Shown here one piece after another: positions 1 to 64,000 of a DNA stretch of 64,000 nucleotides; positions within the stretch are counted from its first letter, which is position 1; every line of letters starts with the position of its first letter. Origin of the DNA: Chitinivibrionales bacterium (GTDB taxonomy: Bacteria > Fibrobacterota > Chitinivibrionia > Chitinivibrionales > WJKA01); contig JBBRUX010000014.1 of assembly GCA_038247415.1 (NCBI GenBank), forward strand, positions 12,758 through 76,757. Reading direction: 5' to 3'. The notes below the pieces were generated by a model. It ran no database searches and was not told the DNA's origin. It saw only the letters and a program-made list of their open reading frames with translations. Made by a program: the position numbers and the translations under genes.

Positions 1-174
1 TTCGTCGTCGTTAATGTGATCAACAACATCGCCACTTGCTTTTTCGATTACATTTTGATCGGTAAGTTTCTGGAGATTATCGATATCATCTTTTTTAAGG
101 GATGCGCCCGAAAGCGATGAGATATCGTCGGGCATAAATGGAGAAGAGAGATTATTTTCTTGCGATTGATCCAT
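1..174 (-). CDS. Hypothetical acidic protein, 5' part (runs off the window edge)
   Basis: Manual translation MDQSQENNLSSPFMPDDISSLSGASLKKDDIDNLQKLTD... is open to base 1; GAGGA-like RBS upstream. Confidence 0.6.
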   Translation of the reverse strand, partial: MDQSQENNLSSPFMPDDISSLSGASLKKDDIDNLQKLTDQNVIEKASGDVVDHINDDE

Positions 175-576
175 AAAAATTTGAAATCCTCGTTTAAGGG
201 CTTAACAAGCACTCTCTAGCAATTCCGAATTAAGGGCAATGAAATTGTGCAGCTCTGAAAGACCCTTGATTTAAAATAGTATTTGTGGGATGAATCGAGG
301 GGTAATTCCTGGTGGGTCGATCAGGTATTTCGTTACGTTGAGATAGTTGAGTGTTTTAAAAACAACTGGTTCGCGTTGCAGAAAAATGCTGATCTGCGGT
401 TGTTGATATAAAAAATCAACGCTTCTATGGGCGAAAACTATTTTTTTTATCTTAGTAAAACAAAATTTACTATATTCTATAATGATCCATAAGGTTTATT
501 GTGGTGGTTATTGTTTTTAGTGTTGATTTTAATGTTGTTAGAATCGTTTTTATCACTTTTTCTGGAGGAGTTTGGT

Positions 577-1461
577 ATGAAGAGGAGTTTTTCAAAAGTT
601 TTGGGGATGGTATCTGCTGCTGTTTTGGTTTCTGCAACAATAATGCAGGTTGGTGCTACGCCACTAACCCCGTTTCCAGCAAATGGTTTAAGAAGCACAC
701 AGGCTAATGCAACAATGTTTCCGACTAGTTACGGACCCTATAATGCACGTTCAGCTATTTGTGACCTTGACTCTGCAATATGCGATACATTCCTTTCTAA
801 TTTTAGACCCAATTTCTGGATCATGTTCCCTCAAGTGGATTTTGGAACAACAGGTTTAAAATTGCGTGATACTATTTATACCTGGTACGGTGTGCCATGG
901 AATGATGCTGGTAGAAGGCTCCGGATCGTTTTGGATACCGTTGGCGATTTTTCCACAGGTGATACTATGGCCGCATCTCGTAACACGCTTGGCCAGGTAA
1001 TTACAAACTGGACTAATGGAGGTTGGGATGGGGTTGATGTTAAAACTGGTTTGGTTTCGGTAAAAACACCTGTTACAGGCGTACATGATGTCTACGTTGT
1101 AGCTTTTGATCCAGCTAATACGAATTCTGGTGGTGTTTGCAATTTTTATGGCTTAGCTTTTGGGCCAACGCTTCCCAATAATGAAGCAGGAATTAGGGGA
1201 GCAAGTGTTCATTCTTTGCGCAATGCAGCACTAGGCTTTTCTGTTAAAAATACAGCATCTAACCTTTTGGTTAGTCTCCCCTCTCAAAATAATTGGGACG
1301 TTTCTGTCGTAAGCGCCACAGGTGCGGTACGCTCGAGTGTTTCTGTACATGGCGCAAGCAGTGCTGTTCTTGGATTAAAGACTCTTGTTGCTGGATCGTA
1401 TATTGTTCGTGCTCAGAGCAGCGCTGGAACTTTTTCTCAGTCAGTTGTTATCTCTCGCTAA
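577..1461 (+). CDS. Secreted protein with CBM6-like domain and T9SS-like C-terminal sorting domain
   Basis: GGAGGAG RBS before ATG 577; signal peptide; VDFGTT and TGVHDVYVV are CBM6-type motifs; tail LVAGSYIVRAQS..FSQSVVI. Confidence 0.65.
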   Translation: MKRSFSKVLGMVSAAVLVSATIMQVGATPLTPFPANGLRSTQANATMFPTSYGPYNARSAICDLDSAICDTFLSNFRPNFWIMFPQVDFGTTGLKLRDTIYTWYGVPWNDAGRRLRIVLDTVGDFSTGDTMAASRNTLGQVITNWTNGGWDGVDVKTGLVSVKTPVTGVHDVYVVAFDPANTNSGGVCNFYGLAFGPTLPNNEAGIRGASVHSLRNAALGFSVKNTASNLLVSLPSQNNWDVSVVSATGAVRSSVSVHGASSAVLGLKTLVAGSYIVRAQSSAGTFSQSVVISR

Positions 1462-1485
1462 TTTTTTTGGACTGTTTAAGGTTTC

Positions 1486-1516
1486 TTAAAAGGGCGAATG
1501 CAATTCGCCCTTTTAA
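1486..1516 (+). terminator. Intrinsic terminator
   Basis: TTAAAAGGGCGAA / TTCGCCCTTTTAA stem after the stop at 1461. Confidence 0.8.
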
Positions 1517-1723
1517 ATAAAGTTTTTTAAAAGATTTTTGTATAAATAAGTATCGTGTTATTTATTCGATTAAGTGCAAACTTTACGTGAGCAGAGATCT
1601 GGCAGATTGTCTTTTTGAAATTTGACAACAGACGCTTGTGTGAGTAAAAAGCAATTATTTCAAGAGCGTTGTATATAAATATGAATCACACGTTTTTTAC
1701 CATTGTCCGAAGGGCAGATTGAT

Positions 1724-3868
1724 ATGCGAACAAAAAAAGTGATTTTTGCAGCAGGAATTCTGGCGCTTAGCATGGCGAACATCGCTCTTGGTCAGGAAAC
1801 TTTTCCTAAAATTTACCCTACACCTCTCGATCCAGGTTGGAATGATGTAACGAAATATGGCGCCGACAAAACTGGTAAAGTCGATGCGACTTCTATTATT
1901 CGAACCATTCTAAAACGCAGCTCTGACTATACTATTCCTTTGCAAATTTATTTCCCTGCAGGAACCTATCTTGTTTCGGATTCCATGGGTTTTACCGAGG
2001 TTAACAAATGCAATGTTACGTTTCGCGGTCAAGGCCCTGAGCACTCAATAATCAAGCTGGTAAATAATGCCGCCGCTTTTACCACCCCCAAAGCAATTTT
2101 TTCTACTTCATCGGGCAATATGCAATTTAAAAATCATTTTTTTGATCTTGGTATTAATATTGGAAAAGGCAATAAAAATGCTATTGGTGTCGATTTTATA
2201 GCCAATAATCGCGGTGCTATGGAAAATATTCGCATTGTTTCTGGTGACAGCACAGGATATTGTGGAATTATAATGGAGCGCGGATGGCCAGGGCCTTGCT
2301 TATTGCGCAATATTACTGTTGAGGGCTTTGATTATGGAATTCGGGTAGGTTGTACAGAATATGGCCCAACCTTCGAAAATATCACGCTCAAAAACCAGAA
2401 ACTGGTTGCGTTTAATAATCCTAGCAACATTGTAGCAATTCGCAATCTTACTACTGTTGGGACAGGTAAATCACTTGTAAATGGCAATATGGCAATTCTT
2501 CTTGGTGCAAATCTTGGTAGCCCTCCTATTGAAACGGGTACCCAAGCAACTACGTATTATCGAGATGTTAAAATTAATGATAAAGCAATTTCTGATTGGT
2601 CATCACAGCCTTCACGAAGATTGTTTACAGATGCGCGTAACGACCAGCCACTCAAATTGCCGGTAAAAGAAACTCCCGATTTTCACGATAATACTATGAC
2701 AAATTGGTTTGATATCGGATCTATTGGCGACAAAGAGGCTTTCAATAATGGTCGGGCCCTTATTGAAGCTGGTATGGTGAATAAAACAACACTTTATTTT
2801 CCAATGCATCCATCATCAACACTTGGAAAATTCTATGGCGCATATGGCATCGCAGATACGATCCGAATTCCTAAAAATATTCGCAAAATTTATGGAACAG
2901 AGACTTTTTTAAATGCCACAGCAATTGTGGCAAAAAAGTATTCGAGATATGGCTTGACCCCTGCTCTTTCGACGCTTTATATTCTTGTCGATCAAGGTGA
3001 TAGCACCGACCCTGCATTGATCATTGAGGGCATTGAGTTTGGTTCTACTACTATTATTCATAACTGTTCACGGGCTATTGCACTAAAACATACCAATATC
3101 CCTACAATCGTTTCCGGCGCAAATGCAGGGGATCTGTTTTTTGAAGATGTAATTGGCTTCTATATGAATCAACAGCATCGCAGCAAAGTGTGGGCGCGTC
3201 AATGGAACTCCGAAACGCTTACCGAAGGAAGTCTTGTTCCACGCATCGAAAATAATGGTGGAGATATGTGGGTTTTTGGTCTCAAGACAGAAGGTCTTGG
3301 TTCTGTTCTCAAGACGTTTAATAGAGGAAGAACCGAAGTGTATGGAACACTTTTGTATCCTGTCACAAAGCCAACGATAAATGACACCGGCATTGCGGCA
3401 TTTACCATAGATTCTATTTCGAGTGCAAATTTCATTTTTGCCGAAAGAGCCTATCCTGGAAATGGTTTTTACAGAAGAATTATTGAAGAAACAAGAAGTG
3501 GCATCACCAAGCAATTTCGGTTTGATAGTTTGATTGGGGCGAATATGAACATGTTTATTGGTAAAGCTGTTGATTTCTCGGATCCTTTTCTTAAACCCGA
3601 AATTCCGACAGTGGGAATTGCTAAGCCACCTGCGGTAGCTGGTATCATTAGGGCTTTGCCAAAGCCATCTGCATTGGTAAGCTTACACGCGCAAAAATCG
3701 CTCTATTTAGGTACTGGTGTGGCAGGTGTTGCGCTGTATTCTGTGAATGGCCAAAAACTTTGGGGTTATTCGCGAACAGACGCGAAATTGCCAAAAACGG
3801 TTGTTGTCCCCGGCGCTGTTGCTGCTAACCGAGTGGCGATTGTTAAGTATTCGACAGCCGCTCATTAG
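1724..3868 (+). CDS. Secreted Pectate_lyase_3/GH55-like tandem beta-helix protein with T9SS-like tail
   Basis: Signal peptide; DVTKYGADKTGKVDAT..IYFPAGTYLVS motif; second helix repeat LYFP..IPKNIRKIYG; WVFGLKTE; YSVNGQKLW tail. Confidence 0.75.
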   Translation: MRTKKVIFAAGILALSMANIALGQETFPKIYPTPLDPGWNDVTKYGADKTGKVDATSIIRTILKRSSDYTIPLQIYFPAGTYLVSDSMGFTEVNKCNVTFRGQGPEHSIIKLVNNAAAFTTPKAIFSTSSGNMQFKNHFFDLGINIGKGNKNAIGVDFIANNRGAMENIRIVSGDSTGYCGIIMERGWPGPCLLRNITVEGFDYGIRVGCTEYGPTFENITLKNQKLVAFNNPSNIVAIRNLTTVGTGKSLVNGNMAILLGANLGSPPIETGTQATTYYRDVKINDKAISDWSSQPSRRLFTDARNDQPLKLPVKETPDFHDNTMTNWFDIGSIGDKEAFNNGRALIEAGMVNKTTLYFPMHPSSTLGKFYGAYGIADTIRIPKNIRKIYGTETFLNATAIVAKKYSRYGLTPALSTLYILVDQGDSTDPALIIEGIEFGSTTIIHNCSRAIALKHTNIPTIVSGANAGDLFFEDVIGFYMNQQHRSKVWARQWNSETLTEGSLVPRIENNGGDMWVFGLKTEGLGSVLKTFNRGRTEVYGTLLYPVTKPTINDTGIAAFTIDSISSANFIFAERAYPGNGFYRRIIEETRSGITKQFRFDSLIGANMNMFIGKAVDFSDPFLKPEIPTVGIAKPPAVAGIIRALPKPSALVSLHAQKSLYLGTGVAGVALYSVNGQKLWGYSRTDAKLPKTVVVPGAVAANRVAIVKYSTAAH

Positions 3869-3887
3869 GTATATTGTTTGGTCTCAT

Positions 3888-3931
3888 AAGAAAGGCTCTT
3901 TGGCGTTTGCCCCAGAGCCTTTCTTTTTTTT
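3888..3931 (+). terminator. Intrinsic terminator
   Basis: AAGAAAGGCTCT / AGAGCCTTTCTT stem followed by a T tract. Confidence 0.85.
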
Positions 3932-4088
3932 GCGCCCTATCTTTATTCCGGCCATCACTTCGCTCCTTGCGCTCTCCCTAAACCCCATAGTCTCCGGTAT
4001 TTTATTTTAAGTGTAGATATAACACATTACGTAATTTGCATTAACGCCTTGAAAATAAAGGAATTATATCATTGCCAGAGTTTAGATA

Positions 4089-4123
4089 AGGGCTATCTTT
4101 AAATATAGATAGCCTTTTTTTTT
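4089..4123 (+). terminator. Terminator-like hairpin with no preceding CDS
   Basis: GGCTATCT / AGATAGCC stem followed by about 10 T. Confidence 0.6.
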
Positions 4124-4131
4124 AAGGGATA

Positions 4132-4160
4132 TTGACATCGGCCTAAAGTTCTCCTAGATT
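4132..4160 (+). promoter_or_regulatory. Sigma70-type promoter
   Basis: TTGACA-17 nt-TAGATT, 70 nt upstream of ATG 4231. Confidence 0.7.
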
Positions 4161-4230
4161 AAGTAATACTAATTGATGAGGCTATTCAACAAAATTAGGT
4201 CCCTTTACTCTGTTGTTGTAAGGAGAACGT

Positions 4231-4854
4231 ATGGTTTGTAAGGTGTGCAATAAATCGATCTCTGATAATGCTTTTATGTGCCCAAGTTGCGGGGAGCCCT
4301 ACGAAATTAAAAATATTCTTTCGGCCCACACGCAGCGGCTCGGCCTTTTATCTGAGGCATTTGCCGTCATGCTCGATTCGCAGGCGTTTATTTTGTCGGC
4401 ACTTGGTAAAACCGATTCAGCGATTTCGCAAAAGCATGCAACGGATCTCGCTTCTCTCAGTGGCCGACTCCGCAAGAGTGAGAGTCCAATCGCCCCTAAG
4501 CTTCATGATACGCGTACTATCAATGTTGGGACTGTTGTAGCCAAGCCTATAATGGCCGCTGTTGGAAGTAAGCCAGCAACGCAAAAAATTATTGTTGAGC
4601 AGCCAGTTCCTGCTAAGCCAGTTCCAAAACCAGAATTTAAAAGCCCCCCGCCCCAAGCTGCGTCACTACCAAAGGCTCCTGCCCCAAAACCTATTGAAAT
4701 ACTAGGGACAGCACACAGTGATGACGATGATATTGCAATTTTTGAGATCAAATCGGCACCTCCGGTACCTCAAAAAAGGGCACCTCAACCCGCACCTGCA
4801 ATGGCTTCGAAATCGGCTCAAAAAGTAGAAGAAGTAGATCTCTTCGATTTGTAA
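4231..4854 (+). CDS. Zinc-ribbon protein with Pro-rich disordered tail
   Basis: AAGGAG RBS; CKVC...CPSCG; Pro/Ala/Lys-rich C-terminal half. Confidence 0.75.
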   Translation: MVCKVCNKSISDNAFMCPSCGEPYEIKNILSAHTQRLGLLSEAFAVMLDSQAFILSALGKTDSAISQKHATDLASLSGRLRKSESPIAPKLHDTRTINVGTVVAKPIMAAVGSKPATQKIIVEQPVPAKPVPKPEFKSPPPQAASLPKAPAPKPIEILGTAHSDDDDIAIFEIKSAPPVPQKRAPQPAPAMASKSAQKVEEVDLFDL

Positions 4855-4926
4855 TGGTGTGCTGAAATTTTGCGCGGAAAGATTGGCGTGGAAGGTTTTT
4901 AAGAATTGATAAAAAGTAGTAATCGA

Positions 4927-4958
4927 ACAAAACCACCGAGGGATCTCGGTGGTTTTGT
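4927..4958. terminator. Bidirectional terminator between convergent genes
   Basis: ACAAAACCACCGAG-GGAT-CTCGGTGGTTTTGT perfect 14-bp stem. Confidence 0.85.
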
Positions 4959-4973
4959 GTTATAAGGCGGGCC

Positions 4974-5963
4974 TTATGGCACTTCTACACCATCGAAGAG
5001 CTTTTGAATAACATCTTCTGAGGTCATGCTTTCGGCTTCTGCTTCGTAGGTCAGCAGAATGCGATGGCGCAATACGTCCATACCAATAGATTTAATATCT
5101 TCAGGGGTTACATACCCTCTGCCACGAATAAAAGCATGTGCTCGCGCTGCTTTGGTAAGGCAGATGGTTGCTCGGGGAGAAGCCCCAACGCTAATGAGCG
5201 GAATAAGGCTGGATAATCCCGCCTCGGCAGGGTTTCGCGTTGCGCACACCAGGTTGACAATATAATCTTCTACTTTAGGATCCATATAAATTTCGTTCAC
5301 CAGTGCGCATGCTTTTGTAATGCGCGCCGCATCAATCACCTTGCCTACGGTAGGCATTTCTCCCTTACCCATGCGCTCGAGGATTTGCTTTTCTTCCTCT
5401 TTTGTTGGGTAGGTTATTTTGAGCTTAAGCATGAAACGGTCTACCTGCGCCTCGGGGAGCGGATAGGTTCCTTCTTGTTCGATAGGATTTTGCGTTGCAA
5501 GAACCAGGAAAGGGTCGGCAAGGGGATGTGTGGTTCCGCCAATGGTAACTTGACGTTCCTGCATAGCTTCAAGCAGCGCACTCTGCACTTTGGCGGGTGC
5601 CCGATTAATTTCGTCTGCAAGGACTATATTAGTAAAAATAGGTCCTTTTTTAACGACAAAGTCTCCGGTTTTCTGGTTATACACCATGGTACCAATCAGA
5701 TCGGCAGGCAAAAGATCTGGGGTAAATTGGATCCGCTGAAAACCCGTATCAATTGCTTTTGCAAGTGTTGACACAGCAAGAGTTTTTGCGAGGCCGGGAA
5801 CGCCTTCGAGAAGAATATGTCCCCGCGTTAAAAGTCCAATAAGCAAGCGATCGATCATTTTGGTTTGACCAACAATAACTTTTGAAAGCTCACCCCGCAC
5901 TAAACTCACAAAACTTGACTCTTCGGCAATCTTTTCGTTGATGCGCGTTATGTCGACCGACAT
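4974..5963 (-). CDS. moxR: MoxR-family AAA+ ATPase
   Basis: LEGVPGLAKT, RIQFTPDLLPADL, LADEINRAPAKVQSALLEAM, LATQNPIEQEGTYPLPEAQVDRF; start placed after AGGAAAGGA. Confidence 0.95.
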   Translation of the reverse strand: MSVDITRINEKIAEESSFVSLVRGELSKVIVGQTKMIDRLLIGLLTRGHILLEGVPGLAKTLAVSTLAKAIDTGFQRIQFTPDLLPADLIGTMVYNQKTGDFVVKKGPIFTNIVLADEINRAPAKVQSALLEAMQERQVTIGGTTHPLADPFLVLATQNPIEQEGTYPLPEAQVDRFMLKLKITYPTKEEEKQILERMGKGEMPTVGKVIDAARITKACALVNEIYMDPKVEDYIVNLVCATRNPAEAGLSSLIPLISVGASPRATICLTKAARAHAFIRGRGYVTPEDIKSIGMDVLRHRILLTYEAEAESMTSEDVIQKLFDGVEVP

Positions 5964-6150
5964 ATTCACAATCCTTTCCTGCTCTAAACGTATACAAGGT
6001 GGCATTTGAATTGGGAAAATCCCGAGCAATTGCAAAATAGCCCAAAGAGGGGCTATAGAACTTAGCATAATATACGAAATTGGCATCAGTTTATTTTAAT
6101 ATGGATAGTTACACTTCTTCATCAATATTTATTGCACGCAAAGGTCGGAT

Positions 6151-6345
6151 ATGATAGCATTACTGGGTGAGCTTATAAGAATCGGTCTCTTGGTATTTTT
6201 TGTAACACTGGTATGGCGGATGCTCTTTGGTGCCTCAAAAAAACAGGGCGCTCAAAAAGCTGCAGCCAAGAATACTACGGCTCGTCGCTTTGATGCGGCT
6301 GGTAAAAATATTAAAGACGCCGATTTTAAGGATGTCTCAAAGTAA
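6151..6345 (+). CDS. Small membrane protein
   Basis: One hydrophobic helix, basic linker, IKDADFKDV C-terminus. Confidence 0.6.
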   Translation: MIALLGELIRIGLLVFFVTLVWRMLFGASKKQGAQKAAAKNTTARRFDAAGKNIKDADFKDVSK

Positions 6346-6383
6346 CTATCAAGTAGCAATGGAAATTGTACAAGGAGTTTCGT

Positions 6384-6740
6384 ATGGAACTATCTGTCAC
6401 GGATGTCGGAAAATTCAAGATCATCAAAGCCGCAGGACGGGTAGACTGGGAAAATGCTCGTTTGCTTGACAAAGAAATACATCAAGTGATTGATGGCGGA
6501 TCTTGTCACATTGTCTTTAATCTCGACGAAGTGACGTTTATATGCAGCGGCGGGATTGGAGCTCTGGTATATAATCTCAATAAAGTAAAAAAAATGGGCG
6601 GTGCCATTTATATCATTTCATCTAATCAGTATGTGAATTATATTTTCGAGACACTCAAATTCGACATTGTTTTTGATGGGTACCTTTTTAGTTCCATCGA
6701 AATGTTTTCTGAACAAGTACTGGACAGACAGGACACCTAA
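6384..6740 (+). CDS. STAS-domain protein (anti-sigma factor antagonist)
   Basis: AAGGAG RBS; GRVD, VFNLDEVTFICSGGIGALV phosphoacceptor-loop motif. Confidence 0.9.
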   Translation: MELSVTDVGKFKIIKAAGRVDWENARLLDKEIHQVIDGGSCHIVFNLDEVTFICSGGIGALVYNLNKVKKMGGAIYIISSNQYVNYIFETLKFDIVFDGYLFSSIEMFSEQVLDRQDT

Positions 6741-6743
6741 ACC

Positions 6744-7850
6744 ATGATTAATCTTCCCCCCCTTCTGTTAGAGCCGCGCATGCAGCAGAAAGTTTGGGGA
6801 GGAACTACTTTTGTTTCATCGTCTCCTGGTTTACCAATAGGAGAAGTCTGGGCAATTTCGGGTCGCGTAGGAAACGCCTCCAAAATTCTGAGTGAGCACG
6901 TCCCCAATTCCACGCTCGATGCTTTCTACGCCGAACACGGCCCGCTTTTGTGCGGTGATCGAAGCCCTCATTCGGAATTTCCACTCCTCTGCAAATTTAT
7001 CGATGCTCAAGATCATCTTTCTGTTCAAGTCCACCCCAATGATGATCAAGCTCAACAAGGCGGGTACGGTCCGTGTGGCAAAACCGAATGTTGGTATATT
7101 GTTGATGCCGCTCCGGGCGCCGAAATTATCGCAGGGTTTAAACCCGGGGTAACCAAAGACGTTTTGCTAGCGCACCTGGCAGATCAGTCCATCGAAAGTA
7201 TTCTCGATCGGTTTCCCATTGCACCAGGGGACATGCTCTTTATTCCCGCAGGTTGTGTGCATGCAATTTTAAAAGGCACGATAATTTACGAAGTGCAACA
7301 AAGCTCCGATACTACAATGCGGTTTTACGATTGGAACCGAAACGCGATAGACAGGCCACTTCATATCGAGCAATCGCTCTCGATGGTCTATTATGGACTT
7401 GGGAGCAATCGCCCTGTACCCCCGTGTGTTAAAAAAATGGTTGGGCCTTTGGTGCATCAGGTTCGCAGCGCCTGCCGTTTTTTTTGTGTTGAAGAAATTT
7501 ATACCGCTGCCGCAGCTGAGGTTGTGGTGCCTGCCGTTAACTCTTGTGTAACGGTGAGCGTGCTTATGGGTGATGCTACACTACTCACCGATCGAGGCAC
7601 TCTCCAGGTCGGTCAATATGGATCGGCATGTATGCCCGCAGATATTGGTCCGCTTACGTTTCAATTCGATAAAGAATCACGCATTCTTATTGCCTATATC
7701 CCCGATTTAATCGCCGATGTTGTTGAGCCTCTTCTGGAAAACGATTATTCACATGGAGAGATTGTTTGTCTTGCTGGTCCAGCCTTAGACAATGATATTG
7801 CTCGCCTTTTAACACCTCTTGGTTCTGTTTTTAATTCACATCGAGAATAG
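6744..7850 (+). CDS. manA: Mannose-6-phosphate isomerase, class I
   Basis: KVWGG, GEVW, KFIDAQDHLSVQVHP, GKTECWYI, PAGCVHAI, EVQQSSDTT. Confidence 0.9.
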   Translation: MINLPPLLLEPRMQQKVWGGTTFVSSSPGLPIGEVWAISGRVGNASKILSEHVPNSTLDAFYAEHGPLLCGDRSPHSEFPLLCKFIDAQDHLSVQVHPNDDQAQQGGYGPCGKTECWYIVDAAPGAEIIAGFKPGVTKDVLLAHLADQSIESILDRFPIAPGDMLFIPAGCVHAILKGTIIYEVQQSSDTTMRFYDWNRNAIDRPLHIEQSLSMVYYGLGSNRPVPPCVKKMVGPLVHQVRSACRFFCVEEIYTAAAAEVVVPAVNSCVTVSVLMGDATLLTDRGTLQVGQYGSACMPADIGPLTFQFDKESRILIAYIPDLIADVVEPLLENDYSHGEIVCLAGPALDNDIARLLTPLGSVFNSHRE

Positions 7851-7960
7851 CTTCGCCACAAGGTATTTTGTAGATACCCGAATGTAGTACCCACCGTAGT
7901 AGCTACGTCGAGCGCACGCTTCGCGCTACCAATTAACGTATGTAAGGCACAAATGTAAGC

Positions 7961-9085
7961 ATGGCACATCTAGAGTGGACTCACCTGGTTGGGCAGCCTA
8001 AAGCCAAAGAGGTTCTTGCTGCTGCGTTTGCAGGAAAAACCTTGGGGCATGCATATCTTTTATGTGGTGAGGAGGGCTGCGGGCCCTTTGCAGCTGCAGT
8101 TGATATGGCGCGTGCAATTTTGTGTTCTACTACGCAATCGGCGCCCTGTCGGGAATGTCCTTCTTGTAAACGTATAGCTCGAGGTGTACACCCCGACTTA
8201 CACACCATTGTGCCTATAGCGCTAACAGCTGAGCATAAGAGCGAAGATGGTTTTTCTGACGAAGGTATGGATTTTTTAAGAGAGGTTGTTGTAGCACGGC
8301 TCTCACATCCTTACGACGAGGTGGCGTTTGATGCAGCTCCCGGAATTCCGGTTGCGTGGATGCGACAGGTTATGCGTGATGTAAATCGCGGTGCCGTTGA
8401 AGGGGAGTGCTGTGTGGTGATTATGGATGGGGTGGATCTTCTGGAAGATTCGTCGGCTAACGCAATGCTTAAAACACTCGAAGAGCCGCCGCCGAACACG
8501 TATTTATTTCTCGTAACATCGCGACATCATGCTGTATTGCCAACGATTGTTTCCCGGTGTCAGACCGTACGATTTGGCGGGCTATCGGTTGCCGAACTTA
8601 CCCAAGGGTTAAAGGCCTTAGAATCGACCCCCTTTTCACCAGAAACCATCGAGTATGCAGTTTCATCGAGTATGGGGTCTCTTTCCCGCGCCCTTTCCAA
8701 TGCAAGAAATCCTGATCTGCAATCGCGGGCAGATGCAATTCTGTTGTTAAATGCAGCACTTTCTACCGATTGGAGCATTCGAGCCCCGCTCGTAGATCGT
8801 TTAGCTCAAACAGGGGCGCATCATCTTAAAGCTATACTGTTGCAGGCGATGCATATAATTAGATCGTCACTCTTTGAGAATGCAACCCTTTCTGAAACGT
8901 ATATTAAAGAGTCTGGCGCCACAATGCAATCATCATTTGCAGTTGCCGATGTTGCAATGGCCAGCAAAATATGTGCAGCCTTGCAGGAAGCAAGTGGTGC
9001 ATTAGATAGTCATGGAAATACTGGCCTTATTTTAGTACACCTGATTGTGAATGTAACGGAGATATTACATGGGAAAAAATGCTAA
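7961..9085 (+). CDS. holB: DNA polymerase III subunit delta'
   Basis: HAYLLCG, C4 zinc site PCRECPSC, HPDL, ANAMLKTLEEPP, LPTIVSRCQ. Confidence 0.9.
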   Translation: MAHLEWTHLVGQPKAKEVLAAAFAGKTLGHAYLLCGEEGCGPFAAAVDMARAILCSTTQSAPCRECPSCKRIARGVHPDLHTIVPIALTAEHKSEDGFSDEGMDFLREVVVARLSHPYDEVAFDAAPGIPVAWMRQVMRDVNRGAVEGECCVVIMDGVDLLEDSSANAMLKTLEEPPPNTYLFLVTSRHHAVLPTIVSRCQTVRFGGLSVAELTQGLKALESTPFSPETIEYAVSSSMGSLSRALSNARNPDLQSRADAILLLNAALSTDWSIRAPLVDRLAQTGAHHLKAILLQAMHIIRSSLFENATLSETYIKESGATMQSSFAVADVAMASKICAALQEASGALDSHGNTGLILVHLIVNVTEILHGKKC

Positions 9086-9914
9086 CCTCGTTGAAGTTGT
9101 TTTTAAGGGAGAACGGCGCGCTGTCTATCGGAATCGCGCCGAACTCGATATCAATAAAGGCGATTTTGTTGTTGTTGAAGCAGAACGCGGTAAAGAAATG
9201 GGTGAGGTTTCCCTTGCGGGAGGTCTTGTTCGGCTCAAGCGCGGCAAAGGCGAAGCGAAAAATGTTATTCGAATAGCTCTTCCCGAAGATCTGAAATTAT
9301 ATGAGGATCTCAAAGCCAAGGCCGACGAAGCTTTTAAAACGTGCCACAACAAAATCACCGAGCATAAACTTGACATGAAGCTTGTTGATGCGGAAGTTCA
9401 GTTTGATAGTTCTAAAATGACATTCTTTTTTACGGCTTCCCAGCGCATCGATTTCCGTGAACTGGTCAAGGATTTGGCCGCTCTTTACCGTACAAGAATA
9501 GAGCTGCGTCAGATTGGTGTTCGCGACGAAGCCAAGCGCATTGGCGGTTGTGGTATCTGTGGCAAAAAACAGTGTTGCAGCGCATTTCTCGAGGAATTCG
9601 AGCAAATTACCACGCAAATGGCAAAAGACCAGATGCTGTCGCTTAATCCCACAAAAATTTCGGGAAATTGCGGCAGGCTTTTGTGTTGTTTACGTTACGA
9701 GCAAGACCGGTACTGCGAAGTGTCTGCACACTTTCCAGCTATGGGAAGCTCTGTAGTTATCGAGGGTAAAACAGGTCTTGTCAATTATATCAATATTTTT
9801 AAGGAGCTTGGTCAGGTCCGCTTCGAAGATGGGACATTCGAGTGGTTTCCGGTCGAGACCTTTAAGACAGGCAAACGAATAGAGGTTGTTGAACATGCAG
9901 AAAAAACAGAATAG
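9069..9914 (+). CDS. ricT: PSP1-domain Fe-S regulatory protein (RicT/YaaT)
   Basis: RIDFRELVKDLA, RIELRQIGVRDEAK, GCGICGKKQCC, KISGNCGRLLCCLRYE. Confidence 0.92.
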   Translation: MGKNANLVEVVFKGERRAVYRNRAELDINKGDFVVVEAERGKEMGEVSLAGGLVRLKRGKGEAKNVIRIALPEDLKLYEDLKAKADEAFKTCHNKITEHKLDMKLVDAEVQFDSSKMTFFFTASQRIDFRELVKDLAALYRTRIELRQIGVRDEAKRIGGCGICGKKQCCSAFLEEFEQITTQMAKDQMLSLNPTKISGNCGRLLCCLRYEQDRYCEVSAHFPAMGSSVVIEGKTGLVNYINIFKELGQVRFEDGTFEWFPVETFKTGKRIEVVEHAEKTE

Positions 9915-11907
9915 TCGTACCTACCTTGTCACTCAGGCATTGCCTTATGCAAATGGCGATATTCACCTGGGTCATTTGGTTGAGGCGGTACAAACAGATA
10001 TCTTTGTTCGCTACCATCGAATGGCAGGCGATCGTGTCTTGTTTCCGGGTGCCGATGATACCCATGGCACACCTATCGAACTTTCTGCGCTACGCAAGAA
10101 TATAACCCCCGAAGCGCTTATTGCGGCTGCATGGGATAGTCATGTTGCAGATTACAAAGGGTTTTCGATAGATTTTGATATTTTTTATACCACTAATTCC
10201 CCCGAGAACAAGCACTATGCCGAGAGTATCTTCGCAAGTTTACAAAAGAATAATTTAATTGTTGAAAAAGAAATAAGTCAATTTTATTGTGAGCACGATA
10301 AGCGATTTCTTCCCGATCGGTTTGTTGTGGGGACATGCCCAAAATGCAGCGCTCGTGATCAGTATGGTGATGTATGCGAAGCGTGCGGAACAACCTACGA
10401 GCCGGCAGACCTTTCCGATCCCAAATGCATTATTTGCAAAAACCCGCCAATCCAAAAAACATCCAAGCATTTTTTTGTTGAACTTGGCAAAAAAGAAGAA
10501 TTTTTAAGGGAGTTTGTGTACGATCGTGATGTGTTGCGAACAGACATGAAAAATTTCGTGGGCAACTGGATCACACAAGGACTGCGTCAATGGTGCATAT
10601 CGCGCGATGGCCCGTACTTTGGCTTTCTCATTCCCGGCACCACCGATAAATACTTTTATGTATGGCTCGATGCTCCAATCGGATACCTTTCGTCAACAGA
10701 AAAATGGTGTGCCGATCACAACGAGGATATCGACACCTTTTGGGGAAAGGAGTCCCAAACTCAGATTGTACATTTTATTGGTAAAGATATTGTTTATTTC
10801 CATGCGCTTTTTTGGCCTGTTATGCTCGAGGCTGCCAATAAGAAACTCCCCAATAAAATTAACGTGCACGGATTCCTTACTGTCAATGGTGAGAAAATGT
10901 CCAAAACGCGGGGCACATTTGTTTTGGCCAAAGATTATCGTGCCAAAATTAATCACCCTCAGGCGGCAGAGTATTTGCGTTTCTTTTATGCGAGTAAATT
11001 AGGCGATAGTGCCCAGGACATAGATCTTTCTGCGGATGAATTTGCACTTAAGGTTAATACGATATTGGCAAATACTATTGGCAATCTGCATCATAGAACA
11101 TTTATCTTTTGTGAACGATCGTTCGACTCGTATATTCCCGATGCACCCTGGGATCAAACCATATGCGCCCTTGTAGAAAAAACCGCCCATGAAATTATTG
11201 CAGCGTATGAAGCTATCGAATACAAAACCGTTGTAGAAAAAATACAGTATCTTGGTTCTATCGGTAATAAATACTACCAGGATAACGCTCCGTGGGAATC
11301 TGTTAAAACAGATCCTTCTCGCGCTGCCGCTGTTATGGTAACGTGCGCTAATCTTGTCAAGGCACTAGTTGTATTTCTTAAGCCAATCACGCCGGCCCTT
11401 GCAGCGGTTGTCGAAAAGCAGCTGGGCCTCACTTTTACGCTTCAGGATTATGCGTTTTCGTTACGTAATGTAAAGGTTGCGCCTGCCCAAAAATTGGCAA
11501 CCCCCATTGAAGCAGCGCTGCTTAAGGAACTTTTTGTTCCTCCGACGAGCGTGGATCAACCAGCCATCGTGCCAATAAAGCCAACTATCCCCTTTGATGT
11601 GTTTGGTTCTGTCGATTTACGCTTGGGGACTGTGGTTCAAGCAGAGCGTATCAAGAAATCCGATAAGCTCCTTAAGCTAATGGTTGATTTAGGAGAAATA
11701 ACTCCACGGCAGATTGTTGCAGGACTCGGAAAACACTTCAAACCAGAGGCACTTTTAGGACGCCAGGTTGTTGTGGCTGCAAATCTGGCTCCGGCAAAAC
11801 TCATGGGCGAAGTAAGTAATGGCATGGTTTTAGCAGTCAAAGAGGGCGAAAAACTAACCCTGCTTGGTGTGGGTGAATCCCTTTCAAATGGATGTGTAGT
11901 TTCGTGA
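9895..11907 (+). CDS. metG: Methionine--tRNA ligase with C-terminal tRNA-binding domain
   Basis: ALPYANGDIHLGH, zinc knuckles, YVWLDAPIGY, KMSKT, C-terminal OB fold (ANLAPAKLMGEVSNGM). Confidence 0.97.
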   Translation: MQKKQNSRTYLVTQALPYANGDIHLGHLVEAVQTDIFVRYHRMAGDRVLFPGADDTHGTPIELSALRKNITPEALIAAAWDSHVADYKGFSIDFDIFYTTNSPENKHYAESIFASLQKNNLIVEKEISQFYCEHDKRFLPDRFVVGTCPKCSARDQYGDVCEACGTTYEPADLSDPKCIICKNPPIQKTSKHFFVELGKKEEFLREFVYDRDVLRTDMKNFVGNWITQGLRQWCISRDGPYFGFLIPGTTDKYFYVWLDAPIGYLSSTEKWCADHNEDIDTFWGKESQTQIVHFIGKDIVYFHALFWPVMLEAANKKLPNKINVHGFLTVNGEKMSKTRGTFVLAKDYRAKINHPQAAEYLRFFYASKLGDSAQDIDLSADEFALKVNTILANTIGNLHHRTFIFCERSFDSYIPDAPWDQTICALVEKTAHEIIAAYEAIEYKTVVEKIQYLGSIGNKYYQDNAPWESVKTDPSRAAAVMVTCANLVKALVVFLKPITPALAAVVEKQLGLTFTLQDYAFSLRNVKVAPAQKLATPIEAALLKELFVPPTSVDQPAIVPIKPTIPFDVFGSVDLRLGTVVQAERIKKSDKLLKLMVDLGEITPRQIVAGLGKHFKPEALLGRQVVVAANLAPAKLMGEVSNGMVLAVKEGEKLTLLGVGESLSNGCVVS

Positions 11908-13619
11908 TTGAATCTTCTATAACACGTGACAGAATCGTATTCCGACCCGTCGATGAAGCGATTGCTGCGCATGTATCCGTTGCACTCTCGGTACCGCTCT
12001 CATTGGGGCGCATCCTTGCTGCTCGCGGATTAACAACATTCGATGAATGTAAACGTTTTTTTCGGGTGACGGCCCAGGCAATGCACGATCCATTTTTGTT
12101 TACTGGAATGGAAGATGCTTGCGTGCGAATCTGGAAGGCGATCGATTCGCTTGAGCCAGTGACAATATATGGAGACTATGATGCAGATGGTGTTACTGCT
12201 ACAGCCTTGCTTTTTCGAGGACTTAAGGCTTTAGGTGCAAACGTTTCATTTTATCTTCCTAACCGGCTTATCGATGGCTATGGACTTAATAGTACCGGCA
12301 TTCATAATGTAGCTCAAACAGGATGTACGCTTATAGTCACGGTAGACTGCGGCATAACCGCAGCTGCAGAGGTTGAGCTTGCGCGGACATTAGGTATAGA
12401 TGTGATCGTAACAGATCATCATGAGCCTCAAGGAGATATCCCCAAGGCAATAGCAGTGCTAGACCACAAGCTCCCAACCTGTAATTACCCAGAGCAGGTG
12501 CTTGCAGGCGTAGGTGTTGCACTCAAGCTCGTTCAAGGGCTTGTGCGTATGCGGAGCAAAAACGATACAATATGGGAATCGCTACTCGACTTGGCCTCAA
12601 TAGGAACCGCAGCAGACATTGTTCCGCTCACCGGAGAAAATAGGGCAATCGCATGTTTAGGATTTGCGCGTTTACGGGAGAGTTCCCACGTTGGCATTCG
12701 CGCGCTCATTACAGAAAAGAAACTTGACGGGAAACCACTTTCTACTTCGCAGGTTGTGTTTCAATTAGCACCCTGCATGAATGCGGTTGGTCGGCTTGGG
12801 GATCCTACTATTGGAGTAGCGCTTTTAATTACCGACGATCAAGCACAGGCATCAGCGTATGCGGCTGAGCTTGTTGCGGCAAATTTTCAAAGGCGCATTA
12901 TCGATGCTCAGGTGCAAAAAGAAGCCTTTGCTTGGATAGAAACAAATGTAAATCTCCAAACGCAATGCGCTATTGTGGCCGGCGATGAAAAATGGCATCC
13001 TGGGGTAATTGGAATTGTTGCGTCTAAAATTATCGAGCGGCATTATCGGCCAACAATCTTATTTGCGCACGGAGCCGATGGCAAAGCCAAAGGCAGTGGT
13101 CGATCGATTGGCGCGGTTCATCTCCTTGAGGCACTGTCTGAATGCGAAGAGTATTTGCTTGGCTTTGGCGGGCATGCCGCCGCAGCGGGAATGACCATCG
13201 AAATCGACAAAATACCACTGTTTCGTGAGGCTTTTATTGCGGCAGTGCAGCGTCGCGTTACCCATGACGATCTTATTCCGCAAACCGTTGTTGACACGGC
13301 GGTATCGCTTCCTGAAATAGATGCTAAATATTATCGAATTATAGACCAGATGGGTCCTTTTGGGCCAAAAAATCGCCGACCAGTTTTTGTATCATATAAC
13401 TGCAGCTTTAAAAATGATGCCCGCATTGTGGGTGAAAATCATCTCAAGTGCAACATCAGCTCAAATGGGCGTTCCTTTGATGCTATTGGCTTTGGATTAG
13501 GCGGACATCTTTCCGATATTCTTAAGAATAAAATGTTTACTGTTGCATTTACACTCGAAGAGAATGAATGGAACGGTCAAACAAAGCTTCAACTTCAGAT
13601 AAAGGGCATTTACCCATGA
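11904..13619 (+). CDS. recJ: Single-stranded DNA exonuclease RecJ
   Basis: IYGDYDADG, TVDCG, VTDHH, GTAADIVPL, GSGRS, FGGHAAAAG; GTGA overlap with the metG stop. Confidence 0.96.
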   Translation: MIESSITRDRIVFRPVDEAIAAHVSVALSVPLSLGRILAARGLTTFDECKRFFRVTAQAMHDPFLFTGMEDACVRIWKAIDSLEPVTIYGDYDADGVTATALLFRGLKALGANVSFYLPNRLIDGYGLNSTGIHNVAQTGCTLIVTVDCGITAAAEVELARTLGIDVIVTDHHEPQGDIPKAIAVLDHKLPTCNYPEQVLAGVGVALKLVQGLVRMRSKNDTIWESLLDLASIGTAADIVPLTGENRAIACLGFARLRESSHVGIRALITEKKLDGKPLSTSQVVFQLAPCMNAVGRLGDPTIGVALLITDDQAQASAYAAELVAANFQRRIIDAQVQKEAFAWIETNVNLQTQCAIVAGDEKWHPGVIGIVASKIIERHYRPTILFAHGADGKAKGSGRSIGAVHLLEALSECEEYLLGFGGHAAAAGMTIEIDKIPLFREAFIAAVQRRVTHDDLIPQTVVDTAVSLPEIDAKYYRIIDQMGPFGPKNRRPVFVSYNCSFKNDARIVGENHLKCNISSNGRSFDAIGFGLGGHLSDILKNKMFTVAFTLEENEWNGQTKLQLQIKGIYP

Positions 13620-14989
13620 AAATGTGGGATGGACGGTTTACCGAATCAACAAGCAAGCTCATGGAGCAGTTTAATAATTCGTTGCCAGTCGATAAAGAAT
13701 TTTTTAAGCAAGATTGTGCCAATAATAGGGCATGGGCTGGGGCATTGTGTAAATGTGAAGTCCTTACCGCCGATGAACTCAAAAAAATCCTCGCAGGGCT
13801 TGATTCAATAGAAGCCGATGCATCCGAAAGCAAACTGGTATTTTTGCCATCCGATGAAGATATTCATATGGCTCTTGAGCGCATACTCATAGAACGCATT
13901 GGCGACGTTGGAGCAAAATTGCATACCGGCCGTTCTCGCAACGATCAGGTTGTAACGGATTTTCGGCTTTATGTTATGGAAGCATGTTCTTCTTTGCAAA
14001 CGTGCATTGGTGCGCTGCAGCGCGCATTGGTACTTCGTGCAACATCCGACGAATCCGTTATCCTTCCTGGGTTTACCCATCTCCAGCAAGCGCAGCCTGT
14101 GTTGCTCTCGCATTATTGGATGTCGTTTTATTCTGCATTAAATCGCGAATGTGATCGTTTTATGCAAACCGCATCACGGGCAGATTATATGCCTTTAGGC
14201 GCTGGTGCAATTGCTGGATGTGGCTTTGAGATAGATCGTCATGCGCTCGCTCAAACGCTTGGGTTTTCTAAGCCAACAGATAATTCTATGGATGCTGTGG
14301 CATCGCGCGATTTTGCTCTCGATTTTTTAAGCTCCTGTGCAAACACTGCCATTGTGCTTTCCCGCTATGCCGAAGACCTTATTATTTGGTCTTCCAAAGA
14401 ATTCTCTTTTGTAACGCTTTCCGATGCTTTTTCAACAGGCTCTTCCATGATGCCGCAGAAAAAGAATCCCGATTCGCTCGAATTGATTCGTGGAAAATGT
14501 GGACGGTTTATTGGAAATTATACCCGTCTCGCAGTTACGCTTAAGGGTGTTGGCTTAACCTACTATAAAGACTTACAAGAAGATAAAGAGCCGGTATTTG
14601 ATAGTTTTAAACAGCTTTCATTGGTTGTGCAGGTGTTTTCGCAGGTTATCGCTACACTCTCTGTAAATCAAGATCGTATGGCCGCGGATATGGATCCGCT
14701 CCTTTTTGCAACCGATGTTGCCGATTACCTTGTTGTTAAAGGTTTACCGTTTAGGCAGGCGCACAAGGTTGTGGGCAAGCTTGTTGGAATGTGTGTTACC
14801 GAAAAGATCGATTTGGGGAGGATTCCACTTGCAAGACTTGTGGAGTTTTCGCCACTTTTTACCGATGATGTGTACGCCCTCTTTTCGGCTGAAGCTGCTC
14901 TTGCGCATAGGGCAGTGTATGGGGGAACAGCCCGTCACAGGGTTCAAGAGCAGATTAAAGCAGCGCAGGCAAAATTAGGCATTGTTTAA
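13616..14989 (+). CDS. argH: Argininosuccinate lyase
   Basis: MWDGRF, LHTGRSRNDQV, PGFTHLQQAQP, GSSMMPQKKNPD; ATGA overlap with recJ. Confidence 0.97.
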   Translation: MKMWDGRFTESTSKLMEQFNNSLPVDKEFFKQDCANNRAWAGALCKCEVLTADELKKILAGLDSIEADASESKLVFLPSDEDIHMALERILIERIGDVGAKLHTGRSRNDQVVTDFRLYVMEACSSLQTCIGALQRALVLRATSDESVILPGFTHLQQAQPVLLSHYWMSFYSALNRECDRFMQTASRADYMPLGAGAIAGCGFEIDRHALAQTLGFSKPTDNSMDAVASRDFALDFLSSCANTAIVLSRYAEDLIIWSSKEFSFVTLSDAFSTGSSMMPQKKNPDSLELIRGKCGRFIGNYTRLAVTLKGVGLTYYKDLQEDKEPVFDSFKQLSLVVQVFSQVIATLSVNQDRMAADMDPLLFATDVADYLVVKGLPFRQAHKVVGKLVGMCVTEKIDLGRIPLARLVEFSPLFTDDVYALFSAEAALAHRAVYGGTARHRVQEQIKAAQAKLGIV

Positions 14990-15084
14990 GAACCCTTATA
15001 AAAAGTGGTAATGAGAAGAGCAAAAATTATTTTAATCGGATGTGTTGAAATTTTCATGCACATTTAGCGTTACTGGAGGATTCT

Positions 15085-16026
15085 ATGGTAAAAAAGATTA
15101 TAGTGGGTTGTGTTATTCTTGCTTCTGCAACAATGGTGTATGCAGGTGGCAAAGCCGATTCTACTATGGGAGAGAATGATCTTGCATGGTCTACCCTTCC
15201 ATCGCCTACAAAAGTCAAGACGTTTGCCGTTGCCGGATCGGTCGTTTATTACGTAAACGAAACCGAGTTTTTAATTGCCGATTCAAAAAAGAAGGGGCTT
15301 ACTCATTTACCTGCGATAGCAACGATCCCTGCCAGTGCTGTTTCGGAAATGGATGCCGATAATAGCGGCAAGATTTTTATTGGGTCGGCGCAAGGTTTGG
15401 GAATTAAGAGCATAAAAGAAGCAACCCTGCTCACGACAAAAGAGGGGCTACCGTCTAATGAAGTTACAAAAGTACATGCAAGCAGATCGGGCGCAGTCTG
15501 GATTGCCACTTCTGCTGGTTTGTGTGTATACCGCAATACCCTTATTACCTCATATGCAACAGTTGGCCCGCAAACAAAACCTATCACAGCGCTTGCCTCC
15601 GATGATCGGGGAACGGTGTATGTTGGTACCAAAAAAGGCCTTTATGTTTTTAATGGAGCAACCTGGTCAAGCCAGAATAGTAACACGGGAATGAGTGATG
15701 ATGCTATTGCTGCCCTTGGTTACGATTACAAAACGCAGTCGTTGTGGGCCGCGGTTGGTGATGCAGATGTCAATAGCTATGATGGGAAATCCTGGCGCAT
15801 ATTTACCAGTGTTAAAAGCGGGATTTCGGGTATTTTTGCCGATGTGCATAGCCGAATCTGGTTTGCTGCGCCTGGTGGCTTAATGCGATACAATGGCGAT
15901 GAGTGGATTACCGATGCTGCACAAATTGGGATTTCGATTCCGGCAGTTTATAAAATTGCTATCGATACACAAGGAAACATGTTCTTTGCAACCGATAAAG
16001 GTGTGATGGAGTTGACGAATCAGTAG
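15085..16026 (+). CDS. Secreted beta-propeller protein (two-component regulator propeller-like repeats)
   Basis: Signal peptide; repeats GLPSNEV..VWIATSAGL, DDRGTVYVGTKKGL, DTQGNMFFATDKGV. Confidence 0.8.
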   Translation: MVKKIIVGCVILASATMVYAGGKADSTMGENDLAWSTLPSPTKVKTFAVAGSVVYYVNETEFLIADSKKKGLTHLPAIATIPASAVSEMDADNSGKIFIGSAQGLGIKSIKEATLLTTKEGLPSNEVTKVHASRSGAVWIATSAGLCVYRNTLITSYATVGPQTKPITALASDDRGTVYVGTKKGLYVFNGATWSSQNSNTGMSDDAIAALGYDYKTQSLWAAVGDADVNSYDGKSWRIFTSVKSGISGIFADVHSRIWFAAPGGLMRYNGDEWITDAAQIGISIPAVYKIAIDTQGNMFFATDKGVMELTNQ

Positions 16027-16099
16027 TTTAATGGTGCGGGTAAACAAACCATAGTATTTAAGCGCGCGGACCCCTATTTTTACAGGAGAAAAGAGTCAG

Positions 16100-17203
16100 A
16101 TGAATACGATCAAGATAGCAGTCGTTGGTATTGGAAATTGTTGCAGTTCGCTTTTGCAGGGAATCGAATATTACAAAGATAAAACACCACAGGATGCAAT
16201 AGGACTCATGCATTGGGATGTGGGCGGATATACCGCATCGGATATTTCTGTGGTTGCAGCGTTTGATATTGATGAGCGTAAAGTTGGCCTCGATGTCAAT
16301 AAGGCTATTTTTGCAAAACCTAATTGTACCGCTGTTTTTTGCGAAAAAATGCCCAATGCAGGTGTAGCGGTTTCTATGGGCAAAGTACTTGATGGTGTTG
16401 CAGAACACATGAGTACCTACGAAGACGATTATACCTTTAAAGTTGCCACGACCCCAGAGCCCGATGCGCAGACCGTTGTAAACGAACTAAAAAAATCGGG
16501 TGCCGAAATGCTGGTTAATTATTTGCCCGTTGGCTCCGAAGAAGCAACGCGCTTTTATGCGCAGTGTGCGCTCGATGCTGGGATTGGTTTTATTAATAAT
16601 ATTCCTGTCTTTATAGCATCCGATCCTGTGTGGGCAAAAAAGTTTGCAGATAAGAAAATTCCCATTATTGGCGACGATATCAAGGCTCAGCTTGGTGCTA
16701 CCATTACCCATCGTACCCTCACCGATCTTTTTAAAAAGCGCGGTGTCAAGCTCGAACGAACGTATCAGCTCAATACTGGCGGTAATACCGACTTTCTTAA
16801 TATGCTTAACAGAAGCCGCCTTGCATCCAAAAAGACCTCCAAAACCGAAGCTGTACAATCGGTTGCTGCCACTCGTTTAGACAATCGCAATATTCATGTA
16901 GGGCCATCGGATTATGTGCCATGGCAAAACGATCAGAAAGTGTGTTTTATCCGTATGGAAGGCAAGCTTTTTGGCGATATTCCCATGAACCTCGAATTGC
17001 GCCTCTCGGTAGAAGATTCGCCAAATTCTGCTGGCGTAGCTATCGATTCAATCAGGTGTATGAAGCTTGCTCTCGATCGTAAAATCGGTGGAGTATTGTA
17101 TTCGCCCGCATCGTATTTTCAAAAGCATCCACCGCGTCAGTATACCGATGAAGAAGCGCGTCTTTTAGTAGAAGATTTTATTGCAGGAAAACGGGATAAC
17201 TAA
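16100..17203 (+). CDS. ino1: Myo-inositol-1-phosphate synthase
   Basis: VGIGNC, NYLPVGS, GDDIKAQLGAT, YQLNTGGNTDFLNM, EDSPNSAG. Confidence 0.95.
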   Translation: MNTIKIAVVGIGNCCSSLLQGIEYYKDKTPQDAIGLMHWDVGGYTASDISVVAAFDIDERKVGLDVNKAIFAKPNCTAVFCEKMPNAGVAVSMGKVLDGVAEHMSTYEDDYTFKVATTPEPDAQTVVNELKKSGAEMLVNYLPVGSEEATRFYAQCALDAGIGFINNIPVFIASDPVWAKKFADKKIPIIGDDIKAQLGATITHRTLTDLFKKRGVKLERTYQLNTGGNTDFLNMLNRSRLASKKTSKTEAVQSVAATRLDNRNIHVGPSDYVPWQNDQKVCFIRMEGKLFGDIPMNLELRLSVEDSPNSAGVAIDSIRCMKLALDRKIGGVLYSPASYFQKHPPRQYTDEEARLLVEDFIAGKRDN

Positions 17204-17235
17204 TTTTTTAACGTGCTTTTGCAAAGGACATTCAT

Positions 17236-18708
17236 GTGAAACGGCACAGTGGCATATTTCTCCATCCAACATCGCTTCCTTCACGCTATGGCGTTGGTGA
17301 TTTTGGTGGCGGCGCATTTGGCTGGATCGATCTTTTGCATGCACGAAAGCAAAGTGCGTGGCAGGTGTGCCCCTTGGGGCCAACGGGGTATGGAGATTCT
17401 CCCTATCAAACGCTGAGCTCGTTTGCAGGTAATACCTTACTTATATCTCCCTCGCGACTTATTGAAGAAGGCCTTCTCGATAGTTCCGATGCTAAAGAAT
17501 ATCCCTTTTTATCAAGTTTTAAAGTTGACTTTGGGGCCGTCATTAGTGCAAAAGAAGCGTTGCTGGATAAAGCGTGCGAGGCATTTATTGATTCCGAAGC
17601 TTTTTTAAATTTTTGCGATGAAGAGAAATTCTGGCTCGAAGATTATTCGCTTTTTAGGGTCCTCAAAGAATTGCATAAAGGGGTATCATGGTTTGAGTGG
17701 AAGGCACCGTATAAATTAAGGTTTCCTGCTGCACTCGAAGATGTAAAGGGCTCGCACCGCAAAACAATACGAAATCATAAAGTAAAGCAATTCTTTTTCT
17801 ATTCGCAATGGGCAAAACTCAAGGCGTATGCCAACGAAAAGGGCATAAAAGTTATTGGTGATGTGCCGTATTATGTCGCAAGCGATAGTGCGGATGCCTG
17901 GTCGATGCCCGATCTTTTCGAGCTCGATGAAGAAGGACGGCAAGTCCGGGTTGGGGGTGTTCCTCCAGACTACTTTTCTGTTACAGGACAACGTTGGGGA
18001 AATCCCATTTATAGATGGGATACCATGCGCGAAAACCGATACCATTGGTGGGTCGGTCGTGTTCGTAAAGCTTTGTCACTCTTTGATACCATTCGCTTCG
18101 ATCATTTTCGTGGGTTCGAATCGTTTTGGGCTATCCCGGCGCAATGCAGCACGGCTATTGAAGGTATATGGGAGCCAGGACCGGGGATCGATTTTTTTGG
18201 CGTTTTAAAAGAAGATCTTGGGGCCTTGCCAGTTATTGCCGAAGATCTTGGCGATATAACGCCGCAGGTTCTCGAATTACGTAAAGCAACAGGTTTTCCT
18301 GGTATAAAGGTTCTGCAATTTGCTTTTGATGGCAATGCAGACAACCCTTATTTGCCCTATAGCGTTTCTCCTAATAGCGTTATGTATACAGGAACGCACG
18401 ATAACAATACTTCTTTGGGATGGTTCCTTAATTTGTCTCCCGTAGAAAAAGATCGCGTTTGTGAATATATCGGCTGTGGAAGTTACGATTTCCTAACGTC
18501 GTTTTTACGGACGGCCTATTCGTCGCCCGCAAACCTTTGTATTGTTCCTTTCCAAGATATTTTGGGGCTTGGAAGTGAGCACCGTCTCAATACCCCTGGT
18601 GTTGAACGAGCAAACTGGCAATGGCGATTTACAATGGATATGGTTACCGAAGATAAACTGAGGCTTTTAGAAGATTTCACGAGAATCTATGGACGTTTGC
18701 CCGGATAG
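17236..18708 (+). CDS. malQ: 4-alpha-glucanotransferase (GH77)
   Basis: HPTSLP, GVPPDYFS, RFDHFRGF, IAEDLG, YTGTHDN. Confidence 0.96.
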   Translation: MKRHSGIFLHPTSLPSRYGVGDFGGGAFGWIDLLHARKQSAWQVCPLGPTGYGDSPYQTLSSFAGNTLLISPSRLIEEGLLDSSDAKEYPFLSSFKVDFGAVISAKEALLDKACEAFIDSEAFLNFCDEEKFWLEDYSLFRVLKELHKGVSWFEWKAPYKLRFPAALEDVKGSHRKTIRNHKVKQFFFYSQWAKLKAYANEKGIKVIGDVPYYVASDSADAWSMPDLFELDEEGRQVRVGGVPPDYFSVTGQRWGNPIYRWDTMRENRYHWWVGRVRKALSLFDTIRFDHFRGFESFWAIPAQCSTAIEGIWEPGPGIDFFGVLKEDLGALPVIAEDLGDITPQVLELRKATGFPGIKVLQFAFDGNADNPYLPYSVSPNSVMYTGTHDNNTSLGWFLNLSPVEKDRVCEYIGCGSYDFLTSFLRTAYSSPANLCIVPFQDILGLGSEHRLNTPGVERANWQWRFTMDMVTEDKLRLLEDFTRIYGRLPG

Positions 18709-18826
18709 TTCCCCCTTTTCACGTTTTAAAAAAAGCAGATCAATTGAAAAGGGGGCCGATTTCCTTAGAAAAGCCTACATTGTATCCCGCCTTCAAGTGT
18801 CTTTTCTTTTGTAAAATAAAAACACT

Positions 18827-19447
18827 TTATTGAACATGCTTATTTGTTTGTCCACCAATTTTGTAAAAACCAGTATGCACTTCAACCGATTCATCGTCGA
18901 GCTTGAGTTCTGCGAGCTGCGCTTCAATTTTTTTAACACTTTCAGAATCGGGATGTTGTGCTCTTAGCAAAGCGCATTCTGTTTGAATAGCGAGAAATCG
19001 AACTTGCAGTGAAGTTGCCAATGCATTGCAATTAGTAGAAAGTTCTTTGAATTCATCTTTTTCACGAAAGCGAAGCTTAGCTGCAATATAGCCTTTTTTG
19101 AGAAGATCGGCCCATTGCTCTAGCTTGTATACAGGTACCGCATATTTACGCGATGCATAAAAACCAATACAGAGAGCAACCAAGAGATTAACCAGAACGC
19201 TCGCAATTAAACTAGGCAGTATAATAAATACAATATTTTCTCGCGGGGGAATATCAAGATTATGGTTGAGGATCACCCTATAAAAAGCCACGCTCTGGAA
19301 TTTAATGAAATAGGTAACAAGCAGTATTGCCGAAGACGTAAGCGTTGCAATCAGCACAGCTACCATAATTTTTATGATAAGCCTGGTTTGCAAAGATTTC
19401 TTAATGAAAAAATTCCCGAGCGGTTTTCTTAAAGCATTTGTTATCAT
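18827..19447 (-). CDS. Two-TM HAMP-domain membrane protein
   Basis: GGAGG RBS; two hydrophobic helices; SRKYAVPVYKL...LRFREKDEFKEL HAMP-like motif. Confidence 0.7.
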   Translation of the reverse strand: MITNALRKPLGNFFIKKSLQTRLIIKIMVAVLIATLTSSAILLVTYFIKFQSVAFYRVILNHNLDIPPRENIVFIILPSLIASVLVNLLVALCIGFYASRKYAVPVYKLEQWADLLKKGYIAAKLRFREKDEFKELSTNCNALATSLQVRFLAIQTECALLRAQHPDSESVKKIEAQLAELKLDDESVEVHTGFYKIGGQTNKHVQ

Positions 19448-19859
19448 CTGTAAGAACCTCCACGATATGGTCTAGGATTACTACTTTTATACAAGCATTG
19501 GTCAATAGTTGTTGCGCTGTATGGTGAAACTATTAAATTACGTTGCTCCTCTCATGGAGCAAAAAGCAGCCCGAATATACTGTCTTGTATAGAAATTTTC
19601 CTGTTTATAATACACATAATAGTATAAATCATGCCATTTAAAGGGGGGACTTAAGAAACGGTTGTTTGATTGCTTGCATTTCTAAATAAAGGCATTAAGT
19701 TAGGACGGCGAAGTGTTCTGTGCTTGGAAAATGCCAGGGCATGAGATTAATTTAAATGCATAGCCAAGTTTAGCTTAGATGCATAAGACACATTGGTCAA
19801 ACAGTACATGCGCTCTATAAAAAGCGTGGAATCATTTTTTTGATAAGGTTTTGCACTTC

Positions 19860-20912
19860 ATGAAGACATTGTTTGGCAGTTTATGCGTCAGTATCTGCTT
19901 GGGCTTCTTGGTGCCTAACTGCGTTTCCAAGGTGGAGCCATCTGATAAACTAATTCGGGAGATTGCCAATGCTGCAGCATTTGTCAATAAACAAAGTCCT
20001 TCGCAGAGTATTGCTGATGGCTCTGGTCTAGGTGCATTTATCGATAGCGCATCAAGGCATTGTGGTAAACTTCTAGAATCTGCGCATTCTATGGATGACA
20101 CTATTTCCTGTCTTGTAGCGTATGTCTACGATTCACTCAACATTGGATTTGATTCGGGCTCAATAGCAATGGCTGCTTATTTTCCCTATGCAACACAGCT
20201 TCGTCACAAAGGGTCATGTGTTGGCGTTACTCTGCTCTGTGTTGCCCTTGGAGAGCGTCTTTGTATCCCGATTGTTGGTGTTGCTGCTCCGGGACACGTT
20301 TTTATGCGTATTGACAATGGAATCGTATCTCATAATCTCGAACCAAATAGACATGGCTATCAGTATACCGATGATGAATATCGAGCTAAATATGCCATCG
20401 CCCCTGGTTCTTGGTATACCTTGAAGGCATTAACAAAAGAAAATCTTGTGGGGATGCTCTGGTATGATATAGGTAACAGTTTCAAAGCAGCGGGGAATCT
20501 TATTGAGGCTATGCAATGCTATACGAAAGCGTATGAACGGTTTCCCGGGTTTGCAGAAGCTCTTGGGAATAATGCCCTGTGCCGGGCAGCATTGGGGGAT
20601 GTTTCGGGTGCGCTTGCGTTACTTGAAAGGGCTGCTCAAAAACGTCCTGATCTTGAGAATATTTATGCAAACTTGGGAACGCTTTATATTTCAAAAGGCG
20701 AAAATCGTAAGGCTTGCAGCGCCTTTGAAGAGGCTTTGCAACGAGATAAAAAGAGCGCATCGCTCTGGTATGGATATGCCCTTTCGCTTTCGGGACAGGA
20801 AATGCGAACCCAGGCGATCAACGCCGTGGATTCTGCTCTTGCTCTCGATTCGAAGTATGCACCGGCAGTCAACCTTAAAAGTCAATTAACATCACATGAA
20901 CAATCTCGATAG
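19860..20912 (+). CDS. Transglutaminase-like (SirB1-type) protein with TPR repeats
   Basis: KGSCVG..PGHVFMR..LE triad-like motifs followed by several TPR helices. Confidence 0.75.
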   Translation: MKTLFGSLCVSICLGFLVPNCVSKVEPSDKLIREIANAAAFVNKQSPSQSIADGSGLGAFIDSASRHCGKLLESAHSMDDTISCLVAYVYDSLNIGFDSGSIAMAAYFPYATQLRHKGSCVGVTLLCVALGERLCIPIVGVAAPGHVFMRIDNGIVSHNLEPNRHGYQYTDDEYRAKYAIAPGSWYTLKALTKENLVGMLWYDIGNSFKAAGNLIEAMQCYTKAYERFPGFAEALGNNALCRAALGDVSGALALLERAAQKRPDLENIYANLGTLYISKGENRKACSAFEEALQRDKKSASLWYGYALSLSGQEMRTQAINAVDSALALDSKYAPAVNLKSQLTSHEQSR

Positions 20913-22563
20913 GTTTAAACAAAAACCACCGCATCTGACAAACCTCGATAGAATTGGGGTGTTCCTTTTTTGTAGCATGCTCATGTTTTTTATGTGGTAT
21001 CCTCTTACCGATGCCGATATCTTTTGGCATTTAGCATCCGGGCGCGAGATGCTCCGCACGCACTCATTTTTGCACGTTGACCCCTTTTCATTTACACCGC
21101 GAGATCCGGTCTGGATCAATATTCATTGGCTTTTTCAGGTGTTGGTGTATGGCCTGTTTAAATGGGGGGGATATGGTGCGATTTTATGCGCCAAATGTTG
21201 TGGTATGGGCATTGGAGCATTCTTTCTCTGTCGTATTAGTAAACAGAAGGGGGATGCATTCATAACGGGACTACTTCTGGTGGCATCTCTTTTTGTGATA
21301 CGGTACGAGATCGATGCCCGGCCAATTGTAATAACCCTTGCATGTATCGCACTCTTTATGTTTTGTCTTACTCGCTTTCGCTCCACCCGTTTTGTGCGCT
21401 ATCTGGTCGTATTGCCTTTTGTAATGGTGATATGGGTAAATTGTCAAGGTCTTTATGTGCTTGGGATTGCTATACTAGGCTTTTATATGCTAGAAGATCT
21501 AGGAAAAAACATTGTTTCCAAAAAAGGTATTTCCAATTCGGTTCCACTTATTCTTGCACTACTTGGTGTTCTTGCTGCCTGTTGGATAAATCCTAATGGA
21601 CTTGACGGGGTATTATATGCGCACCGGATATTTGCTCGAATAGATCCCTCGTTAAAAAATATTTTCTCCGAAAATGTTTCAGAAAACATGCCCCTCTTAA
21701 AGCTCTGGGGTACCGATCCCTTTAGGGTAATGGTGGTATTGGTCTTTGCAGGTGCGTATGGAGTTATGGGCTTTTTTGCTCGCAAGAAAAGTGGGTGGGC
21801 CGAACATGCAATAGTAATTTCCTTTTTTATTCTTGCACTCATGGCTTCTCGCAATACCGCTCTTTTCTTTTGGGTGGCTGCACCTTCCAGTGCGGTTGCA
21901 TGCGGTTCCTTGGTGCGCAACAACAGTAGCGTACGTCAAGGCGTGGTCACGTGGTCAGGCGTTTGGGTGGTTGTTATAGGTACCGTTTTGGTACTTTTTT
22001 TGGTTTTGCATTTCATGATGCTCTCGATGCTTCCAAAAGGCCGGTGTGTTGCACCTTTTCGGTTTCCCGAAAAGGCAATTGAGTATATGAAAATTCATGA
22101 CTATTCTGGTAATGTATTTAATACCGATCGGTATGGGGGATATCTGTTGTGGCAGATGTACCCGCCTGTTAAGGATTTTATCGATGGGCGCTTTATTCTT
22201 CGGTCACCTGCTTTTTTTGCGGAGTACCTGAACATTCTCGATTCGCCACAAGTTTTTGAGGCCGTTGCAAAAAAATTCTCGCTTGGGGCGGTGCTTATTC
22301 AAACAGCATATTTCCCAAGATATTTGCCTTTGGCGCGTAATGTGTATCATTCTAAAGAATGGAAGCTTGTGTATACCGATGGGGCGAGTTGCCTATTCTA
22401 TAAGGTCTCATCATCGAATGTCCAAGCAATACAGCTCGAATCATCAATGACAGTCGATTCTTTAGCGGTTGCTGCGGCTACGAGCTGGCCGGAGGCTAGC
22501 CCCTTACGCGCAGAAGCTATAAGGCATATTTATAATTTGGCCAACTATTTAACGAAGCCATAG
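20896..22563 (+). CDS. Polytopic membrane protein, probable GT-C-superfamily glycosyltransferase
   Basis: DADIFWHLASGR, DPFSF, WLFQV, WVNCQG, YGGYLLW..FIDGR; many TM helices. Confidence 0.65.
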   Translation: MNNLDRFKQKPPHLTNLDRIGVFLFCSMLMFFMWYPLTDADIFWHLASGREMLRTHSFLHVDPFSFTPRDPVWINIHWLFQVLVYGLFKWGGYGAILCAKCCGMGIGAFFLCRISKQKGDAFITGLLLVASLFVIRYEIDARPIVITLACIALFMFCLTRFRSTRFVRYLVVLPFVMVIWVNCQGLYVLGIAILGFYMLEDLGKNIVSKKGISNSVPLILALLGVLAACWINPNGLDGVLYAHRIFARIDPSLKNIFSENVSENMPLLKLWGTDPFRVMVVLVFAGAYGVMGFFARKKSGWAEHAIVISFFILALMASRNTALFFWVAAPSSAVACGSLVRNNSSVRQGVVTWSGVWVVVIGTVLVLFLVLHFMMLSMLPKGRCVAPFRFPEKAIEYMKIHDYSGNVFNTDRYGGYLLWQMYPPVKDFIDGRFILRSPAFFAEYLNILDSPQVFEAVAKKFSLGAVLIQTAYFPRYLPLARNVYHSKEWKLVYTDGASCLFYKVSSSNVQAIQLESSMTVDSLAVAAATSWPEASPLRAEAIRHIYNLANYLTKP

Positions 22564-22675
22564 GTAAAAAAAGATCAATCACAAGCAGAATGAGTGCAAA
22601 TGTTATATTTTTTAAAGCATTAAAATTAGGTTTATCGAGTCGATTCATTTTTTCACCATTTTGTGAGGGGGATCT

Positions 22676-23710
22676 ATGCAGATTCGAGGATTGATTTTGG
22701 CAGGTGTCATCCTTGGCAGTGCAACACTGGCTGCTGCACAGGAAGCTCCACTTGGTTCTGCAACAAAGGCAGAACCAGCAGAGCAAAAAGCGCTTGATGC
22801 TTTTAAAGGCAAAGTTAAGGGTAAAATTGTTTGGTCTTCTTCACGTGCAAATTCAAAGCACGATATTTGGATTATGAATGCAGATGGGACAGAACAGAAG
22901 CCATTGACAACAGGTGGACACCTCGATTGGTTCCCACGTTTTTCTCCCGATGGTCAGAAAGTGATCTTTACTCGTAGCAAAATGGGCTGGGTTCCAGAAA
23001 TGCAAGCCGAGTTTTTTGACAAGTGGGATGTTTGGACAGTTAACGTCGATGGTACTGGCGAAACTAAAGTTGCCTCAGATGCAGTATGGGGAACCTGGCG
23101 TCCATCCGGTGATTCTATTGTTTTTGCTCGCGGTCCAAAAGTTTTTATAAAGAAACTTGGGGAAGAGTCCGACAAAGAACTTTTTGATGCAGATGTTGTT
23201 ATCAAAAAAGGTGCAGTTGCGCAACAGCCAGAACTTTCTCCTTCTGGGAAATTTCTTGCTATGACCGTTCGTGGTACCGTTCGCAAAACAGCAATTTACA
23301 ATGTGGAAAAGAAAATACTTAACGGTATGGGTGGTGGTTGCGAAATAACTTTTGTTCCTGGCGAAAAGAAAGCTCTTCGTATGAATGAAGGCCATGGCAA
23401 CGGTGGTACAGAAGTTCTTCAAATCGAGCTTGATGCCGATGGTAAAGCAATTGGCAATGTAGAAGCTTTGGCCATCCCAAAAGAAATGAAGTTCATGGAT
23501 CTTCCTGGTCGTCGTTCGCATGAATACTTTCCTCATCTCAATAAAACAGGTGAGTATATGGTATGGGGCGCAAGCCGTGGTGATCACGAGCATGATGTTT
23601 CTGACTACGATATTTATATCTGGAAGTTGGGAACCAACGCCGACAAAGATTTTGTCCGCTTGACATTCCATAGCGGCAACGATCGTTGGCCAGATCTGTT
23701 TCTTGAATAA
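22676..23710 (+). CDS. TolB-like PD40-repeat periplasmic protein
   Basis: Signal peptide; DIWIMNADG, FPRFSPDGQKVIFTR, PELSPSGK, RLTFHSGNDRWPD. Confidence 0.85.
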   Translation: MQIRGLILAGVILGSATLAAAQEAPLGSATKAEPAEQKALDAFKGKVKGKIVWSSSRANSKHDIWIMNADGTEQKPLTTGGHLDWFPRFSPDGQKVIFTRSKMGWVPEMQAEFFDKWDVWTVNVDGTGETKVASDAVWGTWRPSGDSIVFARGPKVFIKKLGEESDKELFDADVVIKKGAVAQQPELSPSGKFLAMTVRGTVRKTAIYNVEKKILNGMGGGCEITFVPGEKKALRMNEGHGNGGTEVLQIELDADGKAIGNVEALAIPKEMKFMDLPGRRSHEYFPHLNKTGEYMVWGASRGDHEHDVSDYDIYIWKLGTNADKDFVRLTFHSGNDRWPDLFLE

Positions 23711-23743
23711 GATCTGATACCAGAGTCGGAATTGAGTTTTGTA

Positions 23744-23783
23744 AAGAGCCTGCTATCTGTTTAGGTAGCGGGCTCTTCTTTTA
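23744..23783 (+). terminator. Intrinsic terminator
   Basis: AAGAGCCTGCTA / TAGCGGGCTCTT stem followed by T residues. Confidence 0.8.
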
Positions 23784-23835
23784 TTAGATGGACGGCTAAA
23801 GTAAAGCGATAGTTGCTCCACTATTCAGGCACTAC

Positions 23836-24373
23836 CTAATCGATTTTTTGCTCCACAATTGTTACCACATTGCCTGCCAGGTAGAGGGGGATTGGACAAC
23901 AAGCCCAGCAGCTATAAGCCAGTCTAGTGGGGCGGCAAGTTATGCGGGAATGGCCTTAAATACGCGTTCAATTGAGAGGGCATTGGTTTTACCCGAATGC
24001 TTTGCCATGTCGGCACAGTAATCAGTAATGAGCTCATATTGACGATGACGAACTTTTTCACTTGCAGCTAAATGCTCATCTTTTGTATTTACAAAGAGGT
24101 CGACAATTTCGGGCATACCGCCGCAGATAAGGTATCGCTGATAAATTGCCCAAAATTGGTTGTGCATCATATCGTCAAGGCGCTCAAACGCCGTGAGTGC
24201 ATGAGGACCCCGGAGTTGCGCAAGAAAATCCGCAGCCTGTTCTTCCCCCAAGGCCCAGCAAAATTCTTCGAAATCCATGTTTTGCCGACTTGTCGTGCAC
24301 CATGAAAAATTAAGGGCTTGCGTTTTTCAGCCTGCTTCCACGCAAGAAGGGCATCAATAATTTTTCGATTCAT
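23836..24373 (-). pseudogene. AAA_14/DUF4143 ATPase pseudogene with multiple internal deletions
   Basis: Collinear fragments: MNRKIIDALLAWK..GARQVGKTW / MDFEEF..GGMPE..IPA*LA / APLDWLIAAGLV / IPLYLAGNV..*. Confidence 0.85.
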
Positions 24374-24382
24374 GTAAGAACA

Positions 24383-24434
24383 TAACTTATTCGTACCAAT
24401 AAGTTGCGACCATGTAGCTTATTCCTACAAAAAA
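24383..24434. repeat. Direct repeat, 32-bp period, upstream of the AAA_14 pseudogene
   Basis: TAACTTATTCGTACCAATAA (24383) vs TAGCTTATTCCTACAAAAAA (24415); 16/20 identical. Confidence 0.6.
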
Positions 24435-24472
24435 TAATGACAAGCACTCATTTTAGGATATGGAGCATATTA

Positions 24473-26347
24473 CTATTCTACCACCACAGGCCCATTCCAT
24501 TCATTTTCATTGCCGTGGATATCTGTTCTCTCAAAACTCAGCATAATTCCCCAGGCTGCGCCGTTATTGGTGCCAAGCGCACATATAAATTCGTGATCGC
24601 CTTTTTCAAACGCATAAGGAATAACGGCATCTTCTGGCGAAACAGGATTGATGCCTTCGGGGTTGAAATGAATTTCCTTTTTATCAACCCATATCTTGAC
24701 TGGGCCATCATAGCCACAACGAATAGTAGTGTGCATAGGCTCATGGCAGCGCACGGTTGTGATAAAATAAAACAGCAGATCCGTAATTCCCTGTTTGACA
24801 ATTTCGGGGCGCATCGAGCACAGGGCACCTTTGAAGGATATTGGACGAAGTTCTAATGAACTGATTTCTGGACAAGAGAGATCGTGAAGTTTGCCAGCAG
24901 AGGGCAAAAAAGTTGATACTCTAAAGAAGCGTATGTGTGGAGCTGCGGGGAGTGATCCTATCTTTATAGGCCCAAAAACAGGAAGTGGACGCTTGGAAGA
25001 ATCGCAGATGGTACAGATCGGGTGCGTACCTTGGCCATAATGAAGAAACATGCGCTCCACTTCTCCTACGGGATAAAAGGTTCGGCATATAATTGTGGAG
25101 CCTTCTATATCTGTTTTGTAAATAATAAGATCATCAATCAAATAAGGCATTTCTACAATACTGAATCCATGCGGTTTTCCGTCCGAACGCAACGTTCCTG
25201 ATACATTGGTAAAGGTGATATACACATCGGCCAGCCCATTGAAAGGGTTTTTCCGAATAGACACGGACGCACATTCGATGGGAGGTGTTTCGGTGGAATT
25301 TTTATAGTAAAGCGCCCTGGCAGCCTGTGCCAAACGCGCGCCAACTTTGGCCTGATCTTTTCCGCTTATGTGTACATAATCATCCAGATCGAGGTCGATA
25401 GTGGAAATTGTTAAAAGATTGGGAATGACCTTGGGCAAAAGGCGCTGCTGCTCCTGGATCGAATTCCAAAATATGCCGCTAGTGCCTGTATTGCTAAACG
25501 ATTGCGCAATTTGCGCCATAACAAAAGGCATTTTGGGATTGTTACAATGAAATCTTATCGCGTCAACAAAGGTTTTCATACGGCTTGAATAAAGTGCAAC
25601 GTCTGTGGCGTCTTCGGTGTCGGAGCATCCTTGATACCATGCAACACCTGCAATGGAACCCCCATTTTTTCTGATACGTCGCATGGTGGCCCCAAAAAGA
25701 CTTTCGCCTTCTTTAGTGATAAGTGCAGGATCCCATTGGGTCATTTTGGTTCCGCCATGAGCGCATGGGATGAGACCTTGGGGTATTCCTGTTGCTGCAA
25801 AAAGCTCCTGACCAAACGCAACACCAGGGCCGCATCCTAGGTGATCTGGCATCCATTTCACCGCATTAAAGGAGTTGATGAGCGTCCGGTGAATAGAGTC
25901 CTGGGCTGTGTCTGTGGTGTGAATGGGATCTTCTGCCTTCTCCCAGATATCAGACATGGAAAACGCGCGAACTGTTTCGATGGCTGGCAGCTTTCCCGAT
26001 ATGTATCCAAACCCCTCCATGTTGGATTGCCCAGCTAAAACCCAAATATCCCCAACATACACATTGCTACAAGTTATAGAGCGGTTTGATGGTTGATTGC
26101 TTATTCCAAGTTCTATGGTATAGGGGCCTCCAACCGGGATTCCGCAAAGGTCTAAACTAAAAGAGCCATTGACCGCTTTTCCTAAAGCAATCCCACTCAA
26201 TTGGCGTAATGGTACCTCGTTAAGCTTTACGGTAACTATAATGTCGCCATCCACGCAAGATGTTCCCTGTATCGTGGCACGGGATACATTCTGTGGTGTG
26301 CGCTGAAGGACCATTCCAGTAAAGAGACCAGATGCAATTGATATCAA
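24473..26347 (-). CDS. Sialate O-acetylesterase/CE6-like SGNH esterase with extra C-terminal domain
   Basis: GDIWVLAGQSNMEG, CAHGGT, WYQGCSD, DYVH; AAGGAG RBS before TTG. Confidence 0.85.
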   Translation of the reverse strand: MISIASGLFTGMVLQRTPQNVSRATIQGTSCVDGDIIVTVKLNEVPLRQLSGIALGKAVNGSFSLDLCGIPVGGPYTIELGISNQPSNRSITCSNVYVGDIWVLAGQSNMEGFGYISGKLPAIETVRAFSMSDIWEKAEDPIHTTDTAQDSIHRTLINSFNAVKWMPDHLGCGPGVAFGQELFAATGIPQGLIPCAHGGTKMTQWDPALITKEGESLFGATMRRIRKNGGSIAGVAWYQGCSDTEDATDVALYSSRMKTFVDAIRFHCNNPKMPFVMAQIAQSFSNTGTSGIFWNSIQEQQRLLPKVIPNLLTISTIDLDLDDYVHISGKDQAKVGARLAQAARALYYKNSTETPPIECASVSIRKNPFNGLADVYITFTNVSGTLRSDGKPHGFSIVEMPYLIDDLIIYKTDIEGSTIICRTFYPVGEVERMFLHYGQGTHPICTICDSSKRPLPVFGPIKIGSLPAAPHIRFFRVSTFLPSAGKLHDLSCPEISSLELRPISFKGALCSMRPEIVKQGITDLLFYFITTVRCHEPMHTTIRCGYDGPVKIWVDKKEIHFNPEGINPVSPEDAVIPYAFEKGDHEFICALGTNNGAAWGIMLSFERTDIHGNENEWNGPVVVE

Positions 26348-26587
26348 GAACGTACTCCTTATGTAAATTGACTAAAAAAATGCGAACAAAAAAGTGCACA
26401 AAGCCTTATCTGGCTTATAAAATATGACACGCCACAGTGTATGCAGGAAAAAGGTTTCCCTCAATCCATTATAGAGTGCTGAGCATATGCAATGCCCCAC
26501 AATGTGGTATAAACCCCTGGTATTGGAGAAGTATCATAGCGGGAAATTAATGTCAATAAAAAAAGCATGGTTAAAAAAAATAAACAA

Positions 26588-26616
26588 TTGACTTTTTATA
26601 CCATAAAAAGTATTCT
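26588..26616 (+). promoter_or_regulatory. Sigma70-type promoter with a palindrome in the spacer
   Basis: TTGACT-17 nt-TATTCT; CTTTTTAT-ACC-ATAAAAAG at 26592-26610. Confidence 0.6.
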
Positions 26617-26679
26617 TAGGTATTGATAACACTATAGATAGGGTGATCATCTGTTGCAATCTTGGTTTTTTGGGGGTGT

Positions 26680-26976
26680 ATGAAAAAGATCCGATGTCTC
26701 GATCACACGATGCTTTTTAAGAAGAAAACGGAACTTGATAGCCGGTGCCTTGCCCTTATTTCCGAGGCTCGGCGCTTGTATGGTCCCATAACGCCGTGTG
26801 GTTCGGCAGCCGATTTTAAAGAGTGTTTTATCAAGGTTAATGGATCGCTTATCTTTTGGTTTAATAGCCTCGATGGATCAACCCATATCGTTAAAAGTGC
26901 AGCAACACGGAGCACAACCCAGCGCATGCCTGCAATAGTTCCCCGAAAGGCTCCAATGTCTGTGTATATGAATTGA
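26680..26976 (+). CDS. Hypothetical protein
   Basis: ORF between a promoter and a GC hairpin; YGPITPCG..ECF..LIFWFNSLDGSTH looks like a folded domain; start uncertain. Confidence 0.65.
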   Translation: MKKIRCLDHTMLFKKKTELDSRCLALISEARRLYGPITPCGSAADFKECFIKVNGSLIFWFNSLDGSTHIVKSAATRSTTQRMPAIVPRKAPMSVYMN

Positions 26977-27012
26977 ACGTACTAGATGCAGCTTGAGATT
27001 TTTGAAGTTTAT

Positions 27013-27037
27013 GGGGGGCATCAGGTATTTGCCCCCC
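27013..27037. terminator. Hairpin between convergent genes
   Basis: GGGGGGCA / TGCCCCCC. Confidence 0.55.
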
Positions 27038-27086
27038 TCCCTCAAAAGCGCCTGGGCGAAGCGCTATTCTGCAGATAAGAAATAAA

Positions 27087-28730
27087 TTACACCTTAAACT
27101 GGCTTACGATCTTTTGCAGATTTCCGGCAAGTTGCGCGAGCTCCTGGCTTCCGTTTTTAATTTGGGTAACTCCTGCCGAAGTGTCCATTGCAGCTTGGTT
27201 GACACCTTGAATATTGACCGAGATTTCCGAAAGTCCTTTGGCAGATTCTCCTACATTGTGGGCCATCTCGGATGATGCCTGGCTTGCTTCGACAATGCTT
27301 CTTGCTATTTCGTTGACCGTTGCGCTTTGTTCTTCTACGGCACTAACAATTGTTTGACTGATAGTATTAATTTCGTCGATAATGCTTGTTATTTCTTGGA
27401 TTGCAGAGAGTGACGTGTCGGTATTGGTTTGCATGTGCGCTACTTGGGTGCGAATCTGTTCTGTTGCCTGGGAAGTTTGCCGGGCAAGGTCTTTAACTTC
27501 ACTTGCTACCACGGCAAAGCCTTTGCCGGCATCTCCAGCACTTGCTGCCTCTATGGTTGCATTAAGGGCTAATAAATTTGTCTGGTCTGCAATGTCGTTT
27601 ATTATTTCTATGACTTTTCCAATTTCACGGGATGATCTGCCAAGTCGTTCCATTTGTTCTCGGGTCGATTGTGCTTGAGCATTTGCTTTGGATGCTATGA
27701 CACTCTCTTTTTGACAATTTTTTGCGACTTCGTTAAGGGATGCGCTCATTTCCTCTATTGATGTTGCTACCGATGAAACCGTAGTAGAAACGATTTCTGC
27801 GGATGTTGACATGCCGTTAATATTTGCAGTTGATTCTTCGGTTGCTGCGGCCACAGTGCGGCTTTGAGCCGACATTTCTTCTGCATTGGCCGCGATTTGA
27901 ACAGCATACGCCGATTGCTTTTCGGAAGAGCCTAAAAGGGTTGTGGTGTGATTAGCAATAGATTGTATCATGCCATGCAGCTTCTCGATAAACGTGTTAA
28001 ATAAGCGAGCTTGTTCGCCGAGTTCATCGTGTGACTGTATCGAAAGCCGATGCGTTAGGTCTCCTTCTCCTTGTGCGATATCCTTGAGCATGGTGATTGA
28101 TTGGCGGAGGGTCTGCGTAATTGACCTTGTAAGAATGATGCCAGCAAATATTATTCCGAGTATGATTATGAGCACAATTACTGTAATAACCGTTATTGTT
28201 ACAAAGGTTTTAGTTGTTGCTTTAAGTTCTTGATCCAGACGCTCTTTTTGACTCTTTGCATTGAGTATATCGACCGCTTTTAAAAAATGAGAATAGCACG
28301 GTGCAGATTCAGAGATAAAACGCTCCTGAGCTCCGGCATAGTCGCCTTGCAGAAGCAACGCAATAACAGGCGTATTAGCCGCCTTAAGTTTGGCTAGGCT
28401 TGGGTGCAAAATACTTTTAGTTGCGTCAACGGTATCTGCTTGGTTGAATGCTTGAGATATGTTGAGTGAATCAAGAATGAGCAGGCTCTCTATAGTATCG
28501 GTATCTCTTTCTCGCAGAAGCCGTTGCATTGCGCTTTGGGCATTTGAAACATGGCTGATCATATCGAGTAAACATGAAGCTTGTTGTGCCTGGTTCAAAA
28601 ACTGATTTCTTCCAGCATTAATGGATGAGTTAAGGAGTAGTGAAAAAACCAGTGTGATCAGCAAACTTGTTCCGGTTGTAATCCCGATAAGCAGATAGAT
28701 TTTTTTAGCGATTGATAGTTTCATACTCAT
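27087..28730 (-). CDS. Methyl-accepting chemotaxis protein
   Basis: Two TM helices, helical periplasmic domain, HAMP ([13 protein letters not shown]), [31 protein letters not shown]. Confidence 0.95.
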
Positions 28731-28803
28731 CCCTTTTGAAATTCTCATGTTTCTTGAAAAAGAAAACAAATCAGGCAAACATATACAGAGTTCTTGTAAG
28801 CAG

Positions 28804-28835
28804 AAAAAGACAAGGAAAAAATTTTCCTTGTCTTT
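28804..28835 (-). terminator. Terminator/attenuator between the Cache gene and the MCP
   Basis: AAAGACAAGGAAAA / TTTTCCTTGTCTTT stem. Confidence 0.65.
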
Positions 28836-28859
28836 ACTAGATAAATTTTCTAGTATCGC

Positions 28860-29405
28860 TTATAGCTTTGTTACAGCCAGCCCAAATACTATCGATCCAA
28901 TAGGCATTTTTCCATCAAGAACCGGAATTGCAATTTGAACCGATTGAACACCAGTCGATTCGTCAATTTCTACAGATCCTACCCAATTTTTACCGGTCAT
29001 GGGGAGATCGTGCTTTGGCTTGCCTTTATGTATCCAGCTCGTTGTTTTGGACAAATAGGCAACTTTTGAGCCATCCGCAGCGTTAACAAAGAGTTCTGTA
29101 ACGCACTCTTCTTTTTTCCCCTTGATATACGTGGCCAATTCATTTTTGGCAAGTGCTTTAACTTCTGGAGAAAGAAGGGTTAATGTTTTCCAGGTATCAT
29201 TTGTCATTGCCTTGATTTCTGCAGGTGGCGTGGTATTGTTTGCCTTAACCGCAGCCACTATGGTTGCATCGGTAGACCACGAAGCATACGCTGCAACCTT
29301 GGCATCAACTTTTGCTTGCACTGCAGCAGGCAAGAGGTCTGCCGCAAAAACACCCGTTACAAACGCACAGTATATACTTGCTGCTGTTACTATTTTAAGA
29401 TTCAT
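28860..29405 (-). CDS. Stand-alone periplasmic PDC/Cache-like sensor protein
   Basis: Signal peptide; IVAAVKANN, ELFVNAADGSKVA, VEIDESTG..QIAIPVLDGKMPIG. Confidence 0.75.
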   Translation of the reverse strand: MNLKIVTAASIYCAFVTGVFAADLLPAAVQAKVDAKVAAYASWSTDATIVAAVKANNTTPPAEIKAMTNDTWKTLTLLSPEVKALAKNELATYIKGKKEECVTELFVNAADGSKVAYLSKTTSWIHKGKPKHDLPMTGKNWVGSVEIDESTGVQSVQIAIPVLDGKMPIGSIVFGLAVTKL

Positions 29406-29428
29406 ACTAAAACTCCTAAAAAAAATAT

Positions 29429-30478
29429 TTATTTAAGCTGTGATGTAAATCGAACTCCAAGGCGGACATCGCCAGTTTTAATGCCCGTATTGTCTGAGCC
29501 AAGGCCAACTTGAAAGCGAGCCCGGGTACCAAGCTTTTTGTCGAGGTATACATCCCATTGTAAATCATCCTTTTTGCCGGGACGGTCTTTCATGATTTCG
29601 AATTCTGCTGTTAGATTGTTGAGGATGCCACCCGTTGGAATGGTTGTTCCGAAAGTAATAGGAGTTTGCGTAGTGTCAACAGCATCTGTTTTGTTTGGCA
29701 TTTTTGCTTTGGCCAGAATACCAACTTCAATAAAGGGTTTAAGATCTTTAATAATAGTGTAATCTGCAACGATGCTTACTCGGCTATCGATTTTTGCATC
29801 TTTGTTGTAAGCCAAGTCAAACACATTTGCGCGATACCCTACGCCAAAATTGAGGTCCTTGATAGGGGCAATTTCTTCGTAGATACGCAGATACCCGGTG
29901 TTGAGCTTGACATCGGATACACCCAGTAATACTGACGAAGAGAGAATAAAAATCTTGTTTGAAGCTTCAAAAGCATTGTGATACGCTAACTTTCCCATAA
30001 ATGCACCGCCTGCATCTTGGTCGAGATAGTTACCGAATTGAAGTGTTTTTGAGCTGGTGGTATAAAATCTACCTGTTTTAAGATCGATATATTTCCATGA
30101 ATATTTTACCCAGGCCTGCTCTACCTGAAATTTGGCAATAGGGGTTGTGCTTACCTTGGCCGATATCGTGTCTGTTGAATCTTTCCATGCAAATCCTGTG
30201 AGAGGTGCATAGCCAAACCCTTCGGGAAATGCACGAATATTAAGTTCTGAAGAAAAGTCCGATGCTTTGCATTTTGCGCCAAAATTGAAGCGACCCCACA
30301 GTTCGTCTAAGTTGTCTTTTACCTTGTTATCCCAGAATGCGCGCTGGGCTTGTACTTGCACAGAACCTGTAAGATCGAGCGTTGGTTTTTCAGCAGCCGA
30401 CGGAGCTGCAGGTTTATCTGCTGCGATAAGCGAGCATGCAAATACAGCTGCTATTGATAGGCTTTTAATACAATTCAT
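29429..30478 (-). CDS. Putative outer-membrane beta-barrel/porin
   Basis: Signal peptide; VEQAWVKY..DLKTGRF; amphipathic strands; C-terminal VRLGVRF. Confidence 0.65.
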   Translation of the reverse strand: MNCIKSLSIAAVFACSLIAADKPAAPSAAEKPTLDLTGSVQVQAQRAFWDNKVKDNLDELWGRFNFGAKCKASDFSSELNIRAFPEGFGYAPLTGFAWKDSTDTISAKVSTTPIAKFQVEQAWVKYSWKYIDLKTGRFYTTSSKTLQFGNYLDQDAGGAFMGKLAYHNAFEASNKIFILSSSVLLGVSDVKLNTGYLRIYEEIAPIKDLNFGVGYRANVFDLAYNKDAKIDSRVSIVADYTIIKDLKPFIEVGILAKAKMPNKTDAVDTTQTPITFGTTIPTGGILNNLTAEFEIMKDRPGKKDDLQWDVYLDKKLGTRARFQVGLGSDNTGIKTGDVRLGVRFTSQLK

Positions 30479-30770
30479 CTATGATCTCCTTAAAAAACGT
30501 TTCGGATTTAAATTAAGAATGCATTAAAACTAAAGCTTCAACAGGTATTTGTTAGAGTAACTCCGCCAGATTTCATGCGAATCTCCTTGTAAAGGTAAAG
30601 AGCATTTATCTTTGCGTGATTGTTGAATGCATAAGAATAGCAGTGCAATGATTAGTGCAAAGGTTAACTATACCGATATAAATTAAGGGAGTCAATAGTT
30701 TAATTGTTAAGGAAGTCGCAAAAAAGATACTGTAGGCAGAAAGCTTTTATGGGGCAATGTAGGATGCCTG

Positions 30771-30803
30771 CACAGCAAAGAGACTGTAAGTCTCTTTGCT
30801 GTG
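30771..30803 (-). terminator. Intrinsic terminator-like hairpin
   Basis: CACAGCAAAGAGACT / AGTCTCTTTGCTGTG right after the Rieske gene stop. Confidence 0.8.
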
Positions 30804-30809
30804 TAAATG

Positions 30810-31268
30810 TTACTGTTGGTTTTTAATCTCTATAATTGTTCCGTTTAGTGTGGCTGCGTAAGGAGTTAGGTCTTTTTTTGCAGGTCCATGGGTAACTTTG
30901 CCATGCGCATCAAATGTTGCTTTATGGCAAGGGCAGGTTGCCACGCCCTGTATCGGAATGCCAACCTCGCAGCCGAGATGAGTACATTTCGATGAATATG
31001 CCGCTACTTCTGTTTCGGAGATTCGCGTAACAATTATGGGTTTTGCGTTACCTTTTGGTGCAGGAATTTTTACCGATCCACCGGGTTGAGCCAGCGCCTG
31101 GTATTGTGGATTGGTAAGGTCTAACAGTATTGGCGTGGGCAATGCCGGTGATGCTCCGCCCATTGCGTTTGCAGTGCCTGCTGAAAATTGACTAATTATC
31201 GCTGCTCCAAGAGCAGTTGTGCCTAAAACTTTGGCAAAATCACGACGTGACATTTCTTTTGTCGACAT
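30810..31268 (-). CDS. Tat-exported Rieske [2Fe-2S] protein
   Basis: SRRDFAK Tat motif; CTHLGC and CPCH. Confidence 0.9.
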   Translation of the reverse strand: MSTKEMSRRDFAKVLGTTALGAAIISQFSAGTANAMGGASPALPTPILLDLTNPQYQALAQPGGSVKIPAPKGNAKPIIVTRISETEVAAYSSKCTHLGCEVGIPIQGVATCPCHKATFDAHGKVTHGPAKKDLTPYAATLNGTIIEIKNQQ

Positions 31269-31431
31269 GGGGGCTCCTTTGTACTTAAAAATCAATGGAT
31301 AGAACTTATTTACTAACCCTATAAATATATGTATAGTACGCAGTGTGAAATTGTCGAATTTTCTTTTTTTGGGGGTGGCTTTTCTAAATTCATTATGAAG
31401 GATTGATTTTTTTTTGCAATAGCCTTTTTCC

Positions 31432-31460
31432 TGCAACAAAGCTCTTCTTTGAAGCGTATA
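31432..31460 (+). promoter_or_regulatory. Putative ECF-sigma promoter
   Basis: TGCAAC-17 nt-CGTATA, 40 nt before ATG 31501. Confidence 0.5.
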
Positions 31461-31500
31461 TCTTAAAGTGAGTTAGACTAATACATTTTAAGGAGGAATT

Positions 31501-32571
31501 ATGCGCTATTTTTTAATGCCTTTATCGCTTTCGCTGGTAGTAGCTCTCGCAATCATTTCGTGTAATACCGATACTGGTATGAATCAGATGAATATGAATG
31601 CAGGTAGCTATACGACGACGCCCTTGGCAAAAGCGATCGACTTTGATGCTATATATGTGGTAAATGGTGAAAGCCATTCAATTTCGGTGATTAACGCTGC
31701 TACAAATCAGGTTGCAGGAACTATTGCAATGAATAATGTAACTTTTCCACATCATGTGTCCCTTTCGCCAGATGGCCTTAAGCTAAGTCTGGGGGTTCCT
31801 GGTCAGGATTTTAGTATGGGGCACATGGGTGGTATGATGGATGCAATGGGTGCTGTAATGGTTCTTGATGCTAAAACTGGCGCGCTTATAAAAGCAAAAA
31901 GCATTATGTCGATGAATCATAATGCTGCGTTTGACCCAACCGGAAACGAAATTTGGACATGTGGAATGATGACAGCCGGCATGCTCTATATAATGAATGG
32001 TACAAGTCTTGCTATTACCGATTCTATTGCAGTTGGAAATACTCCACAGGAAGTCAGTTTTGCCCCTGGCGGTCGGTATGCGTTCGTGTGTAATGGCGGT
32101 TCGCATAATGTCATGGTTATAGATCATATGACAAAACAGTTGGTTAAGACGATTGATGTTGGTACTAATCCTGTAGGCGCATGGCCAGGCTCAAATGGCA
32201 TGATGTATGTTGATAATGAGGATAGTAAAACAGTAAGCGCCATTGACACGGGAACACTTACAGTAACGCGCACCTATAATCTTGGCTTTACTCCGGGCAT
32301 GGTTGCATGCGGCCCGAATCGAGAGCTATGGATAACCAATGAAGACAGTGGAAGTGTTGTGATTAATAGTGTAGACAAAGATTCGGTGATCGCACGCTGT
32401 GCAACCGGAGCTGGAGCACATGGAATAGTTTTTAATGCCGATGCGTCTAAAGCGTATGTTACCAATCAGCTCGCACATACTGTATCGGTGATTGATGCAA
32501 GTACTAAGCAGGTTGTTACAACGATTCAGGTTGGTCAAAAGCCAAATGGCCTCTGTTTCAGAAAAAATTAA
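31501..32571 (+). CDS. YncE/YVTN-type beta-propeller lipoprotein, Met-rich
   Basis: Lipobox IISC; YVTN repeats; MGHMGGMMDAMG loop. Confidence 0.85.
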   Translation: MRYFLMPLSLSLVVALAIISCNTDTGMNQMNMNAGSYTTTPLAKAIDFDAIYVVNGESHSISVINAATNQVAGTIAMNNVTFPHHVSLSPDGLKLSLGVPGQDFSMGHMGGMMDAMGAVMVLDAKTGALIKAKSIMSMNHNAAFDPTGNEIWTCGMMTAGMLYIMNGTSLAITDSIAVGNTPQEVSFAPGGRYAFVCNGGSHNVMVIDHMTKQLVKTIDVGTNPVGAWPGSNGMMYVDNEDSKTVSAIDTGTLTVTRTYNLGFTPGMVACGPNRELWITNEDSGSVVINSVDKDSVIARCATGAGAHGIVFNADASKAYVTNQLAHTVSVIDASTKQVVTTIQVGQKPNGLCFRKN

Positions 32572-32623
32572 GAATTTATTGACGATTTGGTAAAAAACAT
32601 GTAACTTTTTCGAGGGGGAATGT

Positions 32624-33127
32624 ATGAAATTGTTTTCTTCGCGTAGTGTGTATGTTATTGCAGCCGGTGCTCTTTCGCTTGCTATGGTGTCGTCTGGGTT
32701 TGCCCAGGCAGATAAGGTCGTTTCTAAAGATACTGCAAAGGCAAGTCCCGCTGTACCTAAACTTAAACCACAAACCAAGTGCCCTATTCAGGGTGACGCT
32801 ATCAATAAAAAGCTCTTTGTAGATGCAGATGGCAAACGTATTTATGTTTGTTGCGAAGCGTGTTTGCCTGAAGTAAAGAAAGATCCACAAGCGGCTATAA
32901 AGAAGCTCGAAGTGATGGGTCAAGAACCGATATCAATTGCCATGGCTACAAGTGAGAAAAAAGAAACTCCTGCAGTATCTGGATATTACACCTGTCCAAT
33001 GCATCCCGAAATTCATGATGCCGCTGCAGGAAAGTGTCCTAAATGCGGGATGAATCTGGAGTTCAAGAAAGAAGCCCCTGCAGCCAAGACTCCTGCTAAA
33101 ATGGATCATTCAAATATGAAGATGTAA
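32624..33127 (+). CDS. Periplasmic YHS-like plus heavy-metal-binding-domain protein
   Basis: QTKCPIQG..IYVCCEAC; YTCPMHPEI..GKCPKCGMNL; MDHSNMKM tail. Confidence 0.88.
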   Translation: MKLFSSRSVYVIAAGALSLAMVSSGFAQADKVVSKDTAKASPAVPKLKPQTKCPIQGDAINKKLFVDADGKRIYVCCEACLPEVKKDPQAAIKKLEVMGQEPISIAMATSEKKETPAVSGYYTCPMHPEIHDAAAGKCPKCGMNLEFKKEAPAAKTPAKMDHSNMKM

Positions 33128-33168
33128 GAGAAGGTTGTTTTCTTAGAGTAAACTTTGGTAGAGTATTT

Positions 33169-33208
33169 AAAAGTTCAGCAAGAATAATTTTTTGCTGAAC
33201 TTTTTTTT
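33169..33208 (+). terminator. Intrinsic terminator
   Basis: AAAAGTTCAGCAA / TTGCTGAACTTTT followed by a T tract. Confidence 0.8.
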
Positions 33209-33228
33209 GTCTGTTGAAAGGGTAAAAA

Positions 33229-33369
33229 ATGGCCGATCAGATTATTAATAAGCCATATAAAATGTTGGAAGTCTACGATGTACCAACGATGCCAGAAAAT
33301 TTGCCAACGACGGAGAGTAATAAGAAGGTTGAGAGCCGCGTAAGAAAGAGTGGAAAAAGGCTTGGTTGA
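33229..33369 (+). pseudogene. 46-codon remnant resembling the C-terminus of DNA-damage-inducible protein D
   Basis: RBS plus MADQIINKPYKMLEVYDVPTMPENLPTTESNKKVESRVRKSGKRLG*; TMPENLPT..S.KK.E matches the DinD-type C-terminal motif. Confidence 0.5.
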
Positions 33370-33412
33370 TAAATTTATGCGAGTTGGAGTGGTATGATAT
33401 TTTTTGCAAAGG

Positions 33413-34134
33413 TTATCGAACGTAAGAAGCCGATTCCTTAACACGCCCATATATAGCATTAGCAAGAGCATTGCAAGAAATGCGCCCACTTGAATCGGAT
33501 ACTAGTCTGGCTTGTAAATTTACTTTGAGCGTAGCAATATCTTTTAGGGACAGAGTGGCTAACACCGGTATAAAAGCTGGACCTTTTTGAACTATCGACC
33601 AATATTCCTCAAAATTGGCGAAGGTTCGATGCACGCTTATTTCTTTTGTAAAAATAGTCGTTAAGCCTGCCCCCTTCCAATACGCTTTCATCGTTTCAAT
33701 TTGTGATGCTCCGGGATTTGGTGGTTCAGGAACTGTGATCCCCATTGCTCGTAGCTCTTCTTGGAATGGATAATAAGGAAACCCACCCCCTAGTAAATCC
33801 CAACCATACGCAGAAACAATGCCACCAGGGCACACTACTCGAGCCATTTCGGAAACACCCTTTGCAGGGTCGGGAACAAAGAAAATGACAAGGGGCATTA
33901 CTGCTGCGTCGAAAGAACCGTTGGGGTAGGGTAGCGCCATGGCATCACCTTTTTGGAGGCGTGCTCGGTTCAATGCGGGTCGCAAGCCCCATTGCCACAG
34001 CCTATATCAACCCAACGCAGACCTGGTTTTGGATGTATCCAATCCAGAAAAGCTGTTCCAACAAGGCCGCTCCAGATACCCATATAACTTTCGTACCCAG
34101 AGCCATCTTTAAATTGGATTGTATGTGCAGCCAT
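33413..34134 (-). pseudogene. Class I SAM methyltransferase with internal deletion and frameshift
   Basis: Frame 1: MAAHTIQFKDGSGYESYMGIWS..WVDIGCGNGA; frame 2 resumes RPALNRARLQKGDAMALPY; the acidic motif-II strand is missing. Confidence 0.85.
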
Positions 34135-34196
34135 TGGGGCGTCCTATGCGTGACAAAAAAGAATATATAAATGGTATATGGCTCAACAAATAATTC

Positions 34197-34874
34197 TTAC
34201 ATTGCAAATGTAACACCAAGACTCAAATACCCAAACTCGCCCATGCCTTCTTCTACAAGCGGAATAGAGGGGACGCTTTCTGCATACAGACCAAACGTGG
34301 GTGTTATAAAATAGTGGACACCAACAATTCCCGCTAAAATTGCATGGCCATCATGATCCCACGGATCGCCCTGCGCCTTTAATTTGTCTCGTTCAATTTT
34401 GTCAATGCTTGCATAGGGTATATATCCGCCCCCAATCCCCACGTAAACGTCAAGCTTTTTAGAAAGCTCAGAAGCTTGTGCAGGATCGCCAAAATTAAGA
34501 ACATGCAACGCAACGCGGAGCATCAAAGGAAATCCGATGAATCGATACGGTACATCCATGGCCATCGATCCAGCATTCATGGTGTCGTTTGGATCCATGT
34601 GCATATGTTCCCCATATTTTACTCCAAGCTCTGCGCCAAGAGAAACGAGGTTATTCATATTTTTATCGAAGGTGATATTGAGATTCCCAACGCCTTCGCC
34701 AAGCACATCGAAGGCTGGGGCGATGCCAATATTAAGCACGGCGGAGGTATTCCGCATGAGGTTGGTATTCTTGACAGGATCTCCCGTCAATGCAGTATTG
34801 GCAGTTTCTGCATGTGAAACCAAACTGATTGAAATAATGCAGAGAGCATTCAAAACCATGGTTCGATGTAGCAT
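34197..34874 (-). CDS. Small outer-membrane beta-barrel with His/Met-rich loop
   Basis: Signal peptide; LDVYVGIGGGY, VGVHYFITPTFGLYAE, YLSLGVTF; loop EHMHMDPNDTMNAGSMAMD. Confidence 0.75.
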   Translation of the reverse strand: MLHRTMVLNALCIISISLVSHAETANTALTGDPVKNTNLMRNTSAVLNIGIAPAFDVLGEGVGNLNITFDKNMNNLVSLGAELGVKYGEHMHMDPNDTMNAGSMAMDVPYRFIGFPLMLRVALHVLNFGDPAQASELSKKLDVYVGIGGGYIPYASIDKIERDKLKAQGDPWDHDGHAILAGIVGVHYFITPTFGLYAESVPSIPLVEEGMGEFGYLSLGVTFAM

Positions 34875-35015
34875 ATAAATCCTTTCATGAAAGGTCATGT
34901 TTTTCTGAAAATGTTTAAACGTAAGCAAAACTCGCATCCCGTGTCTGGTTAAAACCAAAAGAGGCAGTTCTTCAAAAATTGCCCGAATAGTGGAGGTTAT
35001 GCGCTGTGAGATTTT

Positions 35016-35945
35016 TCATTGCGACAAAACTGGTATATACGCTAATACTGACGCCCTCAGCCCAAAGCTTGAACCACTTTTCCGTTGAGTGGCATCACGC
35101 CATACGGGAATTTCTCCTTCGACAAGCGCTTTGACGTGTTCATGCAATTCAAAAGTGATGGAGGGAAGAATGTCCAGACGGTTGCCTGACGTTGACACTT
35201 CTTTTGCTCCATAGACGTCCACCGTTGTTCCACTTGTTTTATAATTGAGAGACATCGACTCGTGGGTAATCCAGAAAGGCCCGGCACTCAGTGAAACCAG
35301 TGCGCTTGCTTCGTTTCCAGGGCTTTCGTTGCGACGATTTTTAAATTTCAACCTTCCGGCGGCCATTGATGAAACAGTCAGGTATTGAACAGGAAATGCT
35401 CTGCTGTATGAAACAAACCCGCCAAAAGTAAAGGCTCCGCTCCCTGTCTGCATATCCTTAGAAAGGAGGGCGTTGTCTTGTATCTTCTGATCGGGTGCCC
35501 AAGGAATACCAATGTCGGCACCGGTTTTAAGCTCTTGTTTAGAAAGCGGAGTCAGAGGAATGAGGGTCAATTGGGCACCAAGCAGGCCATCGCCAAAGTC
35601 GTTGTTGTCAGAAATAATCGTACGAGATTGACTAAATACCGAATCGTTATAAATAACTGCTGGCTGGAATTTTTTTGAATGTATCCACGCATAGCTAGAT
35701 TTGACCGATACCGAAATTCTGCTTGTAATGCCATACGCGATAGTCAATGATGCATCGGTTTTGTATCCAGCTGGAGAATCGATCATCGCATAGTTGGGAC
35801 CAGCCTGAATAAAAAGCGTTCCGTGCGAAAGTGTTGGCGTTCCACCAGCTACAAGTAAACTCCCGATTCCGCAACATCCTTGCGCCCAAAGGGGTACAGG
35901 CGCAAGGCATATCATAATTAATCCAGCTAGGAATATGTTTTTCAT
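35016..35945 (-). CDS. Putative outer-membrane transporter-type beta-barrel with N-terminal CC motif
   Basis: Signal peptide then QGCCG; GDGLLG, QTGSGAF, PGNE motifs. Confidence 0.65.
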   Translation of the reverse strand: MKNIFLAGLIMICLAPVPLWAQGCCGIGSLLVAGGTPTLSHGTLFIQAGPNYAMIDSPAGYKTDASLTIAYGITSRISVSVKSSYAWIHSKKFQPAVIYNDSVFSQSRTIISDNNDFGDGLLGAQLTLIPLTPLSKQELKTGADIGIPWAPDQKIQDNALLSKDMQTGSGAFTFGGFVSYSRAFPVQYLTVSSMAAGRLKFKNRRNESPGNEASALVSLSAGPFWITHESMSLNYKTSGTTVDVYGAKEVSTSGNRLDILPSITFELHEHVKALVEGEIPVWRDATQRKSGSSFGLRASVLAYIPVLSQ

Positions 35946-35954
35946 ACTTGATCC

Positions 35955-36311
35955 TTACGGGTTAATAATTACCGAATCTTTTGCTATAATTCCCGATTCG
36001 TCGGAGAGTGTAACCGCTACAACCGCTTTCCCAAAATGACAGCTTGGAGATGAAAAAACGCAAATCGAATCCTGTGGAGATAATCTGCCATATGCTCCGG
36101 TTGCTGTCCAAGTGAAAATAATGGGCTTGTTGCTACTATTTTTAACTTTGCAGCTTATAAGGGATGTCCCCCCAGCCGGTACTACTGTTTGTGTTGCAGA
36201 AATTGAAGAAATTGAAATTTCTCCGCTGTTTGCCGAAATTGGCGTTTCAAAACAACCGACAAGAGAAACGCCTAAGATAATGGTACTTAAAAGTAAAGGT
36301 ATTGATTTCAT
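35955..36311 (-). CDS. Ig-like-domain lipoprotein
   Basis: Lipobox LVGC; beta-rich, FTWTATG. Confidence 0.7.
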   Translation of the reverse strand: MKSIPLLLSTIILGVSLVGCFETPISANSGEISISSISATQTVVPAGGTSLISCKVKNSSNKPIIFTWTATGAYGRLSPQDSICVFSSPSCHFGKAVVAVTLSDESGIIAKDSVIINP

Positions 36312-36361
36312 ATATAATCCTTTTAAAAAGAAATGTGGTGACCGATAAGAGTCTGAGAAAA

Positions 36362-36661
36362 TCATTTCTGGTCTATTGCGGCGGTTTCAATAAATTGTTT
36401 CATTTTCTCGAGTTTGGTAATATACTTGACAGGCTTTGATTTGAATTTGTCAACACACAGGGGACAACAGAAATATACTTTCTTGGGTGAGTGAGCCGAA
36501 TCTCCTGCCCAAACGGGCGAATAGGATGTGTCGATGGTATTTCCCCTTATGGGGCATTTGGTCTGTTGTTGAAGTTTTGCAGGCGATGATTGCTTCATCC
36601 AATAACCAGGCAAAACCCCACAGCAAAAAATTGTCGTAAACAAGACATAAATGTTTGTCAC
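36362..36661 (-). CDS. YHS-like metal-binding protein
   Basis: QTKCPIRG..VYFCCPLC..PVKYI; paralogous to the N-terminal half of 32624-33127. Confidence 0.75.
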   Translation of the reverse strand: MTNIYVLFTTIFCCGVLPGYWMKQSSPAKLQQQTKCPIRGNTIDTSYSPVWAGDSAHSPKKVYFCCPLCVDKFKSKPVKYITKLEKMKQFIETAAIDQK

Positions 36662-36834
36662 CTTTTAATATATAAAATAGTGCTGCGACAATATTTTTAA
36701 CTTGGTATAAGTAATACTAGAAACGTTGCATTTTAAAATAACGGTGCACATAAGGTTCTTTAAGTGTATTGCGCACCAAACTGTTTTTTATTATACTATA
36801 ATATATACAAAATTTATAAAACTGGTATACATTC

Positions 36835-37215
36835 ATGAAAAAATTCTTGGCACTTTTATTGATTCTTGGGTTGGCTTATTCATCCTATGCATCGGTATTC
36901 TACCAAAATCAAAGAGGTTACAAGGATTTATCTAAAAAATGTTGTTGTTCGGGTAAGTCCATTGCAGAAAAAAAAAGTGACGCTTTGCCAGACCCGTGTG
37001 CTTGCAATGCATGCCCTTGCATAAAAAAGTCGATTCCCGACCTTCCTCCTGGCGAAACTCAAGGCGTGTCAATTCCTTCAAGCAATGTGGCCATTTTTCA
37101 GTATCTCATAGTCTTTTGCTCGTTTGAATATATGCCACCAAAAAACGGATTAACCTTTTCTAAATCTGATCATCCCCCTCATGCTCCCCATTTTCCAATT
37201 CCCCTGCGTATTTGA
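36835..37215 (+). CDS. Cys-rich exported small protein preceding cusCBA (metal-operon leader type)
   Basis: N-terminal hydrophobic helix; CCC, CACNACPC; ends HPPHAPHFPIPLRI*. Confidence 0.7.
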   Translation: MKKFLALLLILGLAYSSYASVFYQNQRGYKDLSKKCCCSGKSIAEKKSDALPDPCACNACPCIKKSIPDLPPGETQGVSIPSSNVAIFQYLIVFCSFEYMPPKNGLTFSKSDHPPHAPHFPIPLRI

Positions 37216-37375
37216 GAATCCCCAACAAAAGAGTTTTCTTTTGTGCACACAATTCTTTATTGCTTGTGCTAGGCATCTATTTTAAGATTTGATATCTGAT
37301 TACATCTTGACTAGTGAAAAACATTCTGTTTTTATTCTTTAGTATTTTTAAAAGCTCGAATTGTTGGAGGTACCT

Positions 37376-38749
37376 ATGAAACTACCCTTATATCAAAAAG
37401 CCACAATGGTAATACCTATGTTCGCACTTGTGATGAATTTGACACTAGTGGTATCTGCACAAGTGTCAATGGAACAAAAACCTCCCGACGCCTCGCTTAC
37501 GCTTTTGGAAACAACGGTTTCTGATTTAGTAAATGATGCGCGCGAGCATAATATTTCGTTACAATCGAAGATGCGCGCGATTGAGGTTGCACATTTCCAG
37601 GCTCAAAAGCTTTCGTATCTCGATCCTCCTACTTTTGCAATTGAGGCTATGAATACTCCGCTTTCGTCATTTCCCAATCCATTTAAGGATCGGATGGAAA
37701 TGGATTATTCGTTGCAGCAAATGTTCATGTTTCCGGGAAAATTGCATGCAATGAAACATGCAGAACTGGCAAAAGTGGATATGGCTTCCATGGAAAAGTC
37801 CTCTCTAGAGCAAGAGATTATCCTTCAGGTTAAGCAGACAGTGTATGATATCTACCTCATTGATAGGCAATTGAAAATAAATGCAGCTTCACAGAAACTG
37901 TATTCAGATCTTGTTGGGATATCTCGAAAACAGTATGAGGTAGGGATGGGCAAACAGGCAGAAATTTTACGATTGCAAACGCAAGCACTGGTTGTCGAAA
38001 AAAATCTGATAGCTCTTATGTCAAAACGAGAAGCCATGGTTTCGATGCTTAATGGTTTGGCGGGTCGTGATTTGAATACCGCATTTCCCTCCCTGCCAGA
38101 AATTGATCCTTTAAAGATACAAATCGATACCATGAGGCTTATCGATAAGGCTATGGCATATCGCCCAGAAATTAGGGCTATGATTGCTCAAACCCGCATG
38201 AAACAAGGTGAGTCCGATGTTGCAAAGCTCTCGTGGTTACCCGATTTCATGATAAAAGCTACATATCAAAATATCGCTGCGCCTAAAGGTGGAACAGATT
38301 CTATGGCTGGCCGAGGAAATCCCGATACGTGGTCCCTTATGTTTGGATTTACAATACCAGAAGCACCTTGGTCTTTTCGAAAGGCCAGTACTGCAGAAAA
38401 ACAGGCTCAATCTAGTTATTCTGGATCGATGTCAGATCTTGAACAAATGAAAGTGATGATTAAAACATCTCTTAGTAAAGCTCTCTTGGAAGTTGCTAGC
38501 AGTAAACAGCAGGTTCTTATAACTGCAACGCGTATTATTCCTTTGGCGCATCAAACCCTTGACGCAGCTTTTGCGACGTACCGGAGTGGAGGAGAGGAGT
38601 TTGTTATGGTGCTCGATGCAGAAAAAATGCTCCTGATGACGCAAGATGATTATCATATGCACGTCATGAAATATCTTAGTGCACTTGCTCAACTTGAGCG
38701 GGAAGTGGGCAGCACAGTTTATTCTATTCACAAGGATGGTTTACAATGA
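37376..38749 (+). CDS. TolC-family outer-membrane efflux protein (CusC/CzcC-like)
   Basis: GGAGG RBS; QQMFMFPGKL, RPEI, LSWLPDF, AQLEREVG; first gene of an RND operon. Confidence 0.9.
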   Translation: MKLPLYQKATMVIPMFALVMNLTLVVSAQVSMEQKPPDASLTLLETTVSDLVNDAREHNISLQSKMRAIEVAHFQAQKLSYLDPPTFAIEAMNTPLSSFPNPFKDRMEMDYSLQQMFMFPGKLHAMKHAELAKVDMASMEKSSLEQEIILQVKQTVYDIYLIDRQLKINAASQKLYSDLVGISRKQYEVGMGKQAEILRLQTQALVVEKNLIALMSKREAMVSMLNGLAGRDLNTAFPSLPEIDPLKIQIDTMRLIDKAMAYRPEIRAMIAQTRMKQGESDVAKLSWLPDFMIKATYQNIAAPKGGTDSMAGRGNPDTWSLMFGFTIPEAPWSFRKASTAEKQAQSSYSGSMSDLEQMKVMIKTSLSKALLEVASSKQQVLITATRIIPLAHQTLDAAFATYRSGGEEFVMVLDAEKMLLMTQDDYHMHVMKYLSALAQLEREVGSTVYSIHKDGLQ

Positions 38750-40182
38750 AAAAAACACAAAGATACGTTTCGGCTCTGTGGATACTGGGCTTAGTAATCA
38801 CCGTTGTTCTTATGGGTACGCTCGTGGGAGGGTGCAATAAAGCGGCCCCTCAAAATGCGAAAAGCACGCAAGAAAAAACAATGTATCATTGTCCCATGCA
38901 TCCCACAATTATTTCCGACAAAGAAAGCAATTGCCCCCTTTGCGGCATGAACCTTGTTCCGTTTACTAATACTTCGCCTGAATCAGGCTCGCAACAAAGC
39001 AGTCAAGGTGCTGTGCATATCGATCCGGTAACGGTTCAGAATATGGGGGTGACAACCGAACTCCTAGAACACCGAACGCTTGTTAAAAATATCAGGGCCG
39101 GCGCAACTGTCAATCTCGATGAAACACGGCAAGCAGTGGTGACAACAAAAACTATGGGATGGATAGAATCGCTCCATGCAAATTTTACCGGTGAACATGT
39201 TGCACACGGTGATGTGCTCTTCGAATTTTTTAGCCCCGATATTATAAGTGCCCAAGAAGAATACCTATCGGCACTGAAAAGTGCAGAGAAGCAGGATTCG
39301 ATGCATGCAGATGAAACGGATCCTCTTGTGCAAAGCACTTTGAGACGGTTATCGTACCTCGATATTTCCGACGACCAGATTGCACTCATTGCAAAGAAAC
39401 GGAGTGTGGGTCGTACTATTCCCGTGTATGCACCCATGAGCGGAATTATTATAGAGAAAAACATTGTGGTTGGTCAAAATGTCATGAGTGGCACCTCTCT
39501 GTATAAAATAGCAGATGTATCAACAGTATGGGTTGTTGCCAATGTGTATCAGAATGATATCGCATTTGTTTCTGTGCACATGCTTGCTGCAGTTGAGGTT
39601 CAGTCTGCTCCGGGTGTTTCGTATCAGGGAATTGTCTCATACATTTCACCAATTCTTGACGCTGCGGCAAAAACTGCCCAGGTTCGGATAGAGGTTAAAA
39701 ATACATCCGATTATGCGCTCAAGCCGGGTATGTTTGCCACCGTGACCCTGCAATCTAAACAACCACAACCGGTACTTGCTGTTCCTGAGCAAGCGGTTAT
39801 TAGAACGGGTTTGAGATCGGTTGTAATTCTTGACATTGGCAATGGCTATTATCGCCCACAAGAAGTAACGCTTGGGCTTTCTGCCGATGGATATGTGCAA
39901 ATTCTGAAAGGTGTTACACAGGGCCAAAAAATAGTTACATCATCGCAGTTTCTTATTGATTCCGAAAGTAACCTAAGAGCTGCCGTAAATGCAATGTCAC
40001 CGAGTTCTTTATCCGATAGCGCCCATACTGTGGATACGGTACAAAAGATACCTGCTGTATCTCTAAAGACAAGTAAAAAGAGTAAAGATGTCTGGATTTG
40101 TACCATGGACCCGCAAGTAAAAAGCGATAAGCCAGGAGATTGTCCGATATGTGGAATGCGTGTGGTAAAAAAAGGATCGTAA
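38746..40182 (+). CDS. cusB: CusB-type RND membrane fusion protein with N- and C-terminal metal-binding domains
   Basis: YHCPMHP..CPLCGMNL; GWIESL; LKPGMFA; QFLIDSES; WICTMDP..CPICGM. Confidence 0.92.
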   Translation: MKKTQRYVSALWILGLVITVVLMGTLVGGCNKAAPQNAKSTQEKTMYHCPMHPTIISDKESNCPLCGMNLVPFTNTSPESGSQQSSQGAVHIDPVTVQNMGVTTELLEHRTLVKNIRAGATVNLDETRQAVVTTKTMGWIESLHANFTGEHVAHGDVLFEFFSPDIISAQEEYLSALKSAEKQDSMHADETDPLVQSTLRRLSYLDISDDQIALIAKKRSVGRTIPVYAPMSGIIIEKNIVVGQNVMSGTSLYKIADVSTVWVVANVYQNDIAFVSVHMLAAVEVQSAPGVSYQGIVSYISPILDAAAKTAQVRIEVKNTSDYALKPGMFATVTLQSKQPQPVLAVPEQAVIRTGLRSVVILDIGNGYYRPQEVTLGLSADGYVQILKGVTQGQKIVTSSQFLIDSESNLRAAVNAMSPSSLSDSAHTVDTVQKIPAVSLKTSKKSKDVWICTMDPQVKSDKPGDCPICGMRVVKKGS

Positions 40183-40216
40183 TTACAGCCTAACGAAATA
40201 ATTCTGAGGAATACCT

Positions 40217-43200
40217 ATGCTAGAAAAAATTATAGAATGGTCAATTAAAAATCGCATCTTGGTGCTCTTGTGCACCGTACTTGTTATTGTGGGGGGGGGC
40301 TATTCGCTCTTTACAACCCCCGTGGATGCCATTCCCGATTTAAGCGATGTTCAGGTGATTGTATATACCGAAAATCAAGGGCAATCCCCGCGCGTCATAG
40401 AGGATCAGGTTACCTATCCCCTTACGACGTCGCTTGTTTCGGTTCCCGGTGCCAAGGTTGTGCGCGGGTATTCCTTTTTTGGCTATTCTTTGGTATATGT
40501 CATTTTCGAAGATGGGACCGATATTTACTGGGCGCGAAGCAGAGTACTGGAGTATCTTAATTATGCTCAAAAAAAACTGCCAGAGGGTGTTGTACCAACC
40601 TTGGGCCCCGATGCCTCGGGGGTGGGATGGGTGTATGAATATGCTTTGACATCAGACAAACGATCCCTTGCAGAATTACGCACCTATCAGGATTGGCATC
40701 TTAAGTATGGCCTTTCTAGTGTAGTTGGGGTTTCGGAGGTCGCAAGTATTGGAGGATTTACAAAGCAGTATCAGGTAACCGTTGATCCTGCGAAATTGTC
40801 TGCATACAATATTTCTCTAGCTGCTGTGGAAATGGCGATAAAAAATGGTAACAACGATGGCGGAGGAGAAGTTGTAGAGCTTGGGGAAATGGAATTCATG
40901 ATTAGAGGCATTGGGTATATTTCGTCAATCGATGATATTAAGAAAATCCCAGTTGCCTCATCTATGGGCCAGCCTGTGGCACGTTCTGCCAGTGGTATGG
41001 GAGCTTCACAAACAGGAGGATTTGCCGGATATGCTGGTGCGCCTGTGCGTATTGGGGATATTGCCGATGTGGCGCTCGGGCCGCACATGCGCAGAGGTGT
41101 TGCCGAACTAGATGGAACTGGCGAAGTTGTGGGTGGTATTGTTGTCATGCGCTATGGACAAAACGCGCGATCCATTATTAAAGCCGTTGAGAAAAAAATA
41201 GAGGAACTTAAAACTGGGTTGCCACCTGATGTAAAGATTATTCCTGTATACGATCGTTCGGCTCTGATCGATAGAGCAATCGATAATCTTTCGCATAAAC
41301 TTATCGAAGAAATAATTATTGTTGCGCTTGTGTGTCTTGTTTTCCTGTTTCATGCCCGCAGCGCGTTTGTTGCTGTAATAACGCTACCCGTTGCAATTCT
41401 CATGTCGTTTATTGTCATGCGATTTCAAGGGCTTAATGCTACAATTATGTCGCTTGGAGGAATCGCAATTGCAATAGGAGCAATGGTTGACGCTGCAATA
41501 ATCATGATAGAGAATGCACATAAGCATCTGGAGCATAATGCCCTGCTTCCTGAACAAGAGCGAAAGCCGCAGTGGGATATTATTCTCGATGCGTCAAAAG
41601 AAGTTGGGCCCGCACTTTTTTGGTCGCTTCTGGTCATAACTGTTTCATTTGTGCCAGTGTTTACCTTGCAGGCGCAGGAAGGTCGGCTTTTTAAGCCCTT
41701 GGCCTTTACAAAAACGTATGCAATGGGAGCTGCTGCATTTCTAGCAGTTACCCTTGTTCCAGTTTTAATGGGCTTTTTTGTGCGGGGCAAAATCCGGCCC
41801 GAAACTGCAAATCCTATCAACCGTTTTCTTATCCGGGTATATCACCCTATTGTTAAATTAATCCTTAAGCACCCCAAAACAGTAATTGGGCTTGCAGTGC
41901 TTGTTGTTGGCATTTCGGTTATTCCTTATTCTAAGCTTGGATCGGAGTTCATGCCTCCTTTGTATGAGGGCGATCTCTTATACATGCCCACAACCTTGCC
42001 TGGTGTTTCGGTTGCAAAAGCAAAACAGCTCCTACAGCAAACCGATAAGATCATTGCATCGTTTCCTGAAGTAAAGAGAGTCTTTGGAAAAGCCGGCAGA
42101 GCAGAAACCGCCACCGATCCTGCTGGTCTTGATATGTTGGAAACAGTGATAATGCTTAAACCGCAAAAAGAATGGCGCAGCGGGATGACGCCCGAGAAGC
42201 TCATTGATCAATTAGATGCTGCCATAAAATTTCCCGGACTTACCAATTCATGGACAATGCCTATTAAAACTCGAACCGACATGCTGAGTACGGGTATCAA
42301 GACTCCTGTTGGTATTAAAATTTCTGGGGCTAATCTTGACACGTTGCAAAAAATTGGTGAACAGATAGAAGCGGTAGTACGGATGGCTCCGCATACTACA
42401 TCGGCATTTGCAGAACGTGCGGTTGGAGGTAAATATCTCGATGTCGTTATTAATCGTGATGCAGCCGGGCGATACGGACTTAATATTAGTGATGTCCAAT
42501 CGGTTATTGCAACGGCCCTTGGTGGCATGAGTATTACCACAACAGTAGAAGGATTGCAGCGGTATACGGTAAACCTAAGGTACGGACGAGAACTGCGCGA
42601 CAATATCGATAAAGTAAAGCATGTTCTCGTTAGTGCCCCCAATGGGATGCAAGTCCCACTTGGAGAAATTGCAGATATAAACCCCAGCAATGGGCCGATG
42701 GTTATTCGATCTGAAGGAAGCAGGCCCAACGCATGGGTATTTGTTGATGTCAGAGGTATTGATTTGGGCACCTATGTGCGCACTGCACAAAAAATAGTTG
42801 CTGCACATGTCAACTTACCCGTAGGCTATACCGTTACCTGGAGCGGTGAATGGGAATACATGCAACGGTCTCAAAAAAGATTGATGATGGTAATTCCCCT
42901 AACTCTCTTTATCATTTTTATTATTATATTCCTTAATACCAAGTCTCTTGCTAAAACGGGAATTGTTTTTCTTGCAGTGCCTTTTTCTCTTGTTGGGGCT
43001 TTCTGGTTTTTATTTATCCTCGATTACAATATGAGTTTGGCTGTGTGGGTTGGTATTATTGCCCTTGCGGGGCTGGATGCTGAAACGGGCGTTATCATGC
43101 TTTTGTACCTCGATCATGCGTATGACGATGCGAAAAAGCGGGGAGCACATTCCCTGCAAGATTTACGTGATGCAATTGACGTTGGAGCAGTTAAGCGAGT

Positions 43201-43393
43201 GCGTCCTAAAATTATGACGGCAACAGTTATCCTTGCTGGTCTTTTGCCCATCATGTGGAGCAATGGAACCGGATCGGACGTTATGAAGAGGATTGCTGCA
43301 CCCATGGTAGGCGGTGTTATTACATCGGTGCTTATGGAATTACTTGTGTATCCGGCGATCTTTTTCTTGTGGAAGAAGAGGAGCGTGCGATAG
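40217..43393 (+). CDS. cusA: CusA/SilA-type Cu/Ag RND efflux pump
   Basis: DAIPDLSDVQVI, EFMPPLYEGDLLYMP, WTMPIKTRTDMLSTG, RVRPKIMT, MKRIAAPMVGG. Confidence 0.96.
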   Translation: MLEKIIEWSIKNRILVLLCTVLVIVGGGYSLFTTPVDAIPDLSDVQVIVYTENQGQSPRVIEDQVTYPLTTSLVSVPGAKVVRGYSFFGYSLVYVIFEDGTDIYWARSRVLEYLNYAQKKLPEGVVPTLGPDASGVGWVYEYALTSDKRSLAELRTYQDWHLKYGLSSVVGVSEVASIGGFTKQYQVTVDPAKLSAYNISLAAVEMAIKNGNNDGGGEVVELGEMEFMIRGIGYISSIDDIKKIPVASSMGQPVARSASGMGASQTGGFAGYAGAPVRIGDIADVALGPHMRRGVAELDGTGEVVGGIVVMRYGQNARSIIKAVEKKIEELKTGLPPDVKIIPVYDRSALIDRAIDNLSHKLIEEIIIVALVCLVFLFHARSAFVAVITLPVAILMSFIVMRFQGLNATIMSLGGIAIAIGAMVDAAIIMIENAHKHLEHNALLPEQERKPQWDIILDASKEVGPALFWSLLVITVSFVPVFTLQAQEGRLFKPLAFTKTYAMGAAAFLAVTLVPVLMGFFVRGKIRPETANPINRFLIRVYHPIVKLILKHPKTVIGLAVLVVGISVIPYSKLGSEFMPPLYEGDLLYMPTTLPGVSVAKAKQLLQQTDKIIASFPEVKRVFGKAGRAETATDPAGLDMLETVIMLKPQKEWRSGMTPEKLIDQLDAAIKFPGLTNSWTMPIKTRTDMLSTGIKTPVGIKISGANLDTLQKIGEQIEAVVRMAPHTTSAFAERAVGGKYLDVVINRDAAGRYGLNISDVQSVIATALGGMSITTTVEGLQRYTVNLRYGRELRDNIDKVKHVLVSAPNGMQVPLGEIADINPSNGPMVIRSEGSRPNAWVFVDVRGIDLGTYVRTAQKIVAAHVNLPVGYTVTWSGEWEYMQRSQKRLMMVIPLTLFIIFIIIFLNTKSLAKTGIVFLAVPFSLVGAFWFLFILDYNMSLAVWVGIIALAGLDAETGVIMLLYLDHAYDDAKKRGAHSLQDLRDAIDVGAVKRVRPKIMTATVILAGLLPIMWSNGTGSDVMKRIAAPMVGGVITSVLMELLVYPAIFFLWKKRSVR

Positions 43394-43526
43394 CTTCGGC
43401 GTGGTTCAAAGCCTCAAAATGCTCCCGAAGCGTTTTCCCGCCGATCGTCAGCCCCCGGTTGACGACAAGCTCTGTTTCTCTCAGAGTGAGAGTATTGCCT
43501 TCGATGGCGTTTGAGTTATAAGTCCA
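43389..43526 (-). pseudogene. Fic-family gene fragment
   Basis: WTYNSNAIEGNTLTLRETELVVNRGLTIGGKTLREHFEALNHAEAI; no start and no HPFxDGNGR motif. Confidence 0.85.
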
Positions 43527-43997
43527 CCAAAACATACCGGAGGCAATTATACGGCATAATTGAAGCTGTGCTGTTACCGGATGCATTTTTAGGGTCCAAA
43601 ATTCATACGTTGATCAACAGTAATGCCGGCCTGCATATTCAGGGAACATGATGCTGTAGAAAGACCCCGATTGAATTGTCAGAATACAAATACCATAAAC
43701 CTCTGGCAAACTCCTCGTTGGAAAATCGATCGTTTACCTATTTCTGATGAAATAATAAATATTCTTAAAATATGGCCATACGATCAAACGATTATCATTC
43801 TTCCCTATAGTAAGAAAACTGTAACAGGCGCGGAACATTCCGAAGCTGAAGTATAAAAACTATTCGAGGACAGTGCCTCAATCTCCAGCAGCGCTGTGCA
43901 AGCAAGTCTCAAAATCAGCCAACTGTTGACCAAGTTTTTGAAAGTTTCTGGAGCCATTTCATTAGAATCATTAAAATTTGCACAGAATAACGTCTCC

Positions 43998-44017
43998 TGT
44001 TGACTGGCCAGTCAACA
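43998..44017. promoter_or_regulatory. Perfect 20-bp palindrome, candidate operator
   Basis: TGTTGACTGGCCAGTCAACA centred 62.5 bp before ATG 44070; TATATT at 44058-44063. Confidence 0.65.
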
Positions 44018-44069
44018 CATGTTTCAATAAAGCCCACACGAAGCGCAACTTATACGCTATATTTCCTGT

Positions 44070-44930
44070 ATGGCTATCACAGACCCTACACTTTTTGATT
44101 ATTTGGATTACCGAGAATTCCTTCGGGATTTCTTTAAGGAGCAGAAACGTCGGCACTTCTACTACTCTTTTCGCTATATTGCACAAAAGACTGGTATAGA
44201 CCCGGCACATCTTGCGCGGGTTTTTCAGAGCAAGCGCCATTTATCGCAGAAGAGTCTGGATTCGATTGTTTCCTTGTTGAAACTCACCGATGACGAGCAA
44301 GTTTTTTTCACGCGGCTTTTTGCCTTTAACACAGCCCGAACCGAACGCGAGGCTAAGCGGGCATTTGAGGAGATCCTCGCTTTCGGAGGCGTCAAATCCA
44401 AAACGCTGCACGCCGGGCAATTTCGTTTCTATACAAAATGGTACTATACGGCAGTACGCGCCCTTATTGCCATGCGATTATTTACCGAGCGAGACTACGC
44501 TGCCATCGCGCGAAGTCTGAGTCCGTCAATTTCACTGTCTGAGGCTAAGGATGCTGTCCGTTTGCTCCTGGAACTCGGTCTTGTTGAAACAGGTTCTGAT
44601 GGAATTTTGAGAGTGCTCGATACGCACATCAGTACCGGCCCTAAGTGGCGCTCGATCGCTGTTAAAGCATTTCATTCGGAGACTATAAAGCTTGCGGGTG
44701 AATCTATTGAGCGGCATCCGCGCGAAGTTAGGGACATATCAACAGTTACCGTAGGGATCAAACGCAGCCGAATGGATGAAATTCGTCAGCGGATTGTTGA
44801 ATTTCGTTCGTCAATTATGCATCTTGCAGAAGAAGACACCGATCCCGATGAAGTTTACCAATTGAATATTCAACTCTTTCCCTTGACTGATACCTCAAGC
44901 AAAAAGGGGCATGGCGATGAAGTGTTGTAA
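44070..44930 (+). CDS. TIGR02147/DUF4423-family HTH protein
   Basis: LFDYLDYREFLRDFF, SFRYIAQKTG HTH, KWYYTAVRAL, RDISTVTVGI, VYQLNIQLFPL. Confidence 0.88.
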   Translation: MAITDPTLFDYLDYREFLRDFFKEQKRRHFYYSFRYIAQKTGIDPAHLARVFQSKRHLSQKSLDSIVSLLKLTDDEQVFFTRLFAFNTARTEREAKRAFEEILAFGGVKSKTLHAGQFRFYTKWYYTAVRALIAMRLFTERDYAAIARSLSPSISLSEAKDAVRLLLELGLVETGSDGILRVLDTHISTGPKWRSIAVKAFHSETIKLAGESIERHPREVRDISTVTVGIKRSRMDEIRQRIVEFRSSIMHLAEEDTDPDEVYQLNIQLFPLTDTSSKKGHGDEVL

Positions 44931-46449
44931 GCCCGTCGGCTTCCTGATTGCCATTGCAGCAGTAACGCTTGTTCGCTGCTCCAATACTACAAATGTTGCG
45001 GGGAATAGCAGCTCCGAAACAACCAATGGCGTTACCGCCGCAATTGTCTATTCCAACGGAACCCCTGCAGCTCATGCTGTCGTGCGAGTACGAGCGAGCG
45101 ACTACCTTGCCGATACAACTGTAGCTCTTGCTAAAAGCCTTACAATGAGCGATGATATTCTCACTGATGATTTTGGTCGCTTTAAGATCGATTCTCTTGA
45201 CACCGGTAAATATCTGATCGAGGCGGTTGATGCATATGGTAATGCCGTTGCGATTCCATTCACAGTTATCAAAGATTCTTTGGTCAACCTCGGTAATCGG
45301 ACCCTTTCGCCGATGGGGACGATTGCAGGATCGGCGGGTGGGCCTTTTGTGAAAGCAGTAGTGCGCGTACGTGGACTCGAACGCGGTGTGCGGCTTGATC
45401 GGGATGGACGATTTGCAGTTACGGTTCCTTCGGGTCAATCATACATCGTCAACTTTTCCACACAAGATTCATCAGCCGACCTGACCCCTACGCAGCCCAT
45501 TGCGTCATCGCAATCGGTGGTTGTCAACGCAGACTTCGGCCATTACCGGACCGATTCGCTGGCAGTGCGGGCGTTTCTTGATAGTTCGGGATTACAAGCG
45601 GTGAGGGTCGATTCGGTAACGGTTGTGAGTTCACCGGTACGCCGGATCACTGCACTGCACCTGACGGATCGGAATCTGTACGTTCTCCATCAGTCCATTG
45701 GGTCGCTCGTATTCCTTAATGAGCTAAGGCTCAGCGGCAATAAGCTCACCGATCTTCCCGCAACGCTTGCGCGCCTCTCTCATCTGTATCATTTGTATAT
45801 CGATAGTTTACCGATGACACGGCTGCCGGATTGCGTGGCGCAGATTCGTTCGCTTACGCTTCTTGACATTAATAATACGCAGATTACTACGCTGCCAACC
45901 TCTCTGAGTGCGTGCACGTCGCTCAACGTCATCTCGATGCGCGGTACCGGGGCCACGGAGTTTCCGATGGTCGTCGTGTCGATGTCGTGGATGTCCACGC
46001 TTAATATCAGTGAGAATCCAATAAGCACGATACCCTCTGGAATCGGCGCATGCACCTCTTTGCAGCATATAGAGTTTCACGATACCCAGATCGACTCTCT
46101 GCCTGCATCTATCGGGACGCTTCGAAATCTGCGTAGCATATTTGCTTATCGAAGCCGCCTAACCACTCTCCCTGCATCAATCGGTATGCTGAGTGCCCTG
46201 GAAATAGTGGGAGTTGGTAGCTGCGTTCTAAACTCGCTTCCACCCGAACTTGGGGACTGCGCGGCACTCAAGATATTGAATTTGGATAACAATGCGCTGG
46301 ATTCGCTTCCGGCCAAGATCACCAATCTTACAGCTCTTACGAGCTTGACAATCGCCGGAAACCATCTCTGCACGCTTCCGACGGCCATCGCTGCCTGGGC
46401 CGATACGTATGCAGAACCATCGTGGCGAACAAATCAAACATGCCCCTAG
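44917..46449 (+). CDS. Lipoprotein with carboxypeptidase-regulatory-like domains and leucine-rich repeats
   Basis: Lipobox LVRC; AGNSSSETTNG; TDDFGRFKI..GKYLIE; about ten LxxLxLxxNxLxxLP repeats; alternative start 44911. Confidence 0.85.
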   Translation: MKCCKPVGFLIAIAAVTLVRCSNTTNVAGNSSSETTNGVTAAIVYSNGTPAAHAVVRVRASDYLADTTVALAKSLTMSDDILTDDFGRFKIDSLDTGKYLIEAVDAYGNAVAIPFTVIKDSLVNLGNRTLSPMGTIAGSAGGPFVKAVVRVRGLERGVRLDRDGRFAVTVPSGQSYIVNFSTQDSSADLTPTQPIASSQSVVVNADFGHYRTDSLAVRAFLDSSGLQAVRVDSVTVVSSPVRRITALHLTDRNLYVLHQSIGSLVFLNELRLSGNKLTDLPATLARLSHLYHLYIDSLPMTRLPDCVAQIRSLTLLDINNTQITTLPTSLSACTSLNVISMRGTGATEFPMVVVSMSWMSTLNISENPISTIPSGIGACTSLQHIEFHDTQIDSLPASIGTLRNLRSIFAYRSRLTTLPASIGMLSALEIVGVGSCVLNSLPPELGDCAALKILNLDNNALDSLPAKITNLTALTSLTIAGNHLCTLPTAIAAWADTYAEPSWRTNQTCP

Positions 46450-46590
46450 AAGGAGAGTATCTCGTATGATTTCATTGCATTGCGGTTCTGCGCCTTAGCG
46501 CCAGCAAAAAAAAACAAATTCCTAAAACTATTCGTTTCAACATGCGCAAAAAAGCGCCCTTAATATCATTTTGTCCAAAGGAGAAGCAGT

Positions 46591-48402
46591 ATGAAAAACG
46601 TTCCTCAACTAACGACACTATTGACGCGAAGGATTTCGCTGACAATCATGGCGCTAAGTTTTGTTCTGGTTGGCGCTTGGACATCAGTTGGCGCGGCACG
46701 CTTCGGAATCAACCTCGGTGGACTGTCGCCCTACGCAACCGAATTCGTCTATAAAGATCTTGTCAAGACGATGGGAGCGCAGCGAAAGGGCACGGGATTT
46801 ACAGAAGAACAGTTTGATACCAATGGGTATCCGAAATTCCTGAATGCTGGTCAATCAATCGAACTTTACTTTGGAGATGGAACGGGGCAGATATGGCCCG
46901 TTGGCGATTATCACGTTTTTTATGATGGTGAAGGGACCGTATCAGAAAAAACCGGTTCTGCAATACTTAAACAAACGGTAAGTCCAGGTCATCAGATCTG
47001 GACGGTTATTCATGGGTCAGCCGATGGATTGAAATTTTCTATCGATGCAACCACCTCTTCAAACTACCTCAAAAATTTGAGGATCATACTTCCAGGCTTC
47101 GAGAACAATTATCAGGCTGATCCAATCCATCCAAGCTTCAAACAGCTATGGTCGGGTGTCTCAGCCTTCAGATTCATGGACTGGATGGGGACAAATGGCT
47201 CCACCGCCACTCGTTGGAATCAGATCCCCTCGGCGGGCTATCTTGCGCTTGGCTATAACGGCATGTGGGGAGGTCAAACTTTTTCCTCGGATCGATACAA
47301 CGGCTCACCTGAGCTGGCTGTTCAAGTGTGTAACGCTATGAACGCCGATATGTGGATCTGCATGCCGGCACATGCTTCGGACGATTGCATCCAGCATCTG
47401 GCGCAACTCGTCAAAAATAACCTGAACGGGAATCTCAAGGTCTACATCGAGTATTCGAATGAATGCTGGAACTGGATTTTTGAGCAGACTGGCTATTGCC
47501 GCGACCAGGGGGTTGAGTTGGGGTTGACCACAGGTGGAGCGCTTGAATACTACGTCTACCGTAGCGGACAGATGTTCAAGATCTGGGAAGACGTCTGGGG
47601 AACTTCCAAGTCTCGCGTAGTTAATGTTTTCGCTTGGCAGACTACAACCTCCAATCCCGAAACATGGATCAATACGGCAATCAACACCTGGTACAAGAAC
47701 AATCCCAAATACAATCCAGCCGGCGCTTTACCGGAGTTCTATGCAAATGCTCCCTACATTTGGGACAAAGATCAAACGGCTTCGAGCGTCGATCAACTTT
47801 TCGCGGGAATCAACGATGACATGAGTGTCGATTTCAACATCATGAGCTCCCAGAAAAGCTTCGCGGATGACAACGGGCTTGAGTATGGATGCTACGAGGC
47901 AGGGCAGCATTATAGTTCGTACGGCCAGAATGAGGCTCTTGACAATAGCGTATTCATTCCCGCCAACCGTGACATGCGGATGAAAACGGCGTATGAGGCC
48001 TATCTGGGCTATTGGAAGAACACCATCGGCGCGGGGTTGATGATGCTTTACTCTTCTTGTGGCACCTACAGCAAATACGGTTCGTGGGGCATTCTTGAGA
48101 GATACAACCAGGACATCACCACTTCGCCAAAGTATATGGCTGTCAAAGGCATTATGAACCTTGGCCAATCCACCACAGTTCGACCAGTCCTTCCCAACAA
48201 CTCTAAATCCGCCGGCTTTGGCAAGCCATCCAACCTACAAGCAAGCGCACGTGCGGGGATAATGGTTGACATACAAGGTCGATCTGTCAGTTTTGCACAA
48301 GGAAGCCAAAGCTCTGGACCCGGCGTGATTATCACTAAATTGACAGGAAATAACAATTCGACAAAATGCATTCTGGTTTCAAAAAAGAACTTTTCACGTT
48401 AA
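46591..48402 (+). CDS. Secreted putative clan GH-A-like glycoside hydrolase with T9SS-like tail
   Basis: Signal peptide; FRFMDWMGTN, YIEYSNECWN, YEAGQH; VDIQGR tail. Confidence 0.65.
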   Translation: MKNVPQLTTLLTRRISLTIMALSFVLVGAWTSVGAARFGINLGGLSPYATEFVYKDLVKTMGAQRKGTGFTEEQFDTNGYPKFLNAGQSIELYFGDGTGQIWPVGDYHVFYDGEGTVSEKTGSAILKQTVSPGHQIWTVIHGSADGLKFSIDATTSSNYLKNLRIILPGFENNYQADPIHPSFKQLWSGVSAFRFMDWMGTNGSTATRWNQIPSAGYLALGYNGMWGGQTFSSDRYNGSPELAVQVCNAMNADMWICMPAHASDDCIQHLAQLVKNNLNGNLKVYIEYSNECWNWIFEQTGYCRDQGVELGLTTGGALEYYVYRSGQMFKIWEDVWGTSKSRVVNVFAWQTTTSNPETWINTAINTWYKNNPKYNPAGALPEFYANAPYIWDKDQTASSVDQLFAGINDDMSVDFNIMSSQKSFADDNGLEYGCYEAGQHYSSYGQNEALDNSVFIPANRDMRMKTAYEAYLGYWKNTIGAGLMMLYSSCGTYSKYGSWGILERYNQDITTSPKYMAVKGIMNLGQSTTVRPVLPNNSKSAGFGKPSNLQASARAGIMVDIQGRSVSFAQGSQSSGPGVIITKLTGNNNSTKCILVSKKNFSR

Positions 48403-48427
48403 AACAAGTATTCAATGGGAGGTATCC

Positions 48428-50806
48428 ATGAAAGACACATGCAAATATATGTCAATACATCTATCCGGTCGGAAGTGGGAATTTCCCTCTTTTGCAGTGT
48501 TCCTGCTTATTACGCTGTGTGCTCTGCCAAGCAACGTCCATGGGCAAATGAATGTCGGCTTTAACTTCTGGAGTCTTGACTGGGGATCATCTTCGGCAGG
48601 TGATCCGAAGTATAACTACTTTGCTCACAATGTCAATTGGACAACCACGACCAATCCCTGGAACCCTACCTTCATCGCCGAAATCCAACAAGCCCAGGCC
48701 AAATGCCTTCGATTCATGGACTGGGGGGTGACCAACAGCAGCACCGTCGCTTCATGGAGCCAGCGAATCGCCAAAACGGCCAATCATTACACCGGCGCAA
48801 CGCTGCCCCAGACTGGCGGTGGCCAATCGGGCGTCGCCTACGAATGGATGATTGACCTGTGCAATCGTGTGAATGCGGATCTGTGGGTTTGTGTTCCCCA
48901 TATGACAGATGCAAATTATTCCAACCAACTCGCCACCTTGATCAAGAATAACCTCAACGCTAACCTGAAGGTGTATGTTGAGTACTCAAATGAATGCTGG
49001 AATGATGGTTTCAATCAAACGGGCTGGCTGGATGCCCAGAGAAATATCAATGGGCTCGCCAATCCGCTCAAATGGAATGGCAAAAATATTTATGGTTTTG
49101 GTAACGGTGGAGATTGCCGATGGTCGGAATATGTGTACTTTGCTTGCAAAACGATGAATGAGTTCAATAAGGTCTTTGGTGATAATAGCTCGCGAGTTGT
49201 TAAGGTGTTATCTGGGCAGGCCGGATGGGGCGGCGGCGGCAGCACCAATGACATGTGCGAATACCACATGGCTTGCTCTCAAAGTCCGATATGCAATCCG
49301 TGGGGAGTCAAGATAGATGCGTATGCAATAGCGCCTTATTGGAACGCAAGCGAGCATACGCCCCTGGGCACCGAAGCATCGATGCGGGCAAGTCTTGCTG
49401 ATTGCGTTCATTTCCTGGACAACACGCAAACTGCGTTGACAGGTTCGGGTATTCCCCTTATTTGCTATGAAGGGGGACCGGATAATTTCAGTATTGAAAG
49501 TATCTCCAACAGCCCTTTTCAGGAACAGCTCACCCTCGATGCGCTGAATGCATTTCAGGCGAAAGTCCAGGGCATATTTATCTGGTACACTCTTATCGGG
49601 CAAGTGTGGGGGCTTAAGGTGCAAGTCGGTGATGATCCTTCGGTATCGCCAAAGTGGCGCGGGTACATGACTTGGTTGAATACGTCAAGTACGTCACCTG
49701 CGTCAATTACAGTTGAGCCATCCAACGATTCAATTTTCCCCGGCTCAACTGCCTCCTTCTCGGTCTCTGCTATCGGGACAACGCCCGTTTCGTATCAATG
49801 GAGAAAAAATGGTGTGGTCATCGCCGGTGATACAGCGTCAACACTCACTTTGTTTAATGTGCAAGCAATAGACAACAATGCGAAGTATAGCGTTATTGTC
49901 AAGAATGCATTTGGAGCGGATACGAGTAGGGACGCAATTCTTATTGTCAAAGCCTTTGATGGGTTGCAGATCCAAAAGACCTCGGGTGCGCCAGTTATGG
50001 ACGGAAGCGAGAGTGCACAGTGGCAAGGCGTTGCACCACAGTCTGTTGCACACGCATTGGCAGGCGCTCCTAGCAGCGCTGCGGACTTTTCGGTTCAGTT
50101 CAAGGCACTGTGGGATGCATCCAATCTCTATGTCTTTGTCAAGATTTCCGATGGCATCGCCTATAATTCGGCAACGGTGGCATATCAAAATGATGGCATG
50201 GAAATTTATGTTGATGGCGATAACAGTAAGGGATCATCCTATGACGCCAACGATATTCAGTATCGCATCGTACGTGGCAAGGTCGCGCTTGAGGCATCGG
50301 ATCCCAGCAAGACCACGGGTGTTGTGGTGGTTCAGAAAGAAATTGCTGGAGGGTATAGCGCAGCCTTCACCATTCCCTGGACAACGATCGGGACCACCGC
50401 TGTTGCATCAAAGCTGATGGGTCTTGAAGTTCACGCTTTTGACAATGACGGCACGCCTGAGCGCAAAACGGTTCTTGCATGGGCAGGAACAACCGACAAC
50501 GCGTGGAATACGCCTTCTGCATTCGGCACGGCAAAGCTCTCCGATGCTACTACCCGGGTGATGCATTCAAATATATCCTCGGTGAGTACCTTGACGCAAT
50601 CGTATCTTCTCGCGTCACTGAGAAATGGAGTTGTCAGAGACGACAGAATTCGGTCGATGGCTCTGTATGATATGAGTGGACGTTTGATGTGGCAAAGTTC
50701 ACAAACCCACACGAGTTCTATGCCATATCTGAATAAAGGCATTTTTCTTTGCAGGGTAATCCAATCTAATGGTGTTTCAAATGCTTTTAACTTTGTCAAT
50801 AAATGA
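48428..50806 (+). CDS. Secreted GH-A-like hydrolase + Ig-like + CBM9-like domain + T9SS-like tail
   Basis: LRFMDWGVTN, YVEYSNECWN, YEGG; SYQWRKNG Ig motif; LWDASNLYV..DGMEIYVDGDN; YDMSGR. Confidence 0.7.
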   Translation: MKDTCKYMSIHLSGRKWEFPSFAVFLLITLCALPSNVHGQMNVGFNFWSLDWGSSSAGDPKYNYFAHNVNWTTTTNPWNPTFIAEIQQAQAKCLRFMDWGVTNSSTVASWSQRIAKTANHYTGATLPQTGGGQSGVAYEWMIDLCNRVNADLWVCVPHMTDANYSNQLATLIKNNLNANLKVYVEYSNECWNDGFNQTGWLDAQRNINGLANPLKWNGKNIYGFGNGGDCRWSEYVYFACKTMNEFNKVFGDNSSRVVKVLSGQAGWGGGGSTNDMCEYHMACSQSPICNPWGVKIDAYAIAPYWNASEHTPLGTEASMRASLADCVHFLDNTQTALTGSGIPLICYEGGPDNFSIESISNSPFQEQLTLDALNAFQAKVQGIFIWYTLIGQVWGLKVQVGDDPSVSPKWRGYMTWLNTSSTSPASITVEPSNDSIFPGSTASFSVSAIGTTPVSYQWRKNGVVIAGDTASTLTLFNVQAIDNNAKYSVIVKNAFGADTSRDAILIVKAFDGLQIQKTSGAPVMDGSESAQWQGVAPQSVAHALAGAPSSAADFSVQFKALWDASNLYVFVKISDGIAYNSATVAYQNDGMEIYVDGDNSKGSSYDANDIQYRIVRGKVALEASDPSKTTGVVVVQKEIAGGYSAAFTIPWTTIGTTAVASKLMGLEVHAFDNDGTPERKTVLAWAGTTDNAWNTPSAFGTAKLSDATTRVMHSNISSVSTLTQSYLLASLRNGVVRDDRIRSMALYDMSGRLMWQSSQTHTSSMPYLNKGIFLCRVIQSNGVSNAFNFVNK

Positions 50807-52505
50807 TGAGTTTACAGACTCACTTTTAATGGGAAAACAAATGCGCATATGTCTTATGGTTCTTATGACCGTAGTATCCCTTTCGTATTCTGCAACCATC
50901 ACTTCCTACGGCCTGGGCAATAGCCTCATGGACGAATTCGATGGTATTCCAACCCTTGCTGCGAGCAAAGGAGACGTGTGCAATCATGGCCGGTACACCA
51001 TCCCCGGGTGCGGCATGAAGTGCCTCTGGGATTTGATTCCTGGTTTACCTCCCGGATTCTCGTCAAAGCGTCTCGATTGCGTGCTTACCGAGGCATTTTG
51101 CAATGGCGACGAGCTCAATATCGACGGTGACTCGAAGTACATGGGCTATTACTACGATGCATCCTTGGCCGTCAATCCCAATTGTCGCCTTCTTGTATTC
51201 ACGCAATGGATGTCAAAGGATTGGGGTTCCTGGAGTGTTTGGGAAACCCTGTGGCATAGCACAACACAGGACCTCTGTCCCAAATATGGCACGGCTGCCT
51301 ATCACGAGGGCCTGGTGCTTAAACTGAGAGCCATGTACCCGAGTAAGGAAGTTTCCCTGCTGCCCATCGGACACGTCATGGACCTTTTTGAGCACGAGGC
51401 AGCAGCGGGCAGAATACCTGGATACAGTGGCGCCTTTGGTCTCTTTGCCGACGGCATTCACCTCAACACCGACGGCAAGTATCTGCAGAACTTAACAGCC
51501 TACGCAGTGATGTTCAAGAAAGATCCCCACGGCGCAGGCTTGTCGTTTGCGCAATGGTCCGGGACAGAAACGGTGACGCAGGCCTTCGCCAACATCGCAG
51601 CCGATCTCGTGTGGAAGACCGTCACCGACCTGAGCACTCTCACCAATGTTGGATCCTCGACTCCCGGCAAGACTATCATCGCACGCATCGTAGCCGACAA
51701 GGCATCGGGAGCTGCGCCATTGACCGTCGCGTTTGACGGATCGGGATCTACAGGAACAAATCTTTCCTACGCATGGAAGTTCGGTGATGGACAAACAGGG
51801 ATCGGATCAAAAGTCAACCACATGTATCAGACAGCGGGTTCGTACAAGGCTGTTCTCACAGCAACCGGCGGAGCGGAGAAGGACTCGGCGCAGACCACGA
51901 TCACTGTCTCAATACCGGTGGAAGCCTACAAGATCAGCAAAACATCAAATATGCCTCTCATGGACGGAAGCGAGAGTACGCAGTGGCAGACTGCACCTGC
52001 GCAACCCCTTACCCACGCTCTCACGGGTGCACCCACGAACGCCGCGGATTTGTCCGTGCAATTCAGGACGATGTGGGACGCAACCAACCTCTATGTGTTA
52101 GTCAAAGTGACGGATGATATCGCCTCCAACAGCGCGTCAATGACCTATCAGAACGACGGCATCGAAGTCTATGTGGATGGCGATAACAGTAAGGGATCAT
52201 CCTATGACGCCAACGATATTCAGTATCGCATCGTTCGAGGAAAAACCAGTCTCGAGACATCGGGCACGGACAAGGCAACGGGAGTTGTGGTGACTCAGAA
52301 AGAGATTGCAGGGGGCTATACAGCAGCCTTCACCATTCCTTGGACAACTATCGGAACCACTGCCTCGGTCTCAAAAATGATCGGAATGGAAGTTCACGCC
52401 TTCGATAACGACGGCACAGCTTCGCGAAAGACGGTTTTGTCGTGGGCTGGCACAACCGACGATGCCTGGGCCACACCATCGGTTTTTGGGACAGCGCAGC
52501 TTGTC
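49970..52505 (+). repeat. Duplicated CBM9-like domain DNA (about 49970-50545 and 51930-52505)
   Basis: 59-bp exact match at 50213-50271 and 52176-52234 within a longer collinear similarity. Confidence 0.9.
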
Positions 52506-52721
52506 GAAACAGGAGCAACGACGATTCGCAATGCACACACGAGAAGCTCGGGCATTATAAACACTGTCCAGGGAGAGATGGTGAAGATGGTTGACATCCG
52601 TGGGCGGAGTATCAGACAGAATGATAATTCATCAAGTGTCATTGTCATTCAACTGACAAGCAAAAATAAGGCTGCGATTCCGCGAGTCGTTGTTTCTAAA
52701 AACAGCCGGAGGGTCTGGTGA
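50841..52721 (+). CDS. Secreted SGNH-like hydrolase + PKD + CBM9-like domain + T9SS-like tail
   Basis: LGNSL and DGIH motifs; GAAPLTVAFDGS..WKFGDG PKD motif; MWDATNLYV; VDIRGR. Confidence 0.7.
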   Translation: MRICLMVLMTVVSLSYSATITSYGLGNSLMDEFDGIPTLAASKGDVCNHGRYTIPGCGMKCLWDLIPGLPPGFSSKRLDCVLTEAFCNGDELNIDGDSKYMGYYYDASLAVNPNCRLLVFTQWMSKDWGSWSVWETLWHSTTQDLCPKYGTAAYHEGLVLKLRAMYPSKEVSLLPIGHVMDLFEHEAAAGRIPGYSGAFGLFADGIHLNTDGKYLQNLTAYAVMFKKDPHGAGLSFAQWSGTETVTQAFANIAADLVWKTVTDLSTLTNVGSSTPGKTIIARIVADKASGAAPLTVAFDGSGSTGTNLSYAWKFGDGQTGIGSKVNHMYQTAGSYKAVLTATGGAEKDSAQTTITVSIPVEAYKISKTSNMPLMDGSESTQWQTAPAQPLTHALTGAPTNAADLSVQFRTMWDATNLYVLVKVTDDIASNSASMTYQNDGIEVYVDGDNSKGSSYDANDIQYRIVRGKTSLETSGTDKATGVVVTQKEIAGGYTAAFTIPWTTIGTTASVSKMIGMEVHAFDNDGTASRKTVLSWAGTTDDAWATPSVFGTAQLVETGATTIRNAHTRSSGIINTVQGEMVKMVDIRGRSIRQNDNSSSVIVIQLTSKNKAAIPRVVVSKNSRRVW

Positions 52722-53752
52722 TAAAGAGCATTGTCAATCGGCACAACCTGATCGCCGCATCAGTGATGGTGGTTGCGCTGGGAGCCGCAGGATCGGCAGC
52801 AACCACCACGCACAAAGGGGGAATGGTCCTGATCCCGGCACAAGGGAAATCCTTTCTGATGGGACAGGCGGGCATTGCCGATACCGAGCATACGGTGTCA
52901 TTCACCTACAACTACTGGATGGACACTACCGAGGTAACTCAGGCCGACTTCGGGTCGCTGATGAACTTCAACCCATCCTACTATCCCAATGAGTTTGCGC
53001 CGGTGGAGATGGTGACCTGGTATGATGCGGCGCTGTACTGCAACAAGCGGAGCAAACGCGATCACCTTGACACATTCTATGTTTACACAGGCAAGAATGT
53101 CAACACAAACGGCAACGGCAACACCATCACCGGTCTTGTGAACCTAACCTACAGGCCGGATGGGCGTGGGTATCGTTTGCCAACCGAGGCCGAATGGGAA
53201 TTCGCGGCACGGACAGGGAGTGCAACGACTTACGATTGGGGAGACACGGTCAATGGCGACTATTGCTGGTATCAGGTGAACAGCAATCAAACGACCCATC
53301 TTGTTGCTCAAAAAAAGCCTAATTCATTCGGGCTTTACGACATGATCGGTAATGTGCTGGAGTGGACAATGAACGTGACGGCGCAGAGCAACTACGCTGC
53401 TTTGGCAGTTGCCGACCCGCAGCCAATCGTGAGTGGACTGGCCAGCGCTCGTGGGGGGAAATTCAGTTCCATGCCGAGCGAAATGCCGCCCGCTCTTCGG
53501 TACCGGTCTTTAGCTTCTTATGTGTCGTCGGGGACGTATGGGTTTCGGGTAGTGCAATCAGTTGATCTGGTTTCGATTGGAAACAGTCGACACAGTCAAT
53601 CGCCAGGATCGCATTCTTCAATAAAAAATTCATTTGGAATACGAGGGCGTTGTGGACTGTCGATTGCACACGGGAAAGGCAGATACGATTTACATGGCAG
53701 ACTGATTTCTGGCAAGGTCGCTGAAATGAAGATGAGTATGAGCCGGTTCTGA
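52718..53752 (+). CDS. Secreted FGE-sulfatase/SUMF1-fold protein with T9SS-like tail
   Basis: MDTTEVTQ, PVEMVTWYDA, YRLPTEAEWEFAAR, PNSFGLYDMIGNVLEW, YGFRVV. Confidence 0.88.
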   Translation: MIKSIVNRHNLIAASVMVVALGAAGSAATTTHKGGMVLIPAQGKSFLMGQAGIADTEHTVSFTYNYWMDTTEVTQADFGSLMNFNPSYYPNEFAPVEMVTWYDAALYCNKRSKRDHLDTFYVYTGKNVNTNGNGNTITGLVNLTYRPDGRGYRLPTEAEWEFAARTGSATTYDWGDTVNGDYCWYQVNSNQTTHLVAQKKPNSFGLYDMIGNVLEWTMNVTAQSNYAALAVADPQPIVSGLASARGGKFSSMPSEMPPALRYRSLASYVSSGTYGFRVVQSVDLVSIGNSRHSQSPGSHSSIKNSFGIRGRCGLSIAHGKGRYDLHGRLISGKVAEMKMSMSRF

Positions 53753-53822
53753 ATATCGACTATTATACTGTTCAAACGACAGGGGCTGGATAGCGAATAT
53801 TTTCCGAATTGATAGTTGCCTG

Positions 53823-54533
53823 ATGCACGAAAGCTCATCCGAAAACAGCGCTGCCGGCGGCGGCATTATTCACCATAACGTGTTTTACGGATATAATGCC
53901 ACGGTGTTTGCGTTTACGTCAACGGTCAGGAATCTCAAATTCTTCAACAACACCTGCATTGGTAGCGACAATCACGCGTCAGGTTTCATCTCATTAGCAG
54001 ACTCGCTTAGTGCAACTGATTCATTGACTATAAAAAATAATATCATCTGGAGTAAGATGTTGGGAGGGAGGTTCGTTTCGCTAGGCCCGAAAGCGTTGAT
54101 AGGAAGCCACAATGCCATGACGAATAACATCATTCGTAATTTGTCATTGAACATCACTGGCACGATTTCTGCAAATGATACTGTTGATCCTAAGCTTTAG
54201 ATGACGGGCGCAAAACCATTGCCGTTTTTCAATCCAGTCAGCTCAATCGGACTAACGGTAGATCGGGGAATCAATGTTGGATATCGATACAAAGGATCTT
54301 CGCCGGATATCGGAGCGTATGAATATGAATCGGGGACTAAGGTAGCTTCGATGCTGCCTTCTTTACCAATTGTATATCGAACAAAGAAGATAGGCTTAAC
54401 GTTGCAAGCTCAATTCGATATTGCTGCTCGGAGATTAATTGACTCAAAAGGAAACCCATCTTCCAAATCATCGGGCGAGTACGTTAGGCACATTTTAGGA
54501 GGAACATGGCTGAGGGAATCAATTATGAAATGA
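53823..54533 (+). pseudogene. 5'-truncated right-handed beta-helix protein with in-frame stop
   Basis: IHHNVF, FFNNT, IKNNII repeats; DPKL*MTG (TAG at 54198-54200); PDIGAYEY; no signal peptide. Confidence 0.7.
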
Positions 54534-54706
54534 ATACGAGCCTGCTATCAGTAATGGGTTTCGTGCCAAAGATGGTATGATTCTCTCTACCGTTGATCCC
54601 CAATACGCTCTCTATCTTTGAGAAGAAGATAGTTATGGATCTGCACGAACGCTTCGTATATATTATTGTGGTACCATAAACAAGCTAAACGAGCAAAGGA
54701 ACCGTT

Positions 54707-56245
54707 GTGCAATCGACCGATCAGGTGCCTATAAAAATTGACAAAAAAACGCTTTTCATCTGCCTTGCCTGGCCGCTTTTGGCTTTGTTGCTTTCTGCGA
54801 GATTGAATGTTCCGGGATTATGGTATGCGCCGTCTTTGTTGTTCTTGTTTCTGCTCGTCCTGTGCGCGTCTTCGTTTTTGCAGCAACGCTTTTTTTACTT
54901 GACATCCCGCTGGTTACCCTTTGGACTCTCTCTTATTGCTATCATCGGTATCGCGTTTTTGGGGATGATGTACTATTTTAATTATTCAAACTTCGACCAG
55001 GGTGATATTGGCTGTTACTTGTCGGCGTTTTGGAATCAGCATCACGGTGTCCCGGGAATGAATGCTCTATGGGGGAAGCCTATTCTGGCAATGCATTCGG
55101 AGTTTTTCATCATTCCCGTCTCATGGCTTTTTCAGCTTTGGCCAACCGCCCAATGGCTCCTGATCATGCAGACGGGGATCGTCTTTTTTGCCTGGATTCT
55201 GCTACGTAAATGGCTGGTCCGTTCGCTTCCAGACCCTGTTTCGGCGGAATGGCTTGCGTTGGGATTTGTTTGTCTGCCTGCGATTATCGTGCCACTGCTC
55301 AAGGGGTTTCATGGGATCACACTGGCATTGCCGTTTCTTGTTCTTGTCGGGACGGCCTTTGCAGATCGACGGTTTAAAAAATTTGCCGTATCGCTCTTCT
55401 TCCTGCTTCTTATCAAAGAAACATTTGTCCTGACCGCCTGTGCACTGGCTGCTGTGGCAATCATTACAAGGCGGGGAAAAAAGTGGTGGTTGTTTCCTCT
55501 GTGCGCAGGGCTTTCGTATGGTGTTTTTCTCAAACTGGTCTATTTCCCTTTTGTACTCAAGGACACTGTTTATTATTACGTCTATCTATTGCCTTCAGTA
55601 AAGGAAACCATGGGCCGGCTTGTTTCGCCCGAATCATTGCAGTATCTATGTTGGGTGATCACCTGCGGAGGAAGTTCTCTGGTCTGTTTTGGTCCGCTGG
55701 CTCTTGTCGCCGTTCCGTGCGCGGTTGTGAACATGCTGTTGCAAGGTGGGTTCTCACAGGTGCAATATCATTATATTCTAGAGCCGACGTTCTGGGCTTT
55801 TTTCGGGATGATTGCAGTTATGGCACGCAAACCGTTTTGCCCCCCTTCAACAATGCGGCTTATCGCACTGTCAACGGTGTTGACGCTAGTACTATTTTCT
55901 GGTCATTGGAGGCACGGCCTTCCTTCCCGGGCGCAGCACCCCTACAAAAGTTCCTACGCCGCAGCGCTAACTCACATTCGACAAGGTTTCACCGTCTCAC
56001 TCGGCGCCCCCCTTGCAGGACGACTATGGAAGTCGCGGTCGGTACGCTGGATGGTCTATGATACAACAGCGTTGTGGAAAACATCAGATCAGATGATAGT
56101 TCAAAAGACCAATGATCCCCCGTGGTGTCTACCTGATGAATTTACACAAGTGCAATTGAGGACCGATTGGTTTCGGACAAATTCCGATTTCGTGCCTGTG
56201 TTTGAGGATATGCAGGTTGTGGTATTTGAACGGAAAAAGAGATAA
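54707..56245 (+). CDS. DUF2079-like GT-C membrane protein
   Basis: GDIGCYLSAFWN, HSEFFIIP, GFHGITLALP, LIKE, QYHY; many TM helices. Confidence 0.75.
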   Translation: MQSTDQVPIKIDKKTLFICLAWPLLALLLSARLNVPGLWYAPSLLFLFLLVLCASSFLQQRFFYLTSRWLPFGLSLIAIIGIAFLGMMYYFNYSNFDQGDIGCYLSAFWNQHHGVPGMNALWGKPILAMHSEFFIIPVSWLFQLWPTAQWLLIMQTGIVFFAWILLRKWLVRSLPDPVSAEWLALGFVCLPAIIVPLLKGFHGITLALPFLVLVGTAFADRRFKKFAVSLFFLLLIKETFVLTACALAAVAIITRRGKKWWLFPLCAGLSYGVFLKLVYFPFVLKDTVYYYVYLLPSVKETMGRLVSPESLQYLCWVITCGGSSLVCFGPLALVAVPCAVVNMLLQGGFSQVQYHYILEPTFWAFFGMIAVMARKPFCPPSTMRLIALSTVLTLVLFSGHWRHGLPSRAQHPYKSSYAAALTHIRQGFTVSLGAPLAGRLWKSRSVRWMVYDTTALWKTSDQMIVQKTNDPPWCLPDEFTQVQLRTDWFRTNSDFVPVFEDMQVVVFERKKR

Positions 56246-56273
56246 TAATCCGGGCATTCCAGGTTCACCGCCG
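56243..56273 (+). repeat. 31-bp dispersed element, copy 1
   Basis: TAATAATCCGGGCATTCCAGGTTCACCGCCG; 23/31 identical to copy 2, gapless. Confidence 0.7.
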
Positions 56274-56579
56274 ACCCTCCTTACGGGCTCCCCCCCCCCC
56301 CCCGTTGGGAGCGACCGCGGAACACCCGAAGGGGTGTATTCAGATGCATTACCGCTTCGCGAGCCGGTCTTTCATGCCATGCGGCACTATGTGACTGAGG
56401 CATTCAAGACTTAAAGCTTCACTCCGTTTTGCTTTCACCCTCCAGTCCTGACTAATGCGATTGACATAAGAATGCTTGCGCCCAGATTCAAATTGTATGA
56501 AATCTATTAGTCGCGGCGTCCTACATGTCAAAGTAATATTTTTAAGCTAACGCAGGAGGGGTTCCATTCTTAAAGGTGC

Positions 56580-56800
56580 TATGCATATCAATCCGGGAAC
56601 ACACTCAAAGTGTTTTGTAAAGCTATCCGTAGCGATCCGAATTATTTTCGTCAACATTCTAGATGGTAACATCGGGCAGTGTCAAAAACTTTTCCAATGC
56701 TTTTTTGCTTAGGTCGTAGCGCGTGCCAAATCTAAACCCTGCGTAGAGTTCACCGAGAACGATTGTAAATATTAATACTTCTTCTGCGCTAATTGTGCTG
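56580..56800 (-). pseudogene. PIN/VapC toxin remnant
   Basis: AEEVLIFTIVLGELYAGFRFG..FL..VTI*NVDENNSDRYG*LYKTL, then a frame jump to KHFECVPGLIC. Confidence 0.75.
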
Positions 56801-57020
56801 TAATATAAACGAACTCTCATCATTCCAATTTTCTGTCTTCTATTTTGAACGTTTTTGCATATATCCATCATTCAGGACCGCAAGCATATTCACGTACCTT
56901 AATGGTTGTATGATCAGGCGTATTCTTCCCAAGGGGTTCAGGATGCATACTGTTCGCGTGAGTTCGTAGAAACCTGAAAACGCCATAGTCGTTTGTTGCA
57001 CAGGAATAGGGTATCAGGTT

Positions 57021-57075
57021 TTGCTTTGAACAAAAATATGATGTATAATAGTAATGTATACAGCTAATATATACA
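57021..57075 (+). promoter_or_regulatory. vapBC promoter and symmetric operator
   Basis: TTGCTT-17-TATAAT; TGTATA-N7-TGTATACA-N7-TATACA at 57042-57075. Confidence 0.65.
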
Positions 57076-57091
57076 CCCCACGAGGTATTCC

Positions 57092-57334
57092 ATGGTTCGC
57101 ACCCAGATTTACCTGACCGAAGATGAAAAAAACGGCCTCGAATCGGTAGCCTTGGCAAAAGGCCTAAGCCAGAGCGAATTGATCAGGCATGCGATCGACG
57201 ACCTACTCAGCAAAAGTGGTACGCCAGATAAGTCAGCGATCCTTGATGAAATTGCAGGAATTTGGTCCAACAGGAAAGATCTTCCCGATGTCCGTGACCT
57301 GCGTGCCGGATGGCGTCGGAGGCCTTCACGATGA
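57092..57334 (+). CDS. vapB: Ribbon-helix-helix (CopG) antitoxin
   Basis: MVRTQIYLTE..SQSELIRHAID; AGIWSNRKDL. Confidence 0.85.
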   Translation: MVRTQIYLTEDEKNGLESVALAKGLSQSELIRHAIDDLLSKSGTPDKSAILDEIAGIWSNRKDLPDVRDLRAGWRRRPSR

Positions 57335-57720
57335 GTAAATCCGTTATTGTCGATACCGACATCCTGATAGATTTCCTGCGCGGTGGTAAACAGGCCATCT
57401 CTTTATTCAAGGATGAATCAGAACCCATCTGTTTTTCCGCAATTACAGTGGCCGAGATTTACGCAGGAATCCGGGATCGCAAAGAGGAAGAAGATGTCAA
57501 GCGACTTTTTTCCCTGTATACGGTAGTTTCGGCGACGCATGAAATCGCTTTGGAAGCGGGGAAACTTGTGAAGAAGTACCGGTCGTCGCATTCGGTAGAA
57601 ATCCCAGATGCGATAATTGCCGCAACATGTCTTGTTTCTGATATGGAGTTGCTGACGCTTAATATCAAGCATTATCCGATGCTCAAGGGTTTAAAGCCGC
57701 CCTATCGAAAATCCAATTAA
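57331..57720 (+). CDS. vapC: PIN-domain toxin
   Basis: VDTDILIDFLRG, SAITVAEIYAG, DAIIAAT, LTLNIKHYP; ATGA overlap with the antitoxin. Confidence 0.92.
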   Translation: MSKSVIVDTDILIDFLRGGKQAISLFKDESEPICFSAITVAEIYAGIRDRKEEEDVKRLFSLYTVVSATHEIALEAGKLVKKYRSSHSVEIPDAIIAATCLVSDMELLTLNIKHYPMLKGLKPPYRKSN

Positions 57721-57731
57721 GCAAGCCTAAA

Positions 57732-57762
57732 TAAGAATTTGCACATTCCAGGTTCCTCGTCG
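57732..57762 (+). repeat. 31-bp dispersed element, copy 2
   Basis: TAAGAATTTGCACATTCCAGGTTCCTCGTCG, 11 nt after the vapC stop. Confidence 0.7.
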
Positions 57763-57912
57763 CCCCCAGATTTAAGATTTACAAGAGATTGCTAAATGAA
57801 TCAAAATTAAGATAATTCGACAGCCCGTCTTAATAGTCAACTTCACCACTTAGTAAACAGTATAAATAAAAAGCCAAGCATTCTCAGAGAAATTAGTCTC
57901 AGTATCCACCCT

Positions 57913-57992
57913 ATTCGGCCGAATATCTGCCATTTATGCACGAAAATCGTCTGAATGTCTGGCTAATTTGCACCAAAATCGCCCTAATATCT
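57913..57992. repeat. About 2.5 tandem copies of a 32-bp unit upstream of the AAA_14 gene
   Basis: TGCACGAAAATCG (57937) / TGCACCAAAATCG (57969); GAATATCT / GAATGTCT / TAATATCT at 57921, 57953, 57985; 34/48 matches at offset 32. Confidence 0.75.
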
Positions 57993-58027
57993 TAAATTAT
58001 TCTTACTTTTATTGTATCTTTTAACAT

Positions 58028-59291
58028 ATGAAGCGCGATATCAATCAAAAACTCATTGCATGGAAAATATCTCCTCGTCGAAAACCCTCTCTATTTAAAC
58101 TTTGAAGAGCTACCGGAACTTGGGGATCTTTTTAAAAGGAGCCTTGAACCAGAACGAATTTTAGGAATGCTTTCGATATATGCCCAGCGATCGATTGATA
58201 CCAAAAACGAACTGCTGATTTTTGATGAGATCCAATCGTGCAACGCAGCCTTAGCATCCCTTAAATATTTTCAGGAAAAACGTCCTGACGTACATATTGC
58301 AGTGGCAGGTTCACTTTTGGGATTAAAAATGTCTACACCGGGTACATTTCCCGTTGGGAAAGTCAATCTTTTACAACTTCACCCCATGACATTTCCGGAA
58401 TTTCTAGATGCCATTGGCCAGTCACGCTATCGGAATCTGATTGAAACTAGTGAACTGATCGAACCATTTGCTGAACCGTTTCATAACGATCTTATTGACT
58501 TATTGCGTATCTATTACTTTGTGGGTGGCATGCCAGAGGCAGTGCAGATCTATATTTCAACAAGCGATACAAACCAGGTGCGAGAAGTTCATAAAGAAAT
58601 TCTTGACACCTACGAACTCGATTTCGCAAAACATGCTCAAGCAACCGATATTCCTAAACCATCCGCTGTCTGGCACTCGATTCCAAATCATCTCGCCCGC
58701 GAAAATAAAAGGTTCGTTTTTTCATCTTTACGGCAAAGTGCCCGAGGACGCGACTATGCCGATGCCTTGCAGTGGCTTACCGATGCAGGGCTCATTTATA
58801 AAACCAAGGCCATTTCTCATGTAGAACTACCGCTTGCCGGGATGGCACATGAAGAAATATTTAAAGTATATGCTCTTGACATTGGACTTTTATCCGCTTT
58901 GGCAAACATTTCTCCAGCAATTTTAACGCATGGGTCAGAGTTCTTTCAGACATTCCATGGTGCATTCGTGGAAAATTATTGCGCGCAGCAATTGATTGCA
59001 TCCCAAGAATCGCAACTGTATTATTGGAAAAGTGAAGGAAAAAAAGCCGAAATCGACTTTATTTGTGAATTTGATGGAGCCATTTTTCCATTCGAAGTCA
59101 AGGCAGGAATAAATACCAAAAGCAAAAGTCTGCAATCGTATGATCAGTACTATAACCCAAAATTGCTTATTCGCAGCAGTTTACTGAATCTTAAGCATAA
59201 CGGAAAAATTCTCAACATTCCACTTTATGTAGCTGGATCGATACAGCGTTTTGTAAGTATGGCATTGATACAACCACACATTTTAAAATGA
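58028..59291 (+). pseudogene. AAA_14/DUF4143 ATPase-nuclease with Walker A deleted and frameshifted
   Basis: MKRDINQKLIAWKISPRRKP, then another frame LYLNFEE..IFDEIQ..AGSLLG..GGMPEAV..EIDF..PFEVKAG..IPLY; no GxRQVGKT. Confidence 0.88.
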
Positions 59292-59538
59292 TCTAATCGC
59301 GATAAAATAATCCTCTGTGTATCACGAGCAGGCTTGCTATTCAACTCCTCCCCACTGCTCACCACGCAATGTGATGGCCGCTGATGTTTGTGCCCGCGAG
59401 CACAAGTCCCTAATGCTAGTATGATCTTATTATATTTAATTATGCGAAAGCATCGGGCCTTCGACTATTATTTAGTATCAGACCATTGCAAAAAAAATAC
59501 AGTATACTAGCAATTACTTACATCAAAAGGATTTCACG

Positions 59539-60048
59539 ATGATCAATATAAACAACTATGAAGTGTGGTTTGTTACCGGAAGTCAACACCTCTATGGAGA
59601 GAAAACGCTCGCCCAGGTTGCAGAGAATTCTAAGACCATCGCCGATGCAATGGGTTTGGCACTGCCGATAAAGGTTATTTACAAACCGGTTCTCACGGGC
59701 CCCGATGCCATTGCAACGCTTTGTCGGGAGGCGAACAACTCACCGTCTTGCATCGGACTTATCTGCTGGATGCATACATTCTCTCCGGCTAAGATGTGGA
59801 TTGGTGGGTTCTGGCAGGATGCCGATGTGCAGAACGAACTCTCGGTATGGACACGGGTTGCAGCAGGATGGATCTTTGCAGGCGGAGCTCATCATACCTG
59901 CTTTACGCAGGAGATTACCCAGCAGTATCTTGAAATCTTCGCCGAAATGGCAGGAATGGAGTGCGTGGTTATTGGCAAAGATTCGATGGTCGACCAAATT
60001 CGCAAGGAGCTTCGGTGGAACGAGGCATATTATGACAGGGGTAGGTAG
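59539..60048 (+). pseudogene. araA: L-arabinose isomerase reduced to 169 aa by two in-frame deletions
   Basis: [27 protein letters not shown] / [12 protein letters not shown] / [17 protein letters not shown]; intact AraA is about 500 aa. Confidence 0.9.
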
Positions 60049-60131
60049 ATCGATACAATCAATAATCGAGATAGCGTGCCTTATAGGAAAGCATTCTCAG
60101 GATTACCTTGATTACTAAGCAAGGATAAAAT

Positions 60132-60162
60132 TAAGATTTTGGACGTTCCAGCTTCGCTGTCG
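60132..60162 (+). repeat. 31-bp dispersed element, copy 3
   Basis: TAAGATTTTGGACGTTCCAGCTTCGCTGTCG; 24/31 identical to copy 2. Confidence 0.65.
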
Positions 60163-60485
60163 ATACACACCCTAGGCTCAGTGTCTGGTAGAGCATGGCA
60201 GGGGCGAGGCATAATTGACATTTGCGGCAGATAAGACTGGAAGGTGACGCTCAGATTGAGAATGTGTGAATACTAGTAGCTGGGCTCCCACGGGTGTTGG
60301 TTTTCGTTGACTAGTGACCGTACGTCCATCCCCGCTTCGACAGGCACTCACTGCAAAACTTGAGCAGACTCAATAGATTACGCATCAACAAAACTCGTAA
60401 TAGAGGTGAACGTTCTCAGGAATAATAGTGTCATTACTTTAACATAATAAATGCTTTATGATGTCTAATTAAGTGACCTTATCAA

Positions 60486-60513
60486 AAATCGTTCACCAAA
60501 AGGTGAACGATTT
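60486..60513. promoter_or_regulatory. 12-bp inverted repeat, candidate operator
   Basis: AAATCGTTCACC-AAAA-GGTGAACGATTT centred 63.5 bp before ATG 60563; TATATT at 60551-60556. Confidence 0.65.
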
Positions 60514-60562
60514 CTTCTCACCCTACGTTCTACTCCGGCTCTGTTTCTACTATATTATCACC

Positions 60563-61429
60563 ATGACACCCAACAAGCCTATTGTTCCCAGCCCGATCTG
60601 CCTATTCGACTACACCGACTATCGCCGGTTCCTCGAAGACTACATCCAGGAAAAGAAGACCGAAAATTCCCACTTTTCCTTTCGCTACATTGCCGATCGA
60701 CTTGACTTGCGATCGAGCGGCTTTATTCTCTATGTCATTCAGGGAAAGCGGCGGCTTTCCGAGGAGCTCACGTTCAAGATTTGCCAGTTCTTTAAGTTTA
60801 CCAAAAAGGAGACGGAGTATTTCCTCCTTCTTGTTAAATATGCTCACACAAAGAGCTTTGTTGAAAAACAGTTCTACTTCGATCGGCTTGCAGCGATGCG
60901 AAGGGTGACGGTGAGGTGCATCGAACCGCAAAAATACCGCTACTATGAAAAGTGGTACTATCTTGCTATACGCGAATACGTGGCTATTCATCGATTTGTG
61001 GATCAGTACGAAAAGCTTGCCCGCGATCTCACGCCGTCAATTACCCCTGCCCAGGCTGCAGAGGCCATTCATACTCTTGAGGAGCTCGGTCTGATAAGAA
61101 AAAACGAGCAGGATTTTTACGAGCGCGTTGAAGCCGTCACCAGCACCGGTGATGCATGGCAATCGGCCACGGTTCACAACTTGCAACAGCAGCTTTTGGA
61201 TATCAGTAAAGATGCCCTAGCGCGATTGCCAAAAAAGAAGAGAGACTTTTCAAATCTCACACTCAGCATGTCACGACGCACGTTCGACGAAGCCCGCATA
61301 CGTATCGAACAATTGCGCGCTGAACTTTTGGAATTAGCTCGGCGTGATGAAAATCCCGATGGAATTTATCAAATAAGCATCCAAGCCTTCCCTTTGCACG
61401 ATGACTTTTCGAAGGGTGGTAACATATGA
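60563..61429 (+). CDS. TIGR02147/DUF4423-family HTH protein
   Basis: LFDYTDYRRFLEDY, FSFRYIADRL, KWYYLAIRE, RDFSNLTLSM, IYQISIQAFPL; paralog of 44070-44930. Confidence 0.88.
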   Translation: MTPNKPIVPSPICLFDYTDYRRFLEDYIQEKKTENSHFSFRYIADRLDLRSSGFILYVIQGKRRLSEELTFKICQFFKFTKKETEYFLLLVKYAHTKSFVEKQFYFDRLAAMRRVTVRCIEPQKYRYYEKWYYLAIREYVAIHRFVDQYEKLARDLTPSITPAQAAEAIHTLEELGLIRKNEQDFYERVEAVTSTGDAWQSATVHNLQQQLLDISKDALARLPKKKRDFSNLTLSMSRRTFDEARIRIEQLRAELLELARRDENPDGIYQISIQAFPLHDDFSKGGNI

Positions 61430-62541
61430 GGTCGTTATTCTGGACATTCATCATTCTCGCTTCATGTATACTCATGTGCTCTGAATCGTCAACCACTGTT
61501 GCTGCAGGCGGTGGCGGTTCGGAAGTCACCAATGGCATTATCGCCCGAATCATCAGAAGCGATGGACATCCCGCTGTGGGCGCTTGTGTCAGGCTGCGAA
61601 GCGAATATTTTCTGGCGCAGTCAACCGGACTCGGCAAATCCGCCACCTACGAAAATGCCGTTACCGACACAAATGGGGAGTTCGAAATCCGGGGAATTGG
61701 CCTGGGAGCACATCGAATCGAGATTAACGATAATGTCTCTGGCGCTGTTCTTCTCTCATGCTCAATCTCCGCATCGACCCACCTGCTCGATCTCGGGGTT
61801 GATACGCTGCGACCCTTTGCCGCCATCACAGGGACACTGCAGGGGGCAGCCGCAGGGCACTCGCTACAGATTTACGGGATGGAAAGAAGTGCGCAGGTGG
61901 ATTCCACCGGATCATTCGCTTTTAGCAAACTACCCGGAGGGATCTATCGGTTGGTCGTAACGTCAAATAACAACTCTGCGTCTCCTGTCTTGTTGGATTT
62001 GGTTACTGTGGCTCCTGGAGGGATTAAAAATATTTCTGCCACAATTGCAGCACTTAACCCTTTGGCCGATGCGCATGTTCGCGGTGGCGGTGGCGCCGGG
62101 ATTAACTACGGCGGTGAGGTTCAGCTTACCGTCAAGGAAGCGCTGAGCACCGACCTGGACTACACCAGAAATGCTTACCTCAAGTTCGATGTGTCAGGCA
62201 TCGCAACGGCGACCAAAGCAGTACTTATAGTGTACGGCAAGAACATGGATGATAGCTTGGACGTTTCCTTGATAATTCACGGCTGCGATTCCGACATCTG
62301 GACCGAAGGAGGCATCACGTGGAACAACGCCCCTGCCAATTCGTCAACCCTCGACACCGTGATAGTCAATGGTACGGCCGCTTACCGGGAGTTGGATGTT
62401 ACACGATTTGTGCAAGCCCAGATCGCGGGGGATCATACGGTTACGCTGTGCATCACGGCCAAGGCGGAATCGAACAAGGTGGTCTTCCTCAACAGCAAAG
62501 AGAGTTCGGCGAACAGACCGCAGCTTGTCATCACTCCGTAG
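61426..62541 (+). CDS. Lipoprotein with carboxypeptidase-regulatory-like domains and DNRLRE/CBM96-like domain
   Basis: Lipobox ILMC; AGGGGSEVTNG; TDTNGEFEI; ADAHVRGG..NYG, RNAYLKFDVS, WTEGGITWNNAP, DVTRFV, SKE...RPQLVI. Confidence 0.85.
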   Translation: MRSLFWTFIILASCILMCSESSTTVAAGGGGSEVTNGIIARIIRSDGHPAVGACVRLRSEYFLAQSTGLGKSATYENAVTDTNGEFEIRGIGLGAHRIEINDNVSGAVLLSCSISASTHLLDLGVDTLRPFAAITGTLQGAAAGHSLQIYGMERSAQVDSTGSFAFSKLPGGIYRLVVTSNNNSASPVLLDLVTVAPGGIKNISATIAALNPLADAHVRGGGGAGINYGGEVQLTVKEALSTDLDYTRNAYLKFDVSGIATATKAVLIVYGKNMDDSLDVSLIIHGCDSDIWTEGGITWNNAPANSSTLDTVIVNGTAAYRELDVTRFVQAQIAGDHTVTLCITAKAESNKVVFLNSKESSANRPQLVITP

Positions 62542-62728
62542 CAGATATGCGTTTTATGGGAAAATGTTCGATTGTTTTTAGGTAAGAGCTCGGTTTAAAG
62601 TGTACAAACCTACAGACGTGTGGGGGAGTGGACGGTTGAGACGAGATTCGTGTTGAGGCAAAGGCTGGGTGCGAGTTTCTTTTCCTTGGGTAATATTTTT
62701 TTGAATCATCAAAAAGGAGTCTTTGAAT

Positions 62729-64000
62729 ATGAAACTGAGGATCAATGCATCCATAATTACGGGCATTTTGTTCTGCCTCATCGCAGCAACTTCGTCCCTC
62801 GTAGCCCAGACATTCACCCATCCGGGAGTACGGCACAGTCGCGGTGATCTGGATCTCATGAAGTCCCGTATTCTTGCAAATCAACAACCGTGGAAGGGCG
62901 CATACGACAACATGATTGCCTGGCAGGGTTACGGTGATGGAAAGCTTGGTCGCACTCCCAGCAGCCTGAATTTTGCGCCGGCGCCGCGCACCACGATCGA
63001 TGTGGGTTACTATGAAAAACCGCACATCGGATTCGACGAAGCGTTGACCGACGCTACTGCCGCTTACATCCATGCGATTCAGTGGTATATAACCGGCAAC
63101 AGCGCACATGCCGAAAAAGTCATGGCCATCTGCAAAGCATGGGGAACTTCACTCACCTCCATCAGCGGTGACAACGCTAAGCTTGCCACCGCGTGGATAA
63201 CATCAATGTTCTGCGATGCCGCCGAAATCGTTCGCACGACGTATTCCGGGCCCCAGGACTGGACAGCGTTTGACAACATGCTCCGAACCAAGTTCTACAC
63301 GACGATGTACGATTTCGCGCCAAGCGGCTTCAACGGGAACTGGGACGCCCTTATGAGCCAGGCGATGATGTCGATGGGGGTGGTGCTCAATGATCGCGCC
63401 ATCTATGATCGGGGGAAGAACTATTACCTGAGCGGAAAAGGCAATGGTTCCCTGCCCAACTACTGCTTCACCGATGGAACCACTCAGGAAACCACCCGGG
63501 ATCAGCGGCATGAACAAATGGGAGTCCTGGCGCTCGCAAACTCTGCCGAGATTGCCTGGAAGCAGGGAGAAGATCTTTACAGCGCGCTGGGCAACCGGCT
63601 TCTCATCGGCCTGGAAGGAACAGCGGGCCGGGTAGACGCTCAGAACTTCGGTGCGTACCCCGGCTGGGACATTCCCTACAATCATTACCACAATCGCAAG
63701 CACCTTGCCACGCCCACAATGGATTTATTCAAGAAGACCACCGAATGGGGCGGCGACAACTGGTCGTATAATACGGTGGGCTTTTGGACGGCCATGACCT
63801 TTCGGGATCTGGGCGATCCGAATCCCAATCCGGTTACTCCGCCGGTACCCGTTCCAACGCCAATCCCTGACACGCGTACTAACCTTGCCCTGAACAAGAC
63901 TACAACCGCTTCGTCAAGCGATACAAATATTGCGGCAAACGCGGTTGATGGCAATCTTGAAACCCGCTGGTCGGCTGATGCGTATCCCCAATGGATCCGG
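62729..64000 (+). CDS. Secreted alginate-lyase-family protein with Pro/Thr linker and F5/8 type C (CBM32-like) domain, partial
   Basis: Not in the ORF track (open to window end); AAGGAG RBS; MKLRINAS.. signal; FTHPGVRH, NGNWDA, QETTRDQRHEQMG; PVTPPVPVPTP; NLALNKTTTASS..AVDGNLETRWS. Confidence 0.85.
   Translation, partial: MKLRINASIITGILFCLIAATSSLVAQTFTHPGVRHSRGDLDLMKSRILANQQPWKGAYDNMIAWQGYGDGKLGRTPSSLNFAPAPRTTIDVGYYEKPHIGFDEALTDATAAYIHAIQWYITGNSAHAEKVMAICKAWGTSLTSISGDNAKLATAWITSMFCDAAEIVRTTYSGPQDWTAFDNMLRTKFYTTMYDFAPSGFNGNWDALMSQAMMSMGVVLNDRAIYDRGKNYYLSGKGNGSLPNYCFTDGTTQETTRDQRHEQMGVLALANSAEIAWKQGEDLYSALGNRLLIGLEGTAGRVDAQNFGAYPGWDIPYNHYHNRKHLATPTMDLFKKTTEWGGDNWSYNTVGFWTAMTFRDLGDPNPNPVTPPVPVPTPIPDTRTNLALNKTTTASSSDTNIAANAVDGNLETRWSADAYPQWIR

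Follow-up and report, generated by a model that had tools for sequence, protein, structure and literature searches.

Two genes of the TIGR02147/DUF4423 family within the analysed stretch of 64,000 nucleotides (the window) are each followed by an overlapping lipoprotein gene, and the combination of a TIGR02147 gene with the lipoprotein gene behind it is a conserved unit throughout the phylum. The lipoproteins carry a tether motif that is real and specific to TIGR02147 partners, and each regulator gene in the window is preceded by its own set of repeated sites; both elements are new. We consider that each pair probably constitutes a self-regulated, leaderless two-gene operon expressing a stalked, lipid-anchored binding protein. 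The TIGR02147 family, which is very large and has no function assigned in its record, gains a fixed partner, a partner-specific motif, candidate binding sites and a predicted leaderless promoter. Our search for a published account of the regulator/lipoprotein pairing found none, and literature on TIGR02147 or PF14394 yielded only a DUF4423 protein as a table entry. Neither the lipoprotein partner nor the tether motif nor the repeated upstream sites were found in the family descriptions.

TIGR02147 genes are paired with lipoprotein genes

The window contains the following two gene pairs:

44070-44930, + strand: regulator 1, 286 aa, TIGR02147/DUF4423, putative XRE-type helix-turn-helix (HTH) followed by a winged helix
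44911-46449, + strand: lipoprotein 1, 512 aa, LRR head on two beta-sandwich stalk domains, preceded by the tether motif VAGNSSSETTNG and a signal peptide with Cys23
60563-61429, + strand: regulator 2, 288 aa, TIGR02147/DUF4423, start set by paralogue alignment
61426-62541, + strand: lipoprotein 2, 371 aa, CBM96/DNRLRE head on stalk domains, preceded by the tether motif AAGGGGSEVTNG and a signal peptide with Cys18

An earlier note on this DNA had described both pairs as a TIGR02147 protein of ~287 aa with an overlapping lipoprotein gene, which agrees with our results. The genes overlap by 20 nt in copy 1 and by 4 nt (ATGA) in copy 2, where the regulator starts at ATG 60563 according to paralogue alignment and not at GTG 60473 of the listed open reading frame. 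Both regulators are full-length members of the family, far above the curated cut-offs: the NCBIfam profile TIGR02147 ('Fsuc_second') matches with 263.2 bits (copy 1, profile positions 4-271 of 272) and 249.3 bits (copy 2; cut-off 50), and DUF4423 (PF14394) matches the C-terminal part with 117.5 and 112.6 bits, respectively (cut-off 30). The two copies do not represent a local duplication; the regulators are 34% identical and the nearest paralogue of regulator 1 is located on another contig.

The frequency of the pairing, a check proposed by the earlier note, was determined beyond the window. This genome harbors 13 TIGR02147/DUF4423 genes, two of them in the window, and a lipoprotein gene directly follows 12 of the 13, eight times with the 4-nt ATGA overlap. 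In family f10 the pairing was identified by script at 29 of 30 loci, and the partner at the thirtieth was located separately. An exported partner occurs at 58 of 59 loci of ten further families, its start lying between -76 and +21 nt from the regulator stop codon. Conversely, 37 of the 41 matches to the lipoprotein N-terminal module in genome G104 sit directly behind a TIGR02147 gene. A third conserved gene was not seen in the cassettes. The family comprises 11,510 clusters at 50% identity (E ≤ 0.001) and was found in 189 of 201 sampled genomes of the phylum, with the unpublished genome G194 counted in; phage and plasmid collections gave no matches. The self-regulated cassette does not account for the need of every lipoprotein for a regulator of its own.

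The regulator model combines two DNA-binding-type domains

The regulator model (AF2, pLDDT 90.2) displays two domains of DNA-binding type and no membrane segment. Residues 11-96 match HTH domains of the HigA, DdrO and P22 c2 type (Z 7.5-8.4 over 73-82 residues, a range where a common arrangement alone can score), and residues 113-195 match the winged helices of ArsR, PadR, MarR and BlaI (Z 6-7). PDB entry 4g6q is a fold match to residues 114-272 (Z 7.1). Lambda cI was retrieved as a weak match in a PDB profile search (E = 0.014), and a Pfam scan gave no match to an HTH family in either regulator. Conservation analysis singled out neither domain as the DNA reader, and no ligand-binding or sensor domain was evident from the fold search. 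The preferred model, in which the first product would be a cytoplasmic DNA-binding protein of ~285 aa, offers no input signal.

The fold of residues 11-96 and the apparent self-regulation via repeated sites may resemble those of XRE-type repressors and antitoxins such as lambda cI, P22 c2, HigA and DdrO. However, the regulators possess a winged-helix domain (DUF4423) in place of the cI-type C-terminal domain, and their partner is an exported lipoprotein instead of a toxin or a lysis/lysogeny gene.

Repeated sites and a predicted promoter precede the regulator genes

The upstream regions contain the following elements:

43924-43930, + strand: distal half-site TGTTGAC of copy 1, located 146 nt upstream of the ATG, third copy of the 7-mer
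43998-44017, no strand: candidate operator of copy 1, perfect 20-bp palindrome TGTTGACTGGCCAGTCAACA, centre 62.5 nt before the ATG
44058-44063, + strand: -10-like TATATT of copy 1, 6 nt before the ATG, no Shine-Dalgarno sequence
60405-60412, + strand: distal half-site GGTGAACG of copy 2, located 158 nt upstream of the ATG, third exact copy of the 8-mer
60487-60514, no strand: candidate operator of copy 2, AAATCGTTCACC-AAAA-GGTGAACGATTT, 12-bp arms, 4-nt spacer, centre 63.5 nt before the ATG
60551-60556, + strand: -10-like TATATT of copy 2, 6 nt before ATG 60563

The palindromes reported for both copies are real. Upstream of either regulator in the window, a half-site specific to that copy occurs three times (GTCAACA at -146, -72 and -59 in copy 1; CGTTCACC at -158, -73 and -61 in copy 2), and two of the three sites form the palindrome ~62 bp upstream of the ATG. 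Both palindromes occur only once in the 3.84-Mb genome, even if up to four mismatches are allowed. The repeated sites are confined to the upstream region of their own regulator, and therefore no wider regulon is visible. Two metagenome loci, L137 and L138, harbor orthologues of copy 1 with regulators 64% and 60% identical. Here, GTTGAC is kept at -145/-72/-60 and -144/-71/-59 while the flanks diverge, and GTTGACTG....AGTCAAC is held at the same distance in both. As these positions are conserved, the palindromes behave like operators, in line with the role assigned to them in the earlier note, and are regarded as candidate operators. No orthologue of copy 2 was found for footprinting; the repeat of copy 2 is followed by a T-rich run and could also fold as an RNA hairpin.

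The position of TATATT next to the ATG in the absence of a Shine-Dalgarno sequence suggests a leaderless transcript for copy 1, and in L137 and L138 TATATT ends 7 nt before the ATG. The lambda cI transcript is leaderless, and the predicted placement of the regulator promoter against the start codon is shared with lambda cI. A -35 element is not recognizable in either cassette promoter. In the preferred model, a regulator oligomer would bind the three cassette-specific half-sites, which comprise a palindromic pair with its centre ~62 bp ahead of the start and, another 75-97 bp upstream, a single distal site. Binding would set transcription, by activation or repression, of the regulator gene and the overlapping lipoprotein gene, and the promoter abutting the ATG would give rise to a leaderless bicistronic mRNA.

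Across the family, strong repeated sites were detected before a minority of the members. After dereplication, 14 of 80 upstream regions contained a 7-mer at least three times, compared to 0.9 in shuffles (maximum 3). Perfect inverted repeats with arms of at least 9 nt occurred in 12 of 86 regions, and in four of these 12 the best repeat fell into the -60 to -69 bin (shuffles, 0.5 per set). No family-wide half-site emerged from k-mer enrichment, in which A/T tracts were the top k-mers.

The same features might reflect a stochastic switch of surface variation, in which self-activating regulators would produce bistable ON/OFF cassettes and populations would show varying subsets of lipoproteins (from 13 here, up to ~70 in other genomes) without an external signal. 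Class I activators use sites at such a distance upstream of the promoter, and site centres at -62/-63 upstream of a promoter without a -35 element would match this position. The lack of a sensor domain, the predicted action of the sites on the cassette's own promoter only, the variable heads and the large and variable copy numbers (69 matches in G104, 50 in G130) are also consistent with such a switch. However, it leaves the conserved tether motif unaccounted for, and orthologous cassettes keep the tether and the N-terminal module across regulators of 60-64% identity, which points to a stable function and not to rapid variation. We regard a stochastic switch as unlikely.

Lipoprotein partners share a tether motif

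As the earlier note had claimed, the window lipoproteins share their front part (residues 11-189, 33% identity, E = 3e-23) and end in unrelated heads that score above the domain cut-offs, which are LRR in lipoprotein 1 (LRR_14, 98.5 bits, cut-off 40; LRR_8, 67 bits, cut-off 27) and CBM96/DNRLRE in lipoprotein 2 (CBM96, 148.9 bits, cut-off 26; DNRLRE, 96.5 bits, cut-off 34). Among the 12 partners of this genome, four heads are of the LRR type, one is CBM96 and one Laminin_G_3, and six are without a head or of unknown type. The type III effectors XopAC, XopL and XopAE were rejected as the identity of lipoprotein 1, as their 102-120 bits cover the LRR part only, compared to whole-protein cut-offs of 450-600 bits.

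The lipoprotein model displays no transmembrane element and only an N-terminal signal peptide of the cleavable type. This is followed by an unstructured tether (residues 24-39, pLDDT ~61-65) and two beta-sandwiches that in the fold search resembled the stalk domains of pilin, CnaB and SdrD-B proteins and the LRR lipoprotein BT_0210 (PDB 4ecn, E = 1e-4). The arrangement of lipid anchor, Ig-like or transthyretin-like stalks and binding head is thus similar to that of Bacteroidota surface lipoproteins such as BT_0210. The lipobox noted earlier was found in part: the cysteine is invariant in 29 aligned partners and preceded by a hydrophobic helix, but the residue in front of it is non-canonical in both window copies (LVRC with R at -1 in copy 1, ILMC with M at -1 in copy 2). 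A canonical lipobox, taken as [LVI][ASTVI][GAS]C at the end of the signal peptide, occurs in 60 of 86 partner lipoproteins. The second product would be an exported protein that is presumably lipid-anchored via this cysteine, with the disordered tether and the two stalks holding out a swappable head. Within the preferred model the lipoprotein would not be a sensor but the cargo under regulation, serving in adhesion or binding.

The motif (V/L)AG..S/T-E/D-T-x-N-G is located in the disordered tether 8-18 residues downstream of the cysteine. The SE[T/V]TNG sequence pointed out in the earlier note belongs to this motif and is partner-specific. A profile trained exclusively on foreign partners, none from this genome, ranked six partners of this genome and one broken remnant as the top seven of 11,577 open reading frames, and the loose motif core was found in five of 337 other candidate lipoproteins. 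The motif differs from the Bacteroidota export signal in that it does not directly follow the cysteine and is confined to regulator partners instead of being general to lipoproteins. The charge determined with regard to this signal was 0 in copy 1 and -1 in copy 2; of the 86 partners, 45 were negative, 37 neutral and four positive. Why the partners, apparently alone, retain a motif behind the cysteine is not accounted for by the self-regulated cassette.

The tight translational coupling of the pair would be compatible with an export-feedback loop, in which the regulator would monitor the partner protein prior to or in the course of its export, e.g., as unexported precursor, via the released signal peptide or via the tether motif, and synthesis would thereby follow the capacity for export. 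The motif also persists in partners with different later domains (L001 and L006) and in two partners with a membrane-helix anchor and no cysteine (L066 and L086). However, it is located in the portion of the mature lipoprotein that is exported, and the signal peptides are not conserved in the alignment of 29 partners. Such a loop appears scarcely probable to us.

Proposed signaling across the envelope and similarity to known systems

The earlier note had proposed that the pairs are cognate regulators and sensors that act across the envelope and control adjacent degradative genes. Carbohydrate-related genes on the same strand were found behind just four of the genome's 12 pairs, one of the four being a sub-threshold match, and the other eight pairs are followed by housekeeping genes or nothing relevant. 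The candidate sites precede only the regulators themselves, and control of adjacent degradative genes was not borne out. The genes behind both window pairs, separated by gaps of 142-187 nt and equipped with their own Shine-Dalgarno sequences, may lie outside the operon.

For signaling, the lipoprotein head would bind an external polymer and a membrane component, perhaps recognizing the conserved tether motif, would relay this to the regulator, which would in turn induce the neighbouring degradative genes. Near-obligate pairing and modular heads would fit this mechanism, and a conserved, partner-specific and disordered motif would suit a docking site. Upstream sites without a recognizable -35 element in both cassettes would fit an activator, and carbohydrate-related genes lie behind both window copies and behind the pair on contig C69 (GH44 and GDSL esterase). 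However, the regulator lacks a membrane segment and the lipoprotein has only a signal peptide; therefore, nothing connects outside to inside, and no third conserved gene was seen in the cassettes. Congruence of regulators and lipoproteins, a test proposed in the earlier note, was not observed: for the ten pairs that could be compared in this genome, the distances of regulators and lipoprotein N-terminal modules did not correlate (Mantel r = -0.12, p = 0.71), although saturation is possible at identities of 13-40%. The absence of the repeated sites elsewhere in the genome, the lack of degradative genes behind most pairs, and the LRR heads in four of 12 partners, a protein-binding rather than glycan-binding type, also argue against it, and we consider trans-envelope control very unlikely. 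An envelope-to-DNA route of an undescribed kind, with the motif as its handle, is equally improbable. Here, one envelope or membrane component common to the cassettes would recognize via the motif the state of each partner lipoprotein and inform the cognate TIGR02147 protein. The dozens of cassettes per genome would then form a novel class of sensing systems, each with one regulator and one receptor and with neither kinase nor sigma factor.

Paralogous pairs of regulators and binding modules are known from SigI/RsgI of cellulolytic clostridia, from ECF sigma/anti-sigma systems of Bacteroidota and from hybrid two-component regulators. The cassettes resemble SigI/RsgI and the Bacteroidota polysaccharide-locus regulators in the many paralogous pairs per genome and the swappable heads of carbohydrate-binding type, but their binding module resides on a separate lipoprotein without a cytoplasmic part. 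Pfam and NCBIfam scans identified no sigma domain, transmembrane anti-sigma or kinase among the scanned proteins. A SigI/RsgI-type or ECF sigma/anti-sigma pair was rejected, as there was no sigma family match and the partner model has an N-terminal signal helix only. A polysaccharide utilization locus was also rejected, since neither SusC nor SusD was found among the 16 proteins of 40217-64000 (Pfam, NCBIfam). If adhesins or binding proteins are under the control of the cassettes, these would be relevant to substrate attachment and substrate choice in these bacteria. The genome paper of the phylum's best-studied member describes recognizable regulators as scarce near fibre-degrading genes (PMC3079729).

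Genes behind the window cassettes

The following genes are located downstream of the two pairs:

46591-48402, + strand: secreted 603-aa protein, no family match, own Shine-Dalgarno sequence
48428-50806, + strand: secreted 792-aa protein, Ig domain and CBM9 after an N-terminal domain of unknown type
50769-52721, + strand: secreted 650-aa protein, PKD domain and CBM9 after an N-terminal domain of unknown type
52718-53752, + strand: FGE-sulfatase-domain protein, resembles TIGR02171 below that family's cut-off
62729-64000, + strand: secreted alginate-lyase-like protein, Alginate_lyase E = 9.4e-12, own Shine-Dalgarno sequence, truncated at the contig end

These had been described as secreted carbohydrate-active enzymes. 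This was borne out only in part: two of the proteins carry CBM9 and one matches Alginate_lyase, no catalytic glycosidase domain was identified among the downstream proteins (Pfam, NCBIfam and structure searches) and the 603-aa protein has no family. CBM9_1 matched the 792-aa protein with E ~1e-40 to 1.2e-39, in agreement with a xylanase CBM9 structure in the PDB, and the 650-aa protein, which also has a PKD match, with E ~1e-43 to 1e-42. Atlas leads to glycosidases were weak for the 792-aa protein (0.76-0.78). The 603-aa protein gave an atlas lead of 0.91, to be taken as a lead only, to hypothetical proteins with a Por_Secre_tail domain.

Two regulator and lipoprotein cassettes in the window

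The window contains two cassettes in which a regulator gene of the TIGR02147/DUF4423 family is overlapped by a lipoprotein gene, in agreement with the twice-repeated architecture described in the earlier note, and both regulators scored far above the family cut-off of 50 bits:

44070-44930, regulator 1 gene (copy 1); TIGR02147/DUF4423 protein, 286 aa, 263.2 bits
44911-46449, lipoprotein 1 gene (copy 1); 20-nt overlap with the regulator 1 gene, hydrophobic signal sequence up to the Cys, LRR end
60563-61429, regulator 2 gene (copy 2); TIGR02147/DUF4423 protein, 288 aa, 249.3 bits
61426-62541, lipoprotein 2 gene (copy 2); ATGA overlap with the regulator 2 gene, hydrophobic signal sequence up to the Cys, CBM96/DNRLRE end

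The start of regulator 2 was placed at ATG 60563 according to the alignment of its paralogues, while the ORF list gives GTG 60473. The two lipoproteins have residues 11-189 in common (33% identity, E = 3e-23) and differ in their terminal domains, so that the common N-terminal part with unrelated LRR and DNRLRE ends, as claimed earlier, is confirmed. As the two regulators are 34% identical and the nearest paralogue of copy 1 is located on a different contig, the window harbors two old members of the family and no local duplication.

Both cassettes together with their downstream genes (44000-54000 and 60000-64000) have a G+C content of 47-53%, the stretch between them about 43-46%, and the genome 43.7% on average (sd 3.1 per kb). 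A foreign origin, or an insertion between the cassettes, is a possible explanation. Searches by tblastn in phage and plasmid collections yielded no phage or plasmid match. Between the copies lie a gene for an AAA_14 + DUF4143 ATPase (58056-59291) and a PIN/VapC-type toxin gene (57310-57720), preceded by an overlapping 80-aa ORF (57092-57334) that could encode the antitoxin. Just upstream of copy 2, a 169-aa ORF (59539-60048) consists of the first 90 residues of L-arabinose isomerase (about 500 aa in full) joined to a short stretch from its C-terminus, and is probably a gene remnant.

Occurrence of the gene pair in the genome and the phylum

The genome of the window (99 contigs, 96% complete) possesses 13 full-length TIGR02147 genes, 12 of which are directly followed by a gene of the lipoprotein type, whose product is referred to as the partner; the thirteenth, on contig C26, has no such lipoprotein partner. 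The junctions comprise eight ATGA overlaps, one 20-nt and one 8-nt overlap, one 4-nt gap and, on contig C19, one apparently frameshifted start. At the latter (L011, locus positions 1733-1800), the ATG at the regulator stop codon opens a frame of 6 codons only, and the lipoprotein frame has a TTG start 57 nt further and a very short signal sequence; this junction may represent a frameshift or an assembly error.

Within the phylum, TIGR02147 was present in 189 of 201 sampled genomes, a count to which the unpublished genome G194 contributes one. The 12 genomes lacking it belong only to the genera g9 (3), g10 (8) and g45 (1) and are all 1.6-2.9 Mb in size, which suggests lineage-wide loss. The neighborhood scoring proposed in the earlier note bore out the pairing also outside the genome of the window. 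Of the 30 best-scoring loci, which all belong to family f10, a lipoprotein was identified by script in 29, and the 30th was found in later analysis. A wider sample covered 60 loci, taken from ten genomes that represent ten further families, with a full-length regulator in 59; by scripted detection combined with manual reading of the output, an exported partner was found in 58 of these 59, starting -76 to +21 nt from the regulator stop codon. At locus L101 there is just a secreted protein without the tether motif described below, starting 151 nt away. As to fused or longer regulators, Serpin and DUF4423 are combined in one 514-aa protein (P0153), found a single time on a contig of 2.6 kb; it may be a gene-call fusion and was set aside as uninformative.

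The converse was also observed. In the genome of the window, a profile of the lipoprotein N-terminal module matched only the ten module-bearing partners and one broken remnant (C12:50979-51527), and 37 of 41 module matches in G104, a complete genome, were positioned directly behind a TIGR02147 gene. The remnant still shows the motif (AGGSGGETTNG) as well as the first stalk domain, has no signal peptide and no upstream regulator, and its reading frame decays after about 100 aa. Five genomes without the regulator gave only weak module matches (best E = 4e-10), namely CarboxypepD_reg lipoproteins of the ordinary kind, which are not preceded by a regulator; among five genomes with the regulator, matches of 1e-15 to 1e-31 occurred in four. 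A joint absence of regulator and lipoprotein module is suggestive only.

The two-gene unit is real and conserved and, as far as searched, undescribed in print. Literature searches on Fibrobacter lipoproteins, regulators, export signal, leaderless transcripts and promoters returned nothing on a cassette of regulator and lipoprotein, and what the full-text literature yielded on the family was an entry for a DUF4423 protein in the proteome table of one article (PMC12546842).

A disordered tether motif specific to the partners

Variants of (V/L)AG..S/T-E/D-T/V-x-N-G follow the Cys in all 12 partners of the genome (VAGNSSSETTNG in copy 1 and AAGGGGSEVTNG in copy 2), including two further partners with unrelated later domains; tethers in other families read, for example, VAGTVTDTGNT, VAGGTEAEST and IAGPITETGNP. 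AF2 modeled this tether in lipoprotein 1 (residues 24-39) as unstructured (pLDDT about 61-65), after the signal helix and ahead of a pair of beta-sandwich domains. These stalk domains resemble in fold pilin, CnaB and SdrD-B domains and also BT_0210, a stalked LRR lipoprotein.

A 24-residue tether profile, trained on 73 distinct tethers all from other genomes, was run against 11,577 ORF segments of the genome. The top seven matches were six partners and the remnant on C12, and partners made up 8 of the top eleven, with individually weak E-values (0.0014-0.47). The loose motif core was present in 5 of 337 other candidate lipoproteins, which had been picked out by a crude screen. The profile ranking and the motif count indicate partner specificity, and within this genome the motif thus does not act as a general sorting signal for lipoproteins; the SE[T/V]TNG motif noticed earlier proved to be real, and its partner specificity is new. 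In the partners at loci L066 and L086, moreover, the motif comes after a membrane-spanning helix that has no Cys, and the motif is therefore independent of lipidation. A definition used for surface lipoproteins of Bacteroidota is a net negative charge after the Cys (bioRxiv 10.64898/2026.10.03.756453). Such a charge was found in 45 of 86 partners, among them copy 2 and not copy 1.

Conserved upstream sites and a putative leaderless promoter

The palindrome reported in front of each regulator was recovered in both copies; each occurs a single time in the genome at up to 4 mismatches and is accompanied by a third half-site copy further upstream. Counted in nt before the regulator ATG, the half-sites GTCAACA/TGTTGAC of copy 1 are located at -146, -72 and -59, and those of copy 2 (CGTTCACC/GGTGAACG) at -158, -73 and -61, which places both palindrome centers about 62-63 nt before the ATG. 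Activators often sit near -62 upstream of promoters devoid of a -35 element. The strongest evidence for the copy 1 sites is their conservation in position at two orthologous metagenome loci (L137 and L138). The regulators there share 64% and 60% identity with regulator 1, GTTGAC is found at -145/-72/-60 and -144/-71/-59, and the DNA around the kept sites diverges. In both loci, a TATATT ending 7 nt before the ATG is retained, and the partner tether reads IAGNSSSETTNG. This arrangement of three upstream sites, whose positions orthologues retain, is new.

The layout also occurs with other words in other genomes, for example at -136/-73/-62 (L082) and -157/-82/-71 (L085). Of 80 upstream regions left after dereplication, 14 contained a 7-mer at least three times (0.9 in shuffles). 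Perfect inverted repeats whose arms measure 9 or more were present in 12 of 86 regions; four of these fell in the -60 to -69 bin, against 0.5 such repeats per shuffled set. In family f10, three GTGTTC direct repeats are conserved in place of this layout. Most members of the TIGR02147 family showed no strong repeats by the criteria used. A family-wide half-site with a TGTT(C/G) core was also considered and rejected, as k-mer enrichment in 71 diverse upstream regions gave A/T tracts only. A conserved hairpin with 11-13-bp arms (GGACTTCCG...CGGAAGTCC) is found in many of the f10 loci L020-L040, at a distance of about 160-220 nt before the regulator; it probably represents a repeated element or the terminator of the preceding gene.

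The window copies each have a TATATT that lies 6 nt from the ATG, and neither promoter has a Shine-Dalgarno sequence or an evident -35-like hexamer. A -10-like hexamer ending 6-9 nt before the start was found in 25 of 101 family members. These features suggest that transcripts from these promoters may be leaderless, and this likely leaderless promoter is likewise new.

Predicted regulator structure and proposed regulation within the cassette

In the AF2 model of regulator 1 (pLDDT 90.2), two domains of DNA-binding type precede a pair of long helices and a conserved tail, and neither a membrane segment nor a recognizable ligand-binding domain was found. Residues 11-96 align with HTH domains of the HigA, DdrO and P22 c2 type (Z 7.5-8.4), residues 113-195 with winged helices of the ArsR, PadR, MarR and BlaI type (Z 6-7), and residues 114-272 are spanned by 4g6q, a structure of unknown function (Z 7.1). 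A profile search of PDB sequences matched lambda cI at E = 0.014. The predicted assignment of two DNA-binding domains is likely and not proven, as Z scores of this range can also be reached by common arrangements. Column entropy did not set HTH helix 3 (2.20) apart from the recognition helix of the winged helix (2.12) as the DNA-reading element.

The simplest account fitting all observations is a self-contained cassette. By binding to private sites ahead of the promoter of its own gene, the regulator would set its own expression together with that of the overlapping lipoprotein gene, the product of which would be a stalked, anchored binding protein. The earlier note had instead proposed a trans-envelope system in which cognate regulator and sensor pairs control adjacent degradative genes. 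This model is unsupported: it requires a link across the inner membrane, and neither regulator nor lipoprotein has a transmembrane part, nor is a third gene conserved in the cassette. Furthermore, the repeated sites occur at no other promoter of the genome. Regulators and lipoprotein modules showed no co-diversification (Mantel r = -0.12, p = 0.71 for ten pairs of the genome, a weak test at this divergence). A complex prediction with alignments as input and without controls, for regulator 1 and residues 1-200 of lipoprotein 1, scored 0.01 and 0.00 (mark 0.32) and counts neither for nor against a contact. The self-contained cassette does not cover why the disordered motif persists in partners and apparently only there, and for this reason a coupling between lipoprotein and regulator is retained as a minority possibility.

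Genes downstream of the cassettes

Carbohydrate-related genes are located behind no more than 4 of the genome's 12 pairs, which also argues against the trans-envelope model: both window copies, the pair on C69 (GH44 and a GDSL esterase) and that on C46 (a sub-threshold CBM9 match). Behind the other pairs lie genes for kinases, ligases, thioredoxins and the like. The lipoprotein genes are separated from the next gene by 142 nt (copy 1) and 187 nt (copy 2), and these downstream genes have their own Shine-Dalgarno sequences. The terminator scan called no terminator in either gap, and the counts of the terminator and promoter scans were not clearly above those in shuffled sequence. No close orthologue of lipoprotein 1 or 2 was present in the six other genomes that share its taxonomic family with the genome of the window (best identities 29-40%), and a search of genome contigs found no relative of regulator 2.

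The claim that secreted carbohydrate-active enzymes follow the lipoprotein genes held only in part. Behind copy 1 there are two secreted proteins with CBM9 and Ig or PKD, the N-terminal domains of which have no family assignment, and behind copy 2 an alginate-lyase-like protein, truncated by the contig end. The first gene behind copy 1 encodes a secreted protein of 603 aa without a family match. Its atlas match to hypothetical proteins with a T9SS tail (0.91) serves as a lead only, as do the matches of the protein with CBM9 and Ig to TIM-barrel glycosidases (0.76-0.78). The fourth gene behind copy 1 (52718-53752) encodes an FGE-sulfatase-domain protein. This protein is similar to the N-terminal portion of TIGR02171 lipoproteins at 117.6 bits, far under the 544-bit cut-off, and TIGR02171 was also first defined in the organism that gave TIGR02147.

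Follow-up and report, generated by a model that had tools for sequence, protein, structure and literature searches.

In an uncultured sediment bacterium of the Fibrobacterota, a lipoprotein that ends in a CBM96 carbohydrate-binding module is encoded directly in front of an enzyme of the Pfam family PF05426 (Alginate_lyase), and the two proteins are probably functionally linked and act on one acidic polysaccharide. We regard a shared polysaccharide as probable, on sequence evidence, because the lipoprotein CBM96 adjoins an enzyme family to which CBM96 is fused in other bacteria. In our preferred reading, which we hold with a probability of roughly 0.55, a surface glycan-capture lipoprotein works with a horizontally acquired uronate lyase, and the regulator encoded in front of them acts from inside the cell.

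The two genes belong to a three-gene accessory locus (TIGR02147 gene, CBM96 lipoprotein gene and PF05426 enzyme gene) near the end of the window, i.e. the whole stretch of 64,000 nucleotides that was analysed (Table 1). All three reading frames are intact, the regulator stop and the lipoprotein start overlap by 4 bp, and the 28-bp palindrome in front of the regulator gene was found once in the window, against 0.01 matches expected. Upstream of the locus lie a toxin–antitoxin pair, an ATPase gene that is truncated and a remnant of araA with an internal deletion; downstream the contig stops at the window end, cutting the enzyme gene (62729-64000). In the whole 3.84-Mb genome there is one CBM96 match and one PF05426 match, 187 bp apart, and by our own arithmetic random placement within 1 kb of each other in 3.84 Mb would have a chance of about 5e-4. 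The junction itself is bridged by a 6401-base Logan contig from run X2, which spans 60400-62821 and so covers the lipoprotein gene and the start of the lyase gene, a confirmation that is not fully independent because X2 may be the source sample. None of the RNA runs contains the stretch.

Table 1. Features of the locus, with positions counted from the first letter of the window
Feature	Positions	Strand	Basis or remark
Perfect inverted repeat AAATCGTTCACC-N4-GGTGAACGATTT	60486..60513	.	About 50 bp upstream of TIGR02147 start; candidate operator, putative function
TIGR02147/DUF4423 protein, 288 aa, ATG 60563	60563..61429	+	Profile matches
Lipoprotein N-terminal module: signal peptide and lipobox, Gly/Thr-rich GGGGSEVTNG, carboxypeptidase-regulatory-like beta-sandwich region	61426..62040	+	CarboxypepD_reg at 144-200
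CBM96/DNRLRE head of lipoprotein (residues 206-371), putative carbohydrate binder	62041..62541	+	Profile and PDB matches
187-bp intergenic gap, AAAGGAG before ATG 62729	62542..62728	+	
Signal peptide and catalytic (alpha/alpha) toroid, PF05426, PL5-like fold	62729..63820	+	Pfam and AlphaFold2 model
Pro-rich linker and start of CBM32-type F5/8C domain, clipped by contig end	63821..64000	+	

The lipoprotein (371 aa, ORF 61426-62541) has a hydrophobic N-terminus (Kyte–Doolittle 1.72) and a lipobox-like L-M-C at residues 16-18, which was read by eye and is in register with 10 paralogues. An earlier note on this DNA, made from the letters alone, had recognised a DNRLRE-type domain at its C-terminal end, and the profile searches bear this out: CBM96 (PF24517) matches residues 208-370 with E 1.6e-43 (148.9 bits, cut-off 26, profile positions 3-163 of 164) and the NCBIfam DNRLRE profile NF033679 matches residues 214-370 with E 1.7e-27 (96.5 bits, cut-off 34). 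Its PDB matches include 8wab, with E 7.6e-11, and 7vbo, with E 2e-7. The N-terminal scaffold (residues ~4-205) has matches at 30-45% identity in 245 of the 296 genomes of the phylum, which holds hundreds of its paralogues, and in 15 of the 18 nearest scaffold relatives DUF2341 and Laminin_G_3 (LamG) stand where the CBM96 stands here. The usual DUF2341+LamG head has been replaced by CBM96 on a phylum-wide cassette scaffold, and a CBM96 head on the same scaffold was found in none of the other genomes among the 296; the protein is unique, and therefore nothing is replicated across genomes.

The enzyme gene begins at ATG 62729, as the earlier note had proposed along with its alginate-lyase-family and F5/8C domains. 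A protein of 583 aa (P0001), which begins MKLRINAS and is 100% identical to the part encoded in the window, represents the full-length form. In the 62723 ORF the PF05426 profile covers residues 109-292 and scores 45.4 bits (cut-off 22.2, E 9.5e-12). For the F5/8C domain the window gives a partial match only (first 32 residues, E 0.025) because the contig ends there, and in P0001 it is clear (residues 392-508, E 2.7e-21, 76.4 bits, cut-off 28.2), with a best PDB match to the CBM32 of the alginate lyase AlyQ (7d29, E 1.8e-15). The likeness to AlyQ CBM32 (PDB 7D29/7D2A/5XNR) runs over 121 residues, although that module accompanies a PL7 catalytic domain and the present one a PL5-like one.

An AlphaFold2 model of the catalytic domain has pLDDT >85, mostly >90, over residues ~31-360, and predicts the (alpha/alpha) toroid which, like the PF05426 match, is common to the PL5 alginate lyases A1-III of Sphingomonas sp. 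A1, AlgL, Smlt1473 and PanPL. Aligned with VIA-align, the model superposes on PL5 A1-III with Z 27.1 and an rmsd of 2.9 Å over 301 residues; the corresponding Foldseek E-value against PL5 is 2.2e-6, and the best 50 structural matches of the modelled domain are all lyases of uronate polysaccharides. Scores below that of A1-III were obtained for 3nnb (Z 24.6), PL5 AlgL (Z 23.9) and BoPL38 (Z 23.6). Profile searches with E limits of 1 and 10 yielded no BoPL38 chain. Since PL17, PL38 and glycosaminoglycan lyases come to within 4 Z units of PL5, any CAZy family assignment is provisional.

Set against this common fold are an identity of only 12-16% to the PL5 alginate lyases in structural alignments and an exchange of the catalytic His and Tyr. 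Two of the four PL5 catalytic residues are kept (A1-III numbering), with R257 equivalent to Arg239 and N204 to Asn191, while His192 is replaced by W205 and Tyr246 by H261. R257 and H261 were placed by profile alignment to 1hv6, and N204-W205 were inferred from spacing, with G217 aligned to Gly204 as the register. Among 69 homologues R257 is invariant and N204, W205 and H261 are each at least 90% conserved. The catalytic roles of Asn191, His192, Arg239 and Tyr246 are those given in PMC11890756. Lyase activity is not assured, because W205 and H261 stand in place of PL5 His192 and Tyr246.

One tie between the lipoprotein and this enzyme is that the same two kinds of domain are joined elsewhere in single proteins. 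Among 106 homologues, six have a CBM96 joined to the PF05426 domain of this subfamily, in both domain orders. The module is C-terminal in two of them (P0002 and P0003) and N-terminal in the other four, of which P0025, P0036 and P0037 have a lipoprotein signal in front of it and P0010 starts without a signal; a protein of a second PF05426 subfamily (P0127, 27% identity) is also fused to CBM96. At the level of genome loci the fusion is present in 3 of 79. CBM96 was not found in genes neighbouring the lyase at these 79 loci, and among the 51 lyase loci of the phylum it occurs nearby at one, 5.7 kb off. The enzyme family has other fusion partners too: 8 of the 106 homologues carry a beta-helix domain whose Pfam family takes its name from rhamnogalacturonase A/epimerase, and at one locus (L071) a domain of the same type is encoded beside the enzyme gene.

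The enzyme is 63-70% identical to its closest relatives, which are found in the Verrucomicrobiota, whereas identities within its own phylum do not exceed 45%. GC3 is 0.665 in the lyase gene and 0.659 in the CBM96 segment, compared with 0.394 +/- 0.053 for the genome (1066 long ORFs) and 0.69-0.71 in the nearest lyase relatives. Because of this identity pattern and GC3, the enzyme gene appears to have been acquired horizontally. GC3 falls to 0.53 in the lipoprotein N-module. This change where the two domains meet (z 2.4) is only suggestive, because the TIGR02147 gene, at 0.53, likewise exceeds the genome value.

Such a history invites the explanation that the lyase gene arrived along with the CBM96 segment by transfer and that the module was captured without any cooperation, its ligand differing from the substrate of the enzyme. 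GC3 is atypical throughout the locus, the surroundings are accessory and prone to rearrangement, as their broken genes and the contig end suggest, the enzyme carries a CBM32 of its own, and CBM96 is a promiscuous module that also accompanies GH16, GH26 and a PHB depolymerase. A tree built from 151 CBM96 domains, moreover, places that of the lipoprotein as sister to P0165 within a clade that holds PL8-fused domains; when the other 150 are ordered by distance from it, the nearest PF05426-fused domain comes 47th and the farthest 150th. Compared with P0002, the CBM96 domains share 35% identity and the lyase domains 65%. We nevertheless consider mere co-transfer unlikely, given that all three frames are intact and that an in-frame head swap yielding an intact 371-aa protein, beside a member of a CBM96-fusing family, would hardly be expected without selection. 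The proposal in the earlier note that the domain of the lipoprotein matches the downstream enzyme stands in part: a functional link is probable from the fusions, the unique neighbours and the shared GC3, but in the tree the module falls apart from its lyase-fused counterparts.

That note had further taken the ligand to be the polyuronate degraded by the enzyme, whose true substrate it called uncertain; for alginate as that polyuronate the CBM96 head gives no support. The founding member of CBM96 does, as the note states, bind alginate and form part of an alginate lyase: it is TM6-N4 of Dp0100 (PL39, PDB 7VBO), in whose alginate-binding groove PMC9971899 places Lys10, Lys22, Lys25, Lys27, Lys31, Arg36 and Tyr159. 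The lipoprotein head matches the whole-domain profile and the sequences of both 7VBO and 8WAB, and it possesses equivalents of the family-conserved Lys27 (K237) and Arg36 (R248). However, by that description of the groove these are the only two of the six aligned basic alginate-binding residues that are kept, the other four being replaced by G221, V232, T235 and T242 (chain number = paper number + 16; Tyr159 falls outside the alignment), and the head is acidic (pI 4.9). It is also nearer to 8WAB, described in a figure legend of PMC12611786 as a chondroitin-sulfate-binding module, than to the alginate binder 7VBO. In favour of the glycan-capture reading, the 44 nearest CBM96-bearing proteins, i.e. 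those with at least 40% identity among the top 150, include seven with PL8, one with PF05426, one with PF14099 and two with a beta-helix, versus a single glycoside hydrolase. The founding CBM96 is part of an enzyme, whereas the one described here belongs to a lipoprotein that lacks a catalytic domain.

The first gene of the locus encodes a clear TIGR02147 protein (249.3 bits, cut-off 50; DUF4423 E 1.7e-32), which is soluble and presumably a cytoplasmic DNA-binding regulator. No signal peptide or transmembrane-like segment was found in it (best 19-residue Kyte–Doolittle mean 0.61). Pfam gives DUF4423 alone in this copy, and a weak HTH_3 match (E 9.7e-5, below cut-off) in the relative at L071. 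It is one of 13 full TIGR02147 paralogues in the genome, and in 12 of these copies a lipoprotein-family gene follows directly, with a lipobox readable in 11 (the C58 copy has an ambiguous start). The heads of the 12 lipoproteins comprise LRR in four, CBM96 in one, DUF2341+LamG in one and no assigned domain in six. Ten Fibrobacterota genomes were counted and contain between 11 and 82 such cassettes each. In its typical score, 4-bp overlap and upstream palindrome the present cassette conforms to the TIGR02147 ('Fsuc_second')/DUF4423 type; unlike the other cassettes found, it has a CBM96 head and, directly downstream, the gene of an enzyme whose family includes CBM96 fusions in other bacteria.

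It was suggested in the earlier note that the lipoprotein senses the polyuronate; in such a sensor model it would detect the polymer outside the cell and signal to the TIGR02147 regulator, which would then switch on the lyase. The translational coupling of regulator and lipoprotein in 12 of 13 cassettes fits this idea, as do the palindrome in front of the cassette, the variability of the heads (those identified are LRR or binding-type beta-sandwich domains) and the fact that no terminator-like site was found on the + strand of the gap between lipoprotein and lyase genes (62542..62728). Sensing is nonetheless unsupported because the regulator has no membrane segment: lacking this and a signal peptide, it cannot touch an exported lipoprotein, and the locus contains no transducer gene, which leaves no visible signalling route. 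No inverted repeat was found before the lyase gene (62500-62760). The correlation between sensor and enzyme that the idea predicts across loci was not found either, since there are no other CBM96 heads in the 296 genomes and, of the 51 further lyase loci, 8 have a TIGR02147 gene nearby where 4.2 would be expected, which is not a significant enrichment (P 0.064). At the three loci where heads beside lyases could be identified all are the default DUF2341+LamG seen in most near scaffold relatives, and a fourth gave scaffold-domain matches alone. Taken together, these points make the sensor model rather improbable.

Surface glycan-binding lipoproteins of Bacteroidota PULs (SusE/F-type SGBPs) are lipid-anchored and non-catalytic, bind carbohydrate through their head and have their genes next to that of a secreted enzyme that cleaves glycans. 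The lipoprotein described here is likewise non-catalytic, predicted to be lipid-anchored and encoded beside the gene of a secreted enzyme. The locus differs from the PULs in that SusC/SusD are absent from the genes examined (the contig ends downstream), the regulator is TIGR02147 rather than a hybrid two-component or ECF/anti-sigma system, and the scaffold belongs to a Fibrobacterota-wide paralogous family. By analogy, in the glycan-capture reading that we prefer, the lipid-anchored CBM96 head would hold an acidic, uronic-acid-containing polysaccharide at the cell surface and the secreted enzyme would cleave the held polymer by beta-elimination. This polymer need not be alginate, and a glycosaminoglycan-like or glucuronan-like one would be as likely. 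The regulator would act on the 28-bp upstream palindrome and control the operon intracellularly, perhaps in answer to a product taken up by the cell, with no part played by the lipoprotein in this control.

The polymer might instead be the cell's own, with the lipoprotein and enzyme remodelling an acidic exopolysaccharide, as AlgL does in alginate producers, rather than obtaining food. Although AlgL is among the structural matches and the beta-helix domains found with the enzyme bear a name that includes an epimerase, no polysaccharide synthesis genes adjoin the locus within the window (which ends with the contig) and the enzyme seems to be a recent foreign acquisition, so we think self-remodelling very unlikely. 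A broader view, which we offer tentatively and think rather unlikely, is that the cassettes are modular glycan-handling units whose heads are recombined to suit new enzymes, a foreign CBM96 and lyase segment having been grafted on here.

The TIGR02147/DUF4423–lipoprotein pair is a large paralogous system of the Fibrobacterota without a known function; TIGR02147 was absent from the literature searched and DUF4423 occurred in a single paper. Of the cassettes found, only the present one combines a variable head recognised as a carbohydrate-binding module with a downstream neighbour from an enzyme family known to be fused to that module. Should the cassettes be modular units of the kind just described, it would be the first locus where the neighbouring gene reveals which class of ligand a cassette handles. 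The pairing of head and enzyme poses a concrete experimental question for the family, namely which polymer the two have in common. No described or solved member of the PF05426 subfamily was found in the PDB or the literature searched, and its activity appears to be uncharacterised. The locus also draws attention to how widespread this subfamily is, with Trp and His at the PL5 catalytic His and Tyr positions and 212 relatives in species-representative genomes, mostly of Planctomycetota and Verrucomicrobiota.

The three co-directional genes that fill 60563-64000, up to the end of the window, which is also the end of contig C14, encode a TIGR02147 family regulator, a lipoprotein and an enzyme of the PF05426 'alginate lyase' family. 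The reading that we favour, with a probability of roughly 0.55, is that the lipoprotein, on which a CBM96 head (C-terminal domain) has been swapped in, captures glycans at the cell surface and acts together with a secreted, PL5-like uronate lyase gained by horizontal transfer; the substrate of this lyase need not be alginate. The individual parts are of known kinds, and it is their arrangement which is new. The earlier note had placed a lipoprotein with a C-terminal DNRLRE-type domain beside a gene for an alginate-lyase-family and an F5/8C domain, which is confirmed by the Pfam and NCBIfam matches and by the full-length database protein P0001 (583 aa), as is the start proposed for the lyase gene. 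Its interpretation, that the lipoprotein senses the polyuronate degraded by the adjacent enzyme, holds in part: the evidence favours head and lyase working together, but neither sensing nor alginate as the ligand.

Features of the regulator-lipoprotein-lyase locus and of other parts of the window
Feature	Position	Strand	Details
Palindrome, 20 bp, perfect	43998-44017		TGTTGACTGGCCAGTCAACA; upstream of second-cassette regulator
TIGR02147 regulator, second cassette	44070-44930		
LRR-head lipoprotein, second cassette	44911-46449		
603-aa protein, second cassette			no Pfam match
Two CBM9-domain proteins	48428-50806, 50769-52721		downstream in second cassette region (44070-53752)
FGE-sulfatase-like protein	52718-53752		downstream in second cassette region
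RHH (CopG-type) antitoxin and PIN-domain toxin genes	57092-57720		overlapping, vapBC-like pair
AAA_14/DUF4143 ATPase gene	58056-59291		truncated, without first ~30 model positions
L-arabinose isomerase (araA) remnant, 169 aa	59539-60048		internally deleted; AraA_N 1-86 joined directly to Arabinose_Iso_C 109-144
Inverted repeat, 12+12, perfect	60486-60513		~50 bp ahead of regulator gene
TIGR02147 family protein	ORF 60473-61429	+	TIGR02147 249 bits (cut-off 50); Pfam DUF4423
Lipoprotein gene, 371 aa	61426-62541	+	start overlaps regulator stop by 4 bp
Intergenic gap, 187 bp	between lipoprotein and lyase genes	+	AAAGGAG ribosome-binding site
Lyase gene	ATG 62729 to 64000 (contig end)	+	signal peptide; PF05426 'Alginate lyase' E 9.5e-12; first 32 F5/8C residues

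Since the TIGR02147 model begins at residue 44 of its ORF, the ATG at 60563 is the likely start of the regulator (288 aa). The N-terminus of the lipoprotein is hydrophobic, with a lipobox-like L-M-C (residues 16-18); the protein also has a Gly/Thr-rich motif, a carboxypeptidase-regulatory-like region (residues 144-200) and a full CBM96/DNRLRE domain (residues 208-370; E 1.6e-43 in Pfam and 1.7e-27 in NCBIfam). In P0001, which shows 100% identity to the part of the enzyme encoded in the window, PF05426 lies at 107-290 and F5/8C at 392-508, ahead of a tail of ~75 residues without a Pfam match. No terminator-like site was found on the + strand of the gap between the lipoprotein and lyase genes. 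A Logan contig of sequencing run X2, possibly the source sample, bridges 60400-62821, so the lipoprotein-lyase junction is not an artefact of the present assembly alone; among the Logan contigs this is the only one to bridge the junction, and no single piece covers the whole 3.6 kb. Contigs of runs X1 and X3 show a T>C difference at 62875, within the lyase gene, and contigs break near 62625-62880 in each of the three runs, a pattern suggestive of strain variants within the sediment samples. A 2194-base contig of run X3 reaches ~400 bases past the stop of the lyase gene. No RNA runs are listed among the runs containing this stretch.

The genome under study (3.84 Mb, 99 contigs, 43.7% G+C) has 13 full TIGR02147 genes, 12 of which directly precede a member of a single paralogous lipoprotein family, the two genes overlapping by 4 bp in most cases. 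Eleven of these cassette lipoproteins have a readable lipobox; the start of the copy on contig C58 is ambiguous. Their C-terminal heads are LRR in four, CBM96 in one and DUF2341+Laminin_G_3 in one, with no Pfam match past the N-terminal scaffold in the remaining six. With the CBM96-head lipoprotein as query, matches were obtained in 245 of 296 genomes of the phylum, Fibrobacterota, the top ones spanning residues ~4-205 only, and a full-length match was found in no other genome of this set (these tallies take in G253, a genome flagged unpublished, on which no specific claim rests). The 18 nearest scaffold relatives carry DUF2341+Laminin_G_3 (15), a GH12-like domain (2) or DUF1349 (1). As the scaffold is matched across the phylum and the heads of its relatives are mostly DUF2341+Laminin_G_3, the lipoprotein is best described as a common scaffold on which the usual head has been replaced by CBM96. 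Cassette lipoproteins of other genomes with a GH12-like PF01670 head (E ~1e-17) lie at L014:282-1565 and L018:784-2049, and the head at locus L017 is DUF1349. The window itself contains a second TIGR02147 cassette, with an LRR head (see table). A literature search by name did not find TIGR02147 and returned a single mention of DUF4423, and the locus is valuable as an experimental handle on this uncharacterised TIGR02147-lipoprotein system.

What links this head to the lyase family is, first of all, that the genome has a single CBM96 and a single PF05426 domain, and that the two adjoin. The enzyme has 106 homologues at a limit of E 1e-5, and six of them have CBM96 within the same polypeptide, viz. 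C-terminally in P0002 (65% identical, from an Opitutaceae MAG) and P0003 (54%), and N-terminally in P0010, P0025, P0036 and P0037 (40-43%); a lipoprotein signal opens the last three but not P0010. Of 79 genome loci that encode a relative of the enzyme, three have the fusion, and P0127, from a different PF05426 subfamily (27% identity), is also fused to CBM96. The module is very common, a search to E 0.001 giving 6158 cluster representatives. Within the 44 proteins, among the top 150, whose CBM96 is at least 40% identical to that of the lipoprotein, its partners are PL8 (7), PF05426 (1), PF14099 (1), beta-helix (2) and GH26 (1), as well as several propellers or malectin domains, and ~22 have CBM96 or Ig-like domains only; from this tally, the module sits mostly, though not solely, with lyases of acidic polysaccharides.

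In a FastTree phylogeny of 151 CBM96 domains, the lipoprotein head is sister to P0165 (support 0.84) within a 10-member clade (support 0.82), three members of which are PL8-fused. The 150 others take in the 140 best hits to this head along with manual additions, namely six fused homologues and three fused loci. The nine that are fused to the same enzyme subfamily rank 106th to 150th of 150 in distance from the head, a ranking biased against those added by hand by the best-hit sampling of the 140, and the CBM96 of P0127 ranks 47th of 150. A recent split of a lyase-CBM96 fusion into two genes is ruled out by this tree and by the identities to P0002, 35% for the CBM96 domain versus 65% for the lyase.

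The enzyme is placed by its predicted fold. For residues ~31-360, an AlphaFold2 model (69 homologues) reaches pLDDT values above 85, and in most places above 90; its F5/8C part falls below 50 and, being unreliable, was left out of the analysis. Foldseek ranks PL5 first (A1-III, E 2.2e-6), with a target TM-score of 0.70 for PanPL, and VIA-align gives A1-III at Z 27.1 (rmsd 2.9 A, 301 residues), the PL17 N-domain at 26.7, 3nnb at 24.6, chondroitinase at 24.1 and PL38 at 23.6, all 50 of the 50 structural matches listed being lyases of uronate polysaccharides. Searching the PDB by sequence with just the catalytic domain gave no match, and a sequence profile reaches the PDB weakly and at PL5 only (A1-III, E 7e-4). 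In the profile alignment, R257 (invariant) pairs with Arg239 of A1-III and H261 (nearly invariant) with Tyr246, a catalytic residue, and by register N204-W205 fall at Asn191-His192; catalytic roles for His192 and Tyr246 of PL5 are described in PMC11890756. As judged from these alignments, the subfamily would keep two of the four PL5 catalytic residues, with Trp at the position of His192 and His at that of Tyr246, and the enzyme is not filed as PL5. Its own motifs, in the homologue alignment over P0001 residues 202-261, are a nearly invariant NGNW and an ExxRDxxH. For the enzyme's F5/8C domain, the CBM32 of AlyQ, an alginate lyase, is the best match (E 1.8e-15). Across species-representative genomes the family numbers 212 relatives, most of them from Pirellulaceae (Planctomycetota) and Verrucomicrobiota; PDB sequence searches and a literature search on PL5 in Planctomycetes yielded no characterised subfamily member.

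As regards the ligand of the head, the founding CBM96 binds alginate via Lys10, 22, 25, 27, 31, Arg36 and Tyr159 according to PMC9971899. When aligned with its chain, 7vbo, the lipoprotein head has equivalents only for Lys27 and Arg36, the two residues which the same paper terms 'relatively conserved' across the family, and its pI is 4.9. Among solved structures its best match is 8wab (E 7.6e-11), reported as a chondroitinase module that binds chondroitin sulfate (PMC12611786). DNRLRE domains are also described on haloarchaeal PL8 lyases (PMC13260240) and, with a neutral surface, on a PHB depolymerase (PMC12278694), and a phylum relative has CBM96 on a GH16 enzyme. An acidic, uronate-containing polymer is a reasonable assignment of ligand class; alginate itself is not established.

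The closest relatives of the enzyme are found in an Opitutales MAG (70%), in P0002 and in a MAG labelled Saccharibacteria (63%), where the enzyme locus includes a TonB-dependent receptor; in the phylum the family occurs in 31 of 296 genomes, at no more than 45% identity. GC3 points the same way: the genome has 0.394 +/- 0.053 over 1066 long ORFs (99th percentile 0.599), the TIGR02147 gene 0.531, the lipoprotein N-module 0.532, the CBM96 segment 0.659 and the catalytic part of the lyase 0.665, with 0.69 and 0.71 in the two nearest lyase relatives. Upstream of the locus lie a vapBC-like pair, a truncated ATPase gene and an araA remnant (see table). We infer that the lyase was horizontally acquired into an accessory region. 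The GC3 step within the lipoprotein gene, which is modest (z 2.4), falls at the domain border, and the CBM96-coding segment was probably acquired together with the lyase.

The proposal that the lipoprotein receives a signal finds no support. No 19-residue window of the regulator exceeds 0.61 in mean Kyte-Doolittle hydropathy, the lipoprotein is predicted to be exported, and the perfect inverted repeat (one match, 0.01 expected) stands ahead of the regulator gene only. None was found ahead of the lyase gene (62500-62760), nor was an operator common to cassette and lyase gene. Perfect palindromes (at least 7 bp per arm) upstream of the other paralogues are irregular, at seven of 12, three of them with arms of at least 9 bp. 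These data fit a regulator that acts at the promoter of the cassette, with the lyase gene possibly reached by read-through.

The cross-locus comparison took in 51 other lyase-family loci from 30 phylum genomes (650 kb), scanned with custom HMMs. A TIGR02147 gene is present at eight, against 4.2 predicted from the density in 10 of these genomes (317 copies over 48.7 Mb), which is not a significant enrichment (Poisson P 0.064), and the loci are not independent, some being orthologous (e.g. L159 and L160). In G017, a genome from the same taxonomic order as the one under study, the cassette is on two of five short lyase contigs (0.085 expected, P 0.003), a post hoc figure for a genome chosen after the data were seen. 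The order regulator, lipoprotein, PF05426 gene recurs solely at L196 (G017 C44, 159-6641), which encodes a CBM6 protein, a PL14-type lyase, the TIGR02147 regulator, a DUF2341+LamG lipoprotein and a PF05426 enzyme cut at the contig end. Such DUF2341+Laminin_G_3 heads adjoin the lyase at L116 (G250/G296), L196 and L170 (G249), and 11 of the 106 homologues of the lyase are themselves fusions with Laminin_G_3. As a second case of matching head and enzyme this is uninformative, since nearest scaffold relatives mostly bear this head wherever they are located; the head at the three loci is simply the commonest one. Just one of the 51 loci has a CBM96, which lies 5.7 kb away from the lyase. The correlation between sensor head and enzyme that the earlier note looked to is thus not seen among these loci, though it may yet hold, because the CBM96 head is unique to one genome of 296. 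At L071 (G250/G296 C16, ~48.9-56.7 kb) and L116, in a Fibrobacteria MAG, a set of three genes is duplicated in tandem; they encode a polysaccharide lyase (PF14099), an enzyme of PF05426 and a beta-helix protein with a match to the rhamnogalacturonase A/epimerase family of Pfam. The set is divergent from a TIGR02147 cassette in which the lipoprotein bears DUF2341+LamG as its head.
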